This document shows positions 1 through 64,000 of a DNA stretch of 64,000 bases, in pieces. A program made the position numbers and the translations under genes. Where the stretch lies: contig CAZAZE010000009.1 of NCBI GenBank assembly GCA_964489545.1, positions 3,035-67,034 on the forward strand, read 5' to 3'. The notes under the pieces are model-generated. The model was not told the DNA's origin, ran no database searches, and was given only the letters and a program-made list of their open reading frames with translations. Each line of letters opens with the position of its first letter. The stretch's first letter is position 1. Origin of the DNA: an uncultured Bacteroidales bacterium. Its GTDB lineage: Bacteria; Bacteroidota; Bacteroidia; Bacteroidales; JAGOPY01.

Positions 1-3000
1 TATTAACTGTTCGATCATTATTTTTAAGTTGATCCTTGTAAGACTTTTCTAAATTAGCAATCTTATTCATTTTGGATTTCGGAATCCGGATATATTTTTT
101 AGATAAGCCCTTCAATAAGTCTGTCACTTCAAGCTTAATAACGTCTTCTTTATCAGGATTAATATCTCTTTCCGAAATCTCAGTAAAATTATCCAATTCC
201 CTTACATAATCGATGATCTTATGCTTCAATACCGGAATTTCATCATCTGTAACCGTATCGATGTTTTTACCGAGAATTGCCTGACAAAGAGAATTTATCC
301 AGACTTTCTTATTATCCAATAAAGAAACTAAGCGTTTGAAGAAGACATTGTACTTTGGTTGAATCCGGTCTGTCTTAAGTTTTGCGAATCTGTGGCTGAA
401 GGCAGCTTTATTTTTCGGAAATACCAAATCCTCCCCAAAAATTTCAGTATTGATGTAAGTTTCAATATCTTCAATTAAAACATCTAAGGCACCATTTATC
501 TCCTGTACACACTCCTTGATTGAAATGGCAAAGTCCTCAATAGCTTCCTGTTTCTCAAGCAATTCAACAGTGTTGAAACCCAATGCATTAGGGAATTCCT
601 CGAAAAAGGTAATTTCAGGGTCAACAGCATTTGCAATGGCTTGCCTTAAGTTTATGGATTTTTCGGAAAGATTCTTTGTATTTATTGCATAAGCTGAGAG
701 GGATTTGTAAAAAATCACAAAAGGTTTAAAGGTTTCAATAAAGGATGCATTTGTAAATCTTTCCTGTTCAATCTGATTTAAGATTTCCCTGTATTTATTA
801 AACAACTCAAGCCTGGCCGGTGTCAGGTCAAACTTCTTAATATAGAAATCTTGCGGAATCTTATTAATCAAATCAAGAATCTCATCATTGAGATTGGGTA
901 AGAATGTTATTTGATTGTCTGGCCTTCCTCTTTGATAAAGAGCAAAGTCATTTTTATTGGCAATTAAAAAAACGGGGAGCCAAAAATCGACGAATCCCTG
1001 CTTTAGTTTATAAGGTCTTCGTTTCAAAAAATCAGAAAATTCCAAGAGTGATTTCCTCTCATCGCGGCAACTTTCCAGAAATTCCAGACTACCTAACCAT
1101 AATCGTTGAAAGGAGGGGGAAGAAGGGGCTGATAATTGCCATTTGCCGTCCCTGAAATTCCACATACCAGAGCCCTTAATTAATGATAGAAAAATTGATT
1201 TTTCGGGAGGAAACTTCTGATCATCAAAATTCAAGTTCTCCATCGGGGTTTCTTCCAACAAACCGGATATCAGATTTCTCCGTGCAATTGAAATAGATCC
1301 CGAAATTTTAGTCTTGTTTACAAGCTCATTCCTAAATACAGGGGTAGCGGAATAAACCTCGTAACAAATAAAGGTTAATAAATTATTGAATCCCTTCTGT
1401 TTAGCCACAGGTATTAAGTTTCCCTGAAAAAACCACTTAACAGTTTGATCATCTGAATACAATCCATCCAGAACATAGTGGTTTAGCAGATTCCTGTAGT
1501 GTGATTTAATATTTTCAAGCTCTTGGAGGGCAATTATGTCATCGGCATTATCCTCAATAACGCGTTTTATCTTTTCCAGTTCAAAGATCGTATCTTCTAT
1601 CTTGCTTGTATTAGTGAATAACCCATATAAAACAGCATCTTCCACATGTGAAGAATGCTCTTTAATTGTATTCTCGGTAATCTTATCATTAAATATCAAA
1701 TTAATATAACCGTCCAATTCATCTTCCGGCACTTCCTTAACTGGCTCATTACTAATTTTAAAGCTAAACATCCTTGGCGTTCCCGTCAAAAATGAAGCTG
1801 CTTTGGCCATTATTACGGGAAAATCAAAATAGTTATTCAGGTAAAAACTTGAGTCTTTTACACGTTCAATAAGATTACCGGCCTCATTGATTGCCAGTTC
1901 AAAATCAAGATCGGTTCCATGAAAAAGCTTATATCGGTTATCATACTGCGAATGCCTGACTATTTTGAATTTAACCAATTGATTTATAATCTCTTTAGGG
2001 TTATTAATTCCTAAAGAATATTTTCCATAGAGATTAATAAATTCATCGTCAATCGTCCCTCCCTTATTTGAAAAAATGTTAAGCAAGCCAATGGTTTTAA
2101 TCAATTTTCCAGCATCCATTGCCAGCTTTGGCATTCGCACTTCTATCCTGTCTAAAGCTGATCGTATTGAATTCCATTGGTTTAAATAAGGATTGTATTT
2201 GGTAGAAATGATAGAAAAATGATAATAGTTTAAATAATCATAAACACATGCAATATTGAAGAATGGGTTACTTTCTTTATTAAATCCATATAATCCAAAT
2301 TCTTCCTCAGTTTCAATGAAGGAGAAGAGTGACCTCTCATTTTGTCCATACTCTTGTAAAGCGAGGGTTAAGATTGAAGCTGATAATAAATCTAAGGGAT
2401 AGATTCGATTACTAAAATCAAGGGAATCAAATTCCTTCAAAGGATACAATTTTGCTTCACTGATGCTAGAATGAACTTTTTCCAGCTCTACAATTTCATT
2501 TATTACAAATCCATACTCCGCAATCTTCTCAGCAGCTAAAAATAATAGCTGCTCAACCGGTTCATTAAAATTTAATTCAACAAACCTTCCTTTAACCTTA
2601 TTCCATTCATCAATCTGGTTTTGTGTAAGTTCCAAGGAGTATGCGTTGAAATTTTTATGAAGGACCGTGATAAAAATTACCTCATGATTTTTTGAATTAA
2701 CGAACTCGGCCAATTGTTGGAGAAAGTACAATTCTTTCTCCGGATTATTCTTTGCAGCAAATTCAAGGAATTTGCCAAATTCATCAATTACAATAACTAA
2801 TCCTTTGTTTTTTAAATCCTTAAGATAATTTTTTAAACCTTCCAGTACTTTTCCTGTATCATTTGATTTCGAATCAAGCCTTAACAACTCACTGAAAGCC
2901 TGGATTATTGATTTATGCTCGCCGATAAGGTTAATAAACTGAAATTCATCAACATCCCTAAAAAGCCGAGCCCGCTTAAAGATATGGTTAGTTCCATTAA

Positions 3001-3199
3001 GCGATTGTTCTAATGCAACAATAAAACTTGATTTTCCTGATCCATAAGAACCAATAACAGAAAATGACCTACTACCCTTTTGATAGTTAGAAACTATTTG
3101 ATTATAAATGTTTTGGGCATTTGGAGTAGAGATATAATTTATCTCCTCATCAAAATCCCTTATTATATTAACCGAAGGAGTATAGGTTTTAATTTTCAT
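1..3199 (-). CDS. Large P-loop NTPase; N-terminus complete, C-terminus runs off the left window edge (>=1066 codons); SspC-like ATPase partner of the DUF4007 gene
   Basis: Absent from the supplied ORF track because it has no stop inside the window. My translation of the minus strand from the ATG at 3199 (MKIKTYTPSVNIIRDFDEE...) has no in-frame stop down to position 2. Walker A GSYGSGKS (aa 50-57, nt 3029-3052), Walker B LVIVIDE (aa 134-140), then a GQNERSLFSF motif. The ATG overlaps the stop of the upstream gene by 11 nt. Confidence 0.8.
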   Translation of the reverse strand, partial: MKIKTYTPSVNIIRDFDEEINYISTPNAQNIYNQIVSNYQKGSRSFSVIGSYGSGKSSFIVALEQSLNGTNHIFKRARLFRDVDEFQFINLIGEHKSIIQAFSELLRLDSKSNDTGKVLEGLKNYLKDLKNKGLVIVIDEFGKFLEFAAKNNPEKELYFLQQLAEFVNSKNHEVIFITVLHKNFNAYSLELTQNQIDEWNKVKGRFVELNFNEPVEQLLFLAAEKIAEYGFVINEIVELEKVHSSISEAKLYPLKEFDSLDFSNRIYPLDLLSASILTLALQEYGQNERSLFSFIETEEEFGLYGFNKESNPFFNIACVYDYLNYYHFSIISTKYNPYLNQWNSIRSALDRIEVRMPKLAMDAGKLIKTIGLLNIFSNKGGTIDDEFINLYGKYSLGINNPKEIINQLVKFKIVRHSQYDNRYKLFHGTDLDFELAINEAGNLIERVKDSSFYLNNYFDFPVIMAKAASFLTGTPRMFSFKISNEPVKEVPEDELDGYINLIFNDKITENTIKEHSSHVEDAVLYGLFTNTSKIEDTIFELEKIKRVIEDNADDIIALQELENIKSHYRNLLNHYVLDGLYSDDQTVKWFFQGNLIPVAKQKGFNNLLTFICYEVYSATPVFRNELVNKTKISGSISIARRNLISGLLEETPMENLNFDDQKFPPEKSIFLSLIKGSGMWNFRDGKWQLSAPSSPSFQRLWLGSLEFLESCRDERKSLLEFSDFLKRRPYKLKQGFVDFWLPVFLIANKNDFALYQRGRPDNQITFLPNLNDEILDLINKIPQDFYIKKFDLTPARLELFNKYREILNQIEQERFTNASFIETFKPFVIFYKSLSAYAINTKNLSEKSINLRQAIANAVDPEITFFEEFPNALGFNTVELLEKQEAIEDFAISIKECVQEINGALDVLIEDIETYINTEIFGEDLVFPKNKAAFSHRFAKLKTDRIQPKYNVFFKRLVSLLDNKKVWINSLCQAILGKNIDTVTDDEIPVLKHKIIDYVRELDNFTEISERDINPDKEDVIKLEVTDLLKGLSKKYIRIPKSKMNKIANLEKSYKDQLKNNDRTVN

Positions 3200-4073
3200 A
3201 ATAATTCCTGATCAACTGTAATGTGTCGGGAGCTTTATCGATATGCAATAAATAATTACCTGCAGTTTGAGAAAAAGTTACCTGAGGATATTTCGCAGCG
3301 ATTATTTCAATCTTTTCATAAATATCATCCTTACTTAAAAGAAACACGTTTCCAATCGAATTGTTATCCGAAAAAAGTTCATTCAAAGTAATATTGGCTT
3401 CCGTTCCATATTTATTAACGACCGCCCATAACAAGATCAAAGGTGGTAAAGAAGGTCGCTTCTTTTTTGACATAAGATAATATTCTTCTTTGGTAAGTTC
3501 ATCATCTGTCTTTACAACTCTTTCAATCAATTGCAGATCAATAAAAAGCGAAGCAAATTCTTCTTCAATATTGGCTTTTGCAGAAGCCCTGTTCGATGCC
3601 AGGTAACTTCTTAAAAAAACACTTACATCCGGCTCGAATGTTTTTTCCGAGTAAGAGTTAGGATTAAGGTTACCGGTGATCCTTTTCAAAAAACCAACGA
3701 GATGATTCTTGGTGAACTCATTCCTTTCTTTCAGAAACTGGTTAAAAAGCAGATTATACATTGACGCATAATTCTGTGTAACAAGCAAATAGTGCAAAAG
3801 CCAGCTAGTTCCAATATCCTCTAAATAAGGATCATAACCGCGATCTTCAAAAATCATCTTGGCCAATTCGGTCAAGTTGTCATTTTCATCAACTAATCCA
3901 AATGCCTTAAGCCAAAACCGGATTGAGGATACCATATTCTTGCCTACACCCAATTTAACAACGGCATCCTCATCATTGAAACTATTACCTCCTAGAAGAA
4001 ATTCAACACCTTTCTTTGGCCAAAATTGCTTACAGGTAAAGGTTTCGTGACCGGAAAATTTATATGATGTCAT
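3189..4073 (-). CDS. DUF4007-family protein (SspB-like)
   Basis: N-terminus MTSYKFSGHETFTCKQFWPKKG matches my recollection of the DUF4007 signature (F-x-GHE-x-F...W-x-KK). About 294 aa from the ATG at 4073; the track start at 4115 adds 14 unlikely residues. Confidence 0.75.
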   Translation of the reverse strand: MTSYKFSGHETFTCKQFWPKKGVEFLLGGNSFNDEDAVVKLGVGKNMVSSIRFWLKAFGLVDENDNLTELAKMIFEDRGYDPYLEDIGTSWLLHYLLVTQNYASMYNLLFNQFLKERNEFTKNHLVGFLKRITGNLNPNSYSEKTFEPDVSVFLRSYLASNRASAKANIEEEFASLFIDLQLIERVVKTDDELTKEEYYLMSKKKRPSLPPLILLWAVVNKYGTEANITLNELFSDNNSIGNVFLLSKDDIYEKIEIIAAKYPQVTFSQTAGNYLLHIDKAPDTLQLIRNYYEN

Positions 4074-4257
4074 TGAAGTTCTTAATGTATGCCACAATGG
4101 ATGTAAAATTATCAATAATCAGATGCTGATGATTCACATATTGGCAAGAGTTACCATGTTTTTTTTAACGGGTTTACTATAGATTCTTCATTTCCATGTC
4201 TGCCAGCTCACTTAGGGGATTTAGGGATTAAGTATTGGATTAAAATTGTAAAGATTA

Positions 4258-5157
4258 TTACACCACCTTTAAAAACCGCTCATACCGCCAATCCAGCCGC
4301 TCCCTATCCGGATAATCTCGTTTAGAGGATGGCAAAAGGATCTTTCGATTATTCAGTTCCTGGATGCCGTGCTTTAACATTGGGCCATCGATCTCATGAA
4401 GTATATCTTCGCGAATGTGGATGGTATAGTCAGGTGAAATGCCGATGATATTCACATCATAAGCTTTATGATGGATCTTACACAGAGTTAATCCATTTGG
4501 GACGATGGGATGTCCCAAAGGTTCAGTGTCTGGAATAATATGGGCCGCATCTAAAAGCTCTGAATGATTGAGCTTGCATAAACAGCATTGAGAATGATAC
4601 GCTGCCAAGACCCTGATTCGAAACGATTGCTGATGAGCTCTTTGCTCAACCAAGGTGGTAAAATATTTTCTTCGATAGTATTCAAGGGACGCATTCATTG
4701 GATCCGTTTCAATGGAGCCTCCAAGATATTTCTGATCATCCAGGGCTACAGTAAATTCCAGGGCGGTTTGATTGTCATGCAATATATAAGCTGGGAAGTT
4801 GGCTAAATAGTTCCCGGGAGAAATACTCATAAAATATATAAGAGGAGTCTGGCTTTTCCAGGCCATCCTTAGACCTACATTGTTGGGGTGATTGGGATCA
4901 GTTCCCCGATATTTGTAAGATAGAAAGCCATCTTCTGAAATAACATCATTATAAGGTCCTTTATATACCGTCGTTATGGATATGGGCATGAGCTCGAATT
5001 GCCTGGGCTTCCAAATGCCAGCAGGCCCAATTAAAGTAATCCTTTCGCCCTGGAAATCAAACCCGGCTTCGAGAACTATTCGAGATATGACTTCCCCATT
5101 TAGTTCAACCTGTCTTTTCAGCCAGTTAAAAGCCGCGAGTCTTATTTGCTCTTCCAT
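4258..5157 (-). CDS. HNH endonuclease (HNH_2/PF13391-like C-terminus) with an N-terminal putative modified-DNA reader domain; type IV restriction-like
   Basis: C-terminal motif CCLCKLNHSELLDAAHIIPDTEPLGHPIVPNGLTLCKIHHKAYD. The N-terminal ~190 aa carry GIWKP...YKYRGTDPNHPNNVGLRMAWKSQTPLIYF. Start set to the internal Met (MEEQIRLAAF, ATG at 5157) because the longer track ORF overlaps the opposite-strand gene and crosses the composition boundary. Confidence 0.7.
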   Translation of the reverse strand: MEEQIRLAAFNWLKRQVELNGEVISRIVLEAGFDFQGERITLIGPAGIWKPRQFELMPISITTVYKGPYNDVISEDGFLSYKYRGTDPNHPNNVGLRMAWKSQTPLIYFMSISPGNYLANFPAYILHDNQTALEFTVALDDQKYLGGSIETDPMNASLEYYRRKYFTTLVEQRAHQQSFRIRVLAAYHSQCCLCKLNHSELLDAAHIIPDTEPLGHPIVPNGLTLCKIHHKAYDVNIIGISPDYTIHIREDILHEIDGPMLKHGIQELNNRKILLPSSKRDYPDRERLDWRYERFLKVV

Positions 5158-5259
5158 TTTATTATCAATTGAGCGCCGTGCCAAGTCATTTTCAAAGTTA
5201 GCAAAGAATGAATGTGGTTCGTCATATGCTTTATTGAATATACCCCTATTTTTGTGATC

Positions 5260-5826
5260 ATGACCCACGAAATCTACCAACTCCACATCACACTGCTCGG
5301 TTCCAGGCCGAAGATCTGGCGCCGGCTTCGGGTACCGGCTGATATGAAACTGGCCAAAGTGCATAAAACCCTCCAGATCGCCTTTGGATGGACGGATTCG
5401 CACCTGCATCAATTCATTAAGGATGAAAAATTCTATACGGTGCGCTACCCTGATGATGACTTCTGGGATGATCTGAGACATGTGGATTACAAGGGAGCCA
5501 AAACCCGCATCTCCGATCTGCTGCAGTCGGAAAAGGAAGCTGTCGTGTATGAATACGACTTCGGCGATGGGTGGAGGCATGAGATCGTCCTGGAAAAGAT
5601 CCTGCCGCCGAACCCGGAACAAGCCCTGCCGCTGTGCCTCGACGGACGCCGCGCCGGCCCGCCGGAAGACTGCGGCGGAGTTTTTGGCTATGCCGAACTG
5701 CTCCGCATCCTGAAAAATCCGCGGCATAAAGAGTATGAAAGCTACCTCGAGTGGGTGGGAGGAAGGTTCGACCCGGAAGCGTTCGATATCGAAAAGGTCA
5801 ACGCCCGCCTCGCGCGGATGAGGTGA
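5260..5826 (+). CDS. Plasmid pRiA4b ORF-3-like (MM3350-like, PF07929-type) protein
   Basis: IYQLHITLLGSRPKIWRRLRVPADMKLAKVHKTLQIAFGWTDSHLHQF...YEYDFGDGWRHEIVLEKI...CLDGRRAGPPEDCGG is the typical signature of this family. ATG at 5260. Confidence 0.8.
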   Translation: MTHEIYQLHITLLGSRPKIWRRLRVPADMKLAKVHKTLQIAFGWTDSHLHQFIKDEKFYTVRYPDDDFWDDLRHVDYKGAKTRISDLLQSEKEAVVYEYDFGDGWRHEIVLEKILPPNPEQALPLCLDGRRAGPPEDCGGVFGYAELLRILKNPRHKEYESYLEWVGGRFDPEAFDIEKVNARLARMR

Positions 5827-5905
5827 TGCCTCCGCTCCTCCGTATTATTTTTAACCGCAGAGACGCAGAGACCGTTTGCCGTTTGCCTTTGCCCACCTTT
5901 ATTTC

Positions 5906-5978
5906 GCCACCAAAGCACCAATGCACAAAAGAGCACCAAAGGCTTTAGTGAATTTTGGTGTTTTCGTGTTTTTGTGGC
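5906..5978. repeat. GCCAC...GTGGC composite imperfect hairpin element (copy A)
   Basis: gccaccaaagcaccaatgcacaaaagagcaccaaagg / ctttagtgaattttggtgttttcgtgtttttgtggc. The arms are built from 8-10-nt sub-repeats. Confidence 0.7.
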
Positions 5979-6160
5979 TGAAATTCGCCGCAGAGACCGA
6001 TAGCCGTGTGCCGTTTCCAATGTCATCTTGCCTGATTCTTCTGCGGTTCACCAACACAAAAAAAAGAAAACCCCGCCGAAATTTTGATCATCGGATTTTT
6101 CTAACTTGCGCTGCCCCGCGAAACCCGCGGCATTTCCTGATCCTTAACAAACCAAAAACT

Positions 6161-8044
6161 ATGAAAACATTGAGCATGATGCTGTTGGCGCTCGCCCTCG
6201 CGCCGGTACTTTTAATCACCGCCCAGGACGCGCAGTTCGTCAAACAAACCTTTTTCGCCGATAAGAATATCGTGTTCTCGGGAATGACCCGGGGCGCCGA
6301 TGGCGGTATCCTGGTCTGCACCTCCAAGGAAAGCTTCCCGGACGACTTCAGTGGCGTAGCCATCCGCCGCCTGGCGATCAACGGCGACGTGAAAGACAAA
6401 ACGGACCTGAGACTGGATATGGTGCATAACTTCGCCCTCACGCCCGATGGCGGCTTTATCGTGCTGTTCAACTACGATATGTTCAGCGACGCGAAAGGCG
6501 TCAGGCTCGACTTCAGCAACAGCAGCGAATACTATATGGCCGAACGGGATTATGAAAACATGCCGGGGGTGGTCAAAGTGTCGAAGTACGGCAGCCTGGA
6601 ATGGGTGCTGGAACTGAAACCGGCCCAGTACTTCAGCGACGGCGACGAAAGCGCCCTCTTCGTGCTGCCGGATAACCGCTGCTGGATCGTGTTCAACTAC
6701 TCCGCCGAAGATACCACCAGCGAATTCGGCGCCCAGGACGACTTTACGCGCGCCCTGATGATCGCCGCCAACGGGACGGTCCTCTTCGAGAAAGACTTCA
6801 TCGACAACGACCACGGCGTGCTGCGTGCCCCGGTGCTGCTGGAAGACGGCCGCCTGCTGCTGTTCTCCGACACCCGGCACGCCGGCGGCGGACAGGCGCT
6901 CATGACCCTCGACACGCAGGGCAACCTTGTGCAAATGGCCGCCATCCCCGGCCTGGAAGGGGTGTTCCCGAACGATATCGTCGCCGCGGGGAACTTTGGC
7001 TTCGCATTCACCCATCACGAGAACCAGGTGAATTATGTGACGCTGATCGACCGCGCCGGGAAGACCGCCTGGAAACTCCCGGCCACCGGGAACATCCACG
7101 CGATGACCGCGGACGAAAGCGCCCTCTATGCCGTCTCCACCGAAAAAAGCCTGTATGGTGTCGCCGAAGGGACGCCGGTACGCTATACCATCACCCGCTA
7201 TGACTACAGCGGCGCCGTGACCCCGGTGATGACCCTCACCGCCGACGGGCCGGTGGATCCGAAGAAATTGATCCGGACGGAATACAGCTTCGTGATGGCC
7301 GGCAACATCAAGCAGCCAGGCGCGCAAGGGGTGGCTGTCCTGGTCACCGTGCCGGAGACCAACGCCGACATCTTCCGCAATATGAACGCCTACGACTACC
7401 GGGAATATGCCAAAGCGGTCGAAAACAACGACCTGGAACGGATCCGGGCATTGGCCGCCTTCGGGATCGACCCGGACTTCAAAGCGGGCAGTGCCGGCGA
7501 CCGCGAAACGGAAGCCGACAACCCGCTGCTCGTGGCCTTCAAGCTGGGTAAGTACGACCTCGCAGAAGAGCTGCTGAAAAGCGGCGCCGACCCCGACGCA
7601 GTCGACAAAGTTCCGGTGCGCTACTTCATCTACGAACGGGCGGAGATCTACAACCTCCCGGTCACCCCGCTGATGTACATCGCCCTGACGCCCGGCTTTT
7701 ACGACGCACCCAAATATGTAGAGCTGCTGAACAAGTACAACGCCGATTTCAAGCGCATCACGCGCGACGGAACGGCATTCCGTCAGGCGTTCCAGATGCA
7801 GAACACGGAATTCATGGACCTCTACAGCCAGTACGTTACCTTCAGCACCGACGACCTGAATAACTTATTCGCCCCGGCGTACGAGTTCAACCTCCCTCAA
7901 TCCCTGAAATGGATCCTGGACCGCGGCGCCAACGCCAACAGCACCGATTTCATGGGCGACAGCTACCTGGAAAAGGGCATGCAGTCGGACAGCAAAGAGA
8001 TCAAGGCGGTGCTGAAAGAGTGGCAGAAAACGCACAAACATTAG
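6161..8044 (+). CDS. Secreted protein with C-terminal ankyrin-like repeats
   Basis: Signal peptide MKTLSMMLLALALAPVLLITAQD at the ATG at 6161. C-terminal repeats such as NPLLVAFKLGKYDLAEELLKSGADPDAV. The upstream part of the track ORF (from 5876) is translated repeat DNA. Confidence 0.7.
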   Translation: MKTLSMMLLALALAPVLLITAQDAQFVKQTFFADKNIVFSGMTRGADGGILVCTSKESFPDDFSGVAIRRLAINGDVKDKTDLRLDMVHNFALTPDGGFIVLFNYDMFSDAKGVRLDFSNSSEYYMAERDYENMPGVVKVSKYGSLEWVLELKPAQYFSDGDESALFVLPDNRCWIVFNYSAEDTTSEFGAQDDFTRALMIAANGTVLFEKDFIDNDHGVLRAPVLLEDGRLLLFSDTRHAGGGQALMTLDTQGNLVQMAAIPGLEGVFPNDIVAAGNFGFAFTHHENQVNYVTLIDRAGKTAWKLPATGNIHAMTADESALYAVSTEKSLYGVAEGTPVRYTITRYDYSGAVTPVMTLTADGPVDPKKLIRTEYSFVMAGNIKQPGAQGVAVLVTVPETNADIFRNMNAYDYREYAKAVENNDLERIRALAAFGIDPDFKAGSAGDRETEADNPLLVAFKLGKYDLAEELLKSGADPDAVDKVPVRYFIYERAEIYNLPVTPLMYIALTPGFYDAPKYVELLNKYNADFKRITRDGTAFRQAFQMQNTEFMDLYSQYVTFSTDDLNNLFAPAYEFNLPQSLKWILDRGANANSTDFMGDSYLEKGMQSDSKEIKAVLKEWQKTHKH

Positions 8045-8051
8045 AAATTTT

Positions 8052-8075
8052 GAGGTTTAAGGTTTAAGGTTTAAG
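8052..8075. repeat. Heptamer tandem array AGGTTTA x 3
   Basis: gaggtttaaggtttaaggtttaag. The same unit recurs at 31531-31555 and, degenerate, at 26630-26650. Confidence 0.7.
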
Positions 8076-8086
8076 TTGGGGCGGCA

Positions 8087-8153
8087 CCAGTTTCCAGTTC
8101 GCAGTTCCCAGTTCCCAGTTTGCCCGAACCTGGAACTCTGGAACCCTGGAACC
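8087..8153. repeat. Hairpin made of opposed heptamer arrays (CCCAGTT x ~4 versus CTGGAAC x ~3)
   Basis: ccagtttccagttcgcagttcccagttcccagttt gcccg aacctggaactctggaaccctggaacc, directly downstream of the stop at 8044. Confidence 0.65.
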
Positions 8154-8160
8154 AACAATA

Positions 8161-8233
8161 GCCACTAAAGCACAAAAGCACAAAAGGGCACTAAAGGCTT
8201 TGGTGCATTTTAGTGTTTTCGTGTTTTTGTGGC
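8161..8233. repeat. GCCAC...GTGGC composite hairpin element (copy B), direct-repeat partner of copy A
   Basis: gccactaaagcacaaaagcacaaaagggcactaaagg / ctttggtgcattttagtgttttcgtgtttttgtggc. It shares an identical 20-mer, ttttcgtgtttttgtggctg, with copy A. Confidence 0.75.
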
Positions 8234-8287
8234 TGGAATTCACCGCCGAGGCGCAGAGTCGCAGAGCCTGTTAGCCGTTTCCATTTT

Positions 8288-8463
8288 CTTACAGTCCTAC
8301 AGTCCTGCTGTCTTACAGTCTTACAGTCCTACAGTCTTACAGTCCTAAAGTCTTACAGTCTTACCGTCCTACAGTCTTACAGTCTTACCGTCTTACCGTC
8401 TTACTGTCTTACCGTCTTACCGTCCCCGCTCCCCCGCTTCCCCGCTCCCCCGCTTCCCCGCAT
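8288..8463. repeat. Octamer tandem array, about 22 units (CTTACAGT-type grading into CCCCGCTY-type)
   Basis: Read directly. The period of 8 nt is maintained over about 176 nt upstream of the NuoE-like gene. Confidence 0.85.
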
Positions 8464-8549
8464 CTTTAGACTCCCTCCAAATTAGCGCCGGGCCGCTGGG
8501 AAACGGGAAGAAATTTTATTTTTACCACGCCAAAAAACACGGCAATCCT

Positions 8550-9077
8550 ATGCGCATTGAACGATTCATCCCCGCGGTGGGAGCTGAGGCGCAGGAAGAA
8601 ATCGACCTTTCCCTTCTCGACCGCCTCATCGAAAAATACAAGCACAAAAAAGGCAACCTCATCCCGCTGCTGCAGGGCACGCAGAATATCTACGGATTCC
8701 TGCCGCGCGTGGCTTTTGAGAAGATCGCCGCCGAGACGGGCCTCAGCCTGTCGGACATGTATGGCGTGGCCACCTTCTACGCCCAGTTCCGCCTGAAACC
8801 GGTGGGCAAACACATCATCAAAGTATGCCACGGTACGGCCTGCCACGTGCAGAACGCCAACACCATCACCGACTCGCTCCAGGAGTCGCTGAAGATCAAG
8901 GACGGCGAAACGACCGAAGACAGCCTGTTCACGCTCGAGTCGGTGGCCTGCCTGGGCTGCTGCTCCCTGGCGCCGGTGATGATGATCGGCGAGCAGACCT
9001 ACGGCAAACTCACCGGCAGCGAAGCGGTCCGGATCGTGAAGAATATCCGGATGGAAGAAGTGAAACAGAATAACTAA
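8550..9077 (+). CDS. NuoE/HoxE/HydC-like thioredoxin-fold [2Fe-2S] subunit
   Basis: KVCHGTACHV...CLGCCSLAPVMMI cysteine pattern and overall NuoE-like sequence. Confidence 0.85.
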   Translation: MRIERFIPAVGAEAQEEIDLSLLDRLIEKYKHKKGNLIPLLQGTQNIYGFLPRVAFEKIAAETGLSLSDMYGVATFYAQFRLKPVGKHIIKVCHGTACHVQNANTITDSLQESLKIKDGETTEDSLFTLESVACLGCCSLAPVMMIGEQTYGKLTGSEAVRIVKNIRMEEVKQNN

Positions 9078-9119
9078 TGTTTACAACCTCTTCCATTGAA
9101 TGTGGAGATATGAAAAGTT

Positions 9120-9229
9120 TTAACCGCAAAGGCGCACAAAGGACAACACGAAGGCACACAAAGGTCGCCATCGCGCTTATCAACCCTTAGTGCGCCTTAG
9201 TGAAGTACTTCGTGCGCCTTAGTGGTTAA
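9120..9229. repeat. TTAACCGC...GTGGTTAA composite hairpin element between the NuoE-like and NuoF-like genes
   Basis: Left arm of CACAAAGG-type sub-repeats, right arm of CCTTAGTG-type sub-repeats. Confidence 0.7.
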
Positions 9230-9263
9230 ATAAAGATGATAAATATCTCCGGATTTTTGGAGG

Positions 9264-11060
9264 ATGGAAATAAAATATGCAATGCAAAAAACAAAAGTAA
9301 TCGTCGGGCTGGGCAGCTGCGGGGTCGCGGCGGGCGCCGGCAAGGTGTACGATAAAATCAGGGCCATCCGGGAGGTGGAGCACCTCGATTTCGAGCTGAA
9401 GAAGACCTCCTGCGTCGGCATGTGCTACCGCGAGCCGCTGGTGGAGATCATCGACGAAACCGGCTCCTACCTCTACGGCGAGATCACCGAAGACCGGGCG
9501 GTGGAGCTCATCGAGAAGCACGTCAATTTGCACGACCCGGTGCGCGACTACCTCATCCAGAGCGACCTGTTCGAGACGCCGGACCGCACCTTCCTCGAGG
9601 CGCAGGTGAAGATCGTGCTGCGCAACTGCGGCTACATCGACCCGGAGCACATCGAAGAGTACGAGGCGCGCAAAGGCTACGAAGCCATACGCAGGATCGC
9701 CTCGGAGCGGATCGCCCGCACTGAGGTCATCCAGACGGTACTGAATTCCGGCATCCGCGGACGCGGCGGCGGCGGCTTCCCCACCGGCCTGAAGTGGAAG
9801 TTCGCCAACGACAACAAGTCGGACGAAAAGTACATCATCTGCAACGCCGACGAAGGCGACCCGGGCGCGTTCATGGACCGCTCGGTGCTGGAAGGCGACC
9901 CGCACTCGGTCATCGAAGGGATGATCATCGCCGCCTACGCCATCGAGGCCACCGGCGGGGTGATCTACTGCCGCGCCGAGTACCCGCTGGCCATCAAGCG
10001 CCTCAACATCGCGCTCGACCAGGCCCGGGCCAAGGGATACCTGGGGCAAGCGATCCTCGGCATTCCGGACTTCAACTTCGACATCTACATCAAGGAAGGC
10101 GCCGGCGCTTTCGTCTGCGGCGAGGAAACGGCCCTCATCGCCTCGGTGGAAGGCGAGCGCGGCATGCCCCGCAAACGCCCGCCCTTCCCGGCCGCCAGCG
10201 GCCTGTGGCGCAAGCCCACCAACATCAACAACGTGGAAACCTTCGCCAACATCCCCTGGATCATCCTCAACGGCGCGGCCGAATACGCCAAATACGGCAC
10301 CGAGAAGAGCAAGGGCACCAAGGTGTTCGCCCTGGCCGGCAAGATCAAGCGCTCGGGCCTGGTGGAGGTGCCCATGGGCATCACCATCCGCGACATCATC
10401 TTCAAGCTCGGCGGCGGCATCCAGAAAGACCGCAAGTTCAAGGCCGTGCAGATGGGCGGCCCCTCGGGCGGCTGCATCCCGGAATACATGGCCGACACCA
10501 TCGTCGACTACGACAGCGTGAACGCCACCGGCGCCATCATGGGCTCCGGCGGGATGGTCGTCATGGACGAAGACACCTGCATGGTCGACGTGGCCAAGTT
10601 CTTCCTCGACTTCACCCAGAAGGAGAGCTGCGGCAAATGCACCTTCTGCCGCGTGGGCACCAAGCGCATGCTGGAGATCCTGCAGCGCATCACCGAAGGC
10701 AGGGGCGAGGACGGCGACATCGAGCGCCTCGAGGAGCTGGCCTACCAGATCAAGGACAACTCCCTGTGCGGACTGGGCCAGACGGCGCCCAACCCGGTGC
10801 TGACCACCATCCGCTACTTCCGCCACGAGTACGAGGCGCACATCCGCGACAAGAAATGCCCGGCCAAGGCATGCAAGCAACTGCTCACCTACGAGGTCAT
10901 CGCGGAAAACTGCACCGGCTGCACCGTCTGCGCCAAGAACTGCCCGGTCGACGCCATCACCGGCAACCGCAAGGAGGTGCATTTCATCCTGCAGGACGTC
11001 TGCATCAAGTGCGGCATGTGTTACACGAAATGTAAATTCGAAGCGATAAAACTATCATGA
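9264..11060 (+). CDS. NuoF/HydB-like NADH-binding FMN/[4Fe-4S] subunit with an N-terminal 2Fe-2S-like domain and a C-terminal 2x[4Fe-4S] ferredoxin domain
   Basis: GRGGGGFPTGLKWKF (FMN), ICNADEGDPGAFMDR (NADH), ESCGKCTFCRVG, and C-terminal CTGCTVCAKNCP / CIKCGMCYTKC. Confidence 0.9.
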   Translation: MEIKYAMQKTKVIVGLGSCGVAAGAGKVYDKIRAIREVEHLDFELKKTSCVGMCYREPLVEIIDETGSYLYGEITEDRAVELIEKHVNLHDPVRDYLIQSDLFETPDRTFLEAQVKIVLRNCGYIDPEHIEEYEARKGYEAIRRIASERIARTEVIQTVLNSGIRGRGGGGFPTGLKWKFANDNKSDEKYIICNADEGDPGAFMDRSVLEGDPHSVIEGMIIAAYAIEATGGVIYCRAEYPLAIKRLNIALDQARAKGYLGQAILGIPDFNFDIYIKEGAGAFVCGEETALIASVEGERGMPRKRPPFPAASGLWRKPTNINNVETFANIPWIILNGAAEYAKYGTEKSKGTKVFALAGKIKRSGLVEVPMGITIRDIIFKLGGGIQKDRKFKAVQMGGPSGGCIPEYMADTIVDYDSVNATGAIMGSGGMVVMDEDTCMVDVAKFFLDFTQKESCGKCTFCRVGTKRMLEILQRITEGRGEDGDIERLEELAYQIKDNSLCGLGQTAPNPVLTTIRYFRHEYEAHIRDKKCPAKACKQLLTYEVIAENCTGCTVCAKNCPVDAITGNRKEVHFILQDVCIKCGMCYTKCKFEAIKLS

Positions 11061-11078
11061 CCCTTTTCTTTATATTAT

Positions 11079-11173
11079 TTAACCACAAAGGCGCACAAAG
11101 GATTTCACAAAGGCGCACAAAGGAGGATCTTCGCAGTACCACCTTCGTGTTCCTTCGTGTTCTTTCGTGGTAA
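11079..11173. repeat. TTAACCAC...GTGGTAA composite hairpin element between the NuoF-like and fusion genes
   Basis: Four CACAAAGG units face three CCTTCGTG/CTTTCGTG units. Confidence 0.7.
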
Positions 11174-11208
11174 AAAAGAATTAAAGCAAAGCACCAAAAA
11201 GGATAAAT

Positions 11209-14200
11209 ATGAGCGAAAAAGTAAATATAATCTTAAACGGCAGCATCGTCGGCGGCATCAAAGGAGAAACCATCCTGGAACTGGCCAGGCGCCATGGGAT
11301 CGAGATCCCGACCCTGTGCAACGATCCGCGGCTGGAGCCCTATACCTCCTGCTACGTCTGCGTGGTCGAGGTCGAAGGCATGCGCGGGCTGCAGCCTTCC
11401 TGCTCCACGAAGATCTCCGAGGGGATGCGCATCGAGACCGACAACGGCAAGATCCGCCAGGCGCGCAAGACCGCGCTCGACCTGCTGGTGAGCAACCATT
11501 ACGCCGATTGTATCGGGCCCTGCAAGCAGACCTGCCCGGCAGGCGTGGATGTGCAGGGCTACATCAGCCTGATCGAGAAAGGGCAGTACCACGAGGCCGT
11601 CGGGCTCATCAAGGAGACCAACCCGCTGCCGGCCATCTGCGGCCGCGTGTGCGTGCGCCCCTGCGAGGTGGCCTGCCGCCGCAACCTGCTCGACGAAGGC
11701 GCCCCCGTGGGCATCGACTACCTGAAGCGCTTCGCTTCCGACATCGACCTCGAATCGCCCGGCAAATGGAAACCCGTCATCAAGCCTTCCACCGGCAAAA
11801 AGGTCGCCGTGATCGGCGCCGGGCCCGCCGGGCTGTCGTGCGGCTTCTTCCTCCAGAAGGAAGGACACCAGGTCGATATCTTCGAGGCCAGCCCGAAAGC
11901 GGGCGGATGGCTGCGCTATGGCATCCCCGAATACCGGCTTCCGAATGACTTACTTCAGAAAGAAGTTGATAATATAACCGAGATGGGTGTGCGGATTTTC
12001 TTCAATCAGAAGTTCGGGAAAGACATCAGTTATAAGGATATTCAACAGAATTACGACGCCATGATCCTGGGCATCGGGTCGCAGAAAGGCACCCTGATCG
12101 GTTGCGACGGAGAGGATGCGGAAGGCGTTTTTTCCGGAATTGATTTCCTTAAGAACATGGAAATCACCGGAGAACGTTTTGATTTCCGCGGAAAAAAGGT
12201 CGCCGTGATCGGCGGCGGGAACACCGCCATGGACTGCTGCAGGACTTCCATCCGCTGCGGCGCCGACAAAGTGTATGTCATTTACCGCCGTACCGAAAAA
12301 GAAATGCCGGCCAATCCGATCGAGATACATGAGTCGAAACTGGAAGGAGTAGATTACATGTTTCTGACCCTTCCGGTCAAGGTAGTGAAGAGTGAACGGG
12401 GAGCGGTGAAGAGTATTATTTGCCAGAAGATGGCTCTGGGCGAACCGGATGCATCCGGGCGGAGAAGGCCCGTTCCGGTGGAAGGATCGGAATTTGAGGT
12501 GGAAGTCGATTTCATCCTGGCCGCCATCGGGCAGAAGACCGTGCCGGATTTCCTGGAGGATATCAAAGCCAGTGCCGACAACGGGGAGGTGAAAGCCAAC
12601 CGCTGGGGCGACCTCGAAGCCGATCCGGATACGTTGCAGACCGGCATCCCGTCGGTGTTCGCCGCCGGCGACGGCGTGACCGGACCGGCCACGCTCATAC
12701 AGGCCATCGCCCAGGGAAGGAAAGCTGCTCATAGCTGCGACCTCTACCTGAAAGGATTGCCGGTGGTGCCGGAACAGGCCGAATTCTTCAGCAAAAAAGA
12801 CAATTTCAAACCCCAGGTCATGGCCGACTACAAAGGCTATTTCCCGGAGCAGAAGCGCGAGGAGATGCCGACCCTCGACCCGGAGAAGCGGATGAACTTC
12901 GACGAGGTGGAGCTGGGCTACGCCTCTGAGGCCGTGGCCTTCCACGAGACGCAGCGCTGCCTGGAATGCGGCTGCACGGCCCTGTTCACCTGCGACCTGA
13001 AGAAATACTGCACCGAATACGAAGCCGACCAGAAGAAGCTGGCCGGGGAATTTAAAGAGTACCACATCGATTTCCGCCATCCCTACATCGAGATCGACAA
13101 CAACAAATGCATCCTGTGCAGCCGTTGCGTCCGCATCTGCCGCGAGGTCGTGGGCGCCAACGCCCTGGGCCTGGTGAACCGAGGGTTCGAGACCTACGTC
13201 GCGCCCAGCATGGGCAACGCCCTGCAGGACACCTATTGCGAGTCGTGCGGGCTGTGCATCACCACCTGTCCTACGGGCGCCATCACCGAGAACGTGCCGT
13301 TCAAACCCGGCCCCGTCCGGCTGGAGCCGGCAGAGACCATCTGCAACTACTGCTCGGTGGGCTGCGCCATCTCCCTCAACCACAAAAACGGCTTCGTGAT
13401 GCAGGTCACCGGCGCAGAAGGCCATGTGAACCCCGACGGCAACCTTTGCCGCTATGCCAAGTTCGGATACCATTACCTGAACGACCGGCGGCGGATCACC
13501 GCGCCCATGATGAAGGTCAACGGGAAGTTCGAAACGGTTTCCTGGGAGAAGGCATATGATGTGATCGCGCAGAAAATATCGGCCGTAAGTCCCGATGAGA
13601 ACGCCTTCTTTGCCGGCGCACGGCTCACGAACGAGGAGCAGTACCTGGTGCAAAAGCTGGCCAGGGCCGGGGCGAAGACCAACAACGTGACCAGCTTCCA
13701 TTACATGGCCCGGGGCGCCGGATACCGCGGAGACGCGATTGCCGCCACGCCCTTCAGCCAGGTCAAAGACGCCGGGAAGATCTACCTGGTCGGGTCGGAG
13801 ATCAACAGCGACAATGCGGTTTTAGGATTTAGGATTTACAATGTACAATTTGCAAAGGGGATACCGGTTTCGCTGGTAACGGACAAAACGGACAGTTCCA
13901 TGGCGCACAAGGTCGATGAGTTGATGGTGATCAAATCGTACTACCATTTCATCAAGGCCGTGAACCACTACCTGGCCTCTGCCGGGCTGCACAACGGGCT
14001 GTTCATCAAGGACAATTGCACCGGGTATGAGGAATACAAGGCCGCGCTGCTGCAGGAAAGTTTCGCGGAGCTGGTCAAACTTGCCGGTGTTTCGGAGCTG
14101 GACGTGATCGATTTCGCGAAGCGCTACAACGAAGAGCAGAACGCCATCATCGTGTTTTCGGAGAAAGAGCTTTCGTCGAACGCCTGCACCGAGCTGTTCA

Positions 14201-14931
14201 ACCTGGCTTTGCTCACCGGCAAGCTGGGCAAGACCGCCAGCGGGCTGATCGCCCTGAAGGAGAAGAACAACAGCCAGGGGCTGCACGATATGGGCATCTG
14301 CCGGAATTATGGCCCCGGAGGGGTAGCGATTGAGCATGAAGATTTACGGTCGAAGATCTCAGATCTATGGAAGATGGATTCTTTCCCTGACATGGGCAGG
14401 CCGGCCATCATTGAAGGATTGGAAGCGGGATCGCTGAAAAACCTGTTCATCTTCGGCGAGGACCCGGCCGGATGCGCCGCCGACAAGGCCCGGGTTGAGC
14501 AATGGTTTGACAAAGCCGGGTTCATCGTGGTGCAGGATTATTTCATGACTGCCACCGCCGCCCTGGCCGACTTGATCCTGCCGGCCTCATTCCCGGTGGA
14601 AACCGGAGGCAGCTTCACCAATACCCAGAAAGTGATCCAGGAGTTCGGGGCGGTATTGAAGCCTAAGGTGGAAAGGGACAACCTGCGGCAACTCGCCGAT
14701 TTGCTTGGGGCGAAGGGCGTAGGGCAAAGTGGAGATCGCAGCGACGTGATGTCGGAGCTCATCACCCTGCTGCCGGAGGCAAAGGAAAGGACCTATTCGT
14801 TTGCCCCGACGGAAGGCGACAACCCGAACCGGATGTTCCGCCACGGCTGCGACGACATCGTCCGCCGTTTTGACGAAGAATTTGCACAGGCGTTTAACCA
14901 TGTAAAAGCAGGACATTATGAAAGAGTTTAA
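11209..14931 (+). CDS. Fusion oxidoreductase: 2Fe-2S ferredoxin + GltD-like NAD(P)H FAD oxidoreductase + NuoG/FdhA-like 4Fe-4S and molybdopterin-oxidoreductase-like domain
   Basis: N-terminus CNDPRLEPYTSCYVCVVEV. GltD signatures CPAGVDVQGYI, NPLPAICGRVCVRPCEVAC, KKVAVIGAGPAGLSCG and VAVIGGGNTAMDCCRT. Then CILCSRCVRIC, CESCGLCITTCP and ICNYCSVGCAISL (MopB Fe4S4). Confidence 0.85.
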   Translation: MSEKVNIILNGSIVGGIKGETILELARRHGIEIPTLCNDPRLEPYTSCYVCVVEVEGMRGLQPSCSTKISEGMRIETDNGKIRQARKTALDLLVSNHYADCIGPCKQTCPAGVDVQGYISLIEKGQYHEAVGLIKETNPLPAICGRVCVRPCEVACRRNLLDEGAPVGIDYLKRFASDIDLESPGKWKPVIKPSTGKKVAVIGAGPAGLSCGFFLQKEGHQVDIFEASPKAGGWLRYGIPEYRLPNDLLQKEVDNITEMGVRIFFNQKFGKDISYKDIQQNYDAMILGIGSQKGTLIGCDGEDAEGVFSGIDFLKNMEITGERFDFRGKKVAVIGGGNTAMDCCRTSIRCGADKVYVIYRRTEKEMPANPIEIHESKLEGVDYMFLTLPVKVVKSERGAVKSIICQKMALGEPDASGRRRPVPVEGSEFEVEVDFILAAIGQKTVPDFLEDIKASADNGEVKANRWGDLEADPDTLQTGIPSVFAAGDGVTGPATLIQAIAQGRKAAHSCDLYLKGLPVVPEQAEFFSKKDNFKPQVMADYKGYFPEQKREEMPTLDPEKRMNFDEVELGYASEAVAFHETQRCLECGCTALFTCDLKKYCTEYEADQKKLAGEFKEYHIDFRHPYIEIDNNKCILCSRCVRICREVVGANALGLVNRGFETYVAPSMGNALQDTYCESCGLCITTCPTGAITENVPFKPGPVRLEPAETICNYCSVGCAISLNHKNGFVMQVTGAEGHVNPDGNLCRYAKFGYHYLNDRRRITAPMMKVNGKFETVSWEKAYDVIAQKISAVSPDENAFFAGARLTNEEQYLVQKLARAGAKTNNVTSFHYMARGAGYRGDAIAATPFSQVKDAGKIYLVGSEINSDNAVLGFRIYNVQFAKGIPVSLVTDKTDSSMAHKVDELMVIKSYYHFIKAVNHYLASAGLHNGLFIKDNCTGYEEYKAALLQESFAELVKLAGVSELDVIDFAKRYNEEQNAIIVFSEKELSSNACTELFNLALLTGKLGKTASGLIALKEKNNSQGLHDMGICRNYGPGGVAIEHEDLRSKISDLWKMDSFPDMGRPAIIEGLEAGSLKNLFIFGEDPAGCAADKARVEQWFDKAGFIVVQDYFMTATAALADLILPASFPVETGGSFTNTQKVIQEFGAVLKPKVERDNLRQLADLLGAKGVGQSGDRSDVMSELITLLPEAKERTYSFAPTEGDNPNRMFRHGCDDIVRRFDEEFAQAFNHVKAGHYERV

Positions 14932-15373
14932 GGATACCGATTCCATTCTGCTGTTCGCGATCGAGCAGGAACAGAAAGCGGTCGATTTTTATACCGATCT
15001 GGCCCGTGAGGCCCATTCGGAGGAGATGAAGCGCGTCTTCATCGAGTTCGCCGGCGAGGAGATCAAACACAAGCAGCGGCTGACGAAGATCCGGGAAGAG
15101 GGCGTGTTCACCATGCCCATGGAGCGGGTCGCCGATCTGAAGATCAGCGATTACGTGGTCGAGGTGAAGGCCGGCGGCAAGCTCAGCTACGAAGAGGCGC
15201 TGGTGCTGGCCATGAAGCGGGAGAAGGCCGCTTTCCGGTTGTACAGCAGCCTGGCGGAACGCGCGCCGAGCCCGGAGGTGAGAGATATCTTCCTGGCCCT
15301 GGCCCTGGAAGAATCGCGGCATAAGCTGCGGTTCGAGGTGGAGTACGACGAGTACGTGCTGCGGGAGAACTGA
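14918..15373 (+). CDS. Rubrerythrin-like ferritin-fold diiron protein (no rubredoxin domain)
   Basis: LLFAIEQEQKAVDFY...FAGEEIKHKQ...LALALEESRHK E-x-x-H type motifs. The start overlaps the upstream stop by 14 nt. Confidence 0.7.
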   Translation: MKEFKDTDSILLFAIEQEQKAVDFYTDLAREAHSEEMKRVFIEFAGEEIKHKQRLTKIREEGVFTMPMERVADLKISDYVVEVKAGGKLSYEEALVLAMKREKAAFRLYSSLAERAPSPEVRDIFLALALEESRHKLRFEVEYDEYVLREN

Positions 15374-15375
15374 GG

Positions 15376-15457
15376 CATTTCGCATTGCGCAGTGTGGATT
15401 TCGCATTTCGCAGTATCATTGAGAAATGAGAAATTTGTATTGCGAAATGAGCAATAG
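15376..15457 (+). terminator. Imperfect hairpin of opposed heptamer units (ATTTCGC versus GAGAAAT/GCGAAAT) after the rubrerythrin-like gene; possible terminator
   Basis: catttcgcattgcgcagtgtggatttcgcatttcgcag ... gagaaatgagaaatttgtattgcgaaatgagcaat begins 3 nt after the stop codon. Confidence 0.4.
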
Positions 15458-15496
15458 TTCATTATCTTTGTATCGAACTATTGCTTATTTTATATT

Positions 15497-16000
15497 ATGT
15501 CTCCACGGTTAAAAACATTCAGAAAAGTTCTAAGTCCGCCGCCTGTTAAGGGTTTTAAGCCTTATGGCCATAATGGTGATGCCAGGAACACAGAGCCCGT
15601 AAACCTTTTATTTGAAGAATACGAAGCATTGCGGTTGTGCGATTATGACCGGTGCAACCATCAGCAGGCGTCGATGATCATGCGGGTTTCCCGGCCGACA
15701 TTTACCCGGATATATGCTTCGGCCTTGCAGAAGATCTCCGCGGCCTTTGTCGAGGGGAGGCAGATCAGCATTGAAGGAGGTAAGGTTTATTTTGACAGCG
15801 ATTGGTATCGGTGTTCCTCCTGCAGCTGTTATTTTAACCATCCGGATAAGACCATTGAAATGAAAAATTGCCCCCTTTGCGGCGACGGGAATGTCCTTCC
15901 CTTTGATCTGACTTCAGTCGATGAAATATCGGATGAGGGTCAATGTCAGGGACCTCAGCGCAGGCAGTACAGAGGAGGTAGGAGAATCAGGAAATCATGA
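15497..16000 (+). CDS. DUF134 (UPF0251) putative DNA-binding protein with a C-terminal CxxC...CxxC zinc ribbon
   Basis: FKPYG...LLFEEYEALRLCDYDRCNHQQASMIMRVSRPTFTRIYASALQKISAAFVEGRQISIEGG, then CSSCSC...CPLCG. Confidence 0.8.
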   Translation: MSPRLKTFRKVLSPPPVKGFKPYGHNGDARNTEPVNLLFEEYEALRLCDYDRCNHQQASMIMRVSRPTFTRIYASALQKISAAFVEGRQISIEGGKVYFDSDWYRCSSCSCYFNHPDKTIEMKNCPLCGDGNVLPFDLTSVDEISDEGQCQGPQRRQYRGGRRIRKS

Positions 16001-16338
16001 AAGTCGCCATCACTTCAACGGGAAACTCGCCCGAATCGTTCCTGGACCGGCGTTTTGGCCGATGCGCCTGGTTCATCATTTACGACCCGCAGGACGGCTC
16101 CATGGAAATCATCCCCAATCCCAACAGGGATGCGGAAGAACAGGCCGGGCCGGCATCGGTGCATCTGATCGCGGGGAGGAATGCCGGGCGCATCATCTCC
16201 GGTGAATTTGGACTCAGGATCAAAGATCTGCTGGACAGCATGAAAATACAACTGATCGTCATCAAAGACCGAAAGATCAGGATATCGGAGATCATAGAAA
16301 TGTTAAATCGCAAAAACAAGAAAGATGCCCGGACTTAA
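15997..16338 (+). CDS. NifB/NifX-family (dinitrogenase Fe-Mo cofactor biosynthesis-like, PF02579-type) protein
   Basis: MKVAITSTGNSPESFLDRRFGRCAWFIIYD... is a typical N-terminus. ATGA overlap with DUF134. Confidence 0.8.
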   Translation: MKVAITSTGNSPESFLDRRFGRCAWFIIYDPQDGSMEIIPNPNRDAEEQAGPASVHLIAGRNAGRIISGEFGLRIKDLLDSMKIQLIVIKDRKIRISEIIEMLNRKNKKDART

Positions 16339-16528
16339 CGGAACAGGCCCTGAGGGCAAAGGAAGCCGCTCGGGGCGCGGGCTGGGGCGTTGCAGCGACG
16401 CTTCGCCGGAAGAAAAGATTGAGCAGCTGGGTAAGGGAATGGGCCGCAAGCGCCATTCCGGTAAAGGTAAGGGAAAGGGCCGGCGGTTGAAGAGCGGCCT
16501 CAAAAATGATAAACAAGCAAAGGAGTGA
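16325..16528 (+). CDS. DUF5320-family small protein (copy 1)
   Basis: MPGLNGTGPEGKGSRSGRGLGRC resembles the DUF5320 N-terminus (MPrgDGTGPmG.GP.TGRg.G.C). Confidence 0.6.
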   Translation: MPGLNGTGPEGKGSRSGRGLGRCSDASPEEKIEQLGKGMGRKRHSGKGKGKGRRLKSGLKNDKQAKE

Positions 16529-16786
16529 ATGATGCCTGGATTAAACAGACGCGGACCTATGGGGCAAGGCCCCATGACCGGCAGGAAAATGGGGCGGTGC
16601 ACGAATTTCGGTGAAGGCCGGAAAAAAGATGCATTGCCTGAAAAAAACGAGAACGACACCGAACTTCCGGATGATTTTCCCGGCCGGGGCTATGGATTTG
16701 GCCGTGGATTCCGGTTTGGACGAAGATGGGGATTTGGATTAGGTCGTGGAGGCCGGGGGCGAGGAATGGGAAGGAACGATGAATAA
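16529..16786 (+). CDS. DUF5320-family small protein (copy 2) with a Gly/Arg-rich tail
   Basis: MMPGLNRRGPMGQGPMTGRKMGRC, then GRGYGFGRGFRFGRRWGFGLGRGGRGRGMGRN. Confidence 0.6.
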   Translation: MMPGLNRRGPMGQGPMTGRKMGRCTNFGEGRKKDALPEKNENDTELPDDFPGRGYGFGRGFRFGRRWGFGLGRGGRGRGMGRNDE

Positions 16787-16823
16787 GAACAGCCGCATAT
16801 TATGAGGCTTTAATCAATGCCAG

Positions 16824-17267
16824 ATGGAAAAAATTAAAGTAGGAATCATTATCTGCGACCGATACCGTAGTTGCGCGGGGGGAAAGTGTTTCAGGTCGCT
16901 TCAAAACCGGGAAGGAGCCTTTGCCATATATAAGGGCAAAGAGGTTGAGATAGCAGGGTTTACAAGCTGCGGGGGCTGCCCGGGCGGCAATATTGAATAT
17001 GCACTGGAGGAAATGAAGAAAAATGGAGCGACACATGTTCACTTTGCCACCGGGTTCCTGGTCGGTTATCCGCCTTGCCCCTATATGGAGCATTTTGAAA
17101 AATTTATCCGGGAAAAATACGGGATGGAAGTCGTTTTTGGTACCCATCCCATACCCCAAAAGTATTATCTGACGCACACCCGGATGAATACGTGGGATTC
17201 GGAATTTCTGCAGCGAGCCATCCAGCCAACCCTGAATGATGAAAGGACGAGATTGAGTTATGACTGA
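16824..17267 (+). CDS. CGGC-domain protein
   Basis: GFTSCGGCPGGN motif, plus N-terminal IIICDRYRSCAGGKCF. Confidence 0.75.
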   Translation: MEKIKVGIIICDRYRSCAGGKCFRSLQNREGAFAIYKGKEVEIAGFTSCGGCPGGNIEYALEEMKKNGATHVHFATGFLVGYPPCPYMEHFEKFIREKYGMEVVFGTHPIPQKYYLTHTRMNTWDSEFLQRAIQPTLNDERTRLSYD

Positions 17268-18300
17268 TGGGAGGCCATTGAGGATTGCCATTGCCAGCGG
17301 CAAGGGAGGGACGGGGAAGACTTCCATCACGGCATCCCTGGCCATTTTAGCCGGCAAAGATGCGGTGATTGCCGATTGTGACGTGGATGCAGCCAATATG
17401 CACCTGCTGTTGAAACCCGATTATCTTTTTGATTATGAATTTTTCAGCGGCGTTCTCCCCTCAATTGACGAAGATTTATGCTCCAGGTGTGGTCGATGCG
17501 CTGAGGTATGCCGGTTTGATGCCATTCATCATTTTGACGGCCATTACAGAATCAATAATCTGGATTGTGAGGGATGCGGCTACTGTGCACTTGTATGCCC
17601 GGAACAGGCGATCAGCATGCACGAACGAAAAACAGGGCATGTTTATCTTTCGAAGACCCGGACTGGTCATTTTCTGGCGCATGCCCGGCTGGATCCTGGC
17701 GCTGAAAATTCAGGGAAACTGGTTGCCCGGGTCAGGAATGAATCGAAATCATTTGCTAAAGCTGAACATAAACAATATATCCTGGTAGATGGCTCTCCCG
17801 GGATAGTATGCCCGGTGGTCTCATCACTGTCGGGGGCTGACTATGTCATCCTGGTTACAGAGCCGTCTTTGTCGGGACTTCACGACCTCCGGCGGGCTTA
17901 TTCCCTGGTCAGCCGTTTTCGGATCAAGGCCGGATGTATCATCAATAAGAGTGACCTGAACCCGGCCATTACTGATGAAATTCATTCTTTTCTCCGGGAG
18001 ATGGACATCGAACACCTGGCTGATTTAGGCTATGATTCCGATTTTACCAAAGCGATGGTCGAAGGGAAAACAATCGTTGAATGGCAATCAACATACAGGG
18101 GCGCCGGGACCGCCACCGCCCAGAAACTTTCTGCCTTGAAGCCGGATGTGCTGATCACCGGAAATGGTCCCGGAGTATCTGCTTTTAGCGCGTTGAAACA
18201 AATGAATATCAAAATATATGTGGATGCGCATAATTTGACTGTGCGTGAAGCTTATGCACGCTACAAAGAAGGACGGCTTAGTGTCATGGCTGAACAATAA
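17260..18300 (+). CDS. MinD/Mrp-superfamily P-loop ATPase with inserted 2x[4Fe-4S] ferredoxin domain and a C-terminal NifX-like extension
   Basis: IAIASGKGGTGKTS deviant Walker A; CSRCGRCAEVC and CEGCGYCALVCP. The C-terminus (DVLITGNGPGVSAFSALKQMNIKIYVDAHNLTVREAYARYKEG) resembles the NifB/X/Y fold. Confidence 0.8.
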   Translation: MTDGRPLRIAIASGKGGTGKTSITASLAILAGKDAVIADCDVDAANMHLLLKPDYLFDYEFFSGVLPSIDEDLCSRCGRCAEVCRFDAIHHFDGHYRINNLDCEGCGYCALVCPEQAISMHERKTGHVYLSKTRTGHFLAHARLDPGAENSGKLVARVRNESKSFAKAEHKQYILVDGSPGIVCPVVSSLSGADYVILVTEPSLSGLHDLRRAYSLVSRFRIKAGCIINKSDLNPAITDEIHSFLREMDIEHLADLGYDSDFTKAMVEGKTIVEWQSTYRGAGTATAQKLSALKPDVLITGNGPGVSAFSALKQMNIKIYVDAHNLTVREAYARYKEGRLSVMAEQ

Positions 18301-18309
18301 AAAAACCTC

Positions 18310-19263
18310 ATGGAAAATATCATTTATGGACCGGTGCCTTCCCGAAGGTTAGGCAAAAGCCTGGGGGTGAACAATATACCTCCAAAGGTTTGTTCTTATA
18401 GCTGTAAATACTGCCAGGTAGGAATAACACGGAAACTGGAAATCAAGCGGCAAGACTTCTATTCTCCTTCAGAGATTGCCTTCCAGGTCAGGAAGAAGTT
18501 GATGACGCTGTCAAAAGAAGATGTTCCGGATGTCATTTCCATAGTTCCCGATGGCGAGCCGACATTGGATATTCATTTGGGGGAACTGATTGACAGGCTG
18601 GGTTCGTTTGGCCTTCCGGTGGCTGTATTTTCCAATAGTTCCCTTTTACACCTCAAAGACGTTCGCGACGAGTTGAAAAAGGCAGATCTTGTCTCATTAA
18701 AAGTTGATTCGGTGAACGGATTTACCTGGAAGAAGATCAACAGGCCCCATAAAGAACTGGAAATTAAATCAATCCTGGACGGGATCCGTGAATTTTCCGG
18801 AACATTTCGGGGGCACCTGATAACCGAAACGATGGTGATCGAGTATTTGAATGATTATTATGAAGAAATGGAATCGGTTGCCTGTTTTTTACAGGATATC
18901 CGGCCGGAGAAGGCCTATATCGCGATACCCACGCGTCCGCCTGCCGTGGAAGGCATCAGGGGAGCCCATGAGTCTTCGATCATGCTGGCCTATGAAATAT
19001 TCCTTCAACATCAGCTGGATACCGAGCTCCTTACTGGTTATGAAGGCAACGCCTTTGCCGCTTCCGGAAATTTTCAGGAAGATATTTTAAGCATCACCGC
19101 CGTGCACCCCATGAGGAAGGATGCTGTCATGGAATTGATGAAGCGATCGATGGCTGCGGAGGATAGTCTTAATGCGCTGATTGATAATGGATTATTGGTT
19201 AAAGTGAATTATGGCCCCAACGAGTATTATTTACGGCGGTTCAGTGAACAACACATTGCCTGA
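18310..19263 (+). CDS. Radical SAM protein
   Basis: GPVPSRRLGKSLGVNNIPPKVCSYSCKYCQVG contains CxxxCxxC. Confidence 0.8.
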   Translation: MENIIYGPVPSRRLGKSLGVNNIPPKVCSYSCKYCQVGITRKLEIKRQDFYSPSEIAFQVRKKLMTLSKEDVPDVISIVPDGEPTLDIHLGELIDRLGSFGLPVAVFSNSSLLHLKDVRDELKKADLVSLKVDSVNGFTWKKINRPHKELEIKSILDGIREFSGTFRGHLITETMVIEYLNDYYEEMESVACFLQDIRPEKAYIAIPTRPPAVEGIRGAHESSIMLAYEIFLQHQLDTELLTGYEGNAFAASGNFQEDILSITAVHPMRKDAVMELMKRSMAAEDSLNALIDNGLLVKVNYGPNEYYLRRFSEQHIA

Positions 19264-19319
19264 GTGATATGGTCCCCGATTTTTCCATAAATAACTCCGA
19301 CTCCGGGCAACCGGGACCA

Positions 19320-19829
19320 ATGGGATATACCCATGTGTATACCGGCAATGGCAAAGGAAAAACGACCGCGGCCCTGGGCCTGGCACTGAGGGCTGCAGGT
19401 TCCGGAATGAAAGTCTTCATTGCCCAGTTTGTCAAGGGGATGCATTATGGGGAACTGGATTCCATTCAGCACATTCCCAATATCACCCTGAAACAATACG
19501 GACGGGACTGTTTTATTCACCAGGCGCCTGAGCCCGAGGATGTTGAAGCGGCAAGGGCGGGACTGCAGGAGGTCAGTGAGCGGATTAAAAATCATGATGA
19601 TGACCTGGTGATCCTGGATGAAGTGTGTATCGCCCTTTATTTTCATCTTTTTGAAACAGTTGAGGTTATTGAGCTCATCCGGTCGAAGCCCCGTGCAATG
19701 GAGCTCGTCCTGACCGGGAGATACGCACCCGTGGAAATCATTGAAATAGCCGACCTGGTCACGGAGATGAAAGAAGTCAGGCATTATTTCAGCAAGGGGA
19801 TTATGGCCCGAAAGGGCATAGATTATTAA
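19320..19829 (+). CDS. CobA/CobO/BtuR-type ATP:corrinoid adenosyltransferase-like P-loop protein
   Basis: GYTHVYTGNGKGKTTAALGLALRAAGSGMKVFIAQFVKG...LVILDE...LVLTGR. An alternative upstream start exists at 19269. Confidence 0.8.
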   Translation: MGYTHVYTGNGKGKTTAALGLALRAAGSGMKVFIAQFVKGMHYGELDSIQHIPNITLKQYGRDCFIHQAPEPEDVEAARAGLQEVSERIKNHDDDLVILDEVCIALYFHLFETVEVIELIRSKPRAMELVLTGRYAPVEIIEIADLVTEMKEVRHYFSKGIMARKGIDY

Positions 19830-19843
19830 TAAAATCAAACACA

Positions 19844-21028
19844 ATGAACACGAAAGACAAGGGGATCAACACAAAACTGATCCATGCGGGCGCGTTTGAA
19901 GATGAGTTTGGCAGCGCAACTGTGCCTATTTATCAGACATCCACCTTTAAATTTAAAAGTGCCCAACATGGGGCGGATTGCTTTTCCGGGAAAAGCGACG
20001 GGTATATTTACACACGTATTGCCAACCCTACTATCAGGGCATTTGAGCAGAATGTTGCCGAACTGGAAAATGGTTACGATGGCATTGCAACCAGTTCGGG
20101 CATGGCAGCCATCAGCAGTGTTTTTATGGCATTGCTTGGCGGAGGCAGCCATATGATCAGCTCTGATGCTGTATATGGCCCGGTGAGGGGGCTGATTGAG
20201 CAGGATTTTTCGCGGTTTCATGTTGCGGCGACCTTTGTGAATACTTCAAACATCGACGAGATCATTGGGGCACTGCGCCCGGAGACCAAACTGCTTTATG
20301 TTGAAACGCCGGCTAACCCGACGATGAACCTGACGGACCTGGCCGCCTGCCATCGGGTTGCCCGGGAGCATCATTTACTCCTGGTGGTGGACAACACATT
20401 CTGTTCCCCTTATTTGCAAAAACCCCTCGATCTGGGGGCGGATGTCGTGTTGCATTCCATCACCAAGTTCATCAACGGTCATGCCGATATCGTCGGGGGC
20501 ATCGTTGTTGCAAAAGAACGGGAACTTAATCAAAAGATACGGCATTCGATGGTATATCTCGGATGCAATATGGACCCCACGCAGGCTTTCATGGTATTGC
20601 GCGGGATCAAGACCCTGGGGATCCGCATTGAAAGGGCGCAGGAAAATGCCCAGGCCATTGCCCATTTTCTGGAAAAACATCCAAAAGTGGCCTGGATCAA
20701 ATACCCGGGGCTGAAATCTCATCCTCAGCATGAGCTGGTCAAGAAACAAATGCGCGGACCGGGTTCCATGATGAGCTTTGGTTTGAAAGGCGGTTATGAA
20801 GCCGGGCGCGCGCTGATGGATAATGTGCACCTGGCGTTACTGGCCGTATCCCTCGGCGGAGTCGAAACCCTGATCCAGCATCCGGCGTCGATGACCCATG
20901 TGGCGATCAGTAAAGAGAACAAGCTGGCTGCTGGCATCACCGACGACCTGGTCAGGTTTTCCGTTGGCATTGAAGACGTTGAAGATATTATTCATGATCT
21001 GGAACAAGCTTTAAATAAAATTAATTAA
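19844..21028 (+). CDS. Cys/Met-metabolism PLP enzyme, methionine gamma-lyase-like
   Basis: TKLIHAG...TVPIYQTSTF...SITKFINGHADIVGG (PLP lysine). Length 394 aa. Confidence 0.85.
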   Translation: MNTKDKGINTKLIHAGAFEDEFGSATVPIYQTSTFKFKSAQHGADCFSGKSDGYIYTRIANPTIRAFEQNVAELENGYDGIATSSGMAAISSVFMALLGGGSHMISSDAVYGPVRGLIEQDFSRFHVAATFVNTSNIDEIIGALRPETKLLYVETPANPTMNLTDLAACHRVAREHHLLLVVDNTFCSPYLQKPLDLGADVVLHSITKFINGHADIVGGIVVAKERELNQKIRHSMVYLGCNMDPTQAFMVLRGIKTLGIRIERAQENAQAIAHFLEKHPKVAWIKYPGLKSHPQHELVKKQMRGPGSMMSFGLKGGYEAGRALMDNVHLALLAVSLGGVETLIQHPASMTHVAISKENKLAAGITDDLVRFSVGIEDVEDIIHDLEQALNKIN

Positions 21029-21031
21029 GAA

Positions 21032-22393
21032 ATGAAAAACACAGATGTTTTAATTATTGGCGGAAGTGCAGCCGGAATGGTCACTGCATTGACCGGGAAA
21101 ATGCATTGGCCCGGGAAGGACTTTATTTTGGTAAAAAAAGTTAAGGATGTCATGGTTCCGTGCGGCATTCCTTATATTTTCGGTACACTGGGCGACAGCG
21201 GAAAGAACATCATGCCTGTGGACAAGATGATGGAAAGCAATGGTATCTTTTCACTGCTTGATGAAGCTGTGAAAATTGAAACGGATCGTAAGGTGGTAAG
21301 CTTTGCCAGCGGTGAGGAAATTGCCTACCATAAGCTGGTCATTGCGACCGGTTCAACGCCGGTGAAGCCAAGATGGTTGGCAGGCGCAGAGCTGGATAAT
21401 GTTTTTGTGATACCGAAAGACAGGGATTATCTTGATGATATGTTCGGGAAACTGGAGGGGGTTAAAAACATTGTTGTAATTGGCGCCGGCTTCATCGGCG
21501 TGGAATTATCAGATGAACTGAATAAGAAAGGATATCATGTTACCCTGATCGAGAAATTGCCCCATATCCTGAATCTTGCATTTGATGTTGAATTGTCTGA
21601 AATCATTCATGATATGCTGGTGAAACGTGGGGTGAATATTATTACCGGGATAGGGATCAAAAAAGTTTTGGGAAAAGAAAAAGTAGAGTCGATAGAGTTA
21701 GAAAATGGTCAAAGGCTTGAAATGGATGCCGTAGTGCTATCTGTCGGATATAAGCCTAACTCTGAACTGGCAAGGATTTCTGGAATTTATGTTGATGAGG
21801 ACAATTTCATTGCCGTGGATGAGTATATGCGAACGCATGTCCCGGATGTTTTTGCTGTGGGGGATTGCGCACAGAAGCGCGATTTTGTCACCAGAAAAAG
21901 AGTGCCCACCATGCTGGCATCAACAGCATGCGCAGAAGCCCGTATTGCCGGCATGAATCTGTTTAATCTGCATGTGGTTAAAACATTCAGCGGCACCATC
22001 GCCATCTATTCGACAGCGATTGGGGATACGGGTTTCGGCACTGCCGGGGTTACGGAAATCAGAGCCAAAGAGGAGGGAATTGATACTATTACAGGTTTGT
22101 TTGAAGGGGTGGACCGCCATCCGGGCAATCTTCCAAATACGCATAAGCAAATTGTTAAGCTGATTGCAGCTAGAAATTCCGGTGTGATCATCGGTGGTGA
22201 AGTGCTTGGTGGGTTCGAAGCAGGTGAGCTGACCAATGTGATCGGTTTGGCGATTCAAAATCGCATGTCGGTCAATTCTTTCCTGACCATGCAGATTGGC
22301 ACTCATCCTTGCCTGACGGCTTCTCCCGCTGCCTATCCGTTAATCAAGGCGGCTGAAAAAATTGCTATTGATATTTACAGGAGAATGAATTGA
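21032..22393 (+). CDS. FAD-dependent pyridine nucleotide-disulfide oxidoreductase (NADH oxidase / CoA-disulfide reductase family)
   Basis: DVLIIGGSAAGM, single Cys in VPCGIPYIFG, IVVIGAGFIGVE, FAVGDCA. Confidence 0.85.
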   Translation: MKNTDVLIIGGSAAGMVTALTGKMHWPGKDFILVKKVKDVMVPCGIPYIFGTLGDSGKNIMPVDKMMESNGIFSLLDEAVKIETDRKVVSFASGEEIAYHKLVIATGSTPVKPRWLAGAELDNVFVIPKDRDYLDDMFGKLEGVKNIVVIGAGFIGVELSDELNKKGYHVTLIEKLPHILNLAFDVELSEIIHDMLVKRGVNIITGIGIKKVLGKEKVESIELENGQRLEMDAVVLSVGYKPNSELARISGIYVDEDNFIAVDEYMRTHVPDVFAVGDCAQKRDFVTRKRVPTMLASTACAEARIAGMNLFNLHVVKTFSGTIAIYSTAIGDTGFGTAGVTEIRAKEEGIDTITGLFEGVDRHPGNLPNTHKQIVKLIAARNSGVIIGGEVLGGFEAGELTNVIGLAIQNRMSVNSFLTMQIGTHPCLTASPAAYPLIKAAEKIAIDIYRRMN

Positions 22394-22400
22394 AAGGATA

Positions 22401-22437
22401 CAGGGGGCTTTGCATCGTAGTGCTGAAAAGTCCCCTG
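22401..22437. terminator. Hairpin between convergent genes (possible bidirectional terminator)
   Basis: cagggggcttt - 15 nt - aaagtcccctg (one mismatch). Confidence 0.45.
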
Positions 22438-22439
22438 GT

Positions 22440-23048
22440 TTATTTTTTTAAGATTTTACCTGAAAACAGGGTCTGGACTTCATTACTCACCCTGAAATAA
22501 TATAGTCCTGAGGACAGTGCATCTCCCTGGATGATGAATTCCTGGCCGGTGGTAGACATTTCTATGACTAAATTGCCTGAAACTCCTGCTATCATCAGGT
22601 TGTGTTCTGATTTTTCCGGGTTATCAAATTTTAGACGGGTAGATTCATCAAATGGATTGGGGGCCAGCAGGTAGCCTTGTTGGTTATATTGTATGTACTC
22701 CACCATTTTCGCAGAGGTAAATCCATATTGGCCGAGCTGCAGGCGGTAATAAGTTGTCCGGTTGGGAAGGGGCAGCGAATCGCGGAACTCGTAGGTGATG
22801 GATTCGCTGGGGCTGCCGCAGATGCCGCCGATGAGCCCGATCCGCTGAAAACCCCCATCAGGGCGCTCCGACCGCTCGACGTAGGTATCCTGGCAGGTAT
22901 TCCCCGCGGTGATGGTCCACCGCAGGAACACGGTTTCCTCCAGTGGTGTGGCGATAAACTGCGACAGGATGACGTCGGCTTCCTGCGCCGGGGCGGCGAG
23001 GGAAAGAAACAGGGAGCAGGATAGTATGGCGAGTCGTTGATGGACCAT
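22440..23048 (-). CDS. Small secreted protein with a T9SS C-terminal sorting domain
   Basis: Signal peptide MVHQRLAILSCSLFLSLAAPAQE (ATG at 23048). C-terminus LAPNPFDESTRLKF...GLYYFRVSNEVQTLFSGKILKK. Confidence 0.7.
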   Translation of the reverse strand: MVHQRLAILSCSLFLSLAAPAQEADVILSQFIATPLEETVFLRWTITAGNTCQDTYVERSERPDGGFQRIGLIGGICGSPSESITYEFRDSLPLPNRTTYYRLQLGQYGFTSAKMVEYIQYNQQGYLLAPNPFDESTRLKFDNPEKSEHNLMIAGVSGNLVIEMSTTGQEFIIQGDALSSGLYYFRVSNEVQTLFSGKILKK

Positions 23049-23088
23049 GGCACTTAAACAAATGAACAAAGAAAATGTTTTGACCAGC

Positions 23089-23196
23089 AGGGACTCCAAC
23101 AGGGACTCCGTCCCTGTCGGTAATTTATTAATTATCAACTCTCTTAAAATTAGATATTCAAGGGACGGAGTCCCTTATCAAAAGGACGGAGTCCCT
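23089..23196. promoter_or_regulatory. Three copies plus one half-site of the 15-bp palindrome AGGGAC-GGA-GTCCCT in a divergent promoter region
   Basis: agggactccgtccct 23101-23115 (inverted centre), agggacggagtccct 23161-23175, aggacggagtccct 23183-23196, half-site agggactcc 23089-23097. Confidence 0.55.
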
Positions 23197-23245
23197 TTCA
23201 CCAACTTTTTTCTTAAATTTGCTTTATAGATCTAACGAATTCCCC

Positions 23246-26224
23246 ATGCCCTTCTCCAATATCGCCTACCGCGCGCCAAAGTATTATTTCAGCGACACCT
23301 CCTTCCAGAAGCTGATGCGCCGCAGGATCTACCATGTCCTGCTCATATCCAGCGCCTATGACGCGTTCGTGCTCGAAGACGACGGCCGCATCGACGAGCA
23401 GATCTTCATCGAATACGTCAGCCTCAACCTGCGCTACCCGCCGCAGTTCATCCTCGCTTCTTCCGAGAAAAAGGCATTCGACATCCTCCATGATGAAAAG
23501 ATCGACCTCATCATCGTCATGCTCAGCTCGGAAGAGATGGATACTTTCAGCCTCGCCGAGAAGATCAAGGGGAAATACCCGGCTATCCCGATCGTGGTGC
23601 TGACGCCGTTTTCGCGCGAGGTGACCGTGAAGCTGAACGACTCCAGCAAGAGCGTCATCGATTACGTGTTCAGCTGGCTGGGCAACGCCGACCTGCTGCT
23701 GGCCATCATCAAACTGATCGAAGACAAAATGAATGTCGACCATGACATCCGCGAGGTCGGGGTTCAGGCTATACTGCTGGTGGAGGACTCCATCCGGTTT
23801 TATTCCAGCTATCTGCCCAACATCTACAAGATCATTTTCAAGCACTCCAAGGACTTCATGACGGAAGGCCTCAACGAGCACCAGATGATGCTGCGCATGC
23901 GCGGCCGGCCGAAAATCCTGCTGGCCACGACCTATGAGGAGGCGCTGGGACTTTATGAGAAATACAAGCGCAACCTGCTGGGCATCATTACCGACATGAG
24001 CTATCCGCGCAACGGCAAACAGGAAAAATACGCCGGCGTCAAGCTCTGCGAAAAAGTGCAGCGCGACGATCCGTTCATGCCCATCCTGCTGCAGTCGTCC
24101 GACAAGGAGGGCGAGGACCTGGCTGCAAGGTTGAAGGTTGGATTCATCAACAAAAACTCCAAGACCATTTCGGTCGAGTTGAAGAACTATATCCGGGAGT
24201 ATTTCGCCTTTGGCGATTTCGTGTTCATCGATCCGGAAACCGGCGATGAGATCGCCCGGGCCACCGACCTGAAGAGCCTGCAGGAACTGCTCTTCCAGGT
24301 TCCGGACGAGGCGCTGCGGTACCATCTGAGTCTCAATCAGTTGTCGAAATGGCTCCGCGCCAGGGCCTTGTTCCCCCTGGCCGAAATGCTGGTCGACATC
24401 ACACTGGACGACTTCAACGACCTCGATGAAGTCCGCCGCTACCTGTTCGATTCCATCGCCAGTTTCCGCATCAGCAAATCCCGGGGTGTCATCGCCCAGT
24501 TCCGCCGCGAACGCTTCGACGAGTACCTCACCTTCACCCGCATCGGCGAAGGATCCATCGGCGGCAAGGCCCGCGGCCTGGCTTTTCTGGATATGCTGAT
24601 CAAAAGGAACCGAATCCTGGAGAAATGGCCGGGCGTATACATCACCATTCCCCGCACGGTCGTCCTGTGCACGGATGTCTTCGCCGAGTTCATGGAGGAA
24701 AACAACCTCTACGAGATCGCCCTATCAGACCGCAGCGACGAGGAGATCCTGAAGGAGTTCGTCCATGCCCGGCTTCCGTTCCGGATCCATGAGGACCTCT
24801 ACACCCTGATCTCATATGTACGGAACCCCATCGCGGTGCGATCGTCCAGTCAGCTGGAAGACTCTCATTATCAGCCATTTGCTGGTATTTATTCGACCTA
24901 CATGGTGCCTTATGTGATGGATAACGAACGGTTGATGATGGAGATGCTGAGCAACGCCATAAAGAGCGTGTACGCCTCCACGTATTTCAAGGCCAGCAAG
25001 GCATACATGACCGCCACATCCAATATTATCGACGAGGAAAAGATGGGCATCGTGATGCAGACCGTCGCCGGGACGAAATACGGCCACCGGTTTTATCCGT
25101 CGATCTCCGGGGTCGCGCGGTCGATCAACTTCTACCCGCTGGATCCGGAAAAGCCGGAGGATGGCGTGGCCAGCGTGGCGCTCGGGCTCGGGAAATACAT
25201 CGTCGACGGCGGGCTGGCCCTGCATTTCAGCCCGAAGTACCCGAAAAGGGTGTTGCAGACGTATTCCCCGGAAGCCGCGCTTCGGGAAACGCAAAAGTAT
25301 TTCTACGCGCTGGATATGCATCCCGAGACCTTCAAGCCGGATATCGACGACGGGATCAACATCCTGAAACTACCCGTCCGCGAAGCGGAAGCGGACGGCT
25401 CCCTCAAATGGGTGGCTTCCACCTATGACCTGCAGAACGGCGTGCTCCGCGACGGGGTGAATTACGACGGAAAGAAGCTCATCACATTTTCGAATATTTT
25501 AAAGCATAATGTGTTTCCCCTGGCTGAGATCCTCCAGACCATCCTGGAGATCGGGCAGAAGGAGATGGGAAAGCCCGTAGAGATCGAATTTGCGGTCGAC
25601 CTGAACCGGCCGGCGAACGATCCGAAGATCTTTTATTGTCTCCAGATCCGGCCGATCGTCGACAACAAGGAGACCATCAGCGACGACCTGGAGAAGGTTG
25701 ATCCTAAAGACACGATCATCTATTCCAAATCAGCGTTGGGCAACGGTATCATTTCCGATCTGTGCGACCTGGTGTACGTTAAACCCGAATCATTCAACCC
25801 GGCGAAGAACACCGAGCTGGCCGAGCGGATGGGGGTGATCAACGAGCAGTTCCGGCAGCAGAATAAGAATTACATCCTGATCGGCCCGGGACGCTGGGGC
25901 AGCCAGGATCCCTGGCTCGGCATCCCGGTCAAATGGCCCCAAATCTCAGCGGCGCGTGTGATCGTGGAATCGGGGCTGGAGAACTACCGAATCGACCCCA
26001 GCCAGGGGACGCATTTCTTCCAGAACCTGACTTCGTTCAGGGTGGGCTATTTCACAGTCAACCCCTACATGAACGACGGATATTACGACCTGGAATACCT
26101 CAAGGCGCAACCTGCCGTTTATGAGGACGAATTCATCCGCCACATCCGGTTCGAAAAGCCTTTGATGGTGGAGATTGACGGGCGCAAAAACCTGGGCGTT
26201 ATTTTCAAAATCCAGGATCAATAA
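23246..26224 (+). CDS. Degenerate receiver + receiver + PEP/pyruvate-binding (PPDK_N, ATP-grasp) domain protein
   Basis: ILLVEDS...LLGIITDMSYP...PILLQSS (REC-like); GGKARGLAFL and IAVRSSSQLEDSHYQPFAGIYSTY (PPDK_N). No phosphohistidine swivel motif seen. Confidence 0.8.
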   Translation: MPFSNIAYRAPKYYFSDTSFQKLMRRRIYHVLLISSAYDAFVLEDDGRIDEQIFIEYVSLNLRYPPQFILASSEKKAFDILHDEKIDLIIVMLSSEEMDTFSLAEKIKGKYPAIPIVVLTPFSREVTVKLNDSSKSVIDYVFSWLGNADLLLAIIKLIEDKMNVDHDIREVGVQAILLVEDSIRFYSSYLPNIYKIIFKHSKDFMTEGLNEHQMMLRMRGRPKILLATTYEEALGLYEKYKRNLLGIITDMSYPRNGKQEKYAGVKLCEKVQRDDPFMPILLQSSDKEGEDLAARLKVGFINKNSKTISVELKNYIREYFAFGDFVFIDPETGDEIARATDLKSLQELLFQVPDEALRYHLSLNQLSKWLRARALFPLAEMLVDITLDDFNDLDEVRRYLFDSIASFRISKSRGVIAQFRRERFDEYLTFTRIGEGSIGGKARGLAFLDMLIKRNRILEKWPGVYITIPRTVVLCTDVFAEFMEENNLYEIALSDRSDEEILKEFVHARLPFRIHEDLYTLISYVRNPIAVRSSSQLEDSHYQPFAGIYSTYMVPYVMDNERLMMEMLSNAIKSVYASTYFKASKAYMTATSNIIDEEKMGIVMQTVAGTKYGHRFYPSISGVARSINFYPLDPEKPEDGVASVALGLGKYIVDGGLALHFSPKYPKRVLQTYSPEAALRETQKYFYALDMHPETFKPDIDDGINILKLPVREAEADGSLKWVASTYDLQNGVLRDGVNYDGKKLITFSNILKHNVFPLAEILQTILEIGQKEMGKPVEIEFAVDLNRPANDPKIFYCLQIRPIVDNKETISDDLEKVDPKDTIIYSKSALGNGIISDLCDLVYVKPESFNPAKNTELAERMGVINEQFRQQNKNYILIGPGRWGSQDPWLGIPVKWPQISAARVIVESGLENYRIDPSQGTHFFQNLTSFRVGYFTVNPYMNDGYYDLEYLKAQPAVYEDEFIRHIRFEKPLMVEIDGRKNLGVIFKIQDQ

Positions 26225-26260
26225 TTCATTCAGGCATTGTTAAGGAATAAATATTCTTAA

Positions 26261-26354
26261 GCCACAAAAGCACAAAATCACTAAGGAACACAAAACGGTT
26301 GTAATTAGTTAAATTAGAAGTAAATGCGATTTGGTGTTTTTGTGTTTTGGTGGC
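26261..26354. repeat. GCCAC...GTGGC composite hairpin element (copy E)
   Basis: gccacaaaagcacaaaatcactaagg...gatttggtgtttttgtgttttggtggc. Confidence 0.6.
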
Positions 26355-26421
26355 AAGAATAAGACTTATAATACGCCCTACTGACGATGAACAATCAGTG
26401 GTTCCCCTTGCAACATTTAAA

Positions 26422-26625
26422 TCATTTCGTTTTGCAGGTTTTGATGCCAAATATGGCATACAGCGGGCAGAAATTCACCAGGCTGGTCAGGATGAAAATC
26501 GCAGCCAGTGCCAGCAGAATGTAACCGAAAACAACCGGTACGGCATTGAAAACGAAGAGGAGGATGAAAATTGCGGCCAGCAGCAGGCGGACCACTTTGT
26601 CGACGGAACCCATGTTTTTCTTCAT
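26422..26625 (-). CDS. DUF2892 (YgaP-like) small membrane protein
   Basis: MGSVDKVVRLLLAAIFILLF...NFCPLYAIFGIKTC is typical of the family. Confidence 0.7.
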   Translation of the reverse strand: MKKNMGSVDKVVRLLLAAIFILLFVFNAVPVVFGYILLALAAIFILTSLVNFCPLYAIFGIKTCKTK

Positions 26626-26699
26626 TGTTTTAAGATTTGAGGTTTAACGTTACGATAAAAATATGGCGACAAAATTAAATGGCCCCATCGCCTCAAAAA

Positions 26700-26715
26700 G
26701 GTGACCTTAGTCACC
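26700..26715. promoter_or_regulatory. Candidate Crp/Fnr-family binding site GGTGA-CCTTAG-TCACC
   Basis: Perfect 5-N6-5 palindrome straddling the crp-like stop codon, centred about 82 nt upstream of the DUF2892 start codon. Confidence 0.45.
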
Positions 26716-27348
26716 GGAAGCCAAAATTTCTATTCCGTTGGCCTGTTGCCGTATCTTTCCTTCTTTTTCCAGCTTTTTCAGCAGGCGGGTAATGACTTCG
26801 CGTGCTGTGCCTAATTCATTAGCGATCTGTTTATGGCGGATATTGATCGTTTTTTCGCCTTTGAGCCGGCTTTTTTCGATCAGGTAATCCATGATCCGCT
26901 TGTCGAGTTTATGGTACAGGAGATACTTGATGGTATCGAGTAACTCCGCGTACCTGATGTTGTATTGCTGGTAGAAGAGTGTATTGATGCCCGGGTATTG
27001 CCGGATCCATTCCGAAACGCGGTCGACCGGAAGCAGTAGGGCACGGGTGTCTTCTTCCGTGACGGCGAAGATGCGGCTGGGTTCGTTTTTCAGGCTGGCG
27101 GAGAATGACATGATGCAGCTCTGGAACGGCTCGATGTAATACAGCAGCAGTTCTTTATCCTCATAACGGCTGTACACTTTGATCAGGCCATCCAGTACCA
27201 CCGGGATGACCCGGATGTACTGTCCCTCCTGAAGGATCTCCGTCTGACCCGGGATATCCTTTATCAGGCAGTGCCGGAGCACTTCATCCAGCAGCTCGGG
27301 CCCTAGGAAGTGGAGGTGTTTTCTGATCCGCAGTTTGTCGTGATCCAT
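26707..27348 (-). CDS. Crp/Fnr-family transcriptional regulator
   Basis: cNMP-binding-like N-terminus and C-terminal HTH NIRHKQIANELGTAREVITRLLKKLEKEGKI. Confidence 0.85.
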   Translation of the reverse strand: MDHDKLRIRKHLHFLGPELLDEVLRHCLIKDIPGQTEILQEGQYIRVIPVVLDGLIKVYSRYEDKELLLYYIEPFQSCIMSFSASLKNEPSRIFAVTEEDTRALLLPVDRVSEWIRQYPGINTLFYQQYNIRYAELLDTIKYLLYHKLDKRIMDYLIEKSRLKGEKTINIRHKQIANELGTAREVITRLLKKLEKEGKIRQQANGIEILASGD

Positions 27349-27496
27349 TGGTTCTGATGATTTTTCCGGATCGATCTGTTAAATAAATGTTAAATCATTT
27401 CAAATATCGGAATAAAAAAATTACTGGGCAAGTTAAGCAATGCGTTGAATAATAATGAGATAATCATAAGATCACTTGCATTTATGCATTAGAAGA

Positions 27497-27523
27497 TGTA
27501 ACTTTAGTCACCTTTAAGGGTGA
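27497..27523. promoter_or_regulatory. Candidate Crp/Fnr-family site TGTAA-CTTTAG-TCACC overlapping a second palindrome TCACC-TTTAAG-GGTGA
   Basis: Shares ACYTTAGTCACC with the 26700 site and is centred about 77 nt upstream of the CxxCH-protein start. Confidence 0.45.
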
Positions 27524-27581
27524 ATGGGCCTGATAATTTAGCCGATAGAAATTCGCATCATTAACCATAAATACATTGATT

Positions 27582-28397
27582 ATGAAGAGCAGAGGTTTAC
27601 TTTATTTTGTGCTGGCCGCGGCCATTTTTCCGCTTGCATCCTGGGTTTTGTCTCCGGGGGGATCACCGGGCGGCAAGACCGGATCGCCGGGCGACGGCGG
27701 CGCCACGTGCATCCAGTGCCATAGCGGCGCAAACCAGCAGGCTTCCGGCTGGATCACATCCAATATTCCCGGCACCGGATACATTCCGGGCCAGACATAC
27801 ACGATCACGGCGTCGGCGACCCACAGCGGGGCTCTGCGTTACGGTTTTGAGTTAACCGCCGAAGATGCTGCTTCGGCCAAGAAAGGCACCTTCGTTATCA
27901 CCAACGCCGCAGAGACGAAACTGGTGAACAACGCAAAGGCGGTGACCCACACTTCCGGTGGGACGACCCCTTCGGGAAGCGGCAAAACCTGGTCGTTCGA
28001 CTGGACAGCGCCAGTAACCGGCACCGGCCCGGTCACCTTCTACGGGGCGTTCAATGCCGCCAACGGCAACGGAAGCACCAGCGGCGATGTGATCTACGTT
28101 TCGAGCCTGCAGGCCGATGAGTTTTCGACGGGCATCACGGACAACACTGCCGATGCAGTGGGTTTAAAGGCTTATCCCAATCCCTTCTCGGATCACCTTT
28201 CTTTATCCATGGAGCGTGGAAAAGACGTCAGCGAGGTGCGGCTGGTATCTGCCTCAGGCGCCAGGGTATGGTCATCAAAAGAGTACTTGCACGGCTCCTT
28301 ACAGATTGAAGCCAGCGCTATTCCGGCGGGGGTTTATCAGTTGGTGGTACTGTTTTCCGACGGGTCTATGGCTAACAGGATGGTTGTCAGGAGGTAA
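27582..28397 (+). CDS. Secreted protein with one CxxCH motif, a Reeler/DOMON-like beta-sandwich region and a T9SS C-terminal sorting domain
   Basis: Signal peptide MKSRGLLYFVLAAAIF; GATCIQCHSG; C-terminus LKAYPNPFSDHLSLSM...GVYQLVVLFSDGSMANRMVVRR. Confidence 0.7.
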   Translation: MKSRGLLYFVLAAAIFPLASWVLSPGGSPGGKTGSPGDGGATCIQCHSGANQQASGWITSNIPGTGYIPGQTYTITASATHSGALRYGFELTAEDAASAKKGTFVITNAAETKLVNNAKAVTHTSGGTTPSGSGKTWSFDWTAPVTGTGPVTFYGAFNAANGNGSTSGDVIYVSSLQADEFSTGITDNTADAVGLKAYPNPFSDHLSLSMERGKDVSEVRLVSASGARVWSSKEYLHGSLQIEASAIPAGVYQLVVLFSDGSMANRMVVRR

Positions 28398-28405
28398 TGG
28401 GCTAT

Positions 28406-28516
28406 GAGATGACATCTCGCATGATTTTAGCATTTTTTAAATCATTGTTAATCAACATGTAAAATATCAATGTAAGTCGCATATGTGGCTGAAATGTGCC
28501 TGCGAGATGTCATCTC
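28406..28516. repeat. 16-bp perfect inverted repeat (GAGATGACATCTCGCA / TGCGAGATGTCATCTC) with a 79-nt spacer
   Basis: Arms at 28406-28421 and 28501-28516. Each arm also contains the internal palindrome GAGATG-N-CATCTC. Confidence 0.8.
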
Positions 28517-28555
28517 GTGATAATCTTTACCTTTATACGCTCCAAATCTACCCGT

Positions 28556-29101
28556 ATGAACATCAGGATTATTCCACGGCTTACGCTTGCTTTTTTAATA
28601 AGCCTTATGCTGACAGCCTGCGCCACACAGGACAAACAGCACGAAACGCTGGCCTCCAAAATCCAGTATGACGTCCCCATCGTCAGTAACGACCCGCAGC
28701 TTGACTGGTGGATCAACAACATCGAAGGGTCGCGAAGGGAGCCGTTCCTGCAAAGGATCATGGAAGCGGCCGAAAAAGGGGAAGTACGGGTGTACGACTA
28801 TTTCAATAAACCGTTATCCCCGCAACAGGTCCGGGCCATGGGCTCTGACACGGTCTACATGACGCTCATGCGGGAGTATCCACCGTATGAGGAATACGAC
28901 ACCATGGTCGTGCATACGGTTTCTTGGCGCGAGATCACCAAGATCCGGTTCCTGGAAGAATGGACCTGGATCCCGGGAAGCCTGGAGATCTCAAAAAGGC
29001 TGATCGGGCTGGGACCGGTGATCCAGCGGGAAATGGCCGGGGAACAATACAACCAGTTGCTGTTCTGGATCTATCCCGGCCCGGATTCCCCTCAGCCCTG
29101 A
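28556..29101 (+). CDS. Hypothetical lipoprotein
   Basis: MNIRIIPRLTLAFLISLMLTAC lipobox. No recognisable domain. Confidence 0.55.
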   Translation: MNIRIIPRLTLAFLISLMLTACATQDKQHETLASKIQYDVPIVSNDPQLDWWINNIEGSRREPFLQRIMEAAEKGEVRVYDYFNKPLSPQQVRAMGSDTVYMTLMREYPPYEEYDTMVVHTVSWREITKIRFLEEWTWIPGSLEISKRLIGLGPVIQREMAGEQYNQLLFWIYPGPDSPQP

Positions 29102-29139
29102 AGCTTTCTTAGCTATCTTTGCGCTTCATTTTCGCCTTG

Positions 29140-30369
29140 ATGGAATTTCAAACCGCACAGCTGAACAATGGCATCCGCCTGCTGCATCTCCCGGCGCCGG
29201 GCCCCGTGGCCCACGTCGCGGTCTATATCAATGCCGGAACCCGTGATGAACCGGAACACCAGAGCGGCCTGGCCCACTTTATCGAACATACCCTCTTTAA
29301 GGGTACGAAAAAGAGAAAAGCCTATCATGTGCTCACCCGGCTGGAAAATGTGGGCGGCGACCTGAACGCCTTCACCACCAAGGAGGAGACCTGCATTTTC
29401 GCCACGGTGCTTGATGAGCATTTTGCCCGGGCTTTCGAGCTCCTCGCCGATATCATCACGAACCCGACCTTCCCTGAGAAAGAGCTGAAGAAAGAGAAGG
29501 ATGTCATCCTGGAAGAGATCAACGCTTACAAAGACAGCCCTTCTGAGGAGATCTACGATATGCTCGAGGAAAATGTGTACCGAGGGCATGCCATGGGCCG
29601 CAACATCCTGGGCAATCCGGAGCATATATTGAAATTCACCCGCACGGAGGTGCTTGATTTTATCGGGCGGTTTTACCGCGGCGGGAATATGGTGCTGGCT
29701 ACCTCCGGAAACCTTCCGTTCAACCGGGTCAAACGCCTTGCAGAACGGTATTTCGAGGGCGTGGCCGGCGGGCAGGCTGCGGCCCGGCGTATCCCTTTTC
29801 CGGGATACCAGCCTTTTTTCCTCGATCTTCAAAAGAACACCTTCCAGACACATTGCATGCTGGCCAACGTGGCCTACGACCGCCGGGACCCCCGCCGGTA
29901 TCCCCTGTTCCTGCTCAACAACATCCTGGGCGGCCCGGCCATGAATTCCCGGCTCAACCTGGCCGTCAGGGAGCGCCACGGATATGCCTACGCAGTGGAA
30001 TCGGCCTACCTTCCGTACACGGATACCGGGATCTTCAGCATTTACCTGGGCACCGATAACGGAAACCTGCAGCGGTCGCTCCGGCTGATCCGCAAAGAGA
30101 TGGACCGTTTGATGACCGATGCACTGAGCCAGAAGCAGATTTCGCAGGCCCGCCGGCAGCTGTTCGGACAGATCGAGATCGCCAACGAATCGAACCTGAA
30201 TTATCTCACCGCGGCAGGCAAGGCGTATTTGCACGACGACCGGCTCGACAGCCCGGAGGAGATCCGGCAGAAAGTCGATTCCATCACCGCCGGCCAGCTC
30301 GTTGAAACCGCCAGGGAAATCTTCGATCCGGCAAGGATCAGCACCCTGGTATTCCAGAACAAAGCATGA
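29140..30369 (+). CDS. M16-family (pitrilysin/insulinase-like) zinc peptidase
   Basis: Inverted zinc motif in GLAHFIEHTLFKGT (HxxEH). Confidence 0.85.
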   Translation: MEFQTAQLNNGIRLLHLPAPGPVAHVAVYINAGTRDEPEHQSGLAHFIEHTLFKGTKKRKAYHVLTRLENVGGDLNAFTTKEETCIFATVLDEHFARAFELLADIITNPTFPEKELKKEKDVILEEINAYKDSPSEEIYDMLEENVYRGHAMGRNILGNPEHILKFTRTEVLDFIGRFYRGGNMVLATSGNLPFNRVKRLAERYFEGVAGGQAAARRIPFPGYQPFFLDLQKNTFQTHCMLANVAYDRRDPRRYPLFLLNNILGGPAMNSRLNLAVRERHGYAYAVESAYLPYTDTGIFSIYLGTDNGNLQRSLRLIRKEMDRLMTDALSQKQISQARRQLFGQIEIANESNLNYLTAAGKAYLHDDRLDSPEEIRQKVDSITAGQLVETAREIFDPARISTLVFQNKA

Positions 30370-30935
30370 TGATCCCGAAAGACATAGAAGAGTATATTCT
30401 GGTGCATACTTCCCCGGAGCCGCCTTTGCTGCGGGAATTGCACCGCAAAACCTTTCTGCACACCCCTTACCCCAGGATGATGTCGGGTCCGGTTCAGGGC
30501 CGGTTGTTATCACTGATCAGCCACATGGTACGCCCCGCCCGGATCCTGGAGATCGGGACCTTTACCGGTTATTCCGCCCTGTGCCTTTCGGAAGGGCTTG
30601 CTCCCGGAGGCATTATCCACACCATCGAGGCCGATCCTGTCTATGCCGCCATCGCGCAGGAGTTCTTCGCCAGGTCGGGCATCCCCGGCCGGATCATACT
30701 GCATTCCGGTGATGCCCTGTCGATCATTCCCGGGCTCAATGAGATCTTTGACCTGGTGTTCATCGACGCGGCCAAGGAGCAGTATGTCGATTATTATGAA
30801 TCGATTTTTGAAAAAGTCAGGCACGGAGGCTTCATCCTGGCCGACAACACCTTATGGGACGGAAAAGTACTCGAAGGGCCTGATGCGAACGACCCGGAAA
30901 CCCGGGGCATCATCCGGTTCAATGAAATGATTTAG
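30366..30935 (+). CDS. Class I SAM-dependent O-methyltransferase (caffeoyl-CoA OMT-like)
   Basis: ILEIGTFTGYSALCL, FDLVFIDAAKEQY. ATGA overlap with the M16 gene. Confidence 0.8.
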   Translation: MMIPKDIEEYILVHTSPEPPLLRELHRKTFLHTPYPRMMSGPVQGRLLSLISHMVRPARILEIGTFTGYSALCLSEGLAPGGIIHTIEADPVYAAIAQEFFARSGIPGRIILHSGDALSIIPGLNEIFDLVFIDAAKEQYVDYYESIFEKVRHGGFILADNTLWDGKVLEGPDANDPETRGIIRFNEMI

Positions 30936-31012
30936 GCGGATCAGCGGGTGGAAAATGTCCTGCTGGCTGTAAGGGACGGGCTGATGGTGGCGCGGAAGAT
31001 CTGAGCCTGCAG

Positions 31013-31516
31013 CTACACCTTGTACTCAAACTTCACCTTAGCCAGTTCTTCGTTGGCCTTAATGATCTTCTCCTTCAGTTCGTCCTTGAACCTTATCATC
31101 TTTTCCATCAGATCTTTGTCGCCTGTGGCGATGATCTGTGCGGCGAGGATTCCGGCGTTGCGGGCGCCGTTGATGGCCACGGTGGCCACCGGGATCCCCG
31201 GGGGCATCTGGACGATGGCCAGCAGTGAGTCGAGCCCGTCGAGCGACGCTTTGATCGGCACACCGATGACCGGGAGCGGGGTCATTGCGGCGATTACGCC
31301 CGGCAGGTGGGCCGCCATGCCCGCTCCTGCTATGATCACCTTCACGCCCCGGTAGGCCGCCGACCTGGCGAACTCTTCTACTTTGTCCGGCGTGCGGTGT
31401 GCCGACAGGGCGTTGATTTCAAAAGGTATATGCAATTCGTTCAATACTTTGGCCGCCTCTTCCATGACCGGAAGATCGGAAGTGGAACCCATAATGATGC
31501 TTACGAGTGGAACCAT
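31013..31516 (-). CDS. purE: 5-(carboxyamino)imidazole ribonucleotide mutase
   Basis: [14 protein letters not shown]...SAHRTP...[28 protein letters not shown]. Confidence 0.9.
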
Positions 31517-31530
31517 GCTTTTTTCAGTGT

Positions 31531-31633
31531 TAAGGTTTGAGGTTTAAGGTTTAAGTTCAATTTTCAGTATTCTAAGCTCTAAGCTCCAAGCTCTAAGCCC
31601 TAAGCTCTGAGCTCTAAGCCCTAAGCCCTGAGG
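31531..31633. repeat. Heptamer arrays AGGTTTA (x3) and CTAAGCT (x~9) in the purE/hpt divergent spacer
   Basis: taaggtttgaggtttaaggtttaag; ctaagctctaagctccaagctctaagccctaagctctgagctctaagccctaagccctgagg. Confidence 0.85.
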
Positions 31634-31711
31634 ATTAGTTTCAGGCTATGTCGGCAAATTTAACTCTTTTCCTTAATTTTGGCTGTTCAGCGTTCCCAAA
31701 AGCCAAACCGA

Positions 31712-32245
31712 ATGAAAACTGTATCAGTTAAGGATAAAGACTTCCGCCTTTCCATTCCCGCTTCGGATCTGGAGGCGGCCATAGACCGGATCGCCGGGGA
31801 GATCAACCGCGACCTCGACGGGACAAAACCGGTGTTCCTCGTAGTCCTGAACGGCGCGTTCATTTTCGCCGCCGATCTGTACCGGAAGATCACCATCGAG
31901 AGCGAGATCAGTTTCGTCAAACTGGCTTCTTATTCCGGCACCCAGTCCACTTCTTCAGTGAAAGAACTGATTGGTTTAAACGAAAAACTGAAGGGGCGGA
32001 CGGTTGTTATCCTCGAGGATATCATCGACACGGGCACCACCATGCAATTCCTGATGAACAAACTGGAATACCTGGGCGCCGCCAGGGTATACCTGGCTGC
32101 GTTGTTGTTCAAGCCTTCCGCTTTTCGTGAAAACTTCCGGATCGATTACCTTGGCCTGGAGATCCCCAACGAATTCATCGTGGGATACGGGCTCGATTAT
32201 GATGGTTATGGAAGGAATTACGCGGATATTTACAAGATCATCTAG
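31712..32245 (+). CDS. hpt: Hypoxanthine(-guanine) phosphoribosyltransferase
   Basis: VVILEDIIDTGTTM PRPP motif and typical length from the ATG at 31712. Confidence 0.85.
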   Translation: MKTVSVKDKDFRLSIPASDLEAAIDRIAGEINRDLDGTKPVFLVVLNGAFIFAADLYRKITIESEISFVKLASYSGTQSTSSVKELIGLNEKLKGRTVVILEDIIDTGTTMQFLMNKLEYLGAARVYLAALLFKPSAFRENFRIDYLGLEIPNEFIVGYGLDYDGYGRNYADIYKII

Positions 32246-32311
32246 CCCGAACGTAGTAGAGCAAAGTATGAACTATTGAGACGTCAACGGGTTCACCCGT
32301 TGGTAAATAAT

Positions 32312-32343
32312 AAAAAAGGGCGCTCCCGATTCGGGAAGCGCCC
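32312..32343 (-). terminator. Rho-independent terminator (GC-rich stem followed by a U-run on the minus strand)
   Basis: Minus strand reads GGGCGCTTCCCGAATCGGGAGCGCCC TTTTTT, 24 nt after the stop of the giant gene. It also lies downstream of hpt. Confidence 0.8.
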
Positions 32344-33428
32344 TTTGCTTTGAAGCATGATTTCGGTTACCGGGTGACGATGATCTTCCGCATGACCTGG
32401 CTCTGGCCGGTGCGGATGGTCAGGGTGTAGATGCCTTTGGGCACGTTGCCCAGGTCGATGTCGAGCCGGCCCTGTCCGCTGATGACCACGTCGGCCTTTT
32501 CGTAGATGCGGATACCAAGGTGGTTCACCACTTCGGCCTGGTAGGTGGTTTCTGTCTTATTGACAAAGGCCACGGTGAACTTCCCGCTGTTGGGTATGGG
32601 GAAGATATTCAGGCTGGTGCCGGGCAGTTCGTCGATCCCCACGAAGATGACCTCCACGTGGTTGGATTCCTGTGAGGAGCAACCGTTGAGGGTGACGATG
32701 GTCCAGTAGAAGCCTTCCTCTTCGGCCTGGTGGGTCTGCCCGGTGGCGCCTTCGATGGGGTTACCGTTGAAGTACCACTGGTTTCCGTCGGGTGCGCTGC
32801 TGGTGAGCAGGTAGTCGCCGTCGACGGTCACGACCGGTGCGGGCGGGATGGGGTTGACGGTGACGAAGAAGGCGGGCGAGGCCGGTCCGTTACCGCAGTT
32901 GTTGACTGCGGCCACGGTGATGTTGCCGGAGCTGGCGCCGGGTCCGAAGAAGACCTTGATGGCGGGTGTTCCTTCGCCTTCGAAGATGGTGGCGCCGGCG
33001 GGCACGGTCCAGTCGTAGGAGAGGGCTCCGGCGACGGGCGCCACGCTGTAGCTGGCGTTTTGGCCCATGCAGAGTTCGTCAACGCCGGTGATGGCGCCGG
33101 GTGCCACGGGCACGCCCATGACGGTGACGGCGAAGCTGGCCGGTGTTGCGGCGGGGCATCCGGAAGCGTTGTCATAATTGACCGTGACGGTCTTGCTGCC
33201 CGGGGTGGTCCAGTTGACTTCGATCTGGTAGGTTCCCTGGCCGGAGACGATGGTGCCGCCGGTGGAGACGGTCCAGGAATAGTCGCTGAATCCCTGCTCG
33301 GTGGTGTAGACGAACAGGCCGGAGTTGGCGCACATCATATTCGATCCGGAGATGGTCGGCGAAGGCAGCCCGCTGACCTGGACGGGCATCACGGCGGGCG
33401 CGGCGGCGGGGCAGCCGGCGGCGCTGGT
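32312..33428. repeat. 1117-bp block identical to 39015-40131 (copy 1)
   Basis: Identical C-terminal 354 codons. Antisense-frame track ORFs are also identical (32828..33175 versus 39531..39878, both 115 aa), and spot checks of the DNA lines agree. The first difference is at 33429 (g) versus 40132 (a). Confidence 0.85.
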
Positions 33429-36400
33429 GTACGTCACGCTGAGCGACTGGGCGCCCGTGCTGTTCCACTGCACGTCGACCGTGGCGGTTCCTGCGCCGGC
33501 AATGATCTGGCCTCCGGCAGATACGGTCCAGACATACGATGACATTCCGGCTTCGGTGCTGTAGGTGTAGATGGACCCCAGGCAGGCCGGGTCGGCGCCG
33601 GTGATGGTGGGCACCGGCAGCGGGTTCACGGCGACGGCCAGGCTGCTTTGGGCGCCATTGCCGCAATTGCTGGAGCCGTAAACCGTAATGTCGCCAGAAA
33701 CCGACGTTTCATCAAAACTGACCGTGATGCTGTTAGTGCCTGCACCGGCGGTGATGGTCGCTCCTGCGGGAACGGTCCACACATAGGTTGTTGCATCCTG
33801 GATGGGAGCAACGGTATACACATTGCCCGCGCTGGGCTTGCAGATATTCTGCGGGCCGGTAATGGGCCCTGCGGCCGCCGGCGGCGGGCAGTAAGTGTTG
33901 AACATCTGGTCGGCGCCATAAGTGGTCCCCTCGGCGTTGGTACCGACGCAACGGAAATGGTATTCGGTATTGTCCAGCAGGCCCGCTATCTGGGCACTGA
34001 CTGCGGTTGGGCTCATGCCGTTGACCGTCAGCGGTGTGGCATTGGCAACATTGCCATACGCAGGAGTAAGACCCCATTCGAAGGTGACCGTGGTTTCCTG
34101 GTTGTTGGCTGTTACCGTTCCGTTCAGTTGTGCCGTGCTGATGAGCACGTTGCTGGCCGGGTTGGTCACCACCACCGGCAGTTCACCCAGTGTGGTAAAG
34201 GTCATATCGCTGCCGTATGAGGTTCCGCCGCTGTTGGTGGCATAGACGCGGTAGTGATACGTCGAGAAGATTTCCAGGCCGGAAAGGTCGACGGTGACGG
34301 CGACATCGGTGCTGCCGCTGACCTGTGCCGGTACCGCTGGCACGACCGTTCCGTAGCTGTCGGTCGGGCCGTATTCGAAGTAGACCATGGTATTGGAGTT
34401 GTTGGCGTTGACCAGCCCGTTGAGCGTTGCCCCGGTCGAAGTGATCCCGGTAGCCGCCTGGGTGGTCACCGTTGGCGGGGGAACCGTTTCGAAGGTCATG
34501 TCGTCGCCATAGATGATCAGACCGCCCGCACCGATGACACGTGCACGGAAGTGGTATACCGCGGAGGTAGTCAGCCCGGCCAGGTCGGCCGAATAGGCTG
34601 TCGGGCTGTTTCCGGTAACCGATGAAGGTACCCCGGCAACGCTATTACCGTAATTGGTATCAAATCCGTAATCGAAGTAGGTGGACACGTTCTGGCCAAC
34701 CGGGTTCACCGAAGCGTTCAATGTGGCCGAAACGGGGGTCACGCTGGTGGCCGGCATGGTCATGAGGTCAGGATCGTTCCCGAATTCGTAAGCGCCCATA
34801 TCCGGAGGACTGGTGCGGTTCTGGCCGGTAAAGTCCTTGGGCACATCCGGCAGGTAAACGCCCTGGTTGTTCAGCATGGTGTTCGTTGGCAGCGGGTTGG
34901 TCGGTGAAACGAAATTCGGGTTCATGTTTTCCGAGTTGAAATCCTGTCCTGTGGCTGCTTTCCATGCAGTGAAATCGGCTACCTCGGCTCCGTAATACCC
35001 GAAAGCGCTTCCGGTGGTATAATAATCATTGTAGTCGATGGCAGCAAAAGTGGTCGTCGAGGGTGTATAAACCGTATATGCTCTCGGATCAACCCCTGTA
35101 CGCGTGTTGGAGAAGATGTTGTTGCGAACGTCAATATTGCTGGTTGCCGTCGAAATGAACAGGCAGTGAGAATAAACACCGGCGGTGGTGCTTCCGAACG
35201 CACCGGTCAGGCTGATGGTGTTGTGCCACACTTTGTACCCGTTGCCGCCGACGATACGGATCCCGATGGGGCCATAGAAGTTCGACGTGCTGCCGTACAT
35301 ATCCAGGTCATAGATCAGGTTATTAGATACCTGGTTATTAACGGTGCCTGTCGTTGTAGCGAAATACATGGCGATGCAATAGTAGCTTGCCGTAGTATTG
35401 GTCTGGCCCATAGCATGGATATGGTTGTTGTGGAAGAGCGAATTGGCAATGGTGGTTCCGGTGTACAAACCATACTTGCTGCCGTTGTAGATCATATTAT
35501 AGATCTCGTTGTCGCTGACGACGGCGCCGTTGATGCTCTGGAACCGCATTCCGTACCCGGTGATGTAATCGGTATCGACGTCGGCGCCGATGGTGTTGTT
35601 TTTTACGACCAGGTTATCCAATTCCCCGACCGCCGGCAGACCATGGGCGATCAGGCCGTAATAAGCCCTGGAGATCCGGTTGTTTTCAATGGTGATCCCG
35701 TCGTTGTCCGCACCGGTGCCACTGGTGCTGATCGAGGTTCCGCCGACGAAGATGCCGATCTGGGATGTTACGGTATTGCTGCCGCCCTTGATGTGGCAGT
35801 TTTTGATGGTATTGTTGGAGGACCCCTGTTCCACGCCCAGGCTTGAGATCCAGATGGTGGCCGTGGAAGTGGAGGTGGCCGTGTTTTCGATCGTCAGGTT
35901 CCGGGTGGTGCCGCCGGGCACATTCGAGCCGTCGAAGACATAGTATTGTCCGCCTTCAAACTTAATGATGGAAGTCCCGGACCCGGTGATTGTGGGTGAT
36001 GCGCCGCTGGCCGGCCGGATGGTGATGGTGTTGGCGCTGCTGGCCCCGGCGACGGGCAACAGGACAATGGGCACGGTTTCGGCGTCGTAGGTGGCATCCG
36101 TCAGCTCAAACACGACCGGGCAGGTCACTTCGTAATTGACCAGGTCGGCTATGGCTGCGGTGAGCGTGGCATAGTCGCCGCCGGTACCCACCTGGAATGT
36201 ACCGCAGAGGGGCAGCAGGATGGTGTACGTCAGCGGCGGGTCAGGCGGGGTTGAGCAGGCCGGCGGGTTGCTGGTATAACCGCTGGCGCCCGCGGCGGGC
36301 ATTGCGCCGATATTCAAAGGATCGGCTTCGTCCTGTGCCACCAGGTAATAGGAAACCACATCTCCCACGGCAACCCCGGCGCCCAGGGTGAAGGAATACT

Positions 36401-38807
36401 GGTCGGTGCCGAGGTAGGTGGCTTGAACAGCGGTATATGCCCCGTTATTGATCTTCCAGTAGAGCATGGGTAAACCGGACCCGGCCGTGGGCACTCCGGA
36501 AGCATCGGTAATGGTGGTCACCAATGTTCTTTGGGTGAGTGATGCAGTATTGGGAAGTTGCGTAAACTGAATGGAGGGCGCCGTCAGGTCGGAGCCCAGG
36601 CCTCCGAATTCATCCGCGCCGATATCCGGGGCGGTAGGCGGGAAGGAGGCATTGACAGGATATCCTGCATTGGGATAACGGGCATCTCCGTCAAAGTCAG
36701 TCAGAATGTCCACAGGCGTTGACACGGTGATCCCGCCGCTTTCCAGCTGGGATGGGACATTGGTCCGCATGTGCAGATTGTAAGGGGCCGCGGTCTTGTT
36801 CTGGAAGGCAGGGTTCACGGCGACGGAAGCGGCGTCAGCGGGCGATACGAGCGCCTTGTAATCCATCAGGGTCTCGGCATTGTTGGTGCCGTCGGAGTAG
36901 ATCAGCCTGCTGGGGCCCGGGGTGCCTGCATAGAAGTTATTGTTATTCGATGTCGTCGCATAGGTCCCTATGGTGGTGGAACTGCGGCGGTAGGCAATGG
37001 TCGTGCCGTTGACCCCGGGGGTGGAAACATTGACAATGATGTTGTTCTTCAGTTCCAGAATCGGGGTGGTGGAGGCATAAAGACCAATCGTTCCGAAGTC
37101 ATCGCTGCTGGAGCTCGCATCCAGGTAAATCGTGTTGTTGTAAGCCCCATGTGATGTACCTCCGGAGAAATAGATGCCGTAGATAGAGGTGGCCAGCGTG
37201 GAAGCAGGCGCATATAATTCGGAAATAAAGTTGTTGTAGAGATAAACATTCGTTCCCGTCGAAACATAGATGCCATAAAGTGTTCCGGTTGCGGAAACCT
37301 TGTTCGCGTTCTTAATTTCATTGCCGTAAAAATTAACGGTGGTGCCGCCTGAAAGATAAGTGCTATACAAGGTTCCGTTTCCGTTAAACAGATTCTTCAC
37401 GGTGTTGCCGTAAATGTTTTTGGTCACGGCTGAATTGGTGACATACAATCCGTAAGTCGTACCCGAGGAGGCAATGTTGATGTTGTCCACAATATTATCG
37501 TGGCACTCCAGAATCGTTCCGCTTCCGGGGACATAGAATAAGTAATTGGCCCCGCCGCCGACCACGCTTTGCCGCCTGGAGTTGTTGGTTACGGTGTTGT
37601 TGTAAACCTGCGTTGTGCCGGCGGTGCTTGGCGAGCTGGAGAAATAGCAGTAGTAGATCGATCCGGTGGAAGTCGACGTCCCTGAACCAATTTCATTTCC
37701 TGAAACGGTATTGTTGTGGAAATAGGCCGTTACTCCGCCCGTGGAAATATACATCAGGTATACGGTACCGCTGGTGTGATTGGGAAGTTGATTGTTGATG
37801 ACGCTGTTGTTGTTATAATTTACGGTGTTTGTTGTGCCTGACGAACCCATGCCGGAATTGTAGATCCCGTAAAATGAGCCGGTCCCGTTATAGGTCATGC
37901 TGATGGTATTGTTGTATACCTCGACATTGGCATTGGTACTGGTCATCAGGTACATATTGTACAGCGAGGCAGAGCCCAGGTCGGCGGTGCCGGTGAAGTT
38001 ATTATTGGCGATCTTGATGTTATTCTGGTAATAACAATAGAGGCCGTAGCAGGCGGTGGTTCCGCCGCTGTTGCCCAGGCCGTTCACCACGTTGGTCCCT
38101 TCGACGCCCAGTTCGTTGTTCTGATCGTAAAAATCGTACGGAGCGGCGTCAGCCCGCCCGTAAATATAGAATGCATGATAGCAGTTGCTGACATTCAGGC
38201 TGAAGAATCTATTGTATGAATTGGTACCTGCAATGTCAGTAATGACCAGCTGTGTGGTCGAAGCTGTAGTGTGGTTGTTGGAGTAAATCGCCCGGGAGCT
38301 GGTATTGGCCGGGTTCAGGGAGATGGAAGAGTTTTTGATCACATTGTTCTGCGAGCCGTTGGTTTCGGATGCTTTGAGGATGGCGAAGGCCCATTCCATT
38401 TGCATCGCGCTGGTGGTGTTGGCCGCATTTTCCTGGATGTCGATCCCGTCGAACGTGACGTAATCGGCTCCGGAGAGGCAGATGACATAGTCCATGGTAC
38501 CGCTGCCGGGCGTGGCCGCCGTGATCAGCGGGTTGGCGCCCGCGCCGCTTTTCTGGAAGAAGATGGGGCTGGTCGACGAACCGGTCGTGGTGGTGATCAG
38601 ACCTGCGGTTGGAACGGAGAATGTCTCCGTATGGCCGGCTGCGACGCTGAATGTAACTCCGCCCGAGCCGGCGCCCTGGGCGTTCAAGGCGGTGATGGCC
38701 GCCTCGATCGTTGCGTAATCGCCGGGAATGGTCTTGGTACCGGTAAGCTGCCCAAAGACAATCTGGACGGCAATTACACATGAAATCAATAGTAGAAATC
38801 TTTTCAT
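32367..38807 (-). CDS. Giant (2146 aa) secreted surface protein: parallel beta-helix-like repeats, three FN3-like modules, four Cys-containing Ig/PKD-like modules, T9SS C-terminal domain
   Basis: Signal peptide MKRFLLLISCVIAVQIVFGQ; recurring NN-x-I/V turns; repeated Y-x-WT-V-P/S-x-G module; C-terminus LNIFPIPNSGKFTVAF...GIYTLTIRTGQSQVMRKIIVTR. Confidence 0.85.
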   Translation of the reverse strand: MKRFLLLISCVIAVQIVFGQLTGTKTIPGDYATIEAAITALNAQGAGSGGVTFSVAAGHTETFSVPTAGLITTTTGSSTSPIFFQKSGAGANPLITAATPGSGTMDYVICLSGADYVTFDGIDIQENAANTTSAMQMEWAFAILKASETNGSQNNVIKNSSISLNPANTSSRAIYSNNHTTASTTQLVITDIAGTNSYNRFFSLNVSNCYHAFYIYGRADAAPYDFYDQNNELGVEGTNVVNGLGNSGGTTACYGLYCYYQNNIKIANNNFTGTADLGSASLYNMYLMTSTNANVEVYNNTISMTYNGTGSFYGIYNSGMGSSGTTNTVNYNNNSVINNQLPNHTSGTVYLMYISTGGVTAYFHNNTVSGNEIGSGTSTSTGSIYYCYFSSSPSTAGTTQVYNNTVTNNSRRQSVVGGGANYLFYVPGSGTILECHDNIVDNINIASSGTTYGLYVTNSAVTKNIYGNTVKNLFNGNGTLYSTYLSGGTTVNFYGNEIKNANKVSATGTLYGIYVSTGTNVYLYNNFISELYAPASTLATSIYGIYFSGGTSHGAYNNTIYLDASSSSDDFGTIGLYASTTPILELKNNIIVNVSTPGVNGTTIAYRRSSTTIGTYATTSNNNNFYAGTPGPSRLIYSDGTNNAETLMDYKALVSPADAASVAVNPAFQNKTAAPYNLHMRTNVPSQLESGGITVSTPVDILTDFDGDARYPNAGYPVNASFPPTAPDIGADEFGGLGSDLTAPSIQFTQLPNTASLTQRTLVTTITDASGVPTAGSGLPMLYWKINNGAYTAVQATYLGTDQYSFTLGAGVAVGDVVSYYLVAQDEADPLNIGAMPAAGASGYTSNPPACSTPPDPPLTYTILLPLCGTFQVGTGGDYATLTAAIADLVNYEVTCPVVFELTDATYDAETVPIVLLPVAGASSANTITIRPASGASPTITGSGTSIIKFEGGQYYVFDGSNVPGGTTRNLTIENTATSTSTATIWISSLGVEQGSSNNTIKNCHIKGGSNTVTSQIGIFVGGTSISTSGTGADNDGITIENNRISRAYYGLIAHGLPAVGELDNLVVKNNTIGADVDTDYITGYGMRFQSINGAVVSDNEIYNMIYNGSKYGLYTGTTIANSLFHNNHIHAMGQTNTTASYYCIAMYFATTTGTVNNQVSNNLIYDLDMYGSTSNFYGPIGIRIVGGNGYKVWHNTISLTGAFGSTTAGVYSHCLFISTATSNIDVRNNIFSNTRTGVDPRAYTVYTPSTTTFAAIDYNDYYTTGSAFGYYGAEVADFTAWKAATGQDFNSENMNPNFVSPTNPLPTNTMLNNQGVYLPDVPKDFTGQNRTSPPDMGAYEFGNDPDLMTMPATSVTPVSATLNASVNPVGQNVSTYFDYGFDTNYGNSVAGVPSSVTGNSPTAYSADLAGLTTSAVYHFRARVIGAGGLIIYGDDMTFETVPPPTVTTQAATGITSTGATLNGLVNANNSNTMVYFEYGPTDSYGTVVPAVPAQVSGSTDVAVTVDLSGLEIFSTYHYRVYATNSGGTSYGSDMTFTTLGELPVVVTNPASNVLISTAQLNGTVTANNQETTVTFEWGLTPAYGNVANATPLTVNGMSPTAVSAQIAGLLDNTEYHFRCVGTNAEGTTYGADQMFNTYCPPPAAAGPITGPQNICKPSAGNVYTVAPIQDATTYVWTVPAGATITAGAGTNSITVSFDETSVSGDITVYGSSNCGNGAQSSLAVAVNPLPVPTITGADPACLGSIYTYSTEAGMSSYVWTVSAGGQIIAGAGTATVDVQWNSTGAQSLSVTYTSAAGCPAAAPAVMPVQVSGLPSPTISGSNMMCANSGLFVYTTEQGFSDYSWTVSTGGTIVSGQGTYQIEVNWTTPGSKTVTVNYDNASGCPAATPASFAVTVMGVPVAPGAITGVDELCMGQNASYSVAPVAGALSYDWTVPAGATIFEGEGTPAIKVFFGPGASSGNITVAAVNNCGNGPASPAFFVTVNPIPPAPVVTVDGDYLLTSSAPDGNQWYFNGNPIEGATGQTHQAEEEGFYWTIVTLNGCSSQESNHVEVIFVGIDELPGTSLNIFPIPNSGKFTVAFVNKTETTYQAEVVNHLGIRIYEKADVVISGQGRLDIDLGNVPKGIYTLTIRTGQSQVMRKIIVTR

Positions 38808-38912
38808 GCTTGATAGATTTAAGTTAATTTTAGAATTTATTGAGGTGTAAATATTTAATTATCAATATTTAAAATAGTCATAGATAATTTGTCCTGCTAA
38901 AAATATGAATTA

Positions 38913-38930
38913 TTGACTAATTAAAGTCAA
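38913..38930. promoter_or_regulatory. Palindrome TTGACT-aattaa-AGTCAA upstream of giant gene 1
   Basis: Perfect 6-N6-6 inverted repeat about 106-123 nt upstream of the start at 38807. Confidence 0.25.
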
Positions 38931-39014
38931 AATGAAATGTTAAATTTTAATGGAATTACTAGTTAGCGGATGATTAATGTCGGCTGATTCAGAATTTGAA
39001 ACAAGAAATGAATG

Positions 39015-39046
39015 AAAAAAGGGCGCTCCCGATTCGGGAAGCGCCC
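39015..39046 (-). terminator. Identical copy of the terminator at 32312-32343
   Basis: Same sequence, at an offset of 6703 nt. Confidence 0.8.
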
Positions 39047-40131
39047 TTTGCTTTGAAGCATGATTTCGGTTACCGGGTGACGATGATCTTCCGCATGACC
39101 TGGCTCTGGCCGGTGCGGATGGTCAGGGTGTAGATGCCTTTGGGCACGTTGCCCAGGTCGATGTCGAGCCGGCCCTGTCCGCTGATGACCACGTCGGCCT
39201 TTTCGTAGATGCGGATACCAAGGTGGTTCACCACTTCGGCCTGGTAGGTGGTTTCTGTCTTATTGACAAAGGCCACGGTGAACTTCCCGCTGTTGGGTAT
39301 GGGGAAGATATTCAGGCTGGTGCCGGGCAGTTCGTCGATCCCCACGAAGATGACCTCCACGTGGTTGGATTCCTGTGAGGAGCAACCGTTGAGGGTGACG
39401 ATGGTCCAGTAGAAGCCTTCCTCTTCGGCCTGGTGGGTCTGCCCGGTGGCGCCTTCGATGGGGTTACCGTTGAAGTACCACTGGTTTCCGTCGGGTGCGC
39501 TGCTGGTGAGCAGGTAGTCGCCGTCGACGGTCACGACCGGTGCGGGCGGGATGGGGTTGACGGTGACGAAGAAGGCGGGCGAGGCCGGTCCGTTACCGCA
39601 GTTGTTGACTGCGGCCACGGTGATGTTGCCGGAGCTGGCGCCGGGTCCGAAGAAGACCTTGATGGCGGGTGTTCCTTCGCCTTCGAAGATGGTGGCGCCG
39701 GCGGGCACGGTCCAGTCGTAGGAGAGGGCTCCGGCGACGGGCGCCACGCTGTAGCTGGCGTTTTGGCCCATGCAGAGTTCGTCAACGCCGGTGATGGCGC
39801 CGGGTGCCACGGGCACGCCCATGACGGTGACGGCGAAGCTGGCCGGTGTTGCGGCGGGGCATCCGGAAGCGTTGTCATAATTGACCGTGACGGTCTTGCT
39901 GCCCGGGGTGGTCCAGTTGACTTCGATCTGGTAGGTTCCCTGGCCGGAGACGATGGTGCCGCCGGTGGAGACGGTCCAGGAATAGTCGCTGAATCCCTGC
40001 TCGGTGGTGTAGACGAACAGGCCGGAGTTGGCGCACATCATATTCGATCCGGAGATGGTCGGCGAAGGCAGCCCGCTGACCTGGACGGGCATCACGGCGG
40101 GCGCGGCGGCGGGGCAGCCGGCGGCGCTGGT
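39015..40131. repeat. 1117-bp block identical to 32312-33428 (copy 2)
   Basis: As for copy 1. Confidence 0.85.
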
Positions 40132-43100
40132 ATACGTCACGCTGATGCTCTGGGAGCCGAGGCTGTTCCACTGTACGGTAACGGAAGCCGTTCCGGCTCC
40201 GGCAGTGATCTGTCCGCCTGCCGAGACGGTCCAGGCATATCCGGTCATACCCGATTCAGTGGTATAGGTATAGCTGGAACCGATACAGCCAATGGTGGCG
40301 CCTGTTATAGACGGCACCGGCAGAGGGTTCACGGTGACTGCCAGGTTGCTTGCAGCGCCGTTGCCGCAGACACTGGTGCCATATACAGATACATTTCCTG
40401 AAACGGCCTGAGCGCCGAAGTCAACCGTGATGGAATTGGTGTTCGCCCCGGCCACGATGGTTGCTCCTGTGGGAACAGTCCATGCATATCCGGTGGCATA
40501 GGTGATCGGCGCCACCGTATATACCTGTCCGGGTGTGGACTGGCACAAGGCGGTGGGTCCGGTAATGGCTCCTGCCGTTTCCGGGATCGGGCATGCTGTA
40601 GTAAACATCATGTCCTGGCCGTAGGTTGTCCCGGCTGGATTCTGAGCGACGCAGCGGAAATGATAGGAGGTATTGTAGCTCAGGCCGGAAAGGTTAGCCA
40701 GGACCGGTGTTGTGACATCTCCCGAGACGCTGGCCGGAACACCGGGGGCGGTGCTGCCGTAACCGTTGGTCAGGCCCCATTCGAACCAGACCGTCGTGAG
40801 CTGGTTGTTGGCATTGACCGTGCCGTTGAGGGTAGCGGTGAAGTTACCGATCCCCGACGCCGGGTTGGTCACAACAGTGGGCGGGTTAGCACCGGTGGTG
40901 AAGGTCGCATCTGCGCCGTAGGTCGTTCCTGCCGTGCTTGTGGCCACAACGCGGTAATGATAGACCTGGCCGGTCAGCAGGCCGGTAAGATCAAAGCTCA
41001 CGGGGGTCAGGACGCCTCCCGAGATCGGGCTTTCTGCCGCTGTGACCATTGTGCCGTAGGCAGGAGAGGTGCCATATTCAAATGATACGGTTGCAGTCTC
41101 GCAATTGGCATTGACTGTTCCGTTCATGGTGGCAGAATTCGTGCCGATATTGCTGGCGTTGTTGGTTACTGCAGTTGGCGCGGCGGTTGCGTCGGTCATG
41201 AACATCATGTCCCCGCCATAAGAAGTCACATTGTCGGCCGTGATCACGCGGATCCTGAAATGATACGTCGTTGCAGGATCAAGACTGGCAATACTGGCCG
41301 TGACATTTACAGGCGTGTTGCCCGTCACCTGCGCTGGCGTACCGGCGATGGTGCTGCCGTATGCATTGGTCAGACCGTAGTCGAAGTAGGTGTTAACAGT
41401 ATTGCCGTTGGCCATGACCGTTCCGTTTATTACTGCGCTTTCGCATGTAATATTACTGGCAGCTGTTGTGGTAATCTGCGGGTTATTACCAAATTCCAGT
41501 GCGCCCATGTCAGGTGGGTTGGTCCGTGTGATACCAGCCTGGTCTTTGGGAACGGTGGCCAGGTAATATCCCAGGTTATCCAGCGCGGTATTGGTCGGGT
41601 GCAGGTCGGAGGGGCTTGCAAAGGATGGATTGATGTTCTTCGAGTAGATATCCTTTCCTGTGGCAGCCTGCCAGTCGGCCAGCGTCAGCTTGTCTGAACC
41701 CATGTAACCGATAAACGGACTGATTCCATCAACATAATAGTTGTTGTAATCGATATCCGTGAATTGTGTATTGGTGCCGGCAGTTAAAACAGCGTATGTT
41801 TTATGTGCCATTGAACCCGAAATGGGCTGAAGAGAATTCTTCAGGATGTTGTCGCGGATATCCAGCAAAGTGACACTGCTCAGCGCTGTGATACAGCCTG
41901 TCCAGCTGCTGTATGAAGACGAGAGCACATTGCCTTCCAGGTTGATGGTGTTGTGATAGATCTTCATATTCCCGCCGGCCCCGATATAAATTCCATGCGG
42001 GTTGAGAGAACTGACGCTGGCGGAATATCCGTCGGCTTTGATATTGTAAATGGAATTATTGATGATCTCGGTGACTGTCGTGGCATCGGCTGAAATATAA
42101 ATGCCGTATTGCCCCCAGCCGCCGGTCCCGGTGTAATACCAGTCGTGGATGTTGTTGCTGTGTATTTTCGTGTTGGTAGATCCGGTTATCATGTAGATTC
42201 CGGCCTGGGAGTAATTCGCATTGCCCAGCGGAGCCCCCATGATTTCGTTGTCCCTGATCAGCGTATTGTCGGCATAACTCACAACAATGCCCCGGTACTG
42301 GATGGCTTCCGCGTCGACAGAGGAACCGATGATGTTGTTGGTGACCTGTCCGTTGGTGGCCACAGAGCCGGCGACACCGGCGAACTGGATCCCGTACCGG
42401 GCGTGGCTGATGGTATTGTTGTGGATCACAATATTGTCATATCCGCCGCCGGATGCATTTAAAATAATGGCATATGTGCTGTTGGTCACCTGCGGAGTTG
42501 CCTTTATAGTGCAATTCTTAATGGTGCAATTGCTGGCAGGATTGCCTCCACTGTTAAAGACGCCTATGGTGTAGGAACTGGAAGTGGTACTGGTATTCTC
42601 CCAGGTCAGGCTTTTATCATCGCCGCCGCTGTTCGATCCGTCAATAGTAAGGTAATCAACACCATACAGTACAATTATGCCGGTTGTGGAACTTCCGGTG
42701 ACTGTGGCGGTTACGCCGGCTTTGGGCTTGATGGTGACTGGCCTCGACGGATCTTCGCCCAGGTACGGAATTACGATCAGCGGGAAGGTTTCTCCGGCCG
42801 AGTAGCTGGCATCCCACAACTCAAACGTCACGGGCCCGATCACATCCTTCAGGTTGAGATCGGCTATTGCGGCGGTAAGGGTAGGATAGGTCTGGCCGGC
42901 GCCAACCGCATAGGTTCCCGAAAGGGTCCCGACGATCACATAACTGGCGGGCGTGGTGGGCGGTGTACTGCAGGCCGGTGGATTTGCCGTAAATCCGGCA
43001 GCGCCTCCCGAAGGATTGGCCCCGATATTGGGCGTGGGGGCGACATTATCCTGTGCAACGATGTAATAGGAAACCTCATCATTCAAAACAACCCCTGTAC

Positions 43101-45747
43101 CAAAGGTAAAGCTGTAATCGTTACCGCCGAGATATGCCGCCTGTACCCCGGTATAGGCGCCGGCGTTGATCTTCCAGTAGAGCATCGGAAGCCCTGTTCC
43201 AACGGTCGGTACCCCTGAAGCATCAGTGATGGTGGCTGTCAGGGTGCGTGCTCCTGTGCCGGAAGTGTTGCTCAGCGGGGTGTATACAATATTCGGGGGC
43301 GTCAGGTCGATCGGAATGCCCGTAAATTCGTCCGCTCCGACATCGGGAGTGCTGCCGTTGCGTGCCTGGCCGTCGAAGTCGTCAGTGATACCGGCAACGG
43401 GCGTCCCGCCGCTTTCGATCTGCGTGGCTATGGCTTCATTGATGTGCAGGAAATCTGCACTTGTGCCGGTCAGGCTCTTGAAATTGGGATCTTCGGTAAA
43501 GGAGGAACCCTCAGCAGGCGCCACCAGGGCCTTATAATCACCAATACCCTGCGCCAGGTTGGTTCCGTCGTAAAAAACGAGACGTGTGGCACCGGGCGTA
43601 CCTGCATAGTAAAGGTTGTTGTTGGAGGCTGACGCGAAGTTGGTAAGCGATGTGCTGGAACGCTGATAGGCCACAGTGTAACCGGTTCCCGCCGGGGTGG
43701 ATTTGTTGACGATGACGTTGTTTTTCAGCGTGAGCGCAGCCGTGGTTGCAGTCGTGGAGGTAGTGACATACAATCCTGCAGTGGCAAAGTTCGCTCCGGT
43801 ACTGCTGGCGCTGAGGTAAACAGAGTTAAATGAAATATTGATCGCAGTAGTCGTGCTGGTGGTGGTCACATTGATCCCCCGGACCGATGGGGCGGTGGGA
43901 CCCGTGGAACTGGCGGCCGGGGCCCTGAGGTCGCCGATCAGGTTGTTGTAAATGCTGGCAACACCTGATGTTCCCAGGCTGCCCTGGAGGATACCAGATA
44001 CGGTGGGCGCGCCCGTAGAAGTGCTCTGAATGTTCCAGATCTTGTTCTTGAAGATGTTCGGGGAACTGCTCGCCATATTGATCCCGGCAATTGTAGTCCC
44101 CGCGCCGGTAATGTTGTATATCTGGTTTAAGCTGACCGTGCGTGTGCCGGTGGTAGTGAAGGCATACAAGCCGTATACGGTTCCGGTGCCGTTGTGGGTC
44201 AGGTTCCTGATAACGTTGTCGTTGTAATTTTCATTCGTCGGGGAACTGATATTGTACATTCCGTATAAGGCACTGGTCCCGGTGGTCTTGATGCAGCTTA
44301 GGTTCTCTATAATGTTGTTGTTAGCCACGACAGTGGTCCCCGAAGTCTGGATCCCGTAAAGCGTGCTCGTCGATCCTGTGCCGTCAATACTAAGGTTAGA
44401 CACCGAATTGTTGCTTACGGTCTGGGTAGTTCCGCTGGAAACATAAATGCCAATGGTCGTTCCGCCCGTAGTGCCGGTCCGGAAATGATTGGAAACAGTG
44501 TTATCGGTGACATTCACTGCCGTCGCCGACCCGGAGTTGTAGAGCAGGTAATTCACCCCGGACCCGGCCAGCGACACTGCACTGTAATTCGTATTGGATA
44601 CAGTGTTGTCGTTGATGTTGACTGTTGCCGCCGATGCTGAACTCCATATTCCGTAAAACACCCCGGTAGTGGCAGTAAGATATTCCCCGGTCAGGACATT
44701 ATTGTTGATATTCACGGTATTGCCTGCTGCGGTAGAACCGATGACATTCTCGATCATCGCCACCTGCGAGGTGGTGCCGCCGCCTTTAATCGTGATATTA
44801 TTGTAATTAATGCTGGCATTGGCACTGGTACCGGCCTGCGCATAGATGCCCCGCAGAGTGGAGGGATGGTTAACACCTGCCCCGTTGTTGTTGTTGATGG
44901 TGTTGTAAGAGATGTTCACATCCCAGACATTGTTTACCCGGATTCCGGCAGAAGGGTTGGTGGACCCGGTTCCACCCCCGAAATTAAGAATGGTGTTGCC
45001 GGTGGTGGGTGAGGATCCCCCGATATCATTGCCGGTGTCGCCCAGCGTGAACGGTGTGGCTGCGGCATACCCGTTGATCACAATACCATAGTTACAGTTC
45101 TGCAAAGTGTTGGAATAAAACATGTTGAAAGAGTTGGTTCCATTTGCCGAGGTTGGGGTCAGTGCTGTGGTTTGCGCGGCGGCGGTCGCGTTGATCACAT
45201 TGATCGCCTTGGAACCTTCCACTGAAGGGCCGCTTCCGGATGCGAAGTTCTGCCTGTTGAGCGTCACCACGCAGTTCTTGATGGTGTTGTACTGGCAGCC
45301 ATTGTCGGCGTCGGCCTTGAAGAAGGCAAACCCGTACTCCATCATGGCATTGCCGCTGGCATTGGGATCGACCAGCTCGATACCATCGATGGTTACGTAA
45401 TCCGAACCGGCCAGGTTCCAGATCCCGTCCTGCACGGCCGAGTTGGGCGCGTTGGCTCCGGCATAAGCGGTGATCAGCGGAAGAGCGCCCGCCCCGCTTT
45501 TCTGGAAGATGATGGGATTGGCGGCCGTACCTGTGGCGGTCACTGATAAGGGCGCCGTGATGAGCTCAGTGTAGCCGGAGGCAATGTTAAACGTGACTCC
45601 GCCGGCACCCACGCCCTGGGCGTTGAGCGCGGTGATGGCGGCCTCAACGGTCGCATAGTCGCCCGGAATCGTTTTGACGCCGGATAACTGCCCGAAGGAT
45701 AGCTGGAAAGCTGCCAGGGCAAAAGTAAAAAGAAGCAGTTTTTTCAT
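39070..45747 (-). CDS. Giant (about 2225 aa) paralog of the adjacent surface protein; the last 354 codons are identical
   Basis: Signal peptide MKKLLLFTFALAAFQLSFGQ (ATG at 45747; track start 45768). Same architecture as 32367..38807. Confidence 0.85.
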   Translation of the reverse strand: MKKLLLFTFALAAFQLSFGQLSGVKTIPGDYATVEAAITALNAQGVGAGGVTFNIASGYTELITAPLSVTATGTAANPIIFQKSGAGALPLITAYAGANAPNSAVQDGIWNLAGSDYVTIDGIELVDPNASGNAMMEYGFAFFKADADNGCQYNTIKNCVVTLNRQNFASGSGPSVEGSKAINVINATAAAQTTALTPTSANGTNSFNMFYSNTLQNCNYGIVINGYAAATPFTLGDTGNDIGGSSPTTGNTILNFGGGTGSTNPSAGIRVNNVWDVNISYNTINNNNGAGVNHPSTLRGIYAQAGTSANASINYNNITIKGGGTTSQVAMIENVIGSTAAGNTVNINNNVLTGEYLTATTGVFYGIWSSASAATVNINDNTVSNTNYSAVSLAGSGVNYLLYNSGSATAVNVTDNTVSNHFRTGTTGGTTIGIYVSSGTTQTVSNNSVSNLSIDGTGSTSTLYGIQTSGTTVVANNNIIENLSCIKTTGTSALYGMYNISSPTNENYNDNVIRNLTHNGTGTVYGLYAFTTTGTRTVSLNQIYNITGAGTTIAGINMASSSPNIFKNKIWNIQSTSTGAPTVSGILQGSLGTSGVASIYNNLIGDLRAPAASSTGPTAPSVRGINVTTTSTTTAINISFNSVYLSASSTGANFATAGLYVTTSTTATTAALTLKNNVIVNKSTPAGTGYTVAYQRSSTSLTNFASASNNNLYYAGTPGATRLVFYDGTNLAQGIGDYKALVAPAEGSSFTEDPNFKSLTGTSADFLHINEAIATQIESGGTPVAGITDDFDGQARNGSTPDVGADEFTGIPIDLTPPNIVYTPLSNTSGTGARTLTATITDASGVPTVGTGLPMLYWKINAGAYTGVQAAYLGGNDYSFTFGTGVVLNDEVSYYIVAQDNVAPTPNIGANPSGGAAGFTANPPACSTPPTTPASYVIVGTLSGTYAVGAGQTYPTLTAAIADLNLKDVIGPVTFELWDASYSAGETFPLIVIPYLGEDPSRPVTIKPKAGVTATVTGSSTTGIIVLYGVDYLTIDGSNSGGDDKSLTWENTSTTSSSYTIGVFNSGGNPASNCTIKNCTIKATPQVTNSTYAIILNASGGGYDNIVIHNNTISHARYGIQFAGVAGSVATNGQVTNNIIGSSVDAEAIQYRGIVVSYADNTLIRDNEIMGAPLGNANYSQAGIYMITGSTNTKIHSNNIHDWYYTGTGGWGQYGIYISADATTVTEIINNSIYNIKADGYSASVSSLNPHGIYIGAGGNMKIYHNTINLEGNVLSSSYSSWTGCITALSSVTLLDIRDNILKNSLQPISGSMAHKTYAVLTAGTNTQFTDIDYNNYYVDGISPFIGYMGSDKLTLADWQAATGKDIYSKNINPSFASPSDLHPTNTALDNLGYYLATVPKDQAGITRTNPPDMGALEFGNNPQITTTAASNITCESAVINGTVMANGNTVNTYFDYGLTNAYGSTIAGTPAQVTGNTPVNVTASIASLDPATTYHFRIRVITADNVTSYGGDMMFMTDATAAPTAVTNNASNIGTNSATMNGTVNANCETATVSFEYGTSPAYGTMVTAAESPISGGVLTPVSFDLTGLLTGQVYHYRVVATSTAGTTYGADATFTTGANPPTVVTNPASGIGNFTATLNGTVNANNQLTTVWFEWGLTNGYGSTAPGVPASVSGDVTTPVLANLSGLSYNTSYHFRCVAQNPAGTTYGQDMMFTTACPIPETAGAITGPTALCQSTPGQVYTVAPITYATGYAWTVPTGATIVAGANTNSITVDFGAQAVSGNVSVYGTSVCGNGAASNLAVTVNPLPVPSITGATIGCIGSSYTYTTESGMTGYAWTVSAGGQITAGAGTASVTVQWNSLGSQSISVTYTSAAGCPAAAPAVMPVQVSGLPSPTISGSNMMCANSGLFVYTTEQGFSDYSWTVSTGGTIVSGQGTYQIEVNWTTPGSKTVTVNYDNASGCPAATPASFAVTVMGVPVAPGAITGVDELCMGQNASYSVAPVAGALSYDWTVPAGATIFEGEGTPAIKVFFGPGASSGNITVAAVNNCGNGPASPAFFVTVNPIPPAPVVTVDGDYLLTSSAPDGNQWYFNGNPIEGATGQTHQAEEEGFYWTIVTLNGCSSQESNHVEVIFVGIDELPGTSLNIFPIPNSGKFTVAFVNKTETTYQAEVVNHLGIRIYEKADVVISGQGRLDIDLGNVPKGIYTLTIRTGQSQVMRKIIVTR

Positions 45748-46030
45748 GATTTTAGGATTAAAGTTCATATGAAGACTTAAAAAATCATTACATGATTATT
45801 ACAAAATCAACAAAATCAAAAACGAGAAACTGGAAGAATTTTGAGAGAACCCGGGAAAGAAATATGAGTATAAAGTTACGAAATAACCTTTCGAAATATT
45901 AAGCTATGTGTTAAAAAAATGATGATTTCGATCACTTTTTGAATACAGATCTGATAAGGAGCACAGGGTGGCCTGATTTCAGGTTGACCGGGATTCTGAT
46001 TATCTTTGCCCTTCATTAAACAGTTCAACC

Positions 46031-47035
46031 ATGTCTGTCCCCAATTTCGTCGATTATGTCAAGATCCACTGCCGCAGCGGCAAGGGCGGTGCGGGCTCGG
46101 CGCACCTGCACCGGGCGAAGTACATCCCAAAGGGCGGCCCCGATGGGGGCGACGGGGGGCGCGGCGGCCACATCATCCTGAAAGGAAACCGACAACTCTG
46201 GACCCTGCTCCATCTGAAATACACCAAACACATCAAGGCCGGTAACGGCGAGCCAGGAGGGCCGTCGCTCAGCACCGGCGCCAGCGGGGACGACAAGATC
46301 ATCGAGGTGCCCCTGGGCACCGTGGCCCGGTTGGATGAAACCGGGGAAACGCTGTTTGAGATCACCGAACACGACGAAACCCGAATCCTGCTGCCCGGCG
46401 GCAGGGGCGGCCTCGGCAACGACCATTTCAAATCGGCCACCAACCAGACCCCGCGCTTTGCCCAGCCCGGCGAACCGGCACAGGAAGCCTGGATCATCCT
46501 GGAACTGAAACTGCTGGCCGACGTCGGACTGGTGGGCTTTCCCAACGCCGGGAAATCCACCCTGCTGTCCGTCGTCAGTGCCGCCAAACCCGAAATCGCC
46601 GATTATCCGTTCACGACGCTTACACCAAACCTTGGAATTGTTTCTTATCGCGACGGGACCTCGTTTATCATGGCCGATATCCCCGGGATCATAGAAGGCG
46701 CACACGAAGGCCGCGGCCTGGGACTTCGCTTCCTGCGTCATATCGAACGAAATTCACTGCTGTTGTTCATGATCCCGGTCGATGCGGACGATATCAGGAA
46801 AGAATTTGAGATCCTGCTCAATGAATTGAAGCAGTATAACCCCGAACTCCTTGACAAGCCCCGCCTGCTGGCCCTGACCAAAACCGATATGATCGACGAA
46901 CAGATGAAGGAGGAAATGCGCCGCGAACTGCCGCCCGTGCCTTACGTGTTTATTTCGTCAATAACCGGCGACGGCATCATGAAACTGAAGGACATGATCT
47001 GGAAAGAACTGAACCGCAGCCATTCATTCGACTGA
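46031..47035 (+). CDS. obg: GTPase Obg
   Basis: [53 protein letters not shown]. Confidence 0.92.
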
Positions 47036-47037
47036 TC

Positions 47038-47616
47038 ATGCTCGAAACCCTGAATAATATTGATACCAGCGTCTTCCTCGCTGTCAATGGCGCCCACAAC
47101 GCGTTTTTCGACACGGTCATGTTCTGGGTTTCCGACAAATGGATCTGGATCCCGTTGTATGTGTTCCTGGCCTACCTGGTCATCAGGCATTACGGGCGTA
47201 AAAGCTGGATTTTCCTGGCCATGGCCGGCCTCGTTGTCGTATTCACCGACCAGACTTCGGTGAACCTGTTTAAATTCGTTTTTCTCCGCCCCAGGCCCTG
47301 CCACGAGCCGGAACTGGCCGGCCTCGTCCACCTGGTCAATGGAAAATGCGGCGGTCCGTATGGTTTTATTTCCTCGCACGCGGCGAATTCCTTCGGGATC
47401 GCAGCCTACCTGGCGCTGGTTCTGGGAAAGAAGATCCGGTTTTTCACCCCGGCCATCCTGCTCTGGGCCGCCTTGCTATCCTACAGCCGGGTTTACCTGG
47501 GCGTGCACTACCCCGGCGACATCCTCGCCGGCGCCCTCTGGGGTTCCGCCCTCGGCGCCGCCGTTTTCATCCTCACAATAAAAATACCCCCCCCAACATC
47601 AATCACTAAACCTTAA
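47038..47616 (+). CDS. PAP2-family lipid phosphatase
   Basis: FISSHAANSF and YSRVYLGVHYPGDILAG motifs. Confidence 0.8.
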   Translation: MLETLNNIDTSVFLAVNGAHNAFFDTVMFWVSDKWIWIPLYVFLAYLVIRHYGRKSWIFLAMAGLVVVFTDQTSVNLFKFVFLRPRPCHEPELAGLVHLVNGKCGGPYGFISSHAANSFGIAAYLALVLGKKIRFFTPAILLWAALLSYSRVYLGVHYPGDILAGALWGSALGAAVFILTIKIPPPTSITKP

Positions 47617-47696
47617 TAATTAAGCATTAATAATTAAGCACTAATAATTAAACATTAAACATTAAACATTAAACATTAAACATTAAACACTAAACA
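47617..47696. repeat. AT-rich tandem arrays (TAATAATTAAGCAY x ~2.5, then TTAAACA heptamer x ~7) filling a convergent spacer
   Basis: Runs from the TAA of the PAP2 gene (47614-47616) to the TAA of the minus-strand gene (47697-47699). Confidence 0.85.
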
Positions 47697-48158
47697 TTAG
47701 TACCCATACGCCCTTCCTTCCATCCTGTCAATCTTTACCCGCATCACCATCACATCCCGCACCGCCGGTCCGCTGTAATCAAACTCCCGCGGCGAGTATT
47801 GTTTCATGACTACATTCAGGCACCGGATCTTCTCCTCCGGCGATTCGATGAATTCCGCCCGGCCGTAAACATTCACGCTCCGGTACCGCATGCCCCAGCT
47901 GCAGGCCACCTCTTCGTTGACATACCGGAGTTCATGGTCCGTGCTGAAGTTGATGCAGACTTCCGCATTCTTCAGCAGCGCGTCGACTTTTTTCCCCTTC
48001 TGCGCGCCGTGGAAATAAACATATTCCCCGTCGTAGCCGAAATTCATCGGGAGCACATAGGGCTTTCCCTCTGCATCGATCATCCCGACGGAACAAAACT
48101 GGCACCGGGCGATGATGCCATCTAATTCGGGCTTAAAGGTTAAGGCGCGGCTTTTCAT
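47697..48158 (-). CDS. Pyridoxamine 5'-phosphate oxidase-like flavin-binding protein
   Basis: CSVGMIDAEGKPYVLPMNFGYDGEYVYFHGAQKGKK is a split-barrel-type sequence. ATG at 48158. Confidence 0.65.
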   Translation of the reverse strand: MKSRALTFKPELDGIIARCQFCSVGMIDAEGKPYVLPMNFGYDGEYVYFHGAQKGKKVDALLKNAEVCINFSTDHELRYVNEEVACSWGMRYRSVNVYGRAEFIESPEEKIRCLNVVMKQYSPREFDYSGPAVRDVMVMRVKIDRMEGRAYGY

Positions 48159-48514
48159 GGCTCTTCCCTTCTGACAATGGTGGTGGAACTGGTGCCGAAC
48201 AAAGAGGCGATGATGCTCAGGATCACGCTGAACAGCAGGGCCCACCAGAAGCCGTCGACGGTAAATCCGGGCACGATCCTGCCGATCAGCACAATGATGA
48301 ACGCGTTGATCACAAGCAGGAACAGCCCAAGAGTGATCACCGTAACGGGGATCGTCAGGAAGATCAGGATGGGCCGGATAAAGGTGTTGATGATGGCCAG
48401 GGCGATCGCCACCATCAGTGCGGTGACGAACTTGTCGATGTGCACGCCGGGCAGCAGCCAGGCCGTCAGCAGCACCGCGCCGGTATAGATCAGCAAACGA
48501 AGGATAACTTTCAT
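48155..48514 (-). CDS. DUF360 / phage-holin-4_2-family membrane protein
   Basis: Four hydrophobic spans and a typical family sequence (LLTAWLLPGVHIDKFVTALMVAIALAIINTFIRPIL). ATGA overlap with the downstream gene. Confidence 0.7.
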   Translation of the reverse strand: MKVILRLLIYTGAVLLTAWLLPGVHIDKFVTALMVAIALAIINTFIRPILIFLTIPVTVITLGLFLLVINAFIIVLIGRIVPGFTVDGFWWALLFSVILSIIASLFGTSSTTIVRREEP

Positions 48515-48585
48515 CGAATTAGATTAAGTATTACAAATATAGTTCTTTTAAAGCCGGGATGAAAAGAGGATGGCTCAAATGTATA

Positions 48586-48689
48586 TAACCACAGAGAAAT
48601 CAGAGTATTCACAGAGGGAGCAGAGAGTTGAGTGTCTTTTAAATAACCCTCTGTTAACTCTGCGTATCCTCTAATACCTCCGTGGTTAA
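48586..48689. repeat. TAACCAC...GTGGTTA composite hairpin element (CAGAG-type sub-repeats)
   Basis: taaccacagagaaatcagagtattcacagagggagcagagag ... ccctctgttaactctgcgtatcctctaatacctccgtggttaa. Confidence 0.65.
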
Positions 48690-48744
48690 CAGAAAATGGG
48701 CTATTGAGAAAACCGTCCCGCGCCTCCGCGGTGAAAAGAAGTGC

Positions 48745-51582
48745 TTAATAAATCCCCTCCAGGTTCAACCGGTAGAGGAATTCAAAAACGACATCATTTT
48801 CCCCGGGAAGGTACACTGTGCGCAATCCCGCCTCCAGCGGGGCGAACAGCCGGAATAAGTGAAAGTCAAAACTTACGTCCAGCCCGATGGAGTTATAATG
48901 TTGAAAGGGTGAAGCATCGAAAGAAGTCAGGTGGTCGAAGAAGAGCCCCGCCTTGATGCGTTTCAGGTAGAAGACCGGTCCTGCGTTCCAGTCGGGATAG
49001 AACAAGGGCAGCACATATCCGGCCGAAAAACTGACAGCCCGGTCGGCAGAGATGCCGCCGTAGCCCCTGGGCGCGTTGATCAGCCCGCCATAGCGGTAAT
49101 AAGCGCTGAAGCGGTCCTGGTACCCTGCATATAGCCGCAAACCGTGGTGACGGGCCAGGCCGGGCAGGTAAAAGAGGGCCTCGGCGGCGAAGATGGAGCT
49201 GATGGAGTCTCCTTCCCCGGGAGTGAACCGGTAATTGAACTCGAGTACCTGTCCCCATCGGGGCTGCAGGTCGCGTTGCGCCATGCGCGACTGGGCGTAT
49301 CCAAAGATGCGGTTCTCTGAGGAATGGATGCGGTCTTTCCTGAATTCCAGCTCTTCGCCTTCCGCCATCTTCAGGCGCTTGTAAGCATAACCCGCATAGG
49401 GCTGAAACCCCATAAACCAGCTGCGGACGTTCCAGTTCAGCGGGATGCGGACGCCGCCGCCCACATTGAATTCATGATACCGGAACTCATCCACCTGGCC
49501 GTGCCCCAGGTCTTTGGTCCCGCGGCGCAGGCTGTAGTCCGTGAAAAGATTGAATGCCGGGTATAATCCTTCGTAGCTGTAATCCAGGTAATACCTTCCG
49601 GTTTCCTCATAGAGGTCATATTCATACCCGAGCGTCATGTAGCTGGTCCCCAGGAGGTTTTGCGACAAAAGCGTCACGCCGGGGTTGGCGTCCATATTGT
49701 CCAGGTCGACCGCCAGCGGCGCCCAGCTGTGGAGATTGAACAGTGTACCGGCTTTCCGGTAAGGTTTGATCGCATAGGCCGAATCGGGGACCGCTTCGGC
49801 ATCGAAGATGAAGTTTTCCTGGCCGGCCAGCTTTTCTGCCAGCGGGAAAACGGGCTCTGTCAGGGGATCCGCCGGGATCCATTGCGAGCGGATCAGCGGC
49901 GTGCGCACGATCCGGTACCCCGATGCGGTGTAGTCGGAATAATAAAGCAGGTCTTGTGCCGGATCGGGTGCGGCATCGGTGGCGCCGAAGCGGGCTTCGG
50001 TCACCTGGTACAGTTTCCGGCTGTCGCGATGGAGTGCGAAGATGTTGTCGGTCCCGGTGTAGGCGCCGGTAAAGAGGATGAATTCTCCGTAGAATGCGGG
50101 TTTTGAGATTTCCGTATTTGAAAAAGGCAGAAGATGATGGAATTCCCCGGTCTCCGCATCGGCCAGGGCGAGTGTTTTTCCCTCATCCCGCGTCATGATG
50201 AGCGCAATCGTCCGCCCGTCGTCCGCCCAGGCGGGATAGCTCAGGAAGTACTGCTCCGGGGCCGGGTGCCGGTGGATGACCCTGGCCGAATCCACATTGA
50301 TAATGACCAGGAATGACTCACCGGTTATCCTGACTTCGATGGCGGCGATCCTGCTGCCATCCCGGCTGATATCGGGGGAGAAGTATCTGCTTTTTCCGGT
50401 GATCCGCCGGATCTGGCCGGTTTCAGTGTCGAGCATTTTGATCACGGTATGATTGCGCAGGTCCCAGCGCGGATCGGGCGCCAGCTCGGCCCAGCACACC
50501 CATCTGCCCCTTCCGCCCAGGCCTTCGTCGATCATGCTGCCGGGCGTGGTCACGATCTGCTCATTCCCCGCGCTGTCGATCGATACGATCCTGGCGATGT
50601 CCCCGATCGAAGTGCGGCGGGCGATGACGGCGCCGGCGCCTGCGACAACGGCCTGGGTGCGGCTGGTATAGAGCTTGTCGGTTTTTTGCAACAGCGGGGT
50701 CAGCAAAGTAAGATCTTTTGAGGCGTCATCGGCCTTCCACTCAGCCATCATATCCTGGGTGATATCGCGGTACAGCCTGGCTTTGCCGAAGCCGGTTTCC
50801 CTGTAAAGCGTATTGCTGAACGGCACCATCATCAGCGGAACGTTTCCTGTTTTGCGCAGTGCCCGCTCCCAGGTTTTACTCCCGAATTCCGTGCGGGTGC
50901 GCCCGACGAGCTGGTACCCGAGTTCGTAGCGGTTGGGAGTGAAGTCTTTGAAGGATTCGTTGACGGCTTTGTCATACGAGTAAATGCCCTTTTCGAGGAA
51001 CTGGGCGCGGAGCCTCATTTCAAAGGAAGGCAGCCGGCCCCGGCCGGTCTGGCTGTTGGCCGTTTCGATGGCGACGGCGTCGCCTTCGATGAACCAGAGC
51101 GGGACGAACAGGCCGATGACGGCTGGCACGGCCTGCTGGCCAAAGAGCACCGAAAACGCCCTGGTCATGCCCCGGTTGATGGCCGTGTATTGCGCCACAT
51201 GCCGGAATTCATGGATGATCAGCCCGTCGGTCCACGACTGGGCATGATTGTCCTGGGGTGGGGTGGTCAGGATCTCCACCCTTTTGGGCGCGTACGGGAC
51301 AAAGGCATTGGAGATGAGCGTCCGGTTGTGCAGGATCACCGGCCATTTCCGGGTTTGCACGCCCAGCGACGCCGATCCTGCCTCCCGGAAGTACTCCAGC
51401 GCATTGGCCATGTAAACCGCCTGGCTGTCCAGCTCCCTGGGATATATGATCTTAAAATGCTCCGTTTTAATCTTGTCCCATCTGACCGATGCCGGGTCCG
51501 TGCCGATGGTAAAGTACTGCCCGAAGAGGGCGATGGGCAGGGTGAATATTCCGATGAGCGCCGTGCGCAGGAAACCGGGCAT
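48745..51582 (-). CDS. 945-aa exported protein with an N-terminal HExxH motif, a TolB-like propeller-like middle and a beta-rich C-terminus
   Basis: Signal peptide MPGFLRTALIGIFTLPIALFGQ; LIIHEFRHVAQ; repeated Y/F-SPD-x-S-x-DG-like strands (YFSPDISRDGSRIA). Confidence 0.65.
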   Translation of the reverse strand: MPGFLRTALIGIFTLPIALFGQYFTIGTDPASVRWDKIKTEHFKIIYPRELDSQAVYMANALEYFREAGSASLGVQTRKWPVILHNRTLISNAFVPYAPKRVEILTTPPQDNHAQSWTDGLIIHEFRHVAQYTAINRGMTRAFSVLFGQQAVPAVIGLFVPLWFIEGDAVAIETANSQTGRGRLPSFEMRLRAQFLEKGIYSYDKAVNESFKDFTPNRYELGYQLVGRTRTEFGSKTWERALRKTGNVPLMMVPFSNTLYRETGFGKARLYRDITQDMMAEWKADDASKDLTLLTPLLQKTDKLYTSRTQAVVAGAGAVIARRTSIGDIARIVSIDSAGNEQIVTTPGSMIDEGLGGRGRWVCWAELAPDPRWDLRNHTVIKMLDTETGQIRRITGKSRYFSPDISRDGSRIAAIEVRITGESFLVIINVDSARVIHRHPAPEQYFLSYPAWADDGRTIALIMTRDEGKTLALADAETGEFHHLLPFSNTEISKPAFYGEFILFTGAYTGTDNIFALHRDSRKLYQVTEARFGATDAAPDPAQDLLYYSDYTASGYRIVRTPLIRSQWIPADPLTEPVFPLAEKLAGQENFIFDAEAVPDSAYAIKPYRKAGTLFNLHSWAPLAVDLDNMDANPGVTLLSQNLLGTSYMTLGYEYDLYEETGRYYLDYSYEGLYPAFNLFTDYSLRRGTKDLGHGQVDEFRYHEFNVGGGVRIPLNWNVRSWFMGFQPYAGYAYKRLKMAEGEELEFRKDRIHSSENRIFGYAQSRMAQRDLQPRWGQVLEFNYRFTPGEGDSISSIFAAEALFYLPGLARHHGLRLYAGYQDRFSAYYRYGGLINAPRGYGGISADRAVSFSAGYVLPLFYPDWNAGPVFYLKRIKAGLFFDHLTSFDASPFQHYNSIGLDVSFDFHLFRLFAPLEAGLRTVYLPGENDVVFEFLYRLNLEGIY

Positions 51583-51620
51583 TGCGGGGAATTTTTTTTA
51601 CGAATTTAGCGAAGAATGGC

Positions 51621-51731
51621 GAATGTACTATGTAGTAATTACTATGTTCTAATTTCTAAGTAATGCATTCTCTATTTTCTTCCCCGCTTCCCTTAGAACA
51701 TAGAACATAGTAATTACTACATAGTACATTC
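51621..51731. repeat. 31-bp perfect inverted repeat with a 49-nt spacer
   Basis: gaatgtactatgtagtaattactatgttcta (51621-51651) and its exact reverse complement (51701-51731). The right arm begins 1 nt from the stop codon of the 51732..52196 gene. The left arm ends 39 nt from the start at 51582. Confidence 0.9.
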
Positions 51732-52196
51732 TCAGATTTTCTCCGGATCCTGCGTGAGATCCCGGATGCCCTTGTAAAGCTCTATAAGGAGGGTGATGAT
51801 GGTTATACCAAACAGCACCAGCAGGCCGATCTTGATCCACTTCGTCCAGGTTTCATCGAAGTTGAACGGAAAGATGACGTAGGTCATGATCAGGGAGAGC
51901 GCCCCGAAGACATTGGTGACGGCCTGGGCCAGGTGTTTGAACCAGCGGTTGTCGTAGAAGATGAACAGGGCCTGGGCGATGATGGAGGCGTAGATGGACA
52001 GTTCGATGTAGAACAGCGCTTTGTCCCAGTCTTCGTTCAGGAAATTCACCCCCCAGTCCTGCAGGTTGCGCAGCACCCAGATAAAGGCGATCATGAACAG
52101 GATGGCGGCGATATAGCCAATGCGGCGGGCGGGACCTGCAGATTTCCCGGAAGATCTTTTCCCGGAAGCAGGTTTCTTTTTGGGTTTGGATTGCAT
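51732..52196 (-). CDS. Hypothetical membrane protein with a Lys-rich N-terminus
   Basis: MQSKPKKKPASGKRSSGKS followed by four hydrophobic segments. ATG at 52196. Confidence 0.5.
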   Translation of the reverse strand: MQSKPKKKPASGKRSSGKSAGPARRIGYIAAILFMIAFIWVLRNLQDWGVNFLNEDWDKALFYIELSIYASIIAQALFIFYDNRWFKHLAQAVTNVFGALSLIMTYVIFPFNFDETWTKWIKIGLLVLFGITIITLLIELYKGIRDLTQDPEKI

Positions 52197-52273
52197 GGTT
52201 GAAATTTTTCGGAAAGTTAAAAAAAACCTGTGAGGTCCATAGGGCCTCACAGGTTTATTATGGTTGGCAAGCG

Positions 52274-55200
52274 CTATGGATTGAGCACTTCCAGCCTGGC
52301 GCCCGGCAGGACGTTGACGGTTTTTCCGGTTTCAATCCTCAATCCGAAGCAGGTCGCTGTTCCGGCGGGAACCTCAGGCAGCAGTGGCCCCGGGTGGCTG
52401 GAGGGAATGATGGCTATACAAGTTGCATCGGGCACGGCGCCACGGTCCCAGTTGCCCGCATCGAACCACGAAGCACTGCTGCCCAGTCCCGTCCAGTAAT
52501 ACAATGCCTGTACCCTGATATCATCCACAACAAGATAAAACATATTGGCGTTGCTGTAACCATGCCATCCGACATAATAATCGCCGGCCGATGTGACGGT
52601 GATGGTCCCTGTGCCCTCGGCGTAGGTTGCGTTGGTGATGTAATTGTTGTCAAAGACGGGGCCGTTGGTCATACCTGCGGCAGAAGGGGCTGAACCCCAT
52701 TTGACTTCGAGTTTTTCGGGGAAAGTAATGCCCGATCCTCTGTACCAGAAGCTTACCCAGTAGTTGCCGGGAGTCATGCTGAGCGCAGGGGTGAAAAACC
52801 AGTCATTCATGGGCAGGGTAGAATTGTACCCGACATACATACTATTGGGGCTGGATTTTGGATATGAAGCTGATGTTTTCCAGGTAACTGCGTCGCTATT
52901 GTGATCATTTACAGTCATGCAGAGCGGAATCTGTGGCGCAGTCACCCCGTCGAAGTTCTGCACATAGGGTATTGGGAATGCCCCGCAGGCGGTTGTAAAT
53001 GTCGCGGGGCCTCCCCAGTCGCTCATGCTTTCCTTGGGCAGGCATTCATGGACGATGAGGCCTCCGGGCATGCCGGGCAGCCAGTAGGTCAGCAGCGGCG
53101 ATCCGGCCGGGGGTGAAGCAGGGACCTGTTCAATGATGATGTTCTCTCCCCACAGGTCGACCGATACCCATTCGGGATTGTATTCCGGGACGATGAAATA
53201 CAGTTCAACCCATTGCGGGGTGTTTGGAGAGATATCCAGCGGGCCATTGGTGGGCGATCTCCTCACAAAGGCCTCGTTGGCGGGCAAAGGGAATCCCGTA
53301 CCCTGCCATGAACTGTCGCTCCAGTTGATCACATAGTAAAGCGTTCCCGGATTGAGCGGGTTATAAGTGTTGATCCAGAATCCCATCCTGATCTTCTTGA
53401 TGCGGGTAGTGTCGGGCGGATCGTTGTAGAACCAGATGTTCCACCACTGCCGGCCTCCCGGGGCGTTGGGGTACAGATACCAGGTTCCGTTTTCCCCCTG
53501 CTCCGGTTCATCGATCGTCCCGCCGCTGAGTGCGGGATCAAGGCCGCCCAGGGTGGGCATGGCCATCCAGAAATTGTCCACTTTAGGCGTTTCAAAACCG
53601 CAGTCGGTCCTGACGTTCCAGGAGTATTCAGTAGATGGTTCCAGGCCTGAAATGACCAATGGCGGTTCGGGAACGCCAAACAGTCGGGTGCCGTCTTCTT
53701 CAGGATCTCCGCCGACAGGCATGTAGAACACATCGAAGAAGGAATCCGGCCATGACTCCCAGTCGAGCGTGGCGGAGCTGCCGGTGATATCCGACGCCTG
53801 CAGGCTGGTGGGCGCCGGGCATGCCGGAAGTGCACACATCACTGTGCCCGTATATAATACCTCTCCAACATTTCCTGAGCCGACAGGGACCTGGTAATAT
53901 AATTGGTTGAGAAAAGCATCCAGGATTTCCAGGCCACATTCAGCTGGCCATGAACCGCCATTGCTCCAGAATACTGAGAAATCAATGCCGTCGCAAAGCA
54001 TAACGATTTCTTGATCAGTTTCACCATCAGTAAATCCTGTGCCCAGGGTAGCGACAACAGAGCCGTTTTGAAGCACCTGCATACTCGCCCCGTTCCAGCC
54101 GTCACCATATGTGTCAATGAGGTTAAAGGTATATGCGCACTGATCTTCCGGATCACACAAAGATGTGGTGAAGCTGGCTTTGGCCGACCAGTCGCTGAAC
54201 TCACGGCTGGCTCCGCAATCCGCTCTGACATACCAGTCGTAAGTAGTGACGGGATTCAGGAGGTTCAGGGTATAAGGTTTTGCTGTGACCCCGCTGATCA
54301 GCGTGCCCTCAGTGGCCGGATCGAAGCCTTCTGCTCCATAGATGATATCCCATGTAGCAGCATCTCCGATTTGGGTCCAGTTGAGATCAGCGGCGGTCGC
54401 TGTAATATTTTCAGTAATCAGATCTATAGGTGCCGGGCAGGAGGGCGGCAGAGCCAGTTCCAGATCATCGAATGAGCAAAAATCCGGATCGAATGTGGCG
54501 GTGACATGAATGCCGATATAATACTCTCCGCTTACGGCAGGTGTAAGGTAAGCCGTATATTGCTGATAGGTTGTATTGATGGGGTTGACAAGGGCCGCTC
54601 CAAATGATTCTGTCATGGCGTTTACCGATTGAAAAGCACCATATTTTGTTTCGATTGTCCAGGGTGTGGCGCCATCCATGATATACCAGAAGCTGAATGC
54701 ATAAGTCTGACCTCCGGTCAGGTTAAAGCCGCCGGTGATCAGCCAGTCATCAGCAGAGTAATAAGTATAGATATAATTCGTTCCTGAATGTGGCGAACGG
54801 TTATAGGTAGCGGATTCATTGTGCGTTGTCCAGTCGCCAATCTCCAGCATACATTCGGGTATGATCCCTGAACCGACCTCGCTGAGGGATTCAAAACCTT
54901 CAGCCCAGGGGATAGAATAAGGAGCACATAAGGTCGTGAAATTGCCAGGGCCGGCCCACGCGCTGGTTTCCCGCGCAGCTCCGCAGTCCGTGCGCACATA
55001 CCAGTCATAAGAGGTGGAAGGATTCAGGGGAGGATCTAAAGTGTACGGGTGTGCGGAGATTCCCTGGATCAGAGTTCCGGATGTATTGGGATCGAAACCG
55101 GTAGGACCGTAAATGACCTCCCAGAGGGTTTCGTTTCCCACAGGGGTCCATTCAAGGACGGCTGAGTGGCTGTTAATACCGGAGGTATTCAGTGCATAGG

Positions 55201-58200
55201 GCTGAGGGCAGCTTGGCGGCGTTTGTATGATCACATTGTTGACCATCAGGTCATTGTCAGCGTTTTCAACAGTGGATTCAGCGTAAAATCCGATCTTCAC
55301 CACACCGGAATAGGCCGATAGATCAAGGATGATCTTTTCCCCGTTTGGGTTGATGTTGTTGTATACATAGGGTGAACCGGCATTATCCCATAGCCGTAAA
55401 GTATTGGCCGCAGTCCAGGTGGTTCCGCCGTCGGTGCTGATGACCACGGCGAATTTATCATCCGTCCCTGTCGTCTCAGGAGGACTGGAGGTGCCATATT
55501 CATTGAGGGTGAGTTCGAATTCCAGCTGGTATGCTCCGGTTCCCAGATCGACGGCGGGTGTGACCAGCCAATGTTTCACTGCCGTACTCCACACATTAAT
55601 TTTTGCAGCCCTGTCAACAGGACTCGTCACGTTCCGCCAGTCGTCCTGATACCAATTTAATGTAGAGGGCAATAAGGTGCTTGGACTGGCAAGAAATCCT
55701 GTTAATCGTGACCAGCATGGTGGCGGAAATTGGCTGGCTTCGAAATCCTGCTCATAAGGAAGTGCGTAAATGTCGCAAAAAGTGGTGTCGTTGGCCATTA
55801 TGCCGGTAGTGGAGTAAATGGTAGCCGCATCTACCGACCAGGCTTTGTAATAATAAATAGTTCCCCAGTTGAGCGCTGTATGTGAGAAAGCAGTAGCAGG
55901 CCCGTTGTAAATGACGGTACCGGCGGTCGGCAGGGAATTGCCTGTGCTGTATGTGGTTCCATTGGCCGGTTGACCGAAGGAATTACTGCTGTTGTATGCG
56001 ATAATGACATTGTGGCCGGATGCGTTTTGCGTCCAGGAAAGATCAATCTGAGTCGGGCTGATGCCTGTTGCAGTCAGGGATAAAGGAGCAGGTACTGCCG
56101 GAGCGGTTTGAGTGTTAACCCCGGTGGAGTAATTGTTCGTCCCATCAATCGACCAGGCACTGTAGTAATATGTTACGCCAAACGTCAGGCCGGTGTGGGT
56201 AACCGGCGATGTGGTTCCGTTGTAGAGCAGTGTTCCCCCGGCAAAGGGCTCACCCACGGCCGGTGGTGCGCCGCTGGGCGCATCGAAGGTGCCCAGATTA
56301 TTCCACACGATAACTACATTGTTCACCGGGTCGCCCGTGGGTGTGAAGGTGATTTGATTTGCGGTTGAACTGTAAGGGGCGGCTGAGAATCCTGTTGGTG
56401 GCAGCAGGGATAATGCGGTGAATTCACCTTCATCAGCTCCGATATCCGGTGCGCTGCCGGTCCCCATATAACCCGTTTCGCCCTGCCGGATATCCCCGTC
56501 AATATCATCTGCAACGGCCACCGGCGTGGTGATGCGAGCGCCGCCGCTTTCGATGAAGGTTATCACATCAGGATCGATGTGCAGGTCTGTCAGGCTTTGA
56601 AATGGAGCGTCTTCAGTGACGGCAAGAGCATCTCTCGGACTTACCCTTGCCTGGTATGCAATTAGCGTCTGATCTGAATTTGTGCCGTCATAAAAGATTA
56701 AATTTTTGGTCCCGGGGGTGCCGGCATAATAAAGATTGTTGTTTGTATTGGCTCCGATATTGGTCAGCGATGTGGTGGTTTTATAAAACGCTACAGCCCT
56801 CATGCCTGTGGCCACATTGGCTTTATTGATAAAAATGTTGTTCCGCAGATCTACAGTGGAAGGTCCGGCGGTGACATAGAGGGCGGCGCTTTGGTTTGAT
56901 GTAGATGTGGAAACATAATCCACCAGAACGGAATTATTGAAAATATTATTCGTCGTTCCGCCAGAGAGGTTTAGCGCCCTGACGCCCGGCGTGCCGGTGG
57001 ATCCGGGGGCTTTAATATCACTGATGAAGTTGTTGTACACATTATTTGTGGTCCCTCCGGTAATGGCCATGCCGTAAGCGATATAGCTTGAAGTGCCGGT
57101 ATAATGGACTGAATATATTTTGTTTTTGTATATGTTATTCGTGCTGCCAGAAGAGACATGAAGTCCAAAAACACTGTAGGCAGCGGTAATATTGTGAATC
57201 TTATTCAGATAGATGTTATGCGCTGATCCTGCGGTAATGTTAATACCATAAATAGCAGAGGAGGTCGAGGTCCCTGTTATTGAGTGAATGTCATTGGAGT
57301 GATAAGTGACCGTGTTGCTGCTGCCCAGGTTCTCATATATGCCAAACATGGCTGTAGCCGCCGTCAGGTTGCTGATGGTGGTATTGGCGATCGTCAGGTT
57401 GGTCTGGTAAGCAATATAAATACCGTAAACCGTGCTTACTAAATTGTTTCCGATATCTGTGATCACACTCGACCCGCCCCCTTCCGTGTTCACTTCATTG
57501 CCATTATCAGGATAACTGATGGAGCCATAAAAATAATAGCCATTGTATGCCTCCCTGATGGTGTTGTTGTAAAACTTGTTATTCGCGTTGGTCGTTCCTG
57601 AGCTGGACGCAAGCGAGTAAAGGTATACGCCTCTGCTGTTGGTGTTGGATTTGGTCAGATCGATGATGCAGTTCCGTATCGTGTTGTTCTGGCAACCGTC
57701 AGACGAGCTGCCTGCAAGGTAGAAACCAAACTCAACATAATCTGACGACGCCGTTCCGGCATCGCGGATATCCAGTCCGTTGAAAGTCAAATAGTCACAT
57801 CGATCAAGTTTGAAGCAGGCATTTGTACCGAGGGCCGTACCTGTGAAATTGATGACCGGCTTTGTGCCGGCACCGGATTGCTGGAAAATGATCGGATTGC
57901 TTGAAGTCCCGGTTGCCGTTATGGTTATTTCTGTTTCATTGAACGTAGCGCCGTCGGCAACAAGAAATGTTACGCCCCCGGTTCCTGGTCCATTTAAGTT
58001 AAGGCTTGACACCGCTGCCGCAAACGTGGTGAAGTTGTTGCTGCCGCTTCCGTTGGGATCGATCGTATAAGTGCCGGTCATCGGGACGGGGGTGAAAGAG
58101 ATCAGCGAAATATTGTCGATAGCAGCAGGGGGTTGTGTGCCTGCCGAGTTGTCATTCCGCCAGCTGAACACTAGACGCTGCGTGGTCCCGGCTGCACTGC

Positions 58201-58684
58201 CGGGTATGGTTATTGATTCGGATGTATAAGAAGTTTGCTGATTATAATATGTCAATCCCAATTGCCCCGTTGTGAGTTGGGTCCCGGCAACAGGAGTGGT
58301 GGTCGTAGGCACGAGGAACACCCTGAGGTAATCATAAGTGGATTCACCGAAGCCTTTCCAGTCAAATGACAGCGTAATGGCCGTCTCTCCGGAAGGAAAT
58401 GTCACATCCCGATAAAAATGCGAAACCTGCGAAGTAGTAATTGTGTAAGCATTGCTTGCACCGGCATCGTTGGAAACATAGGCGCCATTTACGCCTCCAT
58501 TGCTCGTGGCGGTCCCTATCGCCCAGATATTCGTCGTGTGGTTCACAACAGTCCAGCCATTGGCCGGGAATGTGCTGCCATTTTCAAATCCCCCATCGCC
58601 CGAAGGGGAGATCAGGGTGGTCTGTCCCAGGATCATCCCTGGAACACTGAGCAGTAAAACGATAAGCGTTGATGTCCTTTTCAT
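52274..58684 (-). CDS. Giant (2136 aa) secreted protein: MAM/cleaved-adhesin-like modules, beta-helix-like repeats related to the other two giants, FN3-like modules; no T9SS CTD at the end
   Basis: Signal peptide MKRTSTLIVLLLSVPGMILGQ (ATG at 58684). TGTYTIDPNGSGSNNFTTFAAAVSSLNLNGPGTGGVTF parallels the N-termini of the other giants. Ends in WTGLGSSASWFDAGNWDRG... Confidence 0.85.
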   Translation of the reverse strand: MKRTSTLIVLLLSVPGMILGQTTLISPSGDGGFENGSTFPANGWTVVNHTTNIWAIGTATSNGGVNGAYVSNDAGASNAYTITTSQVSHFYRDVTFPSGETAITLSFDWKGFGESTYDYLRVFLVPTTTTPVAGTQLTTGQLGLTYYNQQTSYTSESITIPGSAAGTTQRLVFSWRNDNSAGTQPPAAIDNISLISFTPVPMTGTYTIDPNGSGSNNFTTFAAAVSSLNLNGPGTGGVTFLVADGATFNETEITITATGTSSNPIIFQQSGAGTKPVINFTGTALGTNACFKLDRCDYLTFNGLDIRDAGTASSDYVEFGFYLAGSSSDGCQNNTIRNCIIDLTKSNTNSRGVYLYSLASSSGTTNANNKFYNNTIREAYNGYYFYGSISYPDNGNEVNTEGGGSSVITDIGNNLVSTVYGIYIAYQTNLTIANTTISNLTAATAMFGIYENLGSSNTVTYHSNDIHSITGTSTSSAIYGINITAGSAHNIYLNKIHNITAAYSVFGLHVSSGSTNNIYKNKIYSVHYTGTSSYIAYGMAITGGTTNNVYNNFISDIKAPGSTGTPGVRALNLSGGTTNNIFNNSVLVDYVSTSTSNQSAALYVTAGPSTVDLRNNIFINKANVATGMRAVAFYKTTTSLTNIGANTNNNLYYAGTPGTKNLIFYDGTNSDQTLIAYQARVSPRDALAVTEDAPFQSLTDLHIDPDVITFIESGGARITTPVAVADDIDGDIRQGETGYMGTGSAPDIGADEGEFTALSLLPPTGFSAAPYSSTANQITFTPTGDPVNNVVIVWNNLGTFDAPSGAPPAVGEPFAGGTLLYNGTTSPVTHTGLTFGVTYYYSAWSIDGTNNYSTGVNTQTAPAVPAPLSLTATGISPTQIDLSWTQNASGHNVIIAYNSSNSFGQPANGTTYSTGNSLPTAGTVIYNGPATAFSHTALNWGTIYYYKAWSVDAATIYSTTGIMANDTTFCDIYALPYEQDFEASQFPPPCWSRLTGFLASPSTLLPSTLNWYQDDWRNVTSPVDRAAKINVWSTAVKHWLVTPAVDLGTGAYQLEFELTLNEYGTSSPPETTGTDDKFAVVISTDGGTTWTAANTLRLWDNAGSPYVYNNINPNGEKIILDLSAYSGVVKIGFYAESTVENADNDLMVNNVIIQTPPSCPQPYALNTSGINSHSAVLEWTPVGNETLWEVIYGPTGFDPNTSGTLIQGISAHPYTLDPPLNPSTSYDWYVRTDCGAARETSAWAGPGNFTTLCAPYSIPWAEGFESLSEVGSGIIPECMLEIGDWTTHNESATYNRSPHSGTNYIYTYYSADDWLITGGFNLTGGQTYAFSFWYIMDGATPWTIETKYGAFQSVNAMTESFGAALVNPINTTYQQYTAYLTPAVSGEYYIGIHVTATFDPDFCSFDDLELALPPSCPAPIDLITENITATAADLNWTQIGDAATWDIIYGAEGFDPATEGTLISGVTAKPYTLNLLNPVTTYDWYVRADCGASREFSDWSAKASFTTSLCDPEDQCAYTFNLIDTYGDGWNGASMQVLQNGSVVATLGTGFTDGETDQEIVMLCDGIDFSVFWSNGGSWPAECGLEILDAFLNQLYYQVPVGSGNVGEVLYTGTVMCALPACPAPTSLQASDITGSSATLDWESWPDSFFDVFYMPVGGDPEEDGTRLFGVPEPPLVISGLEPSTEYSWNVRTDCGFETPKVDNFWMAMPTLGGLDPALSGGTIDEPEQGENGTWYLYPNAPGGRQWWNIWFYNDPPDTTRIKKIRMGFWINTYNPLNPGTLYYVINWSDSSWQGTGFPLPANEAFVRRSPTNGPLDISPNTPQWVELYFIVPEYNPEWVSVDLWGENIIIEQVPASPPAGSPLLTYWLPGMPGGLIVHECLPKESMSDWGGPATFTTACGAFPIPYVQNFDGVTAPQIPLCMTVNDHNSDAVTWKTSASYPKSSPNSMYVGYNSTLPMNDWFFTPALSMTPGNYWVSFWYRGSGITFPEKLEVKWGSAPSAAGMTNGPVFDNNYITNATYAEGTGTITVTSAGDYYVGWHGYSNANMFYLVVDDIRVQALYYWTGLGSSASWFDAGNWDRGAVPDATCIAIIPSSHPGPLLPEVPAGTATCFGLRIETGKTVNVLPGARLEVLNP

Positions 58685-58921
58685 GATATTGGCGTTGGTT
58701 AAGATTTTTCGTTGAAGGAACTGTGATCGAAAGCAAGGCGGTAATCCTGCCTTGCCATTAAGCGAAGACAACCCAGGCCCGGAAATGCGTAAAGTAATAA
58801 AGAGGAGTCATGGCTTGGTCTTTTTCCAGGAATGAGTAAATATAGAAAAAGATCAAATACTAATTGAACAGAGGATCTCCTGATCAATAATTTAGAATGA
58901 TTATTAGCAACGACGAGTGCC

Positions 58922-59902
58922 CTATTTCGCCTCGCTCAGGTCCCGGAACAACTTCATCAGCACCAGCGTCAGCGGAACGCCCAGCACCGCACCCGGCATG
59001 CCCAGGATCCACCCCCAGACGATCAGCGACATAAAAGTGGTCAGCAATGAAATATTCAGGCTCTCCTTCATGAAGATCGGCCGGACAACGTTCTCCACCA
59101 CCGCGTTGATCAGCCAGAAGCCGATGAACACGGCCAGGGCCTGCCAGCCGCCCAGCATCAGCAGGGCGATAAGCATCGGCGGAATGAATGAGATGATGAA
59201 CCCGATGTTGGGGATGAAATTCATCAGGAACGAGAGAAAGGCCCAGAGGAACGGGAAATCGACCCCGAGGATCAGCAGCAGGAAGAAATTAAGCACTGCC
59301 GTGATCACACCCGTGAGCGCCGTGATGTTCACGTACTTCCTCAGGTCGCCGCCCATGCCGGTCAGCCATTTGAGGTGCGTTGCCTCATCGCGTTTTCCCT
59401 TCCGCATATCGACCTGGTAACTGATGATCTCGATGACCATGAAGGCGATCAGCATCGCGATGATGAACGACGAACTGATGATATTGGTCAGCCCGCCGAA
59501 TATCTTACCGGCGTAGCCCAGGATCTTTTCCGGGCTGATGTTCACCTTGTGCAGCAGATCGGAGATATCCACATTGTTCAGCGCGGCGAATTCCTGGAGA
59601 TCATTGTAAAAAACAGTAAGCTTTTCTTCATACACCGGCAGTTTCTCCACGATGCTGGCGATGGAGTTGGCCAGCAGCAGGGTGATCAGAAATCCGCCCA
59701 CCAGGATCACGACCAGTGCAATGCCGATCGAGAGCCCTTTTGGCACGCCTTTCCGGTTCAGCCAGTCGGGCAGGGGCGTGATGCACATGGTCAGCAGGAA
59801 GGCCAGCAGGATCTGGTTGATGATCCCGGCGCCCAGTTTCAATCCGGCAATGATGACGACCACAGCCGCGGCGCCGACTAAATATTGCACAATGGGTTTC
59901 AT
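58922..59902 (-). CDS. AI-2E (PerM/UPF0118) family transporter
   Basis: Multi-span membrane protein with family-typical sequence (NFIPNIGFIISFIPPMLIALL). Confidence 0.75.
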   Translation of the reverse strand: MKPIVQYLVGAAAVVVIIAGLKLGAGIINQILLAFLLTMCITPLPDWLNRKGVPKGLSIGIALVVILVGGFLITLLLANSIASIVEKLPVYEEKLTVFYNDLQEFAALNNVDISDLLHKVNISPEKILGYAGKIFGGLTNIISSSFIIAMLIAFMVIEIISYQVDMRKGKRDEATHLKWLTGMGGDLRKYVNITALTGVITAVLNFFLLLILGVDFPFLWAFLSFLMNFIPNIGFIISFIPPMLIALLMLGGWQALAVFIGFWLINAVVENVVRPIFMKESLNISLLTTFMSLIVWGWILGMPGAVLGVPLTLVLMKLFRDLSEAK

Positions 59903-59980
59903 AAGGTGAAGAATTTGGCGGCCGAAAGTTACTGATTTCCCCGCCTCAAAAACCAGAAATAATTTCGCACCCCGAAAATC

Positions 59981-60092
59981 AGAATTCAGAACTCAGAACT
60001 CAGAACTCAGAACTCAGAACTCAGAACTCAGAACTCAGAACTCATAACTCAGAACTCAGAACTCAGAACTCAGAACTCAGAACTCAGAACAC
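59981..60092. repeat. Heptamer tandem array AGAACTC x ~16
   Basis: Read directly. Variants are agaattc (first unit) and ataactc (one internal unit). It overlaps the last 6 codons and the stop of the RluA-family gene. Confidence 0.9.
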
Positions 60093-60774
60093 TCCAAACC
60101 TTCTCCTCCGGAACCGGCGCCGTAACGCTGATGAACGCCCCGCTCACCGGGTGCGTGAATTCCAGGAGCCGGGCGTGCAGGTGGATGGAGCCGTCAGGGT
60201 TGGAACGGGGATAGCCGTATTTCAGATCGCCGCGAATGGCGAACCCGACAGCCGAAAGCTGCGCCCGGATCTGGTGGTGCCGCCCGGTGAGCAGTTCCAC
60301 TTCCAGCAGGCTGTACCGGTCGCCCGTGGCGAGGATCCGGTATTTCAGCTCCGCTCTCAGGCGACCCGGGCCGGGCAGATCGTAAACGTATGACTTATTT
60401 TGCGATTCGTTCTTTTTGAGGTAGTGGGTCAGGTGGTTCCAGGTTCCAGGTTCCAGGGTTCCAGGTTCCTGATGCCGACTGCACACCGCCCAATACACCT
60501 TCCTGATCTCCCGTTTCTGCAGCATCGCATTCATCCGGGCCAGCGCCTTGCTGGTCCGCGCGAAGATGACCGCCCCGCTGACGGGCCGGTCGAGGCGGTG
60601 CACCACGCCCAGGAAGACATTCCCGGGTTTCTGATATTTCTCTTTCAGGTATCGCTTTACCGCTTCCCCTAATGGCTCATCTCCGGTCTTATCCCCCTGC
60701 GTGATCTCCCCTGGCCGCTTGTTCACAACCAGCAGGTGATTGTCTTCGTAAATTATACGGTCACGGACCATCAA
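60070..60774 (-). CDS. RluA-family pseudouridine synthase
   Basis: VVHRLDRPVSG catalytic-Asp motif and GRHHQIRAQL. Confidence 0.85.
   Translation of the reverse strand: MMVRDRIIYEDNHLLVVNKRPGEITQGDKTGDEPLGEAVKRYLKEKYQKPGNVFLGVVHRLDRPVSGAVIFARTSKALARMNAMLQKREIRKVYWAVCSRHQEPGTLEPGTWNHLTHYLKKNESQNKSYVYDLPGPGRLRAELKYRILATGDRYSLLEVELLTGRHHQIRAQLSAVGFAIRGDLKYGYPRSNPDGSIHLHARLLEFTHPVSGAFISVTAPVPEEKVWSVLSSEF
60435..60469. repeat. Heptamer array GGTTCCA x ~5 inside the RluA-family coding sequence
   Basis: ggttccaggttccaggttccagggttccaggttcc encodes ...QEPGTLEPGTWNH... in frame on the minus strand. Confidence 0.85.
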
Positions 60775-61593
60775 TCAGTACTGCTCGCGTTCGTTCGGGA
60801 AATCCACCGATTTCACATCATCGATGTAGGCCTGCACCGAGCCTTTGATCTCTTCGTTGAGGTTGTGGTAGCGGCGCAGGAAACGCGGGGAGAACTTCTG
60901 ATTGATGCCGAGCATGTCGTGCAGTACGAGCACCTGCCCGTCGACGTGCGGACCGGCCCCGATGCCGATCGTTGGGATCTTGACGCTGCCGGTCACCTCA
61001 TTGGCCAGCCGGGCGGGGATCTTTTCGAGCACAATGGCGAAACATCCGGCATTTTCCAGCAGTCCGGCGTCTTCCTTGAGCTTTTCGGCCTCCATATCTT
61101 CGGTGGCCCGGACGACATAGGTCCCGAATTTGTTGATCGACTGAGGGGTGAGGCCCAGGTGTCCCATCACGGGGATGCCGGCCGAAAGGATCCGGTCGAT
61201 CGACTCCAGGATTTCCTTGCCTCCTTCCATTTTCACTGCGTTGGCGCCGGATTCCTTCATGATCCGTATGGCCGAATACAACGCTTCCTTGCTGTTGCCC
61301 TGGTAGGTTCCGAAAGGCAGATCGACCACCACCAGCGCCCTTTTGACCCCGCGCATGACCGATGAAGCATGGTAGATCATCTGTTCGAGCGTAATGGGCA
61401 GGGTGGTCGTGTGCCCGGCCATCACGTTCGAAGCGGAATCGCCGACCAGGATGACGTCTATGCCGGCATCGTCAAGAATCGTGGCGAACGAAAAATCATA
61501 CGCCGTCAGCATCGCGATCTTTTCACCCTTGAGTTTCATCTCCTGCAGTACGTGCGTGGTGATCTTGGCATATTTTCTGGAATCAGGCTGCAT
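60775..61593 (-). CDS. panB: 3-methyl-2-oxobutanoate hydroxymethyltransferase
   Basis: [36 protein letters not shown]..., KMEGG. Confidence 0.9.
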
Positions 61594-61800
61594 TATTTTT
61601 CAGTTTTTGGCGTTATATACTGCAAAGTTAACAACAAATAATTCGAACCGCCGGCTAATTTATGGGTTAATAACCTAATTTTGCCCCCGCTGCAGACCAA
61701 TACATCAATCTGGGAGCATAGCCCATGATTTTAATGAAATATAAAATGCTGATAAGAATTTTTGGGAAACTCCGCTCCCGTATTTTCTCTCTTTTGCAAA

Positions 61801-61822
61801 CTGCCAACTGCCAACTGCCAAG
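61801..61822. repeat. Heptamer array CTGCCAA x 3
   Basis: ctgccaactgccaactgccaag, just upstream of the likely lipoprotein start. Confidence 0.7.
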
Positions 61823-61841
61823 TGTTTCCGGCCGACAGCTC

Positions 61842-62828
61842 ATGCTCGTGCCCCTGCTCATGCTGCTTCTGTTCGCCCCGGGCTGCGAAGAGGATTTCGA
61901 CATCACGGCGCCCTACCAGGACATTACCGTAGTCTTCGGCCTGGTCGACCCGGGCGAAGATTCTATCTTCGTCAAGATCAATAAAGCGTTCCTTGGTGAC
62001 GGTGACATTCTGGAGATGGCCAGAATAGAGGATTCCAGCAATTATGTCACTGCACTCCAGGCCGTGATCGAAGAATGGGAAAACGGCAGCATGGCCCGGT
62101 CTTACACCCTCGACACCATTACAATCAAGAACAAGGAGGAAGGCGTTTTTTACAATCCCTACCAGGTGGTATATTATGCCCCGTACGAGCCGGCGACGAC
62201 CCGCGAATACCGGCTGAAGATCAATGTGAACAACCGGGAGATCACCGCCAGTACGCCCCTGGTCAGGAATTTCAATATTGAAAAACCCAGCGCCGGTACC
62301 CGGTTTATCCAGTTCAAACCGGAGACCACAGGGGAAGTCGCCTGGGTTTCCGCAAAAAACGGCCGCCGCTATGAAGTGGTGATCCGTTTTAACTACAAGG
62401 AACTGTTCATCGGCAACCCGGATACCGTTTATCGCTCTATCGACTGGGCGATGGGGACCCGGAAATCCGTCAATACAAACGGGGGCGAGGAAATGAGCAT
62501 TTCCTACAGCAATGATGGCTTCTATACCCTGCTGGCCAACAAGGTCCCCTATTCTGATCCTGCCATGGAAGCCAGCGTCGCGGAGCGGTTTACCAATAAT
62601 GTCGACGTGTTCGTCGCCGTAGCCGTAGAAGAACTCAACACCTACATGGAGGTTAACGAGCCCTCCAGCAGCATCGTACAGGATAAGCCCGAATATACCA
62701 ACATCTCCGGCGGCACCGGGATCTTCTCCAGCCGTTTCCGGAACACCCGGAACAAAAAGGTCCACCCCGAAACCGTTGAATTCATCCAGACCCGGGAGGA
62801 AACCAGGGACCTGAAGTTCGTCTTCTGA
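61842..62828 (+). CDS. Hypothetical lipoprotein
   Basis: MLVPLLMLLLFAPGC lipobox. The start is uncertain: the track starts at 61725, upstream of a heptamer array. Confidence 0.5.
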   Translation: MLVPLLMLLLFAPGCEEDFDITAPYQDITVVFGLVDPGEDSIFVKINKAFLGDGDILEMARIEDSSNYVTALQAVIEEWENGSMARSYTLDTITIKNKEEGVFYNPYQVVYYAPYEPATTREYRLKINVNNREITASTPLVRNFNIEKPSAGTRFIQFKPETTGEVAWVSAKNGRRYEVVIRFNYKELFIGNPDTVYRSIDWAMGTRKSVNTNGGEEMSISYSNDGFYTLLANKVPYSDPAMEASVAERFTNNVDVFVAVAVEELNTYMEVNEPSSSIVQDKPEYTNISGGTGIFSSRFRNTRNKKVHPETVEFIQTREETRDLKFVF

Positions 62829-62944
62829 CCCTGCCTTTATGCCTTTCTGACGTTTTGTCACTTTATGTCAGTTTTCAGCGATTGGCATAATCATTGACGA
62901 TGATCGGTCATTTAAAGGAATAATCATCGTAAAAAATCTGATAT

Positions 62945-64000
62945 ATGGGAAAGATTATAGGCATTGACCTGGGAACGACCAACTCCTGCGTGGCCGTTAT
63001 GGAAGGCAACGAACCCGTGGTGATCCCCAACAGCGAAGGAAGAAGGACCACGCCTTCCATCGTGGCATTCACGGACAATAACGAGCGGAAAGTGGGCGAT
63101 CCGGCCAAACGGCAGGCCATCACCAACCCGAAACGGACGGTTTCCTCGATCAAGAGGATGATGGGTGAGCCCTACGACCGCATCACCACCGAACTGAACC
63201 GGGTGACTTACGAAGTGATTCGCGGCGACAACAACACCCCGAGGGTGAAGATCGACGACCGTTTTTATTCTCCGCAGGAGATCTCCGCCATGGTGCTTCA
63301 AAAGATGAAGAAGACCGCGGAGGATTACCTGGGCACCACGGTTAGCGAAGCGGTCATCACCGTACCGGCGTATTTCAGCGATTCGCAGCGGCAGGCCACC
63401 AAGGAAGCCGGCGAGATCGCGGGACTGAAGGTCCGCCGCATCATCAACGAACCCACCGCGGCCGCGCTGGCCTATGGGCTCGATAAAAAGAACAAAGACA
63501 TCAAAGTGGCCGTGTTCGACCTGGGCGGCGGCACCTTCGACATCTCCATCCTCGAACTGGGCGACGGCGTGTTTGAAGTGAAGTCGACCAATGGCAATAC
63601 GCACCTGGGCGGCGACGATTTTGACCAGACCGTGATCGACTGGCTGGCGGAGGAGTTTAAAAGCGATGAGGGCCTGGACCTGCGCAAGGACGCCATGGCC
63701 ATGCAGCGCCTGAAGGAAGCCGCCGAAAAGGCCAAGATCGAACTCTCCAGCTCCACGGAAACCGAGATCAACCTGCCGTACATCATGCCGGTCGACGGCG
63801 TGCCGAAGCACCTGGTGCGCAAACTCACACGCGCCAGGTTCGAACAGCTTATCGACAAGTATGTGCGCATGACGATAGACCCCTGCCGCCAGGCCCTCAA
63901 GGATGCCGGAATGAAGCCCGAAGAGGTTGACGAGGTCATCCTCGTCGGAGGGTCCACCCGCATCCCGGTGATCCAGCAGGTGGTTAAGGATTTCTTCGGA
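62945..64000 (+). CDS. dnaK: Chaperone DnaK (Hsp70), N-terminal 352 codons; continues beyond the right edge
   Basis: Not in the ORF track (no stop in the window). My translation from the ATG at 62945: [29 protein letters not shown]... Confidence 0.95.

Follow-up and report, generated by a model that had tools for sequence, protein, structure and literature searches.

Six repeat-armed hairpins in a Bacteroidales contig resemble gene-less copies of the arms that bracket GxxExxY genes

Results

Six hairpins of one design lie between protein-coding genes

The window that we analyzed, a 64-kb stretch of DNA from an uncultured Bacteroidales bacterium, contains six hairpins, called A to F here, and all of them sit between protein-coding genes (positions are given without strand). 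Element A (5906-5978) lies between divergent genes and has a GCCAC...GTGGC clamp and a loop of 4 nt, with four CACNAAAG units in one arm and four TTTTNGTG units opposite them. The same clamp closes element B (8161-8233), which is found between co-oriented genes, and element E (26261-26354), which has a 40-nt loop and separates convergent genes encoding PPDK-N-like and YgaP-like proteins. Element C (9120-9229), a hairpin of the form TTAACCGC...GTGGTTAA, carries units of the CACAAAGG type at 10-12 nt and occupies the operon spacer between NuoE-like and NuoF-like genes. In the spacer from the NuoF-like gene to a fusion gene, element D (11079-11173) has four CACAAAGG units in its left arm and three identical CCTTCGTGTT units in its right arm. 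Finally, element F (48586-48689), a TAACCAC...GTGGTTA hairpin with CACAGAG/CAGAG units, lies between co-oriented minus-strand genes. A solo arm, TTAACCGCAGAGACGCAGAGACC, is also present on the plus strand at 5851-5873, with CGCAGAGA units and the TTAACCGC clamp, but without a facing arm.

By sequence reading, the units of A, B, and E are 8 nt long (CACNAAAG / TTTTNGTG). Those of C, D, and F are CACAAAGG or CACAGAG at 9-12-nt spacing, within clamps of the form (T)TAACCRC...GYGGTTAA, from which F deviates by beginning ATAACCAC and D by terminating in GTGGTAA. Every element carries a terminal clamp of the GCCAC...GTGGC or ACCAC...GTGGT type that closes inverted arms, and the arms are tandem CAC-N-RAR(R) arrays facing (Y)YTY-N-GTG, each of which Tandem Repeats Finder (TRF) reports as an array of period 8-10. 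An earlier, sequence-only reading of this DNA had proposed six elements sharing one design, and we found all six in place as members of one family. It had also held that the family is defined by its architecture. The shared design stands, but architecture is not the whole definition, as the CAC and RAR words are conserved in sequence across phyla. Nor are the six the full extent of the family in the window: hairpins with unrelated units occur at 8087-8153 (CCAGTTY/CTGGAAC) and 51621-51731 (TACTATG). Other spacers in the window hold plain tandem arrays of 7-8 nt with many different units.

To assess the pairing of the arms, each element was compared with 200 dinucleotide shuffles of itself. All six folded more stably than the shuffled controls on at least one strand, with z-scores from -3 to -9.9: -3.0 for A, -5.9 for B, and -4.9 for E on the plus strand, -6.9 for D, -7.8 (plus) and -9.9 (minus) for C, and -6.0 (plus) and -8.1 (minus) for F.

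The mismatched position of the unit is free to vary

A periodic mismatch had been described in these arms, and it is real, at position 4 of the unit. In D, every left CACAAAGG is opposite CCTTCGTG or CTTTCGTG, giving an A.C mismatch on the plus strand and a G.U wobble on the minus strand, with folding energies of -30.3 and -42.1 kcal/mol, respectively. For C, the facing unit had been read as one that gives A.A; this holds for three of the four (CCTTAGTG), while the remaining unit is CTTCGTG.

Across 137 facing unit pairs taken from about 45 hairpins, however, this position, the N of the consensus, paired at chance level (35 Watson-Crick, 15 G.T, 12 A.C, and 75 other), and we saw no covariation there. 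Comparison of related copies gave the same picture. A and B are paralogues that align with 65 of 73 positions identical, and five of their eight differences fall among the eight N positions (P = 1.9e-4), against one among 48 core positions. They share a 3' flank on the plus strand (TGRAATTCRCCGC..GAG..GCCGTTTCCA, 5979-6025, with its counterpart at 8234-8286 beside B), and the unit of which they are paralogous copies therefore extends beyond the hairpin. Orthologues of D vary solely at N and in the spacers. We conclude that position 4 is unconstrained rather than a selected mismatch, and that this freedom is what produces the "recurrent mismatch."

Because N pairs at chance, the mismatch gives no signal that antisense RNA is the functional form, as had been suggested. 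The strand richer in G.U pairs follows the flanking transcription 12 times and runs against it 12 times, and in gene-bearing cassettes (see below) G.U pairs fall on the sense strand 69 times and on the antisense strand 63 times. The orientation of the wobble pairs is thus independent of the direction of transcription.

GxxExxY genes are bracketed by the same arms

Arms of this type bracket GxxExxY genes (PF13366/TIGR04256), which encode proteins of about 130 amino acids with a PD-(D/E)XK fold. Among 69 distinct GxxExxY loci picked by protein alone, a left arm was present at 46, a right arm at 55, and both at 41, compared to 3 and 5 of 1029 control windows (0.3-0.5%). The arms are thus more than 100-fold enriched precisely at both ends of these genes. 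Their clamps are those of the hairpins (GCCAC 41, ACCAC 5, GTGGC 49, GTGGT 6), and three additional loci (L123, L133, and L134) show the same arm pattern. At L123, a four-helix-bundle gene (PF05635) was also found between unit-array arms. GxxExxY genes are usually co-oriented with their upstream (52/61) and downstream (53/60) neighbors and fit tightly into the spacers, in keeping with the location of C and D inside an operon.

In other genomes, cassettes that are full, eroded, or empty are found next to one another. At L026 (5833-6537) and L068 (6831-7316), a GxxExxY open reading frame (TIGR04256, E = 3e-32) is enclosed by left and right arms. The loop at L070 retains just a C-terminal fragment of the reading frame. 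Adjoining the full cassette at L068 is an empty hairpin (7337-7434) whose loop keeps approximately the first 12 nt, including the ATG, and the last 8 nt of the reading frame. Together, these remnants at L068 and L070 point to full copies that underwent deletion. Neither the 64-kb window itself nor about 70 kb of sequence from four relatives (L119-L122) contained a GxxExxY gene.

To relate the hairpins to these cassettes, we built HMM profiles solely from arms flanking GxxExxY genes and ran them on the window. They matched only at A (E = 1.7e-5 to 7e-3), B (8.6e-5 to 2e-3), and E (1.2e-4 to 7e-3). At least three of the six hairpins are therefore gene-less copies of the arms that bracket GxxExxY genes. 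The termini of C and D were the next-best matches (E = 1-5, C about 1), and F had no significant match to these profiles. The units that make up C, D, and F, and their spacing of 9-12 nt, recur around a GxxExxY pseudogene at L006, which is flanked by CACAGAGG/CACAAAGG units, and (T)TAACCAC...GTGGTTA(A) clamps stand beside GxxExxY genes at L159, L167, L179, L186, L201, and L213. Common words, clamps, and this one pseudogene locus thus suggest the same assignment for C, D, and F, for which the profile matches were not significant.

The design is spread across phyla and turns over quickly

The pattern GCCACNAAAGCACNAANNCACNAA occurs at no fewer than 118 loci in about 90 species of Bacteroidota, Balneolaceae, Ignavibacteriota, Acidobacteriota, and Planctomycetota, where a uniform model predicts about four loci. 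Roughly 50 of the matches are complete hairpins with the same design. A string nearly identical to the solo arm at 5851-5873 is present in an Acidobacteriota metagenome-assembled genome (L012), and in L122 (8930-9015) it makes up a full hairpin that follows tRNA-Met.

Close relatives differ in having or lacking elements at the same spacers. D has orthologues in L120 and L121 and is missing from L119, with a 7-nt spacer, and from L122, with 24 nt; E is missing from L119, where the genes at the corresponding convergent junction are 9 nt apart. An element orthologous to C is found in L121, while other repeats occupy this spacer in L119, L120, and L122, giving three different repeat types in the nuoE-nuoF spacer among five relatives. 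Within D, the three identical CCTTCGTGTT units of the right arm correspond to four heterogeneous units in the L120 and L121 orthologues, and sludge strains (DNA runs X1, X2, and X5) carry one additional 12-nt unit after position 11150. This unit slippage bears out the proposal that each arm is remodeled independently. Comparisons of occupied and empty spacers revealed neither a target-site duplication nor a clean empty site, and no movement was seen; spacers with and without an element differ in their flanks as well. Over its 189 nt, the spacer containing C is identical in a strain that diverges by 3.8-4.7% in the flanking genes, and this identity could reflect a host function. Metatranscriptome contigs read through C and D without a break, although contigs would still allow for partial processing.

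Discussion

Our literature search found no paper describing the pairing of GxxExxY genes with repeat arms or this class of hairpin, in line with the view of the sequence-only reading that the class had not been described. Several known classes come close to it. Intrinsic (Rho-independent) terminators, in which a U tract follows a G+C-rich stem and transcripts end, do not fit: the stems of the hairpins are A/U-rich and periodically mismatched, C and D have no T tract after them, and RNA contigs run through both. In the window and 11 related loci, Rfam 15 gave no matches at the gathering score except two tRNAs; below threshold there were only miRNA-like hairpins. The intervening sequences (IVSs) of 23S rRNA with S23p in Coxiella and Leptospira likewise place a small open reading frame in the loop of a long inverted-repeat stem, are tolerated insertions in a transcribed region, and have versions without the reading frame. 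Their sites are rRNA helices, from which RNase III removes them (PMC4990558), whereas the elements here occupy spacers of protein operons, the reading frame is GxxExxY, and the RNA contigs across C and D are unbroken.

A close likeness is to the Ssn nucleases with NTS/SRM repeats, known from Neisseria among many other bacteria (Chenal et al. 2025, PMC11893778). There, too, the gene for a small, single-domain nuclease lies between copies of a hairpin-forming repeat of its own, and many gene-less copies of this repeat are scattered between genes. Of the Ssn genes, 71% are reported to have at least one repeat and 42% to have repeats on both sides (PMC11893778), close to the 67-80% and 59% for GxxExxY arms. 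The two systems differ in that Ssn is a GIY-YIG protein and GxxExxY has the PD-(D/E)XK fold, and in that NTS is a single short palindrome where GxxExxY arms are tandem word arrays. In addition, cleavage of single-stranded DNA by Ssn has been demonstrated (PMC11893778), while nuclease activity of GxxExxY is predicted from its fold family.

We consider it probable that the six hairpins derive from GxxExxY nuclease-fold cassettes, either as remnants that have lost the gene or as non-autonomous copies. In the reverse order, dispersed hairpins would have come first, as homing sites or landing pads whose loops the GxxExxY gene invaded later, and gene-less hairpins would be empty targets. This would account for the more than 10-fold excess of gene-less over gene-bearing hairpins among the pattern matches. 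PD-(D/E)XK homing endonucleases exist, and the arms would supply homology for repair. The empty loop at L068, however, still has the ATG and the first and last codons, L070 keeps a fragment of the gene, and we saw no pair of cut and uncut alleles, which makes this order rather unlikely. The strong folds, the presence of C and D in a co-transcribed operon and in RNA contigs, and the unchanged C spacer between genes 4-5% diverged are what one would expect of host cis-regulatory RNAs that are selected where they stand, as REP/BIME stabilizers or intercistronic stem-loops are, and that serve, for example, as mRNA stabilizers, translational insulators, or sites of RNase III processing. Such a role is unlikely given the lack of covariation at N and of any Rfam family, the indifference of the G.U-rich strand to transcription, the relatives that lack the element or have unrelated repeats in the same spacer, and the placement of A between divergent and E between convergent genes.

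Another possibility is that the hairpins are by-products of a general short-tandem-repeat process, slippage plus template switching of 7-10-nt units of the LSSR/STRR type with no dedicated protein, and that GxxExxY genes are linked to them only by landing in repeat-rich spacers. Hairpins with unrelated units (8087 and 51621) and plain arrays in other spacers indicate that a repeat-generating process with no need for GxxExxY may exist, and orthologous spacers exchange repeat types and show unit indel polymorphism. The arms also have the properties of LSSR/STRR repeats, which are intergenic head-to-tail units of 6-11 nt with variable copy number, as in the one-unit indel between strains. Like STRR, LSSR, and TAACTGA repeats, which have intergenic tandem units of 7-10 nt, slip rapidly, and are patchy across phyla, including Cyanobacteria, Beggiatoaceae, and Bacteroidetes (MacGregor 2015, PMC4679880), they turn over fast. 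Those repeats are described as direct repeats, with one inverted case in BOGUAY and no associated gene (PMC4679880); inverted pairing and the tie to a gene family exceed that description. With an identical word and clamp recurring in several phyla, core positions conserved while N varies, and arms enriched at both gene ends, we judge a purely general process quite unlikely.

It is very improbable that a RAYT (Y1) transposase mobilizes these elements as classical REPs, or that they are MITEs belonging to an ordinary IS, even though they are intergenic, palindromic, and multicopy. REPs and REPINs resemble them in being scattered intergenic palindromes that flank a cognate enzyme gene, with gene-less copies far commoner, but they are single palindromes of 20-40 nt headed by GTAG/CGTC, and their enzyme is a Y1 HUH protein (PMC3116915, PMC3733652). 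The hairpins here have tandem word arrays, GCCAC or TTAACC clamps, no such head, and a nuclease-fold partner. The only Y1_Tnp gene seen, in the relative L119 (17116-17631), has REPs of its own on its flanks (CCGACGACTAAAGCCGTCGG), which differ from the hairpins. MITEs such as Correia/NEMIS, RPE, and ERIC are likewise short and non-coding with inverted ends, look like internally deleted autonomous elements, vary in presence, and are co-transcribed with host genes; at our hairpins, however, we saw no defined insertion boundaries and no transposase or IS with these ends. Where a known MITE or REP family would come with a known transposase, the partner here is a gene family of unknown function.

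On our best reading, then, the hairpins would be cassette remnants or non-autonomous copies, by analogy with REP/RAYT and Ssn/NTS systems. Full-length copies bracket a small GxxExxY gene with short tandem CAC-N-RAR(R) arrays closed by GCCAC/GTGGC or (T)TAACCAC/GTGGTTA(A) clamps, and the six hairpins would be gene-less members. Because the units are nearly one word, left and right units can pair in any combination, so that a hairpin would persist while each arm gains or loses units by slippage. Gene-less copies may have arisen from cassettes by gene loss or have been copied in trans, as MITEs or REPINs are. Protein-bound DNA, the other functional form proposed by the sequence-only reading, is compatible with our results and becomes more concrete because the arms are those flanking GxxExxY nuclease-fold genes. 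The putative nuclease may read the CAC words, and the elements would be largely selfish passengers of operon spacers.

Six hairpins built from one word

Six elements were indeed found at the places where the sequence-only reading had put them, and all six are intergenic. Three have a GCCAC...GTGGC clamp around arms of 8-nt units (CACNAAAG in the left arm, TTTTNGTG in the right arm): A (5906-5978) lies between divergent genes, B (8161-8233) between co-oriented genes and E (26261-26354) between convergent genes. The other three have a (T)TAACCRC...GYGGTTA(A) clamp and units of CACAAAGG or CACAGAG at 9-12-nt spacing. Two of them, C (9120-9229) and D (11079-11173), sit inside the NuoE-like/NuoF-like/fusion operon, and F (48586-48689) lies between co-oriented genes. 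Each element folded better than its dinucleotide shuffles, with best-strand z scores of -3.0 to -9.9. In D, each CACAAAGG stands opposite CCTTCGTG or CTTTCGTG, and the minus-strand fold is better than the plus-strand fold by 12 kcal/mol; C has CCTTAGTG as three of its four facing units. Rfam returned nothing at the gathering score and only generic miRNA-precursor look-alikes at relaxed E-values. Our own scan for periodic-arm hairpins, a crude one, recovered only four elements. We also considered an intrastrand-triplex motif (PMC4666352), but it is a different, G/C-rich motif.

The arm units share the word CAC-N-RAR(R), and this word is widespread. An exact-pattern scan with GCCACNAAAGCACNAANNCACNAA across one genome per species (596 Gb) gave at least 118 loci, compared to about 4 expected under our own uniform model. 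Among the matches listed, about 90 species are represented, from many orders of Bacteroidota and from Balneolaceae, Ignavibacteriota, Acidobacteriota and Planctomycetota, and about 50 of these listed matches are complete hairpins of the same design. Since phyla share the sequence of the CAC and of the purine run, architecture by itself does not define the family, contrary to the sequence-only reading. A complete hairpin is also present in a cultured species, Neolewinella antarctica DSM 105096 (L109, 2949-3013). In several Bacteroidales MAGs (L055, L099, L074, L072, L093, L043, L046 and L115), an outer inverted repeat, GAGTCCACTCCGAAAAG...CTTTTCGGAGTGGACTC, encloses the CAC hairpin, and the two together make up a composite palindrome about 140 nt long; the window has no such outer repeat.

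Single arms also occur. In two Ignavibacteria MAGs (L025 and L092), the same AlaX-like gene is preceded by a solo left arm (GCCACAAAAGCACTAAAR...), which lies 30-40 nt before its start codon, showing that single arms can persist as 5' leaders of host genes. Separately, a TTAACCGC...GCGGTAAAA hairpin with units CGCAGAGT/CGCGGAGG/CGCAAAGA lies directly 3' of a tRNA-Met gene in the relative L122 (8826-9015). Its CGCAGAGA words recur in a solo arm at 5851-5873 of the window and in an Acidobacteriota MAG (L012).

The recurrent mismatch is a free position

The mismatch that recurs in facing units falls on N, the fourth position of the word. We tabulated 137 facing unit pairs from about 45 hairpins, anchored on CAC/GTG, and found 35 Watson-Crick pairs, 15 G.T, 12 A.C and 75 other mismatches at this position, which is the expectation for independent bases. 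The paralogues A and B, which have the hairpin and about 55 nt of 3' flank in common, differ at 8 of 73 sites: the 8 N positions account for five of these differences (P = 1.9e-4), the 48 core positions for only one. Likewise, all differences between D and the orthologous elements of two relatives fall either at N or in the spacers that separate units. From these three comparisons, we conclude that the recurrent mismatch is a free position within a constrained word.

Two other explanations give the mismatch a function of its own. One is that it is selected, for example as a bulge, which we reject because N pairs at chance level in the table. The sequence-only reading had instead proposed that the antisense RNA might be the functional form, since the mismatch becomes a G.U wobble on one strand only, as it does in D. 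This would tie the orientation of the wobble to transcription, but the two are independent: the G.U-richer strand matches the direction of flanking transcription in 12 hairpins and opposes it in another 12, and gene-bearing cassettes, whose sense strand is known, have 69 instances of G.U on that strand and 63 on the antisense strand. We therefore reject the antisense-RNA idea and retain the free position.

The same arms flank a predicted nuclease gene

Arms of this type also enclose a gene. At two loci from other genomes (L026 and L068), an ORF for a GxxExxY protein (PF13366/TIGR04256, about 130 aa; TIGR04256 E-value 3e-32) is bracketed by GCCAC(CACNAAAR)n on the left and (YTTTNGTG)nGTGGC on the right. 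The L068 cassette is intact, with its protein encoded at 6876-7280. Partly emptied forms were found as well. At L070, the loop retains only the last ~33 codons of the ORF, and an empty hairpin that adjoins the L068 cassette retains the ATG and first codons together with the last codons. To sample loci on the protein alone, we combined exact-protein look-ups (L123, L133 and L134) with 80 metagenome loci and scored arms within 110 nt. Among the 69 distinct loci with enough flank, 46 had a strict left arm upstream, 55 a right arm downstream and 41 both, compared to 3 left arms and 5 right arms in 1029 control windows from the sampled loci. The gene-flanking units include CACAAAGG, CACTAAGG, CACGAAGA and CACNAAAR, and the last left unit often merges into the ribosome-binding site (CACAAAGGAGGAATATG). 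Further clamps beside these genes are ACCAC/GTGGT and TTAACCAC/GTGGTTAA. The genes fit tightly in their spacers and mostly share the orientation of their neighbours (upstream, 52/61; downstream, 53/60).

GxxExxY proteins form a very large family within the PD-(D/E)XK superfamily, with the function listed as 'Unknown' by Steczkiewicz et al. 2012 (PMC3424549). The D...E-x-K motif is kept in our alignment, and a single search returned more than 8,000 clusters at 90% identity, including a protein from an Ignavibacteriota MAG that is 82% identical to a Bacteroidales copy. A structure predicted from a shallow alignment was poor (pLDDT 51). The sequence found no relative in the PDB and no match in PADLOC. 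Viral contigs gave one match to the hairpin pattern and none to GxxExxY, so carriage by phages is not supported.

We asked how the six hairpins relate to these cassettes using HMMs built from gene-flanking arms only. In the 64-kb window they matched only A, B and E (E-values of 1.7e-5 to 7e-3, both arms); the termini of C and D came next, below significance, and F had no match. Additionally, L006 contains a GxxExxY pseudogene with one in-frame stop, flanked by units of the C/D/F dialect (CACAGAGG/CACAAAGG) at 9-12-nt spacing. Based on these sequence matches, we regard A, B and E as members of the gene-flanking arm family, to which C, D and F probably belong as well. Neither the window nor the DNA examined from four close relatives (L119-L122) contains a GxxExxY gene, and when the loop of E was searched for an ORF relic using a profile of ORF 3' ends, the match was extended only weakly and not convincingly.

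GxxExxY is not the only gene found in such a setting. At L123 (2759-3255), the inverted arms around a four-helix-bundle gene (PF05635, '23S rRNA IVS protein') consist of a different tandem unit (AATTCGTTAA..), and a GxxExxY cassette lies 900 nt away. Two cargo families thus occupy one layout in neighbouring spacers.

The hairpins turn over quickly, and C and D are transcribed within the operon

We located the orthologous operons of the four relatives through NuoF homologues (88-91% identity). The window, L120 and L121 have D; L119 (7-nt spacer) and L122 (24 nt) lack it. In the genomes with D, its left arm is near-identical, whereas the right arm consists of three identical CCTTCGTGTT units in the window and four differing units in L120 and L121. 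DNA runs from sludge and a hot spring contain one extra 12-nt unit at the same right-arm site. The nuoE-nuoF spacer, where C lies, is occupied differently from genome to genome: the window and L121 carry a CACAAAGG hairpin, L119 and L120 one of C5/G5, and L122 plain tandem octamers. Together, the arm comparisons and the extra unit support the earlier suggestion that each arm is homogenised independently. E is missing at the corresponding convergent junction of L119. We conclude that the hairpin elements turn over quickly; no target-site duplication, clean empty site or movement was seen among the relatives and strains compared.

A second strain, represented by contigs in three sequencing runs (X3, X4 and X8), differs from the window by 3.8-4.7% in the genes flanking the C spacer. 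In this one comparison, none of the listed differences falls in 9089-9277, which covers C and almost the whole nuoE-nuoF spacer, and a tract of this kind has a chance of about 1e-3 to 1e-4. The spacer could be under constraint or could have been exchanged recently. One contig from another run (X5) has 192 nt of unlike sequence in place of 9090-9281, with the length unchanged.

Contigs from two anaerobic-digester metatranscriptomes run unbroken across C (8594-10584) and D (10555 onward), a pattern that is compatible with partial processing and to which DNA carry-over possibly contributes. No T tract lies 3' of C or D in the window. We conclude that C and D are co-transcribed with the operon and are not efficient terminators.

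Other repeats in the neighborhood

Other spacers of the window are crowded with 7-8-nt tandem arrays. Two hairpins have the same layout with other units: one at 8087-8153, with (CCAGTTY)x5 on the left and (CTGGAAC)x3 on the right, an unrelated heptamer, and one at 51621-51731, whose 40-nt arms of TACTATG/CATAGTA heptamers are 95% complementary and form the best inverted repeat of the window. The heptamer of the former also makes up an in-frame array in a pseudouridine synthase gene (60435-60469), and the latter abuts a minus-strand ORF of 172 aa (51732-52250) with no Pfam match. Plain intergenic arrays lie at 8287-8461 (TCTTACAG x17, grading into CCCCGCTY), 47595-47699 (AACATTA x15), 59979-60090 (TCAGAAC x16) and 31530-31632 (TTAAGGT/TCTAAGC). 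In sludge samples, both RNA and DNA contigs cover 8021-8504 to 10-50 times the flanking depth, indicating array units common to many loci or organisms.

Three further loci stood out. In L119 (17000-17900), a Y1_Tnp (RAYT-like) gene has four 64-nt tandem repeats on one side and an inverted copy on the other, each repeat containing the palindrome CCGACGGCTTTAGTCGTCGG; the arrangement is that of a classical REP/RAYT locus and is not related to the CAC hairpins. At 23160-23205, just upstream of a PPDK-N-like gene (23219), two direct copies of the small palindrome GGGACGGAGTCCCTT lie 20 nt apart and may be a regulator binding site. Finally, between a rubrerythrin-like gene and a DUF134 operon (15375-15490), GCATTTC heptamers are followed by GAGAAAT/GCGAAATG units and a hairpin with a perfect 16-nt stem (15445-15490).

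Discussion

The elements are dispersed hairpin repeats tied to a small predicted-nuclease gene. What had been observed in the window stands, and its interpretation is supported only in part: homogenisation by arm holds up, and definition by architecture alone and an antisense function do not. The best-supported reading takes A-F to be derived from GxxExxY cassettes, either as remnants without the gene or as non-autonomous copies. The nearest published cases are Ssn/NTS, REP/RAYT, ORF-bearing 23S rRNA intervening sequences and intergenic heptamer repeats, and we found no description of flanking arms in the literature on GxxExxY, PF13366 or TIGR04256.

By analogy with Ssn/NTS (PMC11893778) and REP/RAYT (PMC3116915, PMC3733652), the GxxExxY protein might read or cut the CAC words. 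A more ambitious proposal, which we consider unlikely as a whole, is that hairpins and protein form a comparable nuclease-plus-repeat system with a fold new to such a role. A PD-(D/E)XK protein of ~130 aa would read phased CAC-N-RAR words, probably in single-stranded or extruded DNA, and would sustain, within operons of Bacteroidota, Ignavibacteriota, Acidobacteriota and Planctomycetota, hundreds of spacer hairpins that have no gene. The protein would also be exchanged between phyla, as the 82% identity between the Ignavibacteriota and Bacteroidales copies suggests. A general cassette class would follow from the parallel dialects together with further cargo genes, for example that of the four-helix-bundle 'IVS protein'.

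For annotation, these hairpins matter because they break metagenome assemblies and, inside operons, can pass for terminators or riboswitches. Their link to a gene accounts for a common, unannotated type of intergenic hairpin in Bacteroidota and other phyla, and it ties GxxExxY to a defined, easily synthesised word array that permits a direct biochemical test of the family's role. Should the protein prove to be a nuclease that recognises specific sequences in structured or single-stranded DNA, it might find use as a tool, and it would be a third type of enzyme, beside Ssn and RAYT, that maintains dispersed repeats.

Follow-up and report, generated by a model that had tools for sequence, protein, structure and literature searches.

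A predicted NfnABC/StnABC electron-bifurcating locus of an uncultured Bacteroidales bacterium, followed by a gene for a rubredoxin-less di-iron protein

StnABC/NfnABC enzymes use electron bifurcation to keep NADH, ferredoxin and NADPH in balance (PMC7483475, PMC10482914, PMC11829005, PMC12018979). The large subunit of the Sporomusa ovata enzyme, StnC, is a 1172-aa fusion of GltD, NuoG and an inactive FdhF-like part (PMC10482914), and archaeal NfnA is ~200 residues shorter than StnC (Schut 2022, PMC9304861). The solved bacterial enzymes differ at the B5 site, which holds Zn in Caldicellulosiruptor saccharolyticus (Csac; PMC11829005) and was modelled as 2Fe-2S in S. ovata (PMC10482914). Nfn-Bfu enzymes have already been noted in Bacteroidetes, and enzymes combining BfuBC with rubrerythrin (“Rub-Bfu”) have been predicted (Schut 2022, PMC9304861). 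Ferriperoxin, a rubredoxin-less rubrerythrin, is reduced by an NADPH flavoprotein (PMC3317640), and C. difficile carries an rbr-perR-rbo-gltD locus (bioRxiv 2024.09.17.613384).

The window, a stretch of 64,000 nucleotides from an uncultured Bacteroidales bacterium, contains four co-oriented genes at 8550–15373 (+ strand), encoding proteins of 175, 598, 1240 and 151 aa. An ORF check placed them at 8550–9077, 9264–11060, 11209–14931 and 14918–15373, exactly as in the original prediction, and Pfam/NCBIfam confirmed the predicted NuoE-like, NuoF-like, GltD/NuoG-like fusion and rubrerythrin-like domains. Judged by domain content, structural matches and cofactor ligands, the first three genes very probably encode an NfnABC/StnABC complex (Nfn-Bfu, Type 1 BfuABC), in agreement with the proposal of a Bfu/Nfn-type oxidoreductase for NADH, NADPH and ferredoxin whose FdhA-like remnant lacks its cofactor. 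The features of the locus are as follows.

8517–8524, + strand: possible Bacteroidota-type −7 promoter box, TATTTTTA
8550–9077, + strand: nfnC / stnA (BfuC), NuoE-like, 175 aa; Pfam PF01257 (2Fe-2S_thioredx), E 3e-50
9119–9230, + strand: hairpin element of ~112 nt, TTAACC...GGTTAA, with arms of CACAAAGG-like units, filling the nfnC–nfnB spacer (9078–9263)
9264–11060, + strand: nfnB / stnB (BfuB), HydB-type NuoF, 598 aa; Complex1_51K, SLBB and NADH_4Fe-4S
11082–11171, + strand: another hairpin element of that family, within the nfnB–nfnA spacer (11061–11208)
11209–14931, + strand: nfnA / stnC (BfuA, Nfn type), 1240 aa; assigned from Pfam/NCBIfam and PDB matches
11215–11445, + strand: 2Fe-2S domain of nfnA
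11515–12753, + strand: GltD-like FAD/NADPH module of nfnA with two [4Fe-4S]
11725–11727, + strand: K173 codon of nfnA
11935–11937, + strand: R243 codon of nfnA
12958–12993, + strand: CxxCxC..C cluster of nfnA
13081–13287, + strand: 2x[4Fe-4S] of nfnA
13333–13482, + strand: MopB Fe4S4 domain of nfnA
13492 to the end of nfnA, + strand: cofactor-less Fdh-like domain
13708–13713, + strand: vestigial Mo/W active site, Ala834-Arg835 in place of the Cys/Sec-His dyad
14918–15373, + strand: rubredoxin-less ferritin-like (erythrin / COG1633-type) di-iron protein, 151 aa; Pfam PF02915 (Rubrerythrin), 9.8e-16
15444–15496, + strand: terminator-like AU-rich hairpin, then UUAUUUUAUAUU; another hairpin precedes it at ~15389–15443

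The gene order was kept in all fetched Bacteroidales/Marinilabiliales relatives whose contigs cover the locus (L001–L012 and L016–L018, several of these loci ending at a contig edge) and is thus no chance arrangement. The fourth start codon lies inside nfnA, giving an overlap of 14 nt; together with the conserved order and the short spacers of the relatives (24–80 nt), this overlap points to a putative operon. As originally noted, neither a membrane Nuo gene nor an H-cluster gene was found in the neighbourhood of 8550–15373, and no gltB-like or catalytic hydrogenase gene adjoins the operon. Full-length nfnA was detected in 77 of 201 sampled genomes of the order, where Nfn-Bfu is thus common. 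Labels such as “NADH-quinone oxidoreductase E/F”, “glutamate synthase small subunit-like” and “ferritin family protein” can be replaced by one defined enzyme.

For each of the three large genes, solved Nfn-Bfu chains outranked every hydrogenase, formate dehydrogenase and complex I subunit in the PDB search, the top three matches being S. ovata 8OH5, C. saccharolyticus 9BOV and archaeal 9N5U. The NuoE-like protein (9bov_C at 3.6e-55, then 9n5u_C and 8oh5_A, all ahead of HydC) has cysteines 93, 98, 134, 137 and 138, and the residues of its gating [2Fe-2S] cluster C1 (C93, C98, C134, C138) are conserved in a thioredoxin-like C-terminal domain. The NuoF-like protein (8oh5_B 8.8e-258, 9n5u_B 1.1e-256, 9bov_B 5.6e-251; hydrogenase HydB 5e-225 or weaker) was predicted to be HydB-type with terminal extensions, and both are present, as a thioredoxin-like remnant at the N-terminus and a 2x[4Fe-4S] part at the C-terminus. 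Alignment to these three bifurcating enzymes, a comparison proposed at the outset, revealed every BfuB motif to be conserved, including the FMN/NAD(H) site. Its cofactor positions comprise cluster B1 (C456, C459, C462, C502), a Zn-type B2 site of 3 Cys + His in the H526, C532, C537 region, and the C-terminal ferredoxin-binding clusters B3/B4 (C550–C590). B5 (C19, C50, C54, E57; 3 Cys + Glu), within the N-terminal thioredoxin-like part, is predicted to bind either Zn or [2Fe-2S]. The true start of this protein may be M7 (9282).

The large subunit combines Fer2_4, Fer4_20 with Pyr_redox_2 (GltD), Fer4_Nqo3, Molybdop_Fe4S4 and Molybdopterin domains (Pfam, NCBIfam), and its best PDB matches (9bov_A 2.2e-248, 8oh5_C 7.3e-242, 9n5u_A 8.5e-200) align over the full length. 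All 28 cluster cysteines are kept, four for the 2Fe-2S and 24 for the six [4Fe-4S] clusters, as are the YRR NADPH motif, R243 (StnC R239) and K173 (K170 in both StnC and Csac NfnA), which completes the 3 Cys + Lys ligation of the FAD-proximal [4Fe-4S]. Across 13 nfnA sequences, namely the window's protein and 12 Bacteroidales orthologues of which one is N-terminally cut, the 28 ligand cysteines, K173 and R243 show no variation at any position that a sequence covers. The expected GltD-like NADPH/FAD module is found, and the Mo/W ligand is replaced, as anticipated for a third subunit carrying that module instead of a catalytic metal site.

The locus shares with S. ovata StnABC (8OH5/8OH9; Kremp 2020, PMC7483475; Kumar 2023, PMC10482914) its gene order (nuoE-like, nuoF-like, GltD/NuoG fusion), a StnB match at E 8.8e-258 to the NuoF-like protein, and the fused large subunit (1172 versus 1240 aa) with one 2Fe-2S and six 4Fe-4S clusters, equivalent Lys and Arg residues and an inactive FdhF-like C-terminal domain. 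The two differ in that StnC C114 is Val in nfnA, and the Fdh-like domain here is ~40 aa longer and nearer in sequence to real FdhF. The stn cluster of S. ovata, a Negativicutes acetogen rather than a Bacteroidales fermenter, is flanked by metVF upstream and pabAB downstream and has no di-iron gene, whereas hairpin elements lie in both spacers of the window's operon. The best overall PDB match, for both the large (2.2e-248) and the NuoE-like subunit (3.6e-55), is NfnABC of the thermophilic Firmicute C. saccharolyticus (9BOV/9BP5; Li et al. 2025, PMC11829005), with like A1–A7 clusters, A7 being held by 3 Cys + Lys, and a B5 3 Cys + Glu motif; its 1178-aa NfnA aligns to nfnA residues 13 to about 1191. 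The original prediction had singled out the fusion of everything except NuoE/F as distinctive, a difference that did not hold because StnC and Csac NfnA share the fused architecture; the 1240-aa chain is the normal form of the Nfn-Bfu family. Archaeal Nfn-Bfu (9N5U, PMC12018979; Thermococcus sibiricus, Schut 2022, PMC9304861) has the same BfuBC core (9n5u_B 1.1e-256) and GltD insertion in BfuA, but its NfnA is ~280 aa shorter than that of the window (963 versus 1240 aa) and is missing one 4Fe-4S cluster as well as the greater part of the Fdh-like domain, nfnA here representing the full bacterial form.

The electron-bifurcating [FeFe] hydrogenase HydABC (T. maritima, A. woodii, T. kivui) has a homologous HydBC/BfuBC core, and HydB of this genome, encoded on another contig, is 53–55% identical to the NuoF-like protein; unlike HydABC, the locus has no H-cluster domain and takes NADP(H) as its third substrate through the GltD module. 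Geobacter SfrAB likewise unites a GltD-like NADPH subunit and an FdhA-like one that lacks the cofactor; in this enzyme of two subunits the modules sit on separate chains, and it is not known to contain a NuoE/NuoF bifurcating core. Canonical NfnAB/NfnSL (PyrK-like NfnA(S) plus GltD-like NfnB(L), a bifurcating FAD and no NuoEF core) was considered and rejected, as GltD is embedded in BfuA and the genome carries no separate GltD-like gene.

By analogy with the characterised enzymes, the 1240-aa subunit would bind NADP(H) at its GltD-like FAD module. Single electrons would pass through the Lys-ligated [4Fe-4S] (3 Cys + K173) and the further Fe-S chain until they reach the FMN in the NuoF-like protein. 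There, the B1-FMN-C1 flavobicluster would split or merge electron pairs: the high-potential pair would be exchanged with NAD(H) at the FMN, while low-potential electrons would reach ferredoxin by way of the mobile [2Fe-2S] of NuoE and of clusters B3/B4 at the C-terminus. As in StnC, the Fdh-like part that ends nfnA is devoid of a Mo/W site and may serve as a structural or tetramerisation module carrying a dead-end two-cluster branch; family members assemble through the large subunit into a tetramer of heterotrimers, and the same would be expected here. Judging from gene content only, the most likely direction of the reaction is towards NADPH that supplies biosynthesis. No second GltD-like gene was found in the genome, so the enzyme is probably its only NADPH-linked transhydrogenase. 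It is probably also the one enzyme that connects the pools of NADH, ferredoxin and NADPH in this anaerobic Bacteroidales organism. The genome also encodes HydABC and a Hox-type hydrogenase on other contigs, and two glutamate dehydrogenases.

The locus belongs to a known family, of which it is an unremarkable representative with an added accessory specific to the lineage; that accessory, the rubredoxin-less di-iron protein, is the sole feature not already reported. The fourth gene had been described as a rubrerythrin-like gene overlapping the 3′ end; family and overlap stand, and the rubredoxin domain of classical rubrerythrin is missing, because the protein has no cysteine (NCBIfam RuberyRbr score 22 against a cut-off of 200). 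Its di-iron ligands E18, E48, H51, E102, E132 and H135 follow the E, ExxH, E, ExxH pattern of classical rubrerythrin, and all six are invariant both in an alignment with nine orthologues and in one with 21 homologues. Sequence matches in the PDB were only marginal (E 0.002 or worse), necessitating a fold search: the AF2 model is a four-helix bundle (pLDDT 86.9) with TM1526 (1vjx) as its best structural match (TM 0.74). Among 201 genomes of the order, 60 carry both the di-iron gene and nfnA, 5 and 17 carry one of them singly and 119 neither (Fisher p 2e-29). In 32 of the 60 co-occurring genomes the di-iron gene lies directly downstream of nfnA; in the other 28 it lies elsewhere, the unlinked copies adjoining flavodiiron-protein or glutamate-dehydrogenase genes. 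An even phylum-wide sample, too coarse for this purpose, gave 0 of 300 genomes with the protein. A common anaerobic lifestyle, instead of physical partnership, could explain part of the co-occurrence. Fusions in other genomes, GltD::erythrin next to an NfnS-like gene and erythrin::2x4Fe4S::Fdh-like next to a GltD-like gene, keep all six di-iron ligands and, as Rosetta-stone evidence, suggest a physical link with GltD and Fdh-like modules.

Several other readings of the locus were weighed. If nfnA encoded a genuine NAD(P)-linked formate dehydrogenase of the Fdh-Bfu type to which a GltD module has been added, this would account for the MopB-like part scoring higher against FdhF 7qv7_S (201.9 bits, over residues 3–483 of a 533-residue C-terminal query, nfnA 708–1240) than against the Fdh-like part of StnC (159) or Csac NfnA (128), and for the retention of several pterin-contacting motifs, among them QDxF..TA..AD..LPA and GxFTNT. 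The active-site residues decide against it. In alignments to FdhF 7qv7_S, 9t1s_L (where Sec appears as X) and 7bkb_D, the Mo-ligating Cys/Sec is replaced by Ala and the His by Arg, and the equivalent of FdhH Arg333 is Lys1017 (14257–14259); the ligand position is A, N, K or G and never Cys in the 13 nfnA sequences. The MG(V/I)TQ motif is lost, and Pfam detected no MopB domain IV (about 200 aa, Molydop_binding, PF01568) in nfnA. Because of these substitutions and the missing domain, nfnA is not regarded as a formate dehydrogenase, in line with the original prediction, and we consider the chance that it is one negligible. GltD-like and NuoEF-like modules also occur in many non-bifurcating enzymes, which would allow a plain oxidoreductase acting between NAD(P)H and ferredoxin or between NADH and NADP+, or a module that works for another enzyme such as a glutamate synthase or hydrogenase encoded elsewhere. 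This is highly improbable given the BfuB-specific N-terminal thioredoxin-like site, Zn-type site and C-terminal 2x[4Fe-4S], the close match to characterised bifurcating enzymes and the lack of an adjacent gltB-like or catalytic hydrogenase gene; HydABC and Hox, moreover, carry NuoEF-like subunits of their own on other contigs.

The complex might instead serve mainly in peroxide or oxygen detoxification, the Bfu core and GltD passing NAD(P)H/ferredoxin electrons to a di-iron terminal reductase, much as in the predicted “Rub-Bfu” enzymes (PMC9304861) with BfuA retained. The overlap and co-occurrence with nfnA, the fusions to GltD or Fdh-like modules, the unlinked copies beside flavodiiron-protein genes, and the precedents of ferriperoxin (PMC3317640) and the C. 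difficile locus (bioRxiv 2024.09.17.613384) all fit such a role. Yet the di-iron gene is missing from 17 of the 77 genomes with nfnA and lies elsewhere in 28 of the 60 that have both, S. ovata has a complete transhydrogenase in its three-subunit enzyme without one, and the present genome holds no other transhydrogenase candidate, which together make a primarily detoxifying complex improbable. Within the preferred NfnABC/StnABC transhydrogenase, the chance is close to even, or slightly below, that the di-iron protein, as a redox partner, receives electrons from the GltD/Fe-S module and scavenges peroxide or oxygen. More tentatively, NfnABC of this order could have gained a dedicated fourth component that docks on the large subunit and is reduced by the Fe-S chain there, perhaps through the dead-end two-cluster Fdh-like branch, as a built-in NAD(P)H/ferredoxin-driven peroxidase/oxidase or as self-protection. 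If the protein truly draws electrons from NfnA, this would assign a role to a branch left unaccounted for in the structural papers, and would exemplify a rubrerythrin–Bfu link so far only predicted. The window's protein, a four-helix di-iron protein that lacks rubredoxin and has a genetic tie to a GltD-type NADPH flavoprotein, is best compared with ferriperoxin and its reductase FNR, the C. difficile locus, Rub-Bfu and TM1526/COG1633 (1VJX); sequence similarity to all of them is weak, and the partner here would be BfuA of a complete NfnABC.

Upstream of the operon, TATTTTTA is the sole relaxed TAnnTTTG match within 8045–8549 and sits 26 nt upstream of the nfnC start codon, weak evidence for a promoter; neither internal spacer contains such a box. 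A sigma-70 promoter and terminator scan of 8000–15700 gave counts at or below shuffle expectation. The hairpin of the nfnC–nfnB spacer folds at −52.2 kcal/mol (z −5.8) and that of the nfnB–nfnA spacer at −35.1 kcal/mol (z −3.3). Neither is followed by a U-tract, and both were therefore rejected as sense-direction intrinsic terminators; two such strong hairpins could act in transcript attenuation or processing. In a congeneric genome the nfnB–nfnA spacer is 24 nt long and lacks the hairpin. Copies related to the nfnC–nfnB element were also observed elsewhere in the genome. Downstream, the 123-nt 3′ region holding the terminator-like hairpin folds at −45.2 kcal/mol (z −5.5); this hairpin (15444–15496) is likely the 3′ end of the transcription unit, and the next operon begins at 15497.

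The locus consists of four genes, each at exactly the position originally predicted for its open reading frame:

8550–9077, + strand, NuoE-like gene (nfnC), 175 aa
9264–11060, + strand, NuoF-like gene (nfnB), 598 aa
11209–14931, + strand, fused large-subunit gene (nfnA), 1240 aa
14918–15373, + strand, gene of the di-iron protein P0004, 151 aa

The last two genes overlap by 14 nt. Pfam and NCBIfam assignments bear out the predicted domain make-up (NuoE-like, NuoF-like, GltD/NuoG-like fusion and rubrerythrin-like). At 175 aa, the first product is a thioredoxin-like 2Fe-2S subunit of the NuoE type; the second (598 aa) is an FMN/NADH subunit of the NuoF type that also carries a thioredoxin-like remnant at its N-terminus and a 2x[4Fe-4S] ferredoxin domain at its C-terminus. 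In the 1240-aa chain (P0003), the domain order is Fer2_4, Fer4_20 with Pyr_redox_2 (GltD), Fer4_Nqo3, Molybdop_Fe4S4 and Molybdopterin, and no Molydop_binding domain was found; the 151-aa protein belongs to the Rubrerythrin family. Membrane Nuo subunits and H-cluster genes, also predicted to be missing, are absent from the neighborhood.

Sequence searches against solved structures place the first three genes in the NfnABC/StnABC family, settling their predicted identity. The large subunit matched 9bov_A (1178 aa; E = 2.2e-248), Sporomusa ovata StnC (8oh5_C, 1172 aa; 7.3e-242) and, third, NfnA (9n5u_A; 8.5e-200). The NuoF-like subunit matched 8oh5_B (8.8e-258), 9n5u_B (1.1e-256) and 9bov_B (5.6e-251), with all hydrogenase HydB chains behind (5e-225 or weaker), and the NuoE-like subunit matched 9bov_C, 9n5u_C and 8oh5_A, with HydC behind. 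Solved relatives comprise StnABC of S. ovata (PMC7483475, PMC10482914), NfnABC of Caldicellulosiruptor saccharolyticus (PMC11829005) and the archaeal Nfn-Bfu (PMC12018979). With these three solved Nfn-Bfu enzymes as best matches, the predicted function as a Bfu/Nfn-type NADH/NADPH/ferredoxin oxidoreductase appears to be right. The original prediction had singled out as unusual the fusion of everything except NuoE/F into one chain; this is the normal architecture of the family, and both StnC and 9bov_A have the same fused form. Among members of this solved family, the Bacteroidales operon is an ordinary one, and Bacteroidetes were already among the phyla with Nfn-type BfuB (Schut et al. 2022, PMC9304861).

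Cofactor ligands were compared among 13 large-subunit sequences, comprising P0003 and 12 Bacteroidales orthologues, one of which is cut at its N-terminus. Wherever a sequence covers them, the four cysteines of the N-terminal 2Fe-2S cluster and the 24 that bind six [4Fe-4S] clusters never vary. By alignment, K173 corresponds to the strictly conserved Lys170, a ligand of the cluster beside FAD, and R243 to R239 of StnC; the NADPH Rossmann fold retains its YRR motif. Aligning the NuoF-like subunit, as the original prediction had proposed, recovered all sites expected of Bfu enzymes: B1 (C456, C459, C462, C502), the Zn-type B2 (region of H526, C532 and C537), B5 (C19, C50, C54, E57) and the ferredoxin-side clusters B3/B4 (C550–C590).

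The Fdh-like part of P0003 leaves no room for a formate dehydrogenase. The Cys/Sec-His dyad of genuine FdhF (ARLCH, ARLXH) aligns with MARG (A834-R835), the Arg of LRGQNN is replaced by K1017, and, compared with a complete MopB enzyme, the chain lacks the last ~200 residues and with them domain IV. The Mo/W ligand position is occupied by A, N, K or G, never Cys, in all 13 large subunits. The ligands that would have marked a true formate dehydrogenase are therefore lost, and the Bfu/Nfn reading stands. Against real FdhF, the 533-residue C-terminal piece scored 201.9 bits (alignment over its residues 3–483); its scores were lower with the StnC remnant (159 bits) and with that of C. saccharolyticus NfnA (128 bits). 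Since several pterin-contact motifs are kept, the remnant looks less decayed than in the characterized enzymes.

By analogy with the solved enzymes, the FAD of the GltD module would be the NADP(H) site. The large-subunit Fe-S chain would carry single electrons to the NuoF/NuoE pair and its 'flavobicluster' (B1-FMN-C1), where FMN would react with NAD(H), and low-potential electrons would reach ferredoxin through the mobile NuoE cluster and B3/B4 (PMC11829005). No second GltD-like gene was found in the organism's own assembly (3.94 Mb, 97.9% complete), which therefore has neither a canonical NfnAB nor a GOGAT small subunit. It encodes two glutamate dehydrogenases and, outside the window, a HydABC-type bifurcating [FeFe] hydrogenase (contig C15:46321-52651) and a Hox-type soluble [NiFe] hydrogenase cluster (contig C13:26469-33589). 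Given this gene complement, the enzyme likely makes NADPH from NADH and reduced ferredoxin. The C15 cluster encodes HydC (160 aa), HydB (647 aa) and HydA (575 aa) and adjoins the gene of a 659-aa HydS-like sensor kinase, in which an H-cluster-like domain is joined to a histidine kinase; genes of response regulators come next. In the C13 cluster, a 600-aa subunit fuses NuoE- and NuoF-like parts; it is accompanied by a HoxU-like protein of 233 aa, the small and large subunits, a maturation protease and HypF.

P0004, present as a single copy in the genome, contains no cysteine and is thus not a classical rubrerythrin. Its di-iron ligands are complete (E18, E48, H51, E102, E132, H135) and invariant in all homologues examined. 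The protein is confidently predicted as a four-helix bundle (pLDDT 86.9, pTM 0.82), and its closest solved structure is TM1526 (1vjx; TM 0.74), an uncharacterized ferritin-like di-iron protein. In an even sample of 201 genomes of the same order, 77 carry full-length nfnA and 65 a strong P0004 homologue. The two coincide in 60 genomes; 5 have only P0004, 17 have only nfnA and 119 have neither (Fisher p 2e-29, kinship of the genomes being ignored). Of the 60 genomes with both, 32 have the P0004 gene as the next one downstream of nfnA, in the same orientation (gap -10 to +709 nt); among unlinked copies, those of three genomes come after a gene for a flavodiiron protein and those of four are next to one for an NADP-type glutamate dehydrogenase.

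Two domain fusions tie P0004 to modules of NfnA. In genome G395 (L019:3259-6047), an NfnS/PyrK-like gene is followed by a 650-aa fusion of GltD to a rubrerythrin-like (erythrin) domain. In G392 (L030:952-5522), a 757-aa fusion of rubrerythrin-like, 2x4Fe4S, Molybdop_Fe4S4 and Molybdopterin domains, 49% identical to P0003 residues 608–1229, lies between a GltD-like gene (605 aa) and a stand-alone P0004 homologue, beside a complete nfnA; it belongs to a paralogous split cluster of GltD-like, erythrin::2x4Fe4S::Fdh-like and stand-alone erythrin genes. Both fused copies keep the six di-iron ligands. Parallels include ferriperoxin, an Rbr-like peroxidase without rubredoxin whose reductant is an NADPH flavoprotein (PMC3317640), the rbr-perR-rbo-gltD locus of C. 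difficile (bioRxiv 2024.09.17.613384) and the 'Rub-Bfu' predicted by Schut et al. (PMC9304861). Unlike the window's operon, the S. ovata stn genes are flanked by metVF and pabAB and have no di-iron gene. From genomic context, we infer that the GltD/Fe-S part of NfnA has P0004 as a redox partner, with scavenging of peroxide or oxygen as its most plausible role. This accessory, for which the co-occurrence and fusion evidence is new here, is the one feature worth experiment. A genome lacking nfnA (G394, L033:1929-5343) has a di-iron gene after a 592-aa Fer4::GltD protein, itself preceded by a 380-aa NuoD/[NiFe]-large-subunit-like gene, and may hold another unnamed GltD-based redox module.

The nuoE-nuoF-fusion order is kept in all fetched Bacteroidales and Marinilabiliales loci, from genomes and metagenomes, whose contigs cover the locus. 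Spacers in these relatives measure 24–80 nt; those in the window, at 186 and 148 nt, owe their greater length to a strong hairpin of short tandem units in each:

9119–9230, hairpin in the nfnC-nfnB spacer, -52.2 kcal/mol, z -5.8
11082–11171, hairpin in the nfnB-nfnA spacer, -35.1 kcal/mol, z -3.3

Neither is followed by a 3' U-tract; a terminator-like hairpin lies 3' of the fourth gene. The spacer hairpins are inserted repeat elements rather than ancestral operon parts, since the second spacer of a congeneric genome measures 24 nt without a hairpin, suggesting recent insertion, and related copies are dispersed in the window's own genome (C3:206009, C5:155637, C11:56159, C44:11358). The elements of this small family are ~100 nt long, with a 5' TTAACC(A/G)CAAAGG and arms of tandem CACAAAGG-like units.

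Upstream of the operon, an octamer array (8288–8463) drifts from CTTACAGT to CTTACCGT and then CCCCGCTT; similar arrays occur at C1:506356, C2:79746, C5:125876 and C8:13082, and a 17-mer, CTTACAGTCTTACAGTC, occurs 30 times across several genome loci. Four relatives carry a separate GltD-like gene a few hundred nucleotides upstream of nfnC (L001:2060-3331, L003:1963-3255, L010:2101-3408, L012:1871-3142; 37–40% identity to P0003 residues 88–516), a region occupied in the window by an ankyrin-repeat gene and arrays of repeats. Apart from this locus, a 1081-aa leucyl-tRNA synthetase encoded in genome G324 (L024:1461-4706) appears, on inspection by eye, to be interrupted midway by a DUF559/Vsr-like endonuclease-type segment (…VDFVCLVKKVIIEVDGEIH…).

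Follow-up and report, generated by a model that had tools for sequence, protein, structure and literature searches.

Related systems

The described system closest to the locus analysed here is the ORP complex of Desulfovibrio (PMC6345978, PMC8359166), in which small NifX-domain (Nitro_FeMo-Co) proteins are associated with MinD-like P-loop ATPases that possess two 4Fe-4S ferredoxin motifs apiece. The system is confined to anaerobes, its genes are clustered, and a dedicated regulator answers to the reduced state. The complex is described in PMC6345978 as "putatively involved in cell division", its function being unsettled, and work cited there assigns a Mo-Cu-sulfide cluster to the orange protein. 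A NifX-type domain (IPR003731) binds Fe and S in IssA, the thioferrate storage protein of Pyrococcus furiosus, whose disordered, cationic, Gly- and aromatic-rich tail hosts the only Cys of the protein, and has been proposed to wrap anionic thioferrate (PMC5524996). Nitrogenase cofactor assembly combines three parts that all have a counterpart of their kind in the locus: a radical SAM enzyme with a NifX domain (NifB), a NifX-domain carrier (NifX) and a P-loop ATPase of the SIMIBI class that holds Fe-S clusters (the Fe-protein NifH).

The locus lies in a window of 64,000 nucleotides from an uncultured Bacteroidales bacterium (GCA_964489545.1 CAZAZE010000009.1:3035-67034), an anaerobic member of the Bacteroidota. 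The original prediction, made from the sequence alone, held that its first gene families lack an established function, and left out the published work on ORP (PMC6345978, PMC8359166). To judge from its sequence, the core of the locus (NifX-domain protein, MinD ATPase) is of the Desulfovibrio ORP type. A P-loop and two CxxCxxCxxxC motifs are found, in agreement with what has been published on Orp3/Orp4 and Orp8 (PMC6345978), and NifX-domain segments match the orange protein structure 2wfb. In contrast, MrpORP is missing (22-36 bits with the NCBIfam model, against a cut-off of 450), no sigma-54 activator occurs among the ORFs of the block, which carries a DUF134 protein and paired palindromes instead, and a single chimeric MinD gene stands for the Orp3/Orp4 pair. 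DUF5320, CGGC, radical SAM, CobO, methionine gamma-lyase (MGL)-like and CoA-disulfide reductase (CoADR)-like genes are additions, of which the consulted portions of the ORP papers make no mention; a literature search for MGL-like or CoADR-like genes in an ORP-type cluster found no report. The elements described here for the first time are the paired-palindrome candidate operator, a chimeric, eroded copy of the cluster, and a contrast in GC3.

The likeness to IssA is one of composition against the published description: a tail-less NifX-domain protein is followed at once by two small DUF5320 proteins having the character of the tail, and MTH1175, the IssA-type model structure in PMC5524996, is among the nearest solved relatives of the NifX-domain protein. 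Yet, domain and "tail" are separate genes, and DUF5320 proteins, unlike the IssA tail, have a conserved N-terminal motif of their own, and often a coiled coil; NifX-DUF5320 fusions were sought, and none was found. As to nitrogenase, NifEN and NifDK genes are missing, and the radical SAM enzyme is not NifB, which was rejected for lack of a NifB family match and of auxiliary-cluster cysteines, NifB being just one of many generic structural matches. Moreover, unlike the hosts of nitrogenase assembly, most carriers of the cluster are not known to fix nitrogen.

The operon and its candidate operator

The features of the locus are as follows.

15434..15488, + strand, promoter and candidate operator, read from the sequence and aligned with relatives
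15434-15437, + strand, putative -33 element, TTTG
15447-15462, palindrome 1, ATGAGCAATAGTTCAT
15463-15470, + strand, putative -7 box, TAtcTTTG
15475-15488, palindrome 2, GAACTATTGCTTAT
15497..16000, + strand, DUF134 protein, 167 aa (Pfam PF02001, 69 bits, residues 4-97)
15997..16338, + strand, NifX-domain (Nitro_FeMo-Co) protein, 113 aa (Pfam PF02579)
16325..16528, + strand, DUF5320 small protein a, 67 aa (Pfam PF17253, 45.5 bits)
16529..16786, + strand, DUF5320 small protein b, 85 aa (Pfam PF17253, 33.2 bits)
16824..17267, + strand, CGGC-domain protein, 147 aa (Pfam PF08821, 105 bits)
17260..18300, + strand, chimeric MinD-type P-loop ATPase, 346 aa (Pfam CbiA, two Fer4, partial Nitro_FeMo-Co)
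18310..19263, + strand, radical SAM enzyme of an uncharacterised family, 317 aa (Pfam PF04055)
19269..19829, + strand, CobA/CobO-type ATP:corrinoid adenosyltransferase, 186 aa (Pfam PF02572, 216 bits)
19844..21028, + strand, methionine gamma-lyase-like PLP enzyme, 394 aa (Pfam PF01053, 501 bits)
21032..22393, + strand, CoA-disulfide reductase/NADH oxidase-like flavoprotein, 453 aa (Pfam Pyr_redox_2, Pyr_redox, Pyr_redox_dim)
22401..22449, + strand, intrinsic terminator, 11-bp G+C-rich stem followed by a U-run

Ten close-packed ORFs fill exactly positions 15497-22393 on one strand. The tight packing and the gaps of -14 to +37 nt had been correctly anticipated, but the genes are ten rather than eleven (the families listed in the original prediction themselves total six plus four), and the overlaps three (-4, -14 and -8) rather than four, the remaining junction being a zero-gap abutment. 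Pfam returned all the families named, both in the first part of the block (DUF134, Nitro_FeMo-Co, two DUF5320, CGGC, CbiA/MinD with two Fer4) and in the later genes (Radical_SAM, CobA_CobO_BtuR, Cys_Met_Meta_PP, Pyr_redox_2). Since the gaps are so short, the only promoter found lies 5' of DUF134, and a terminator follows the last gene, the block reads as a single transcription unit, extending from a Bacteroidota-type promoter to a predicted strong terminator hairpin (RNA fold of -22.7 kcal/mol, z = -3.8 against shuffles), which a simple scan misses because its loop is long. Overlapping start and stop codons, and the abutment, suggest coupled translation of several gene pairs. As predicted, the block is poorer in GC (0.488) than its flanks (0.586 upstream, 0.52 downstream). 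Third codon positions sharpen the contrast considerably, GC3 being 0.47-0.67 within the block, 0.77-0.90 in the four upstream genes and intermediate downstream (T9SS-tail gene 0.60, PPDK_N 0.78, Crp 0.67).

Paired palindromes (ATGAACAATAGTTCAT) flank the promoter, whose -33 and -7 elements were assigned on what we take to be the Bacteroidota consensus. The architecture is common to ten aligned Bacteroidota loci, and cognate palindromes are present in other phyla. Palindrome sites are enriched 17-fold upstream of DUF134, and site pairs 24-28 bp apart are confined, among all loci examined, to promoters of such clusters. In a close relative (L083) the pair is kept upstream of DUF5320 and radical SAM genes, although DUF134 is missing from the locus. 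The palindromes of the window carry 1 and 2 mismatches, and its -33/-7 spacing exceeds that of relatives by 4-5 nt; relative to the consensus, half-sites and spacing of the candidate operator are degraded.

The paired palindromes are likely the operator of DUF134, which would be the protein that binds the motif. DUF134 features an N-terminal helix-turn-helix, a Cys motif (C106, C109, C125, C128) at positions conserved in 13 homologues from two phyla, and an Arg/Gly tail; the public gene call begins 59 codons too late. That DUF134 is the cluster's own putative regulator, as originally proposed, gains support from the conserved paired palindrome at the promoter, the binding itself being presumed.

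The nearest solved structures to the NifX-domain protein are TM1290, MTH1175 and the Desulfovibrio gigas orange protein (2wfb, E 7.7e-5). DUF5320 proteins a (pI 10.6) and b (pI 11.1, with a Gly/Arg/aromatic repeat tail) have one Cys each, and both are absent from the gene calls of public contigs. The CGGC protein is 71-81% identical to orthologues found in the equivalent position, ahead of MinD genes.

The radical SAM enzyme has its CxxxCxxC motif at C28/C32/C35 and no other conserved Cys; its C-terminal domain is helical and closes with a beta hairpin. All NCBIfam families score well short of their cut-offs, and the matches of the structure model are of a generic radical SAM kind alone (TM about 0.5). 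The family numbers at least 1201 50%-identity clusters at E<=1e-30.

CobO and Salmonella CobA (1g5r) can be aligned over their whole length, and CobO exceeds the NCBIfam cut-offs (NF004637, 208 against 185; TIGR00708, 176 against 168).

Methionine gamma-lyases and CoADR-type reductases are both able to release sulfide or thiols. The predicted PLP enzyme proved indeed methionine gamma-lyase-like: characterised methionine gamma-lyases are its nearest kin, and account for all of its fifteen best solved relatives (top score 430 bits). Similarly, the predicted single-Cys disulfide reductase has one conserved redox residue, Cys44, aligned with the Cys of solved relatives. It shares single active-site Cys and fold with CoADR, CoA-persulfide and NAD(P)H sulfur reductases (Pyrococcus CoADR, NSR, Npsr), its best solved relatives being NoxA-3 (6pfz), Pyrococcus CoADR (4fx9/3kd9) and CoA-persulfide reductase (8a56); no rhodanese domain was found in the flavoprotein. 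Since both proteins score below the NCBIfam equivalog cut-offs (486 bits against 550 for TIGR01328; 223 bits with the CoADR models), their substrates were left unassigned.

Recurrence and erosion of the cluster

Radical SAM, CobO, MGL and CoADR-like genes belong with the DUF134 set, as originally proposed: they reside 3' of it in seven or more further Bacteroidota loci, surrounded by unrelated flanks. The full order is DUF134-NifX-DUF5320x2-(ferritin/IscU)-NifX-ARMT1-CGGC-MinD-MinD-NifX-ferredoxin-rSAM-CobO-MGL-CoADR (rSAM, radical SAM), and the full-order set is present in five loci (L084, L085, L167, L168, L169) with differing flanks. In 29 of 80 genomes, which cover at least 12 phylum-level groups among Bacteria and Archaea, a member of the radical SAM family is found no more than 10 kb from a MinD-ferredoxin pair; the reverse scan gave a radical SAM match in 17 of 80 MinD-anchored metagenome loci, many of which are short. 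In other phyla, too, NifX, MinD or CGGC genes repeatedly have radical SAM, CoADR-like and MGL-like neighbours. Recurrence of the gene set in many genomes and phyla places the arrangement far outside what chance would give. CobO directly follows radical SAM, with gaps of +78 to -8 nt, in the window and six loci (L012, L084, L085, L086, L167, L168), and is separated from it by one methyltransferase gene in L169; among the versions examined, it is seen in Bacteroidota only.

The genes found around radical SAM include IscU in 13 loci, Fur in 14 and FeoB in 7, and Bacteroidota versions host ferritin, Zip and 1-Cys peroxiredoxin inside the cluster. Neighbours such as IscU, Fur, FeoB, ferritin and peroxiredoxin point to a putative role in iron-sulfur handling.

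The copy in the window is eroded. A MinD protein with ferredoxin motifs had been predicted as of COG1149 type; MinD and Fer4 domains are there, but the gene is not a plain COG1149 one, being an in-frame chimera that ends in a NifX fragment. Alignment to the separate genes of L084, L085 and L086 indicates that the opening ~13 residues are similar to paralogue A, that paralogue B makes up the body, which carries two 4Fe-4S motifs, and that residues ~278-346 correspond to the final two-thirds of a NifX-domain protein. The partial Nitro_FeMo-Co match places residues 277-336 on profile positions 36-93, and residues 276-342 match 2wfb at 49-114. The chimeric gene is also found in two other assemblies. 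IscU, ferritin, the second MinD paralogue and an intact third NifX are missing from the window, whereas fuller versions have IscU, second MinD and third NifX; for this reason, the window may hold a decaying copy of the cluster, and the "self-contained" cofactor system of the original prediction, deprived of the IscU scaffold, one MinD paralogue and the third NifX, is an overstatement. In L083, only DUF5320 and radical SAM are left.

Possible roles of the cluster

We tentatively regard the block as a DUF134-controlled operon, a reduced and probably horizontally acquired Bacteroidota version of a widespread ORP-type cluster specific to anaerobes, handling an inorganic iron-sulfur (metal-sulfur) species. 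A metal-sulfur role had been predicted, and fits the recurrence of IscU, Fur, FeoB and ferritin, and the DUF5320-IscU fusion ORF found in L169; the building of a cofactor was put too strongly, however, and while gene content, the limits of the operon, its synteny and the DNA motif are shown by the sequences, every biochemical step of the scheme is inferred. DUF134, sitting on the two palindromes that bracket the -7 box, would keep its operon repressed, a metal or redox signal at the Cys site lifting the repression. The NifX-domain protein would hold Fe-S species, and the two very basic Gly/Arg/aromatic DUF5320 proteins might act as detached "tails" stabilising these anions, as has been proposed for the built-in tail of IssA. 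CGGC protein and MinD-ferredoxin ATPase could then transfer or insert the cluster at the expense of ATP and low-potential electrons, and sulfide and thiols would be provided or recycled by MGL-like enzyme and CoADR-like flavoprotein. Radical SAM and CobO, true and recurrent members of the cluster, have no place in this model.

Alternatively, and this appears rather unlikely, the operon may be a functionally mixed regulon for low redox and oxygen or sulfide stress, in which DUF134 senses redox via its Cys site, and ORP-like proteins, thiol reductase, C-S lyase, adenosyltransferase and radical SAM are co-switched without forming one pathway. Order and membership do vary: CoADR precedes the MinD genes in L127 and L151, CobO comes right after MinD/NifX with no intervening radical SAM in L089 and L127, and insertions separate CobO from MGL in L167 and L169. 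1-Cys peroxiredoxin, catalase, cytochrome bd, ferritin and rubrerythrin occur in or beside the cluster, and all but ferritin fit such a regulon as well as they fit iron-sulfur handling. Desulfovibrio orp operons are expressed at low redox potential only, under a regulator sensing Fe-S (PMC8359166). However, the same accessory families return beside NifX, MinD or CGGC in distant phyla more than a lineage-specific regulon leads one to expect (CoADR-like genes in Omnitrophota, Hadesarchaea and Thermoplasmatota, MGL beside CGGC in Eubacteriales and Aminicenantales), and the suggested translational coupling also tells against this reading.

It is improbable that the cluster deals with thiometallates (Mo/W, possibly Cu), its NifX-domain proteins binding thiomolybdate or thiotungstate in sulfidic habitats, and feeding or protecting molybdopterin enzymes, such as one encoded just upstream. 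Thiomolybdate is the Mo species of sulfidic water (PMC11484787), and orange protein is among the nearest solved relatives of both NifX-domain segments, but these matches are weak (E about 1e-4). Here, as in L083 and L086, the block lies 3' of a NuoE/NuoF/GltD-formate-dehydrogenase-like molybdopterin gene set, yet no molybdopterin gene adjoins the cluster in L084, L085, L167, L168 and L169. MobB-like P-loop genes, assigned by eye, adjoin radical SAM in four loci from Dehalococcoidales or Chloroflexota (L020, L023, L042, L061); the recurring neighbours are nonetheless iron genes (IscU, Fur, FeoB, ferritin), not genes for molybdate transport or Moco.

A corrinoid module, in which the product of CobO is an adenosylated corrinoid used by radical SAM or by some other enzyme of the cluster, and low-potential electrons for the Co(II) to Co(I) step come from the MinD-ferredoxin ATPase, is very improbable. 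CobO, a bona fide CobA-family member mostly adjacent to radical SAM, is the sole support for the corrinoid-related cofactor of the original prediction, and is missing from all non-Bacteroidota versions. No cobalamin-binding domain was found in the radical SAM enzyme by Pfam or in the structure model, no other cobalamin gene in the clusters examined (L084, L085, L167, L168, L169), and no Rfam family, cobalamin riboswitch included, at gathering score in 10500-24000.

Finally, it is hardly credible that DUF5320 peptides are radical SAM substrates in a RiPP-like pair, as the small size, conserved N-terminal motif and single conserved Cys of DUF5320, and the 29-nt distance at which DUF5320 and radical SAM survive behind the conserved operator in L083, might hint, given that SPASM and auxiliary-cluster cysteines, and recurrent proteases or exporters, are missing, that the modelled C-terminal helices precede the hairpin, in an order unlike that of the peptide-recognition element (RRE), that radical SAM accompanies few MinD/DUF5320 loci (the 17 of 80 above), and that DUF5320 is a huge, widespread family (>7000 90% clusters), many members of which have a coiled-coil end.

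Composition and limits of the block

The block consists of ten ORFs, all on the + strand between 15497 and 22393, and the eleven genes of the original prediction are a miscount. The families then named for the single genes are upheld by Pfam and NCBIfam.

Features of the block and of the region upstream
8550-15373, GC3 0.77-0.90: upstream operon, NuoE-like, NuoF-like, GltD/formate-dehydrogenase-alpha-like fusion (1240 aa) and rubrerythrin-like proteins
ORF 1, + strand: DUF134 protein, 167 aa
ORF 2, + strand: NifX-domain protein, 113 aa
ORFs 3 and 4, + strand: DUF5320 proteins, 67 and 85 aa
ORF 5, + strand: CGGC-domain protein, 147 aa
ORF 6, 17260-18300, + strand: MinD-type P-loop protein with two 4Fe-4S motifs, 346 aa
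ORF 7, + strand: radical SAM (rSAM) protein, 317 aa
ORF 8, + strand: CobO, 186 aa
ORF 9, + strand: Cys/Met-metabolism PLP enzyme, 394 aa
ORF 10, + strand: pyridine-nucleotide-disulfide oxidoreductase, 453 aa

The junctions measure, in order, -4, -14, 0, +37, -8, +9, +5, +14 and +3 nt; the four overlaps formerly reported are thus a second miscount, there being three (of 4, 14 and 8 nt) and one junction of 0. Counts aside, the earlier observation stands, including the lower GC content of the block relative to its flanks (0.488 vs 0.586 upstream and 0.52 downstream). GC3 runs from 0.47 to 0.67 in the block and from 0.77 to 0.90 in the four genes upstream of it, and is intermediate in the genes downstream (0.60, 0.78, 0.67). 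The low values fit either a foreign origin or weak expression. The sequence recurs in two public contigs (L081 and L082) from two sequencing runs, identity covering 11.8-29 kb of the window, and T9SS sorting domains, GldN and the best rSAM matches mark it as Bacteroidota. Public gene calls in these contigs miss both DUF5320 ORFs, and start DUF134 59 codons and rSAM 64 codons late, cutting off the start of the DUF134 domain and the CxxxCxxC motif, respectively.

A 123-nt gap separates the block from the upstream high-GC3 set, in which the rubrerythrin-like gene overlaps the 1240-aa fusion gene by 14 nt, and which may encode an electron-bifurcating molybdopterin oxidoreductase. The gap hosts a Bacteroidota-type promoter (TTTG at 15434-15437, TAtcTTTG at 15463-15470), its elements being named after the -33/-7 consensus of Bacteroidota, and two palindromes upstream of DUF134, one on either side of the -7 box. 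Between the rubrerythrin-like gene and the promoter lie, in the interval 15377-15449, three direct copies of ATTTCGCA (at 15378, 15398 and 15405) and the inverted copy TGCGAAAT (at 15441). The repeats have no counterpart in relatives, and this interval accounts for the -33 and -7 elements being spaced more widely in the window than in relatives.

At the other end, 7 bases past the last stop codon, a terminator hairpin is formed by an 11-bp G+C-rich stem and a U-run (RNA fold of -22.7 kcal/mol, z = -3.8), and the gene that follows is convergent, on the opposite strand. Given the tight packing, the promoter upstream, the terminator and the convergent neighbor, a single ten-gene transcription unit is the simplest reading of the sequence. 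A generic scan for sigma-70 promoters and terminators gave counts no better than those of shuffles and missed the terminator, and was replaced by sequence reading and locus comparison. The Rfam scan of the 10.5-24 kb region of the window found no riboswitch or RNA family, which weakens the reading of control by a cobalamin or SAM riboswitch.

Linkage across phyla and the reduced copy in the window

The neighborhood of rSAM was surveyed in 80 genomes of many phyla by tblastn and unbiased clustering of all ORFs.

Gene families within 10 kb of rSAM (loci out of 80)
MinD-ferredoxin genes, nearly always paired: 29
NifX-domain genes: 28
Metallo-beta-lactamase-fold gene: 25
SAM methyltransferase: 17
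Fur: 14
IscU: 13
DUF134: 12
DUF5320: 12
ARMT1-like: 9
ArsP_2-type permease: 8
FeoB: 7
CoA-disulfide reductase (CoADR)-like flavoprotein: 7
Thioredoxin: 6
CGGC: 5
Methionine gamma-lyase (MGL)-like: 3

MinD-bearing loci occur in Bacteria (Bacteroidota, Omnitrophota, Chloroflexota, Aminicenantes, Bipolaricaulota, Atribacterota, Deltaproteobacteria, a Kuenenia, Eubacteriales) and in Archaea (Thermoplasmatota, Bathyarchaeia, Hadesarchaea). In a reverse, MinD-anchored scan of metagenomes (80 loci, many of them short) the MinD paralogue pair was found in 68 loci, NifX in 40, IscU in 20, a match to rSAM in 17 and the CoADR-like flavoprotein in 7.

The synteny comparison put forward earlier as a way to refute the linkage of the downstream genes with the DUF134 set was run here, and found them in the same order in Bacteroidota loci with unrelated flanks. 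Loci L084 and L085, from Lentimicrobium-type genomes whose flanks do not resemble those of the window, read DUF134-NifX-DUF5320-DUF5320-ferritin-NifX-ARMT1-CGGC and then MinD-MinD-NifX-ferredoxin-rSAM-CobO-MGL-CoADR; L167, L168 and L169 are variants of this set in which IscU replaces ferritin. CobO lies directly 3' of rSAM in the window and in L012, L084, L085, L086, L167 and L168; they overlap, by 8 nt, in L168, and L169 has one methyltransferase gene in between. CobO was found in Bacteroidota versions only, and orthologues are 40-84% identical to the window proteins. The MGL-like and CoADR-like families adjoin CGGC, NifX or MinD genes in distant phyla too. Both rSAM and CobO are genuine members of the cluster.

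Some variants carry additional arrangements. A continuous ORF of L169 (4013-4660) fuses DUF5320 with a NifU_N/IscU scaffold domain; the corresponding genes are adjacent but separate in L167 and L168. Cytochrome bd oxidase genes reside inside the cluster in L168 (6693-9369) and beside it in L169 (19389-20951), and in L168 are followed just downstream by catalase, Fur, ferritin and 1-Cys peroxiredoxin genes. Such neighbors suggest a tie to oxygen exposure.

The copy in the window is reduced. Ferritin or IscU, the middle NifX, ARMT1 and the small ferredoxin are absent. In relatives a pair of MinD paralogues, present in L084, L085, L086, L167 and L168, precedes a stand-alone NifX-domain gene of 112 aa; the window has a single hybrid gene. 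This ORF (17260-18300) is an in-frame chimera, in which the start (~13 residues) resembles paralogue A, paralogue B (57-64% identity) makes up the body, and the last ~69 residues correspond to the C-terminal two-thirds of the NifX gene. Comparison with sister loci implies that two in-frame deletions would account for it. An assembly artefact is unlikely, since the same gene was found in contigs of two other sequencing runs, possibly from the same population. Two loci with the flanking genes of the window exhibit other states: L086 has an intact MinD pair and NifX and no CGGC, and L083 (9698-10945) is down to the palindrome pair, a single DUF5320 gene and rSAM, DUF134 and the other cluster genes being absent. 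The locus is thus evolutionarily unstable, rSAM and DUF5320 being its most persistent parts. Reduced and partly fused, the window's copy is a poor experimental model, and the fuller Lentimicrobium-type loci are better suited.

Promoter palindromes and DUF134

The promoter region upstream of DUF134 aligns base for base in ten Bacteroidota loci, the consensus being TTTG, a few bases, ATGAACAATAGTTCAT, TAtcTTTG, four bases and GAACTATTGTTCAT. GAAC-N4-GTTC sites, exact or with 1 mismatch, are enriched 17-fold in the 150 nt upstream of DUF134 (5.4 per kb vs 0.31 per kb across all loci), and in all the loci examined sites paired at a spacing of 24-28 bp were found only at these cluster promoters. 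Related palindromes, such as ATGGACATAAGTTCAT and ATGAGCATATGCTCAT, occupy the same position in Chloroflexota and other phyla. In L083 the pair lies upstream of DUF5320-rSAM, though DUF134 is absent from the locus. The window's own sites have 1 and 2 mismatches, and a motif search of the 64-kb window found no further operator sites beyond chance.

DUF134 matches PF02001 with 69 bits (cut-off 27) over residues 4-97, the helix-turn-helix region; after it comes a conserved Cys (or Cys/His) site with four ligands. Being the sole factor common to nearly all palindrome-bearing loci, and endowed with a helix-turn-helix, DUF134 is the likely binder of the paired palindromes. Sites overlap the promoter spacer and the start region, and DUF134 is therefore probably an autorepressor. 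The idea that DUF134 regulates the cluster thus holds up through the conserved palindromes. A defined 16-bp candidate operator and a candidate regulator make binding testable, and the regulon mappable.

Relation to the ORP complex and possible functions

The core of the block matches the published ORP (orange-protein) complex of Desulfovibrio. There, MrpORP supplies clusters to the MinD-like Orp3 and Orp4, which each have two 4Fe-4S motifs and are purified together with the NifX-type Orp8; expression of the ORP operons is confined to low redox potential, and their function is still called putative (PMC6345978, PMC8359166). The window shares with this complex the MinD-like P-loop ATPase with two ferredoxin motifs and the single-domain NifX-type protein related to the orange protein. 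In contrast to the side-by-side ATPase paralogues of ORP, it has one hybrid gene. It lacks MrpORP (Mrp/NBP35 plus a NifX-type domain), matches to NF041136 of 22 and 36 bits falling below its cut-off of 450. ORP operons are described with the activator OrpR and a sigma-54 promoter, whereas the ten ORFs of the block all belong to other families, none encoding an enhancer-binding protein, and the promoter is of the Bacteroidota -33/-7 type with palindromes. The block is a variant of the ORP-type cluster with a different regulator, a candidate operator and a recurrent accessory set, in decayed form in the window.

The alignment of the MinD-type protein shows no variation in the Walker A motif GKGGTGKT or in either of two CxxCxxCxxxC motifs, and Pfam identifies CbiA and two Fer4 domains. 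The NifX-domain protein (PF02579, 45 bits) matches the orange protein structure 2wfb (E 7.7e-5), as does the NifX fragment fused to MinD (E 4.7e-5), and has the IssA-type structure MTH1175 among its best solved relatives. NifX-type domains are described as binding FeMo-co precursors, a Mo-Cu-sulfide cluster, Fe-S clusters or thioferrate (PMC6345978, PMC5524996, PMC8351635). IssA, the thioferrate storage protein of Pyrococcus furiosus, has the same globular domain (IPR003731/NifX-type), and on the same chain a cationic, Gly/aromatic-rich C-terminal tail; the window NifX stops after a short Lys-rich stretch, and tail-like sequences are found in the separate DUF5320 genes. DUF5320 proteins carry a conserved N-terminal motif (MPGxDGTGPxGxGPxTGRxxGxC) with one Cys and a basic Gly/Arg/aromatic repeat, often with a coiled coil, and in chemical character they resemble the tail of IssA (PMC5524996). 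A NifX-DUF5320 fusion, which would back the idea of a split IssA, was seen neither in the 120 best DUF5320 matches nor in any locus examined, and a literature search under the DUF names found almost nothing.

The enzymes of the second half are defined to different extents. CobO exceeds both curated cut-offs (NF004637, 208 vs 185; TIGR00708, 176 vs 168), its P-loop GNGKGKTTAA aligns with Salmonella CobA, and it is predicted to be an ATP:corrinoid adenosyltransferase of the CobA/CobO type. The PLP enzyme is nearest to methionine gamma-lyases in both NCBIfam and solved structures, and stays under the equivalog cut-off (TIGR01328, 486 bits vs 550). CoA-disulfide reductases and NADH oxidases are the nearest relatives of the flavoprotein, which likewise stays under the equivalog cut-offs (TIGR03385/NF007123, 223 bits vs 579 and 458) and whose single Cys44 falls, in the alignment with NoxA-3 6pfz, in the region of the active-site Cys. 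The rSAM protein matches PF04055, with C28, C32 and C35 (CxxxCxxC) invariant and no conserved cysteines beyond these canonical cluster ones, and its model matches radical SAM cores. Large as the family is, with at least 1201 clusters at the 50%-identity level (E<=1e-30), it is highly conserved, at about 50% identity between Bacteroidota and Archaea. In NCBIfam the best match is viperin (35 bits vs a cut-off of 180), TYW1 and MoaA score 19 bits against cut-offs >280, and NifB gives no match. Attempts to name it by NCBIfam, PDB sequence search, AlphaFold model and Foldseek led only to generic radical SAM cores, and neither NCBIfam nor the PDB search nor Foldseek found a close characterised relative. 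Among 150 diverse representatives the one fusion is an rSAM-TrmO_N protein (P0281 of the representative library), which was not relied on, as it lacks the N-terminal cluster motif and holds only part of the family sequence. TrmO_N-only genes lie near rSAM in 6 of the 80 genome loci and at the end of L167, and may be a pointer to an rSAM partner, or an artefact.

The genes that recur nearby, namely IscU, Fur, FeoB, ferritin and Zip, favor iron-sulfur over molybdenum chemistry. Together with the ORP-like core and the likeness of DUF5320 to the IssA tail, they lead to the proposal that the cluster would serve iron-sulfur storage and delivery, the MGL-like and CoADR-like enzymes acting as putative suppliers of sulfide and thiol. 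The strongest rival is a mixed stress regulon, because gene order and membership shuffle between loci, and peroxiredoxin, catalase and cytochrome bd are found nearby. A thiometallate role is possible, and less favored than iron-sulfur storage and delivery; the corrinoid and the peptide-modification (RiPP) readings are weak. A bolder version of the iron-sulfur proposal is a split, ATP-driven storage and release machine, in which tail-less NifX and free DUF5320 "tails" would be IssA in parts, the tightly linked rSAM-CobO pair would perform a novel adenosyl-based modification or maturation of metal-sulfur species, and DUF134 would be a metal or redox switch. We deem it improbable; if true, it would reveal a new cofactor pathway common to many anaerobic Bacteria and Archaea. 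As for the original interpretation of the block as a self-contained system handling a metal-sulfur or corrinoid-related cofactor under its own regulator, it is partly supported: the linkage and the idea of a dedicated regulator hold up, and the mechanism is a proposal.

Few anaerobe-specific gene sets of unsettled function are as widespread as the NifX/MinD-ferredoxin (ORP) cluster, and the routes by which anaerobes store and deliver iron-sulfur clusters are poorly known. A conserved rSAM family travelling with the cluster, recurrent sulfur and thiol enzymes and a testable idea on DUF5320 provide handles; a long-unsolved gene set is made more testable, and no new principle is shown.

Other regions of the window deserve mention. 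Three giant proteins of 2146, 2232 and 2165 aa are encoded on the - strand at 32367-58771. The first two carry PKD-like repeats and T9SS C-terminal sorting domains, the 2232-aa one also a beta-helix, and are probably secreted or surface-bound; the 2165-aa protein matches only fn3 and Ig-like domains. On the - strand at 3189-5727, a DUF4007 protein adjoins a 489-aa protein with an HNH_2 nuclease domain, a pair that may be related to defence or DNA modification.
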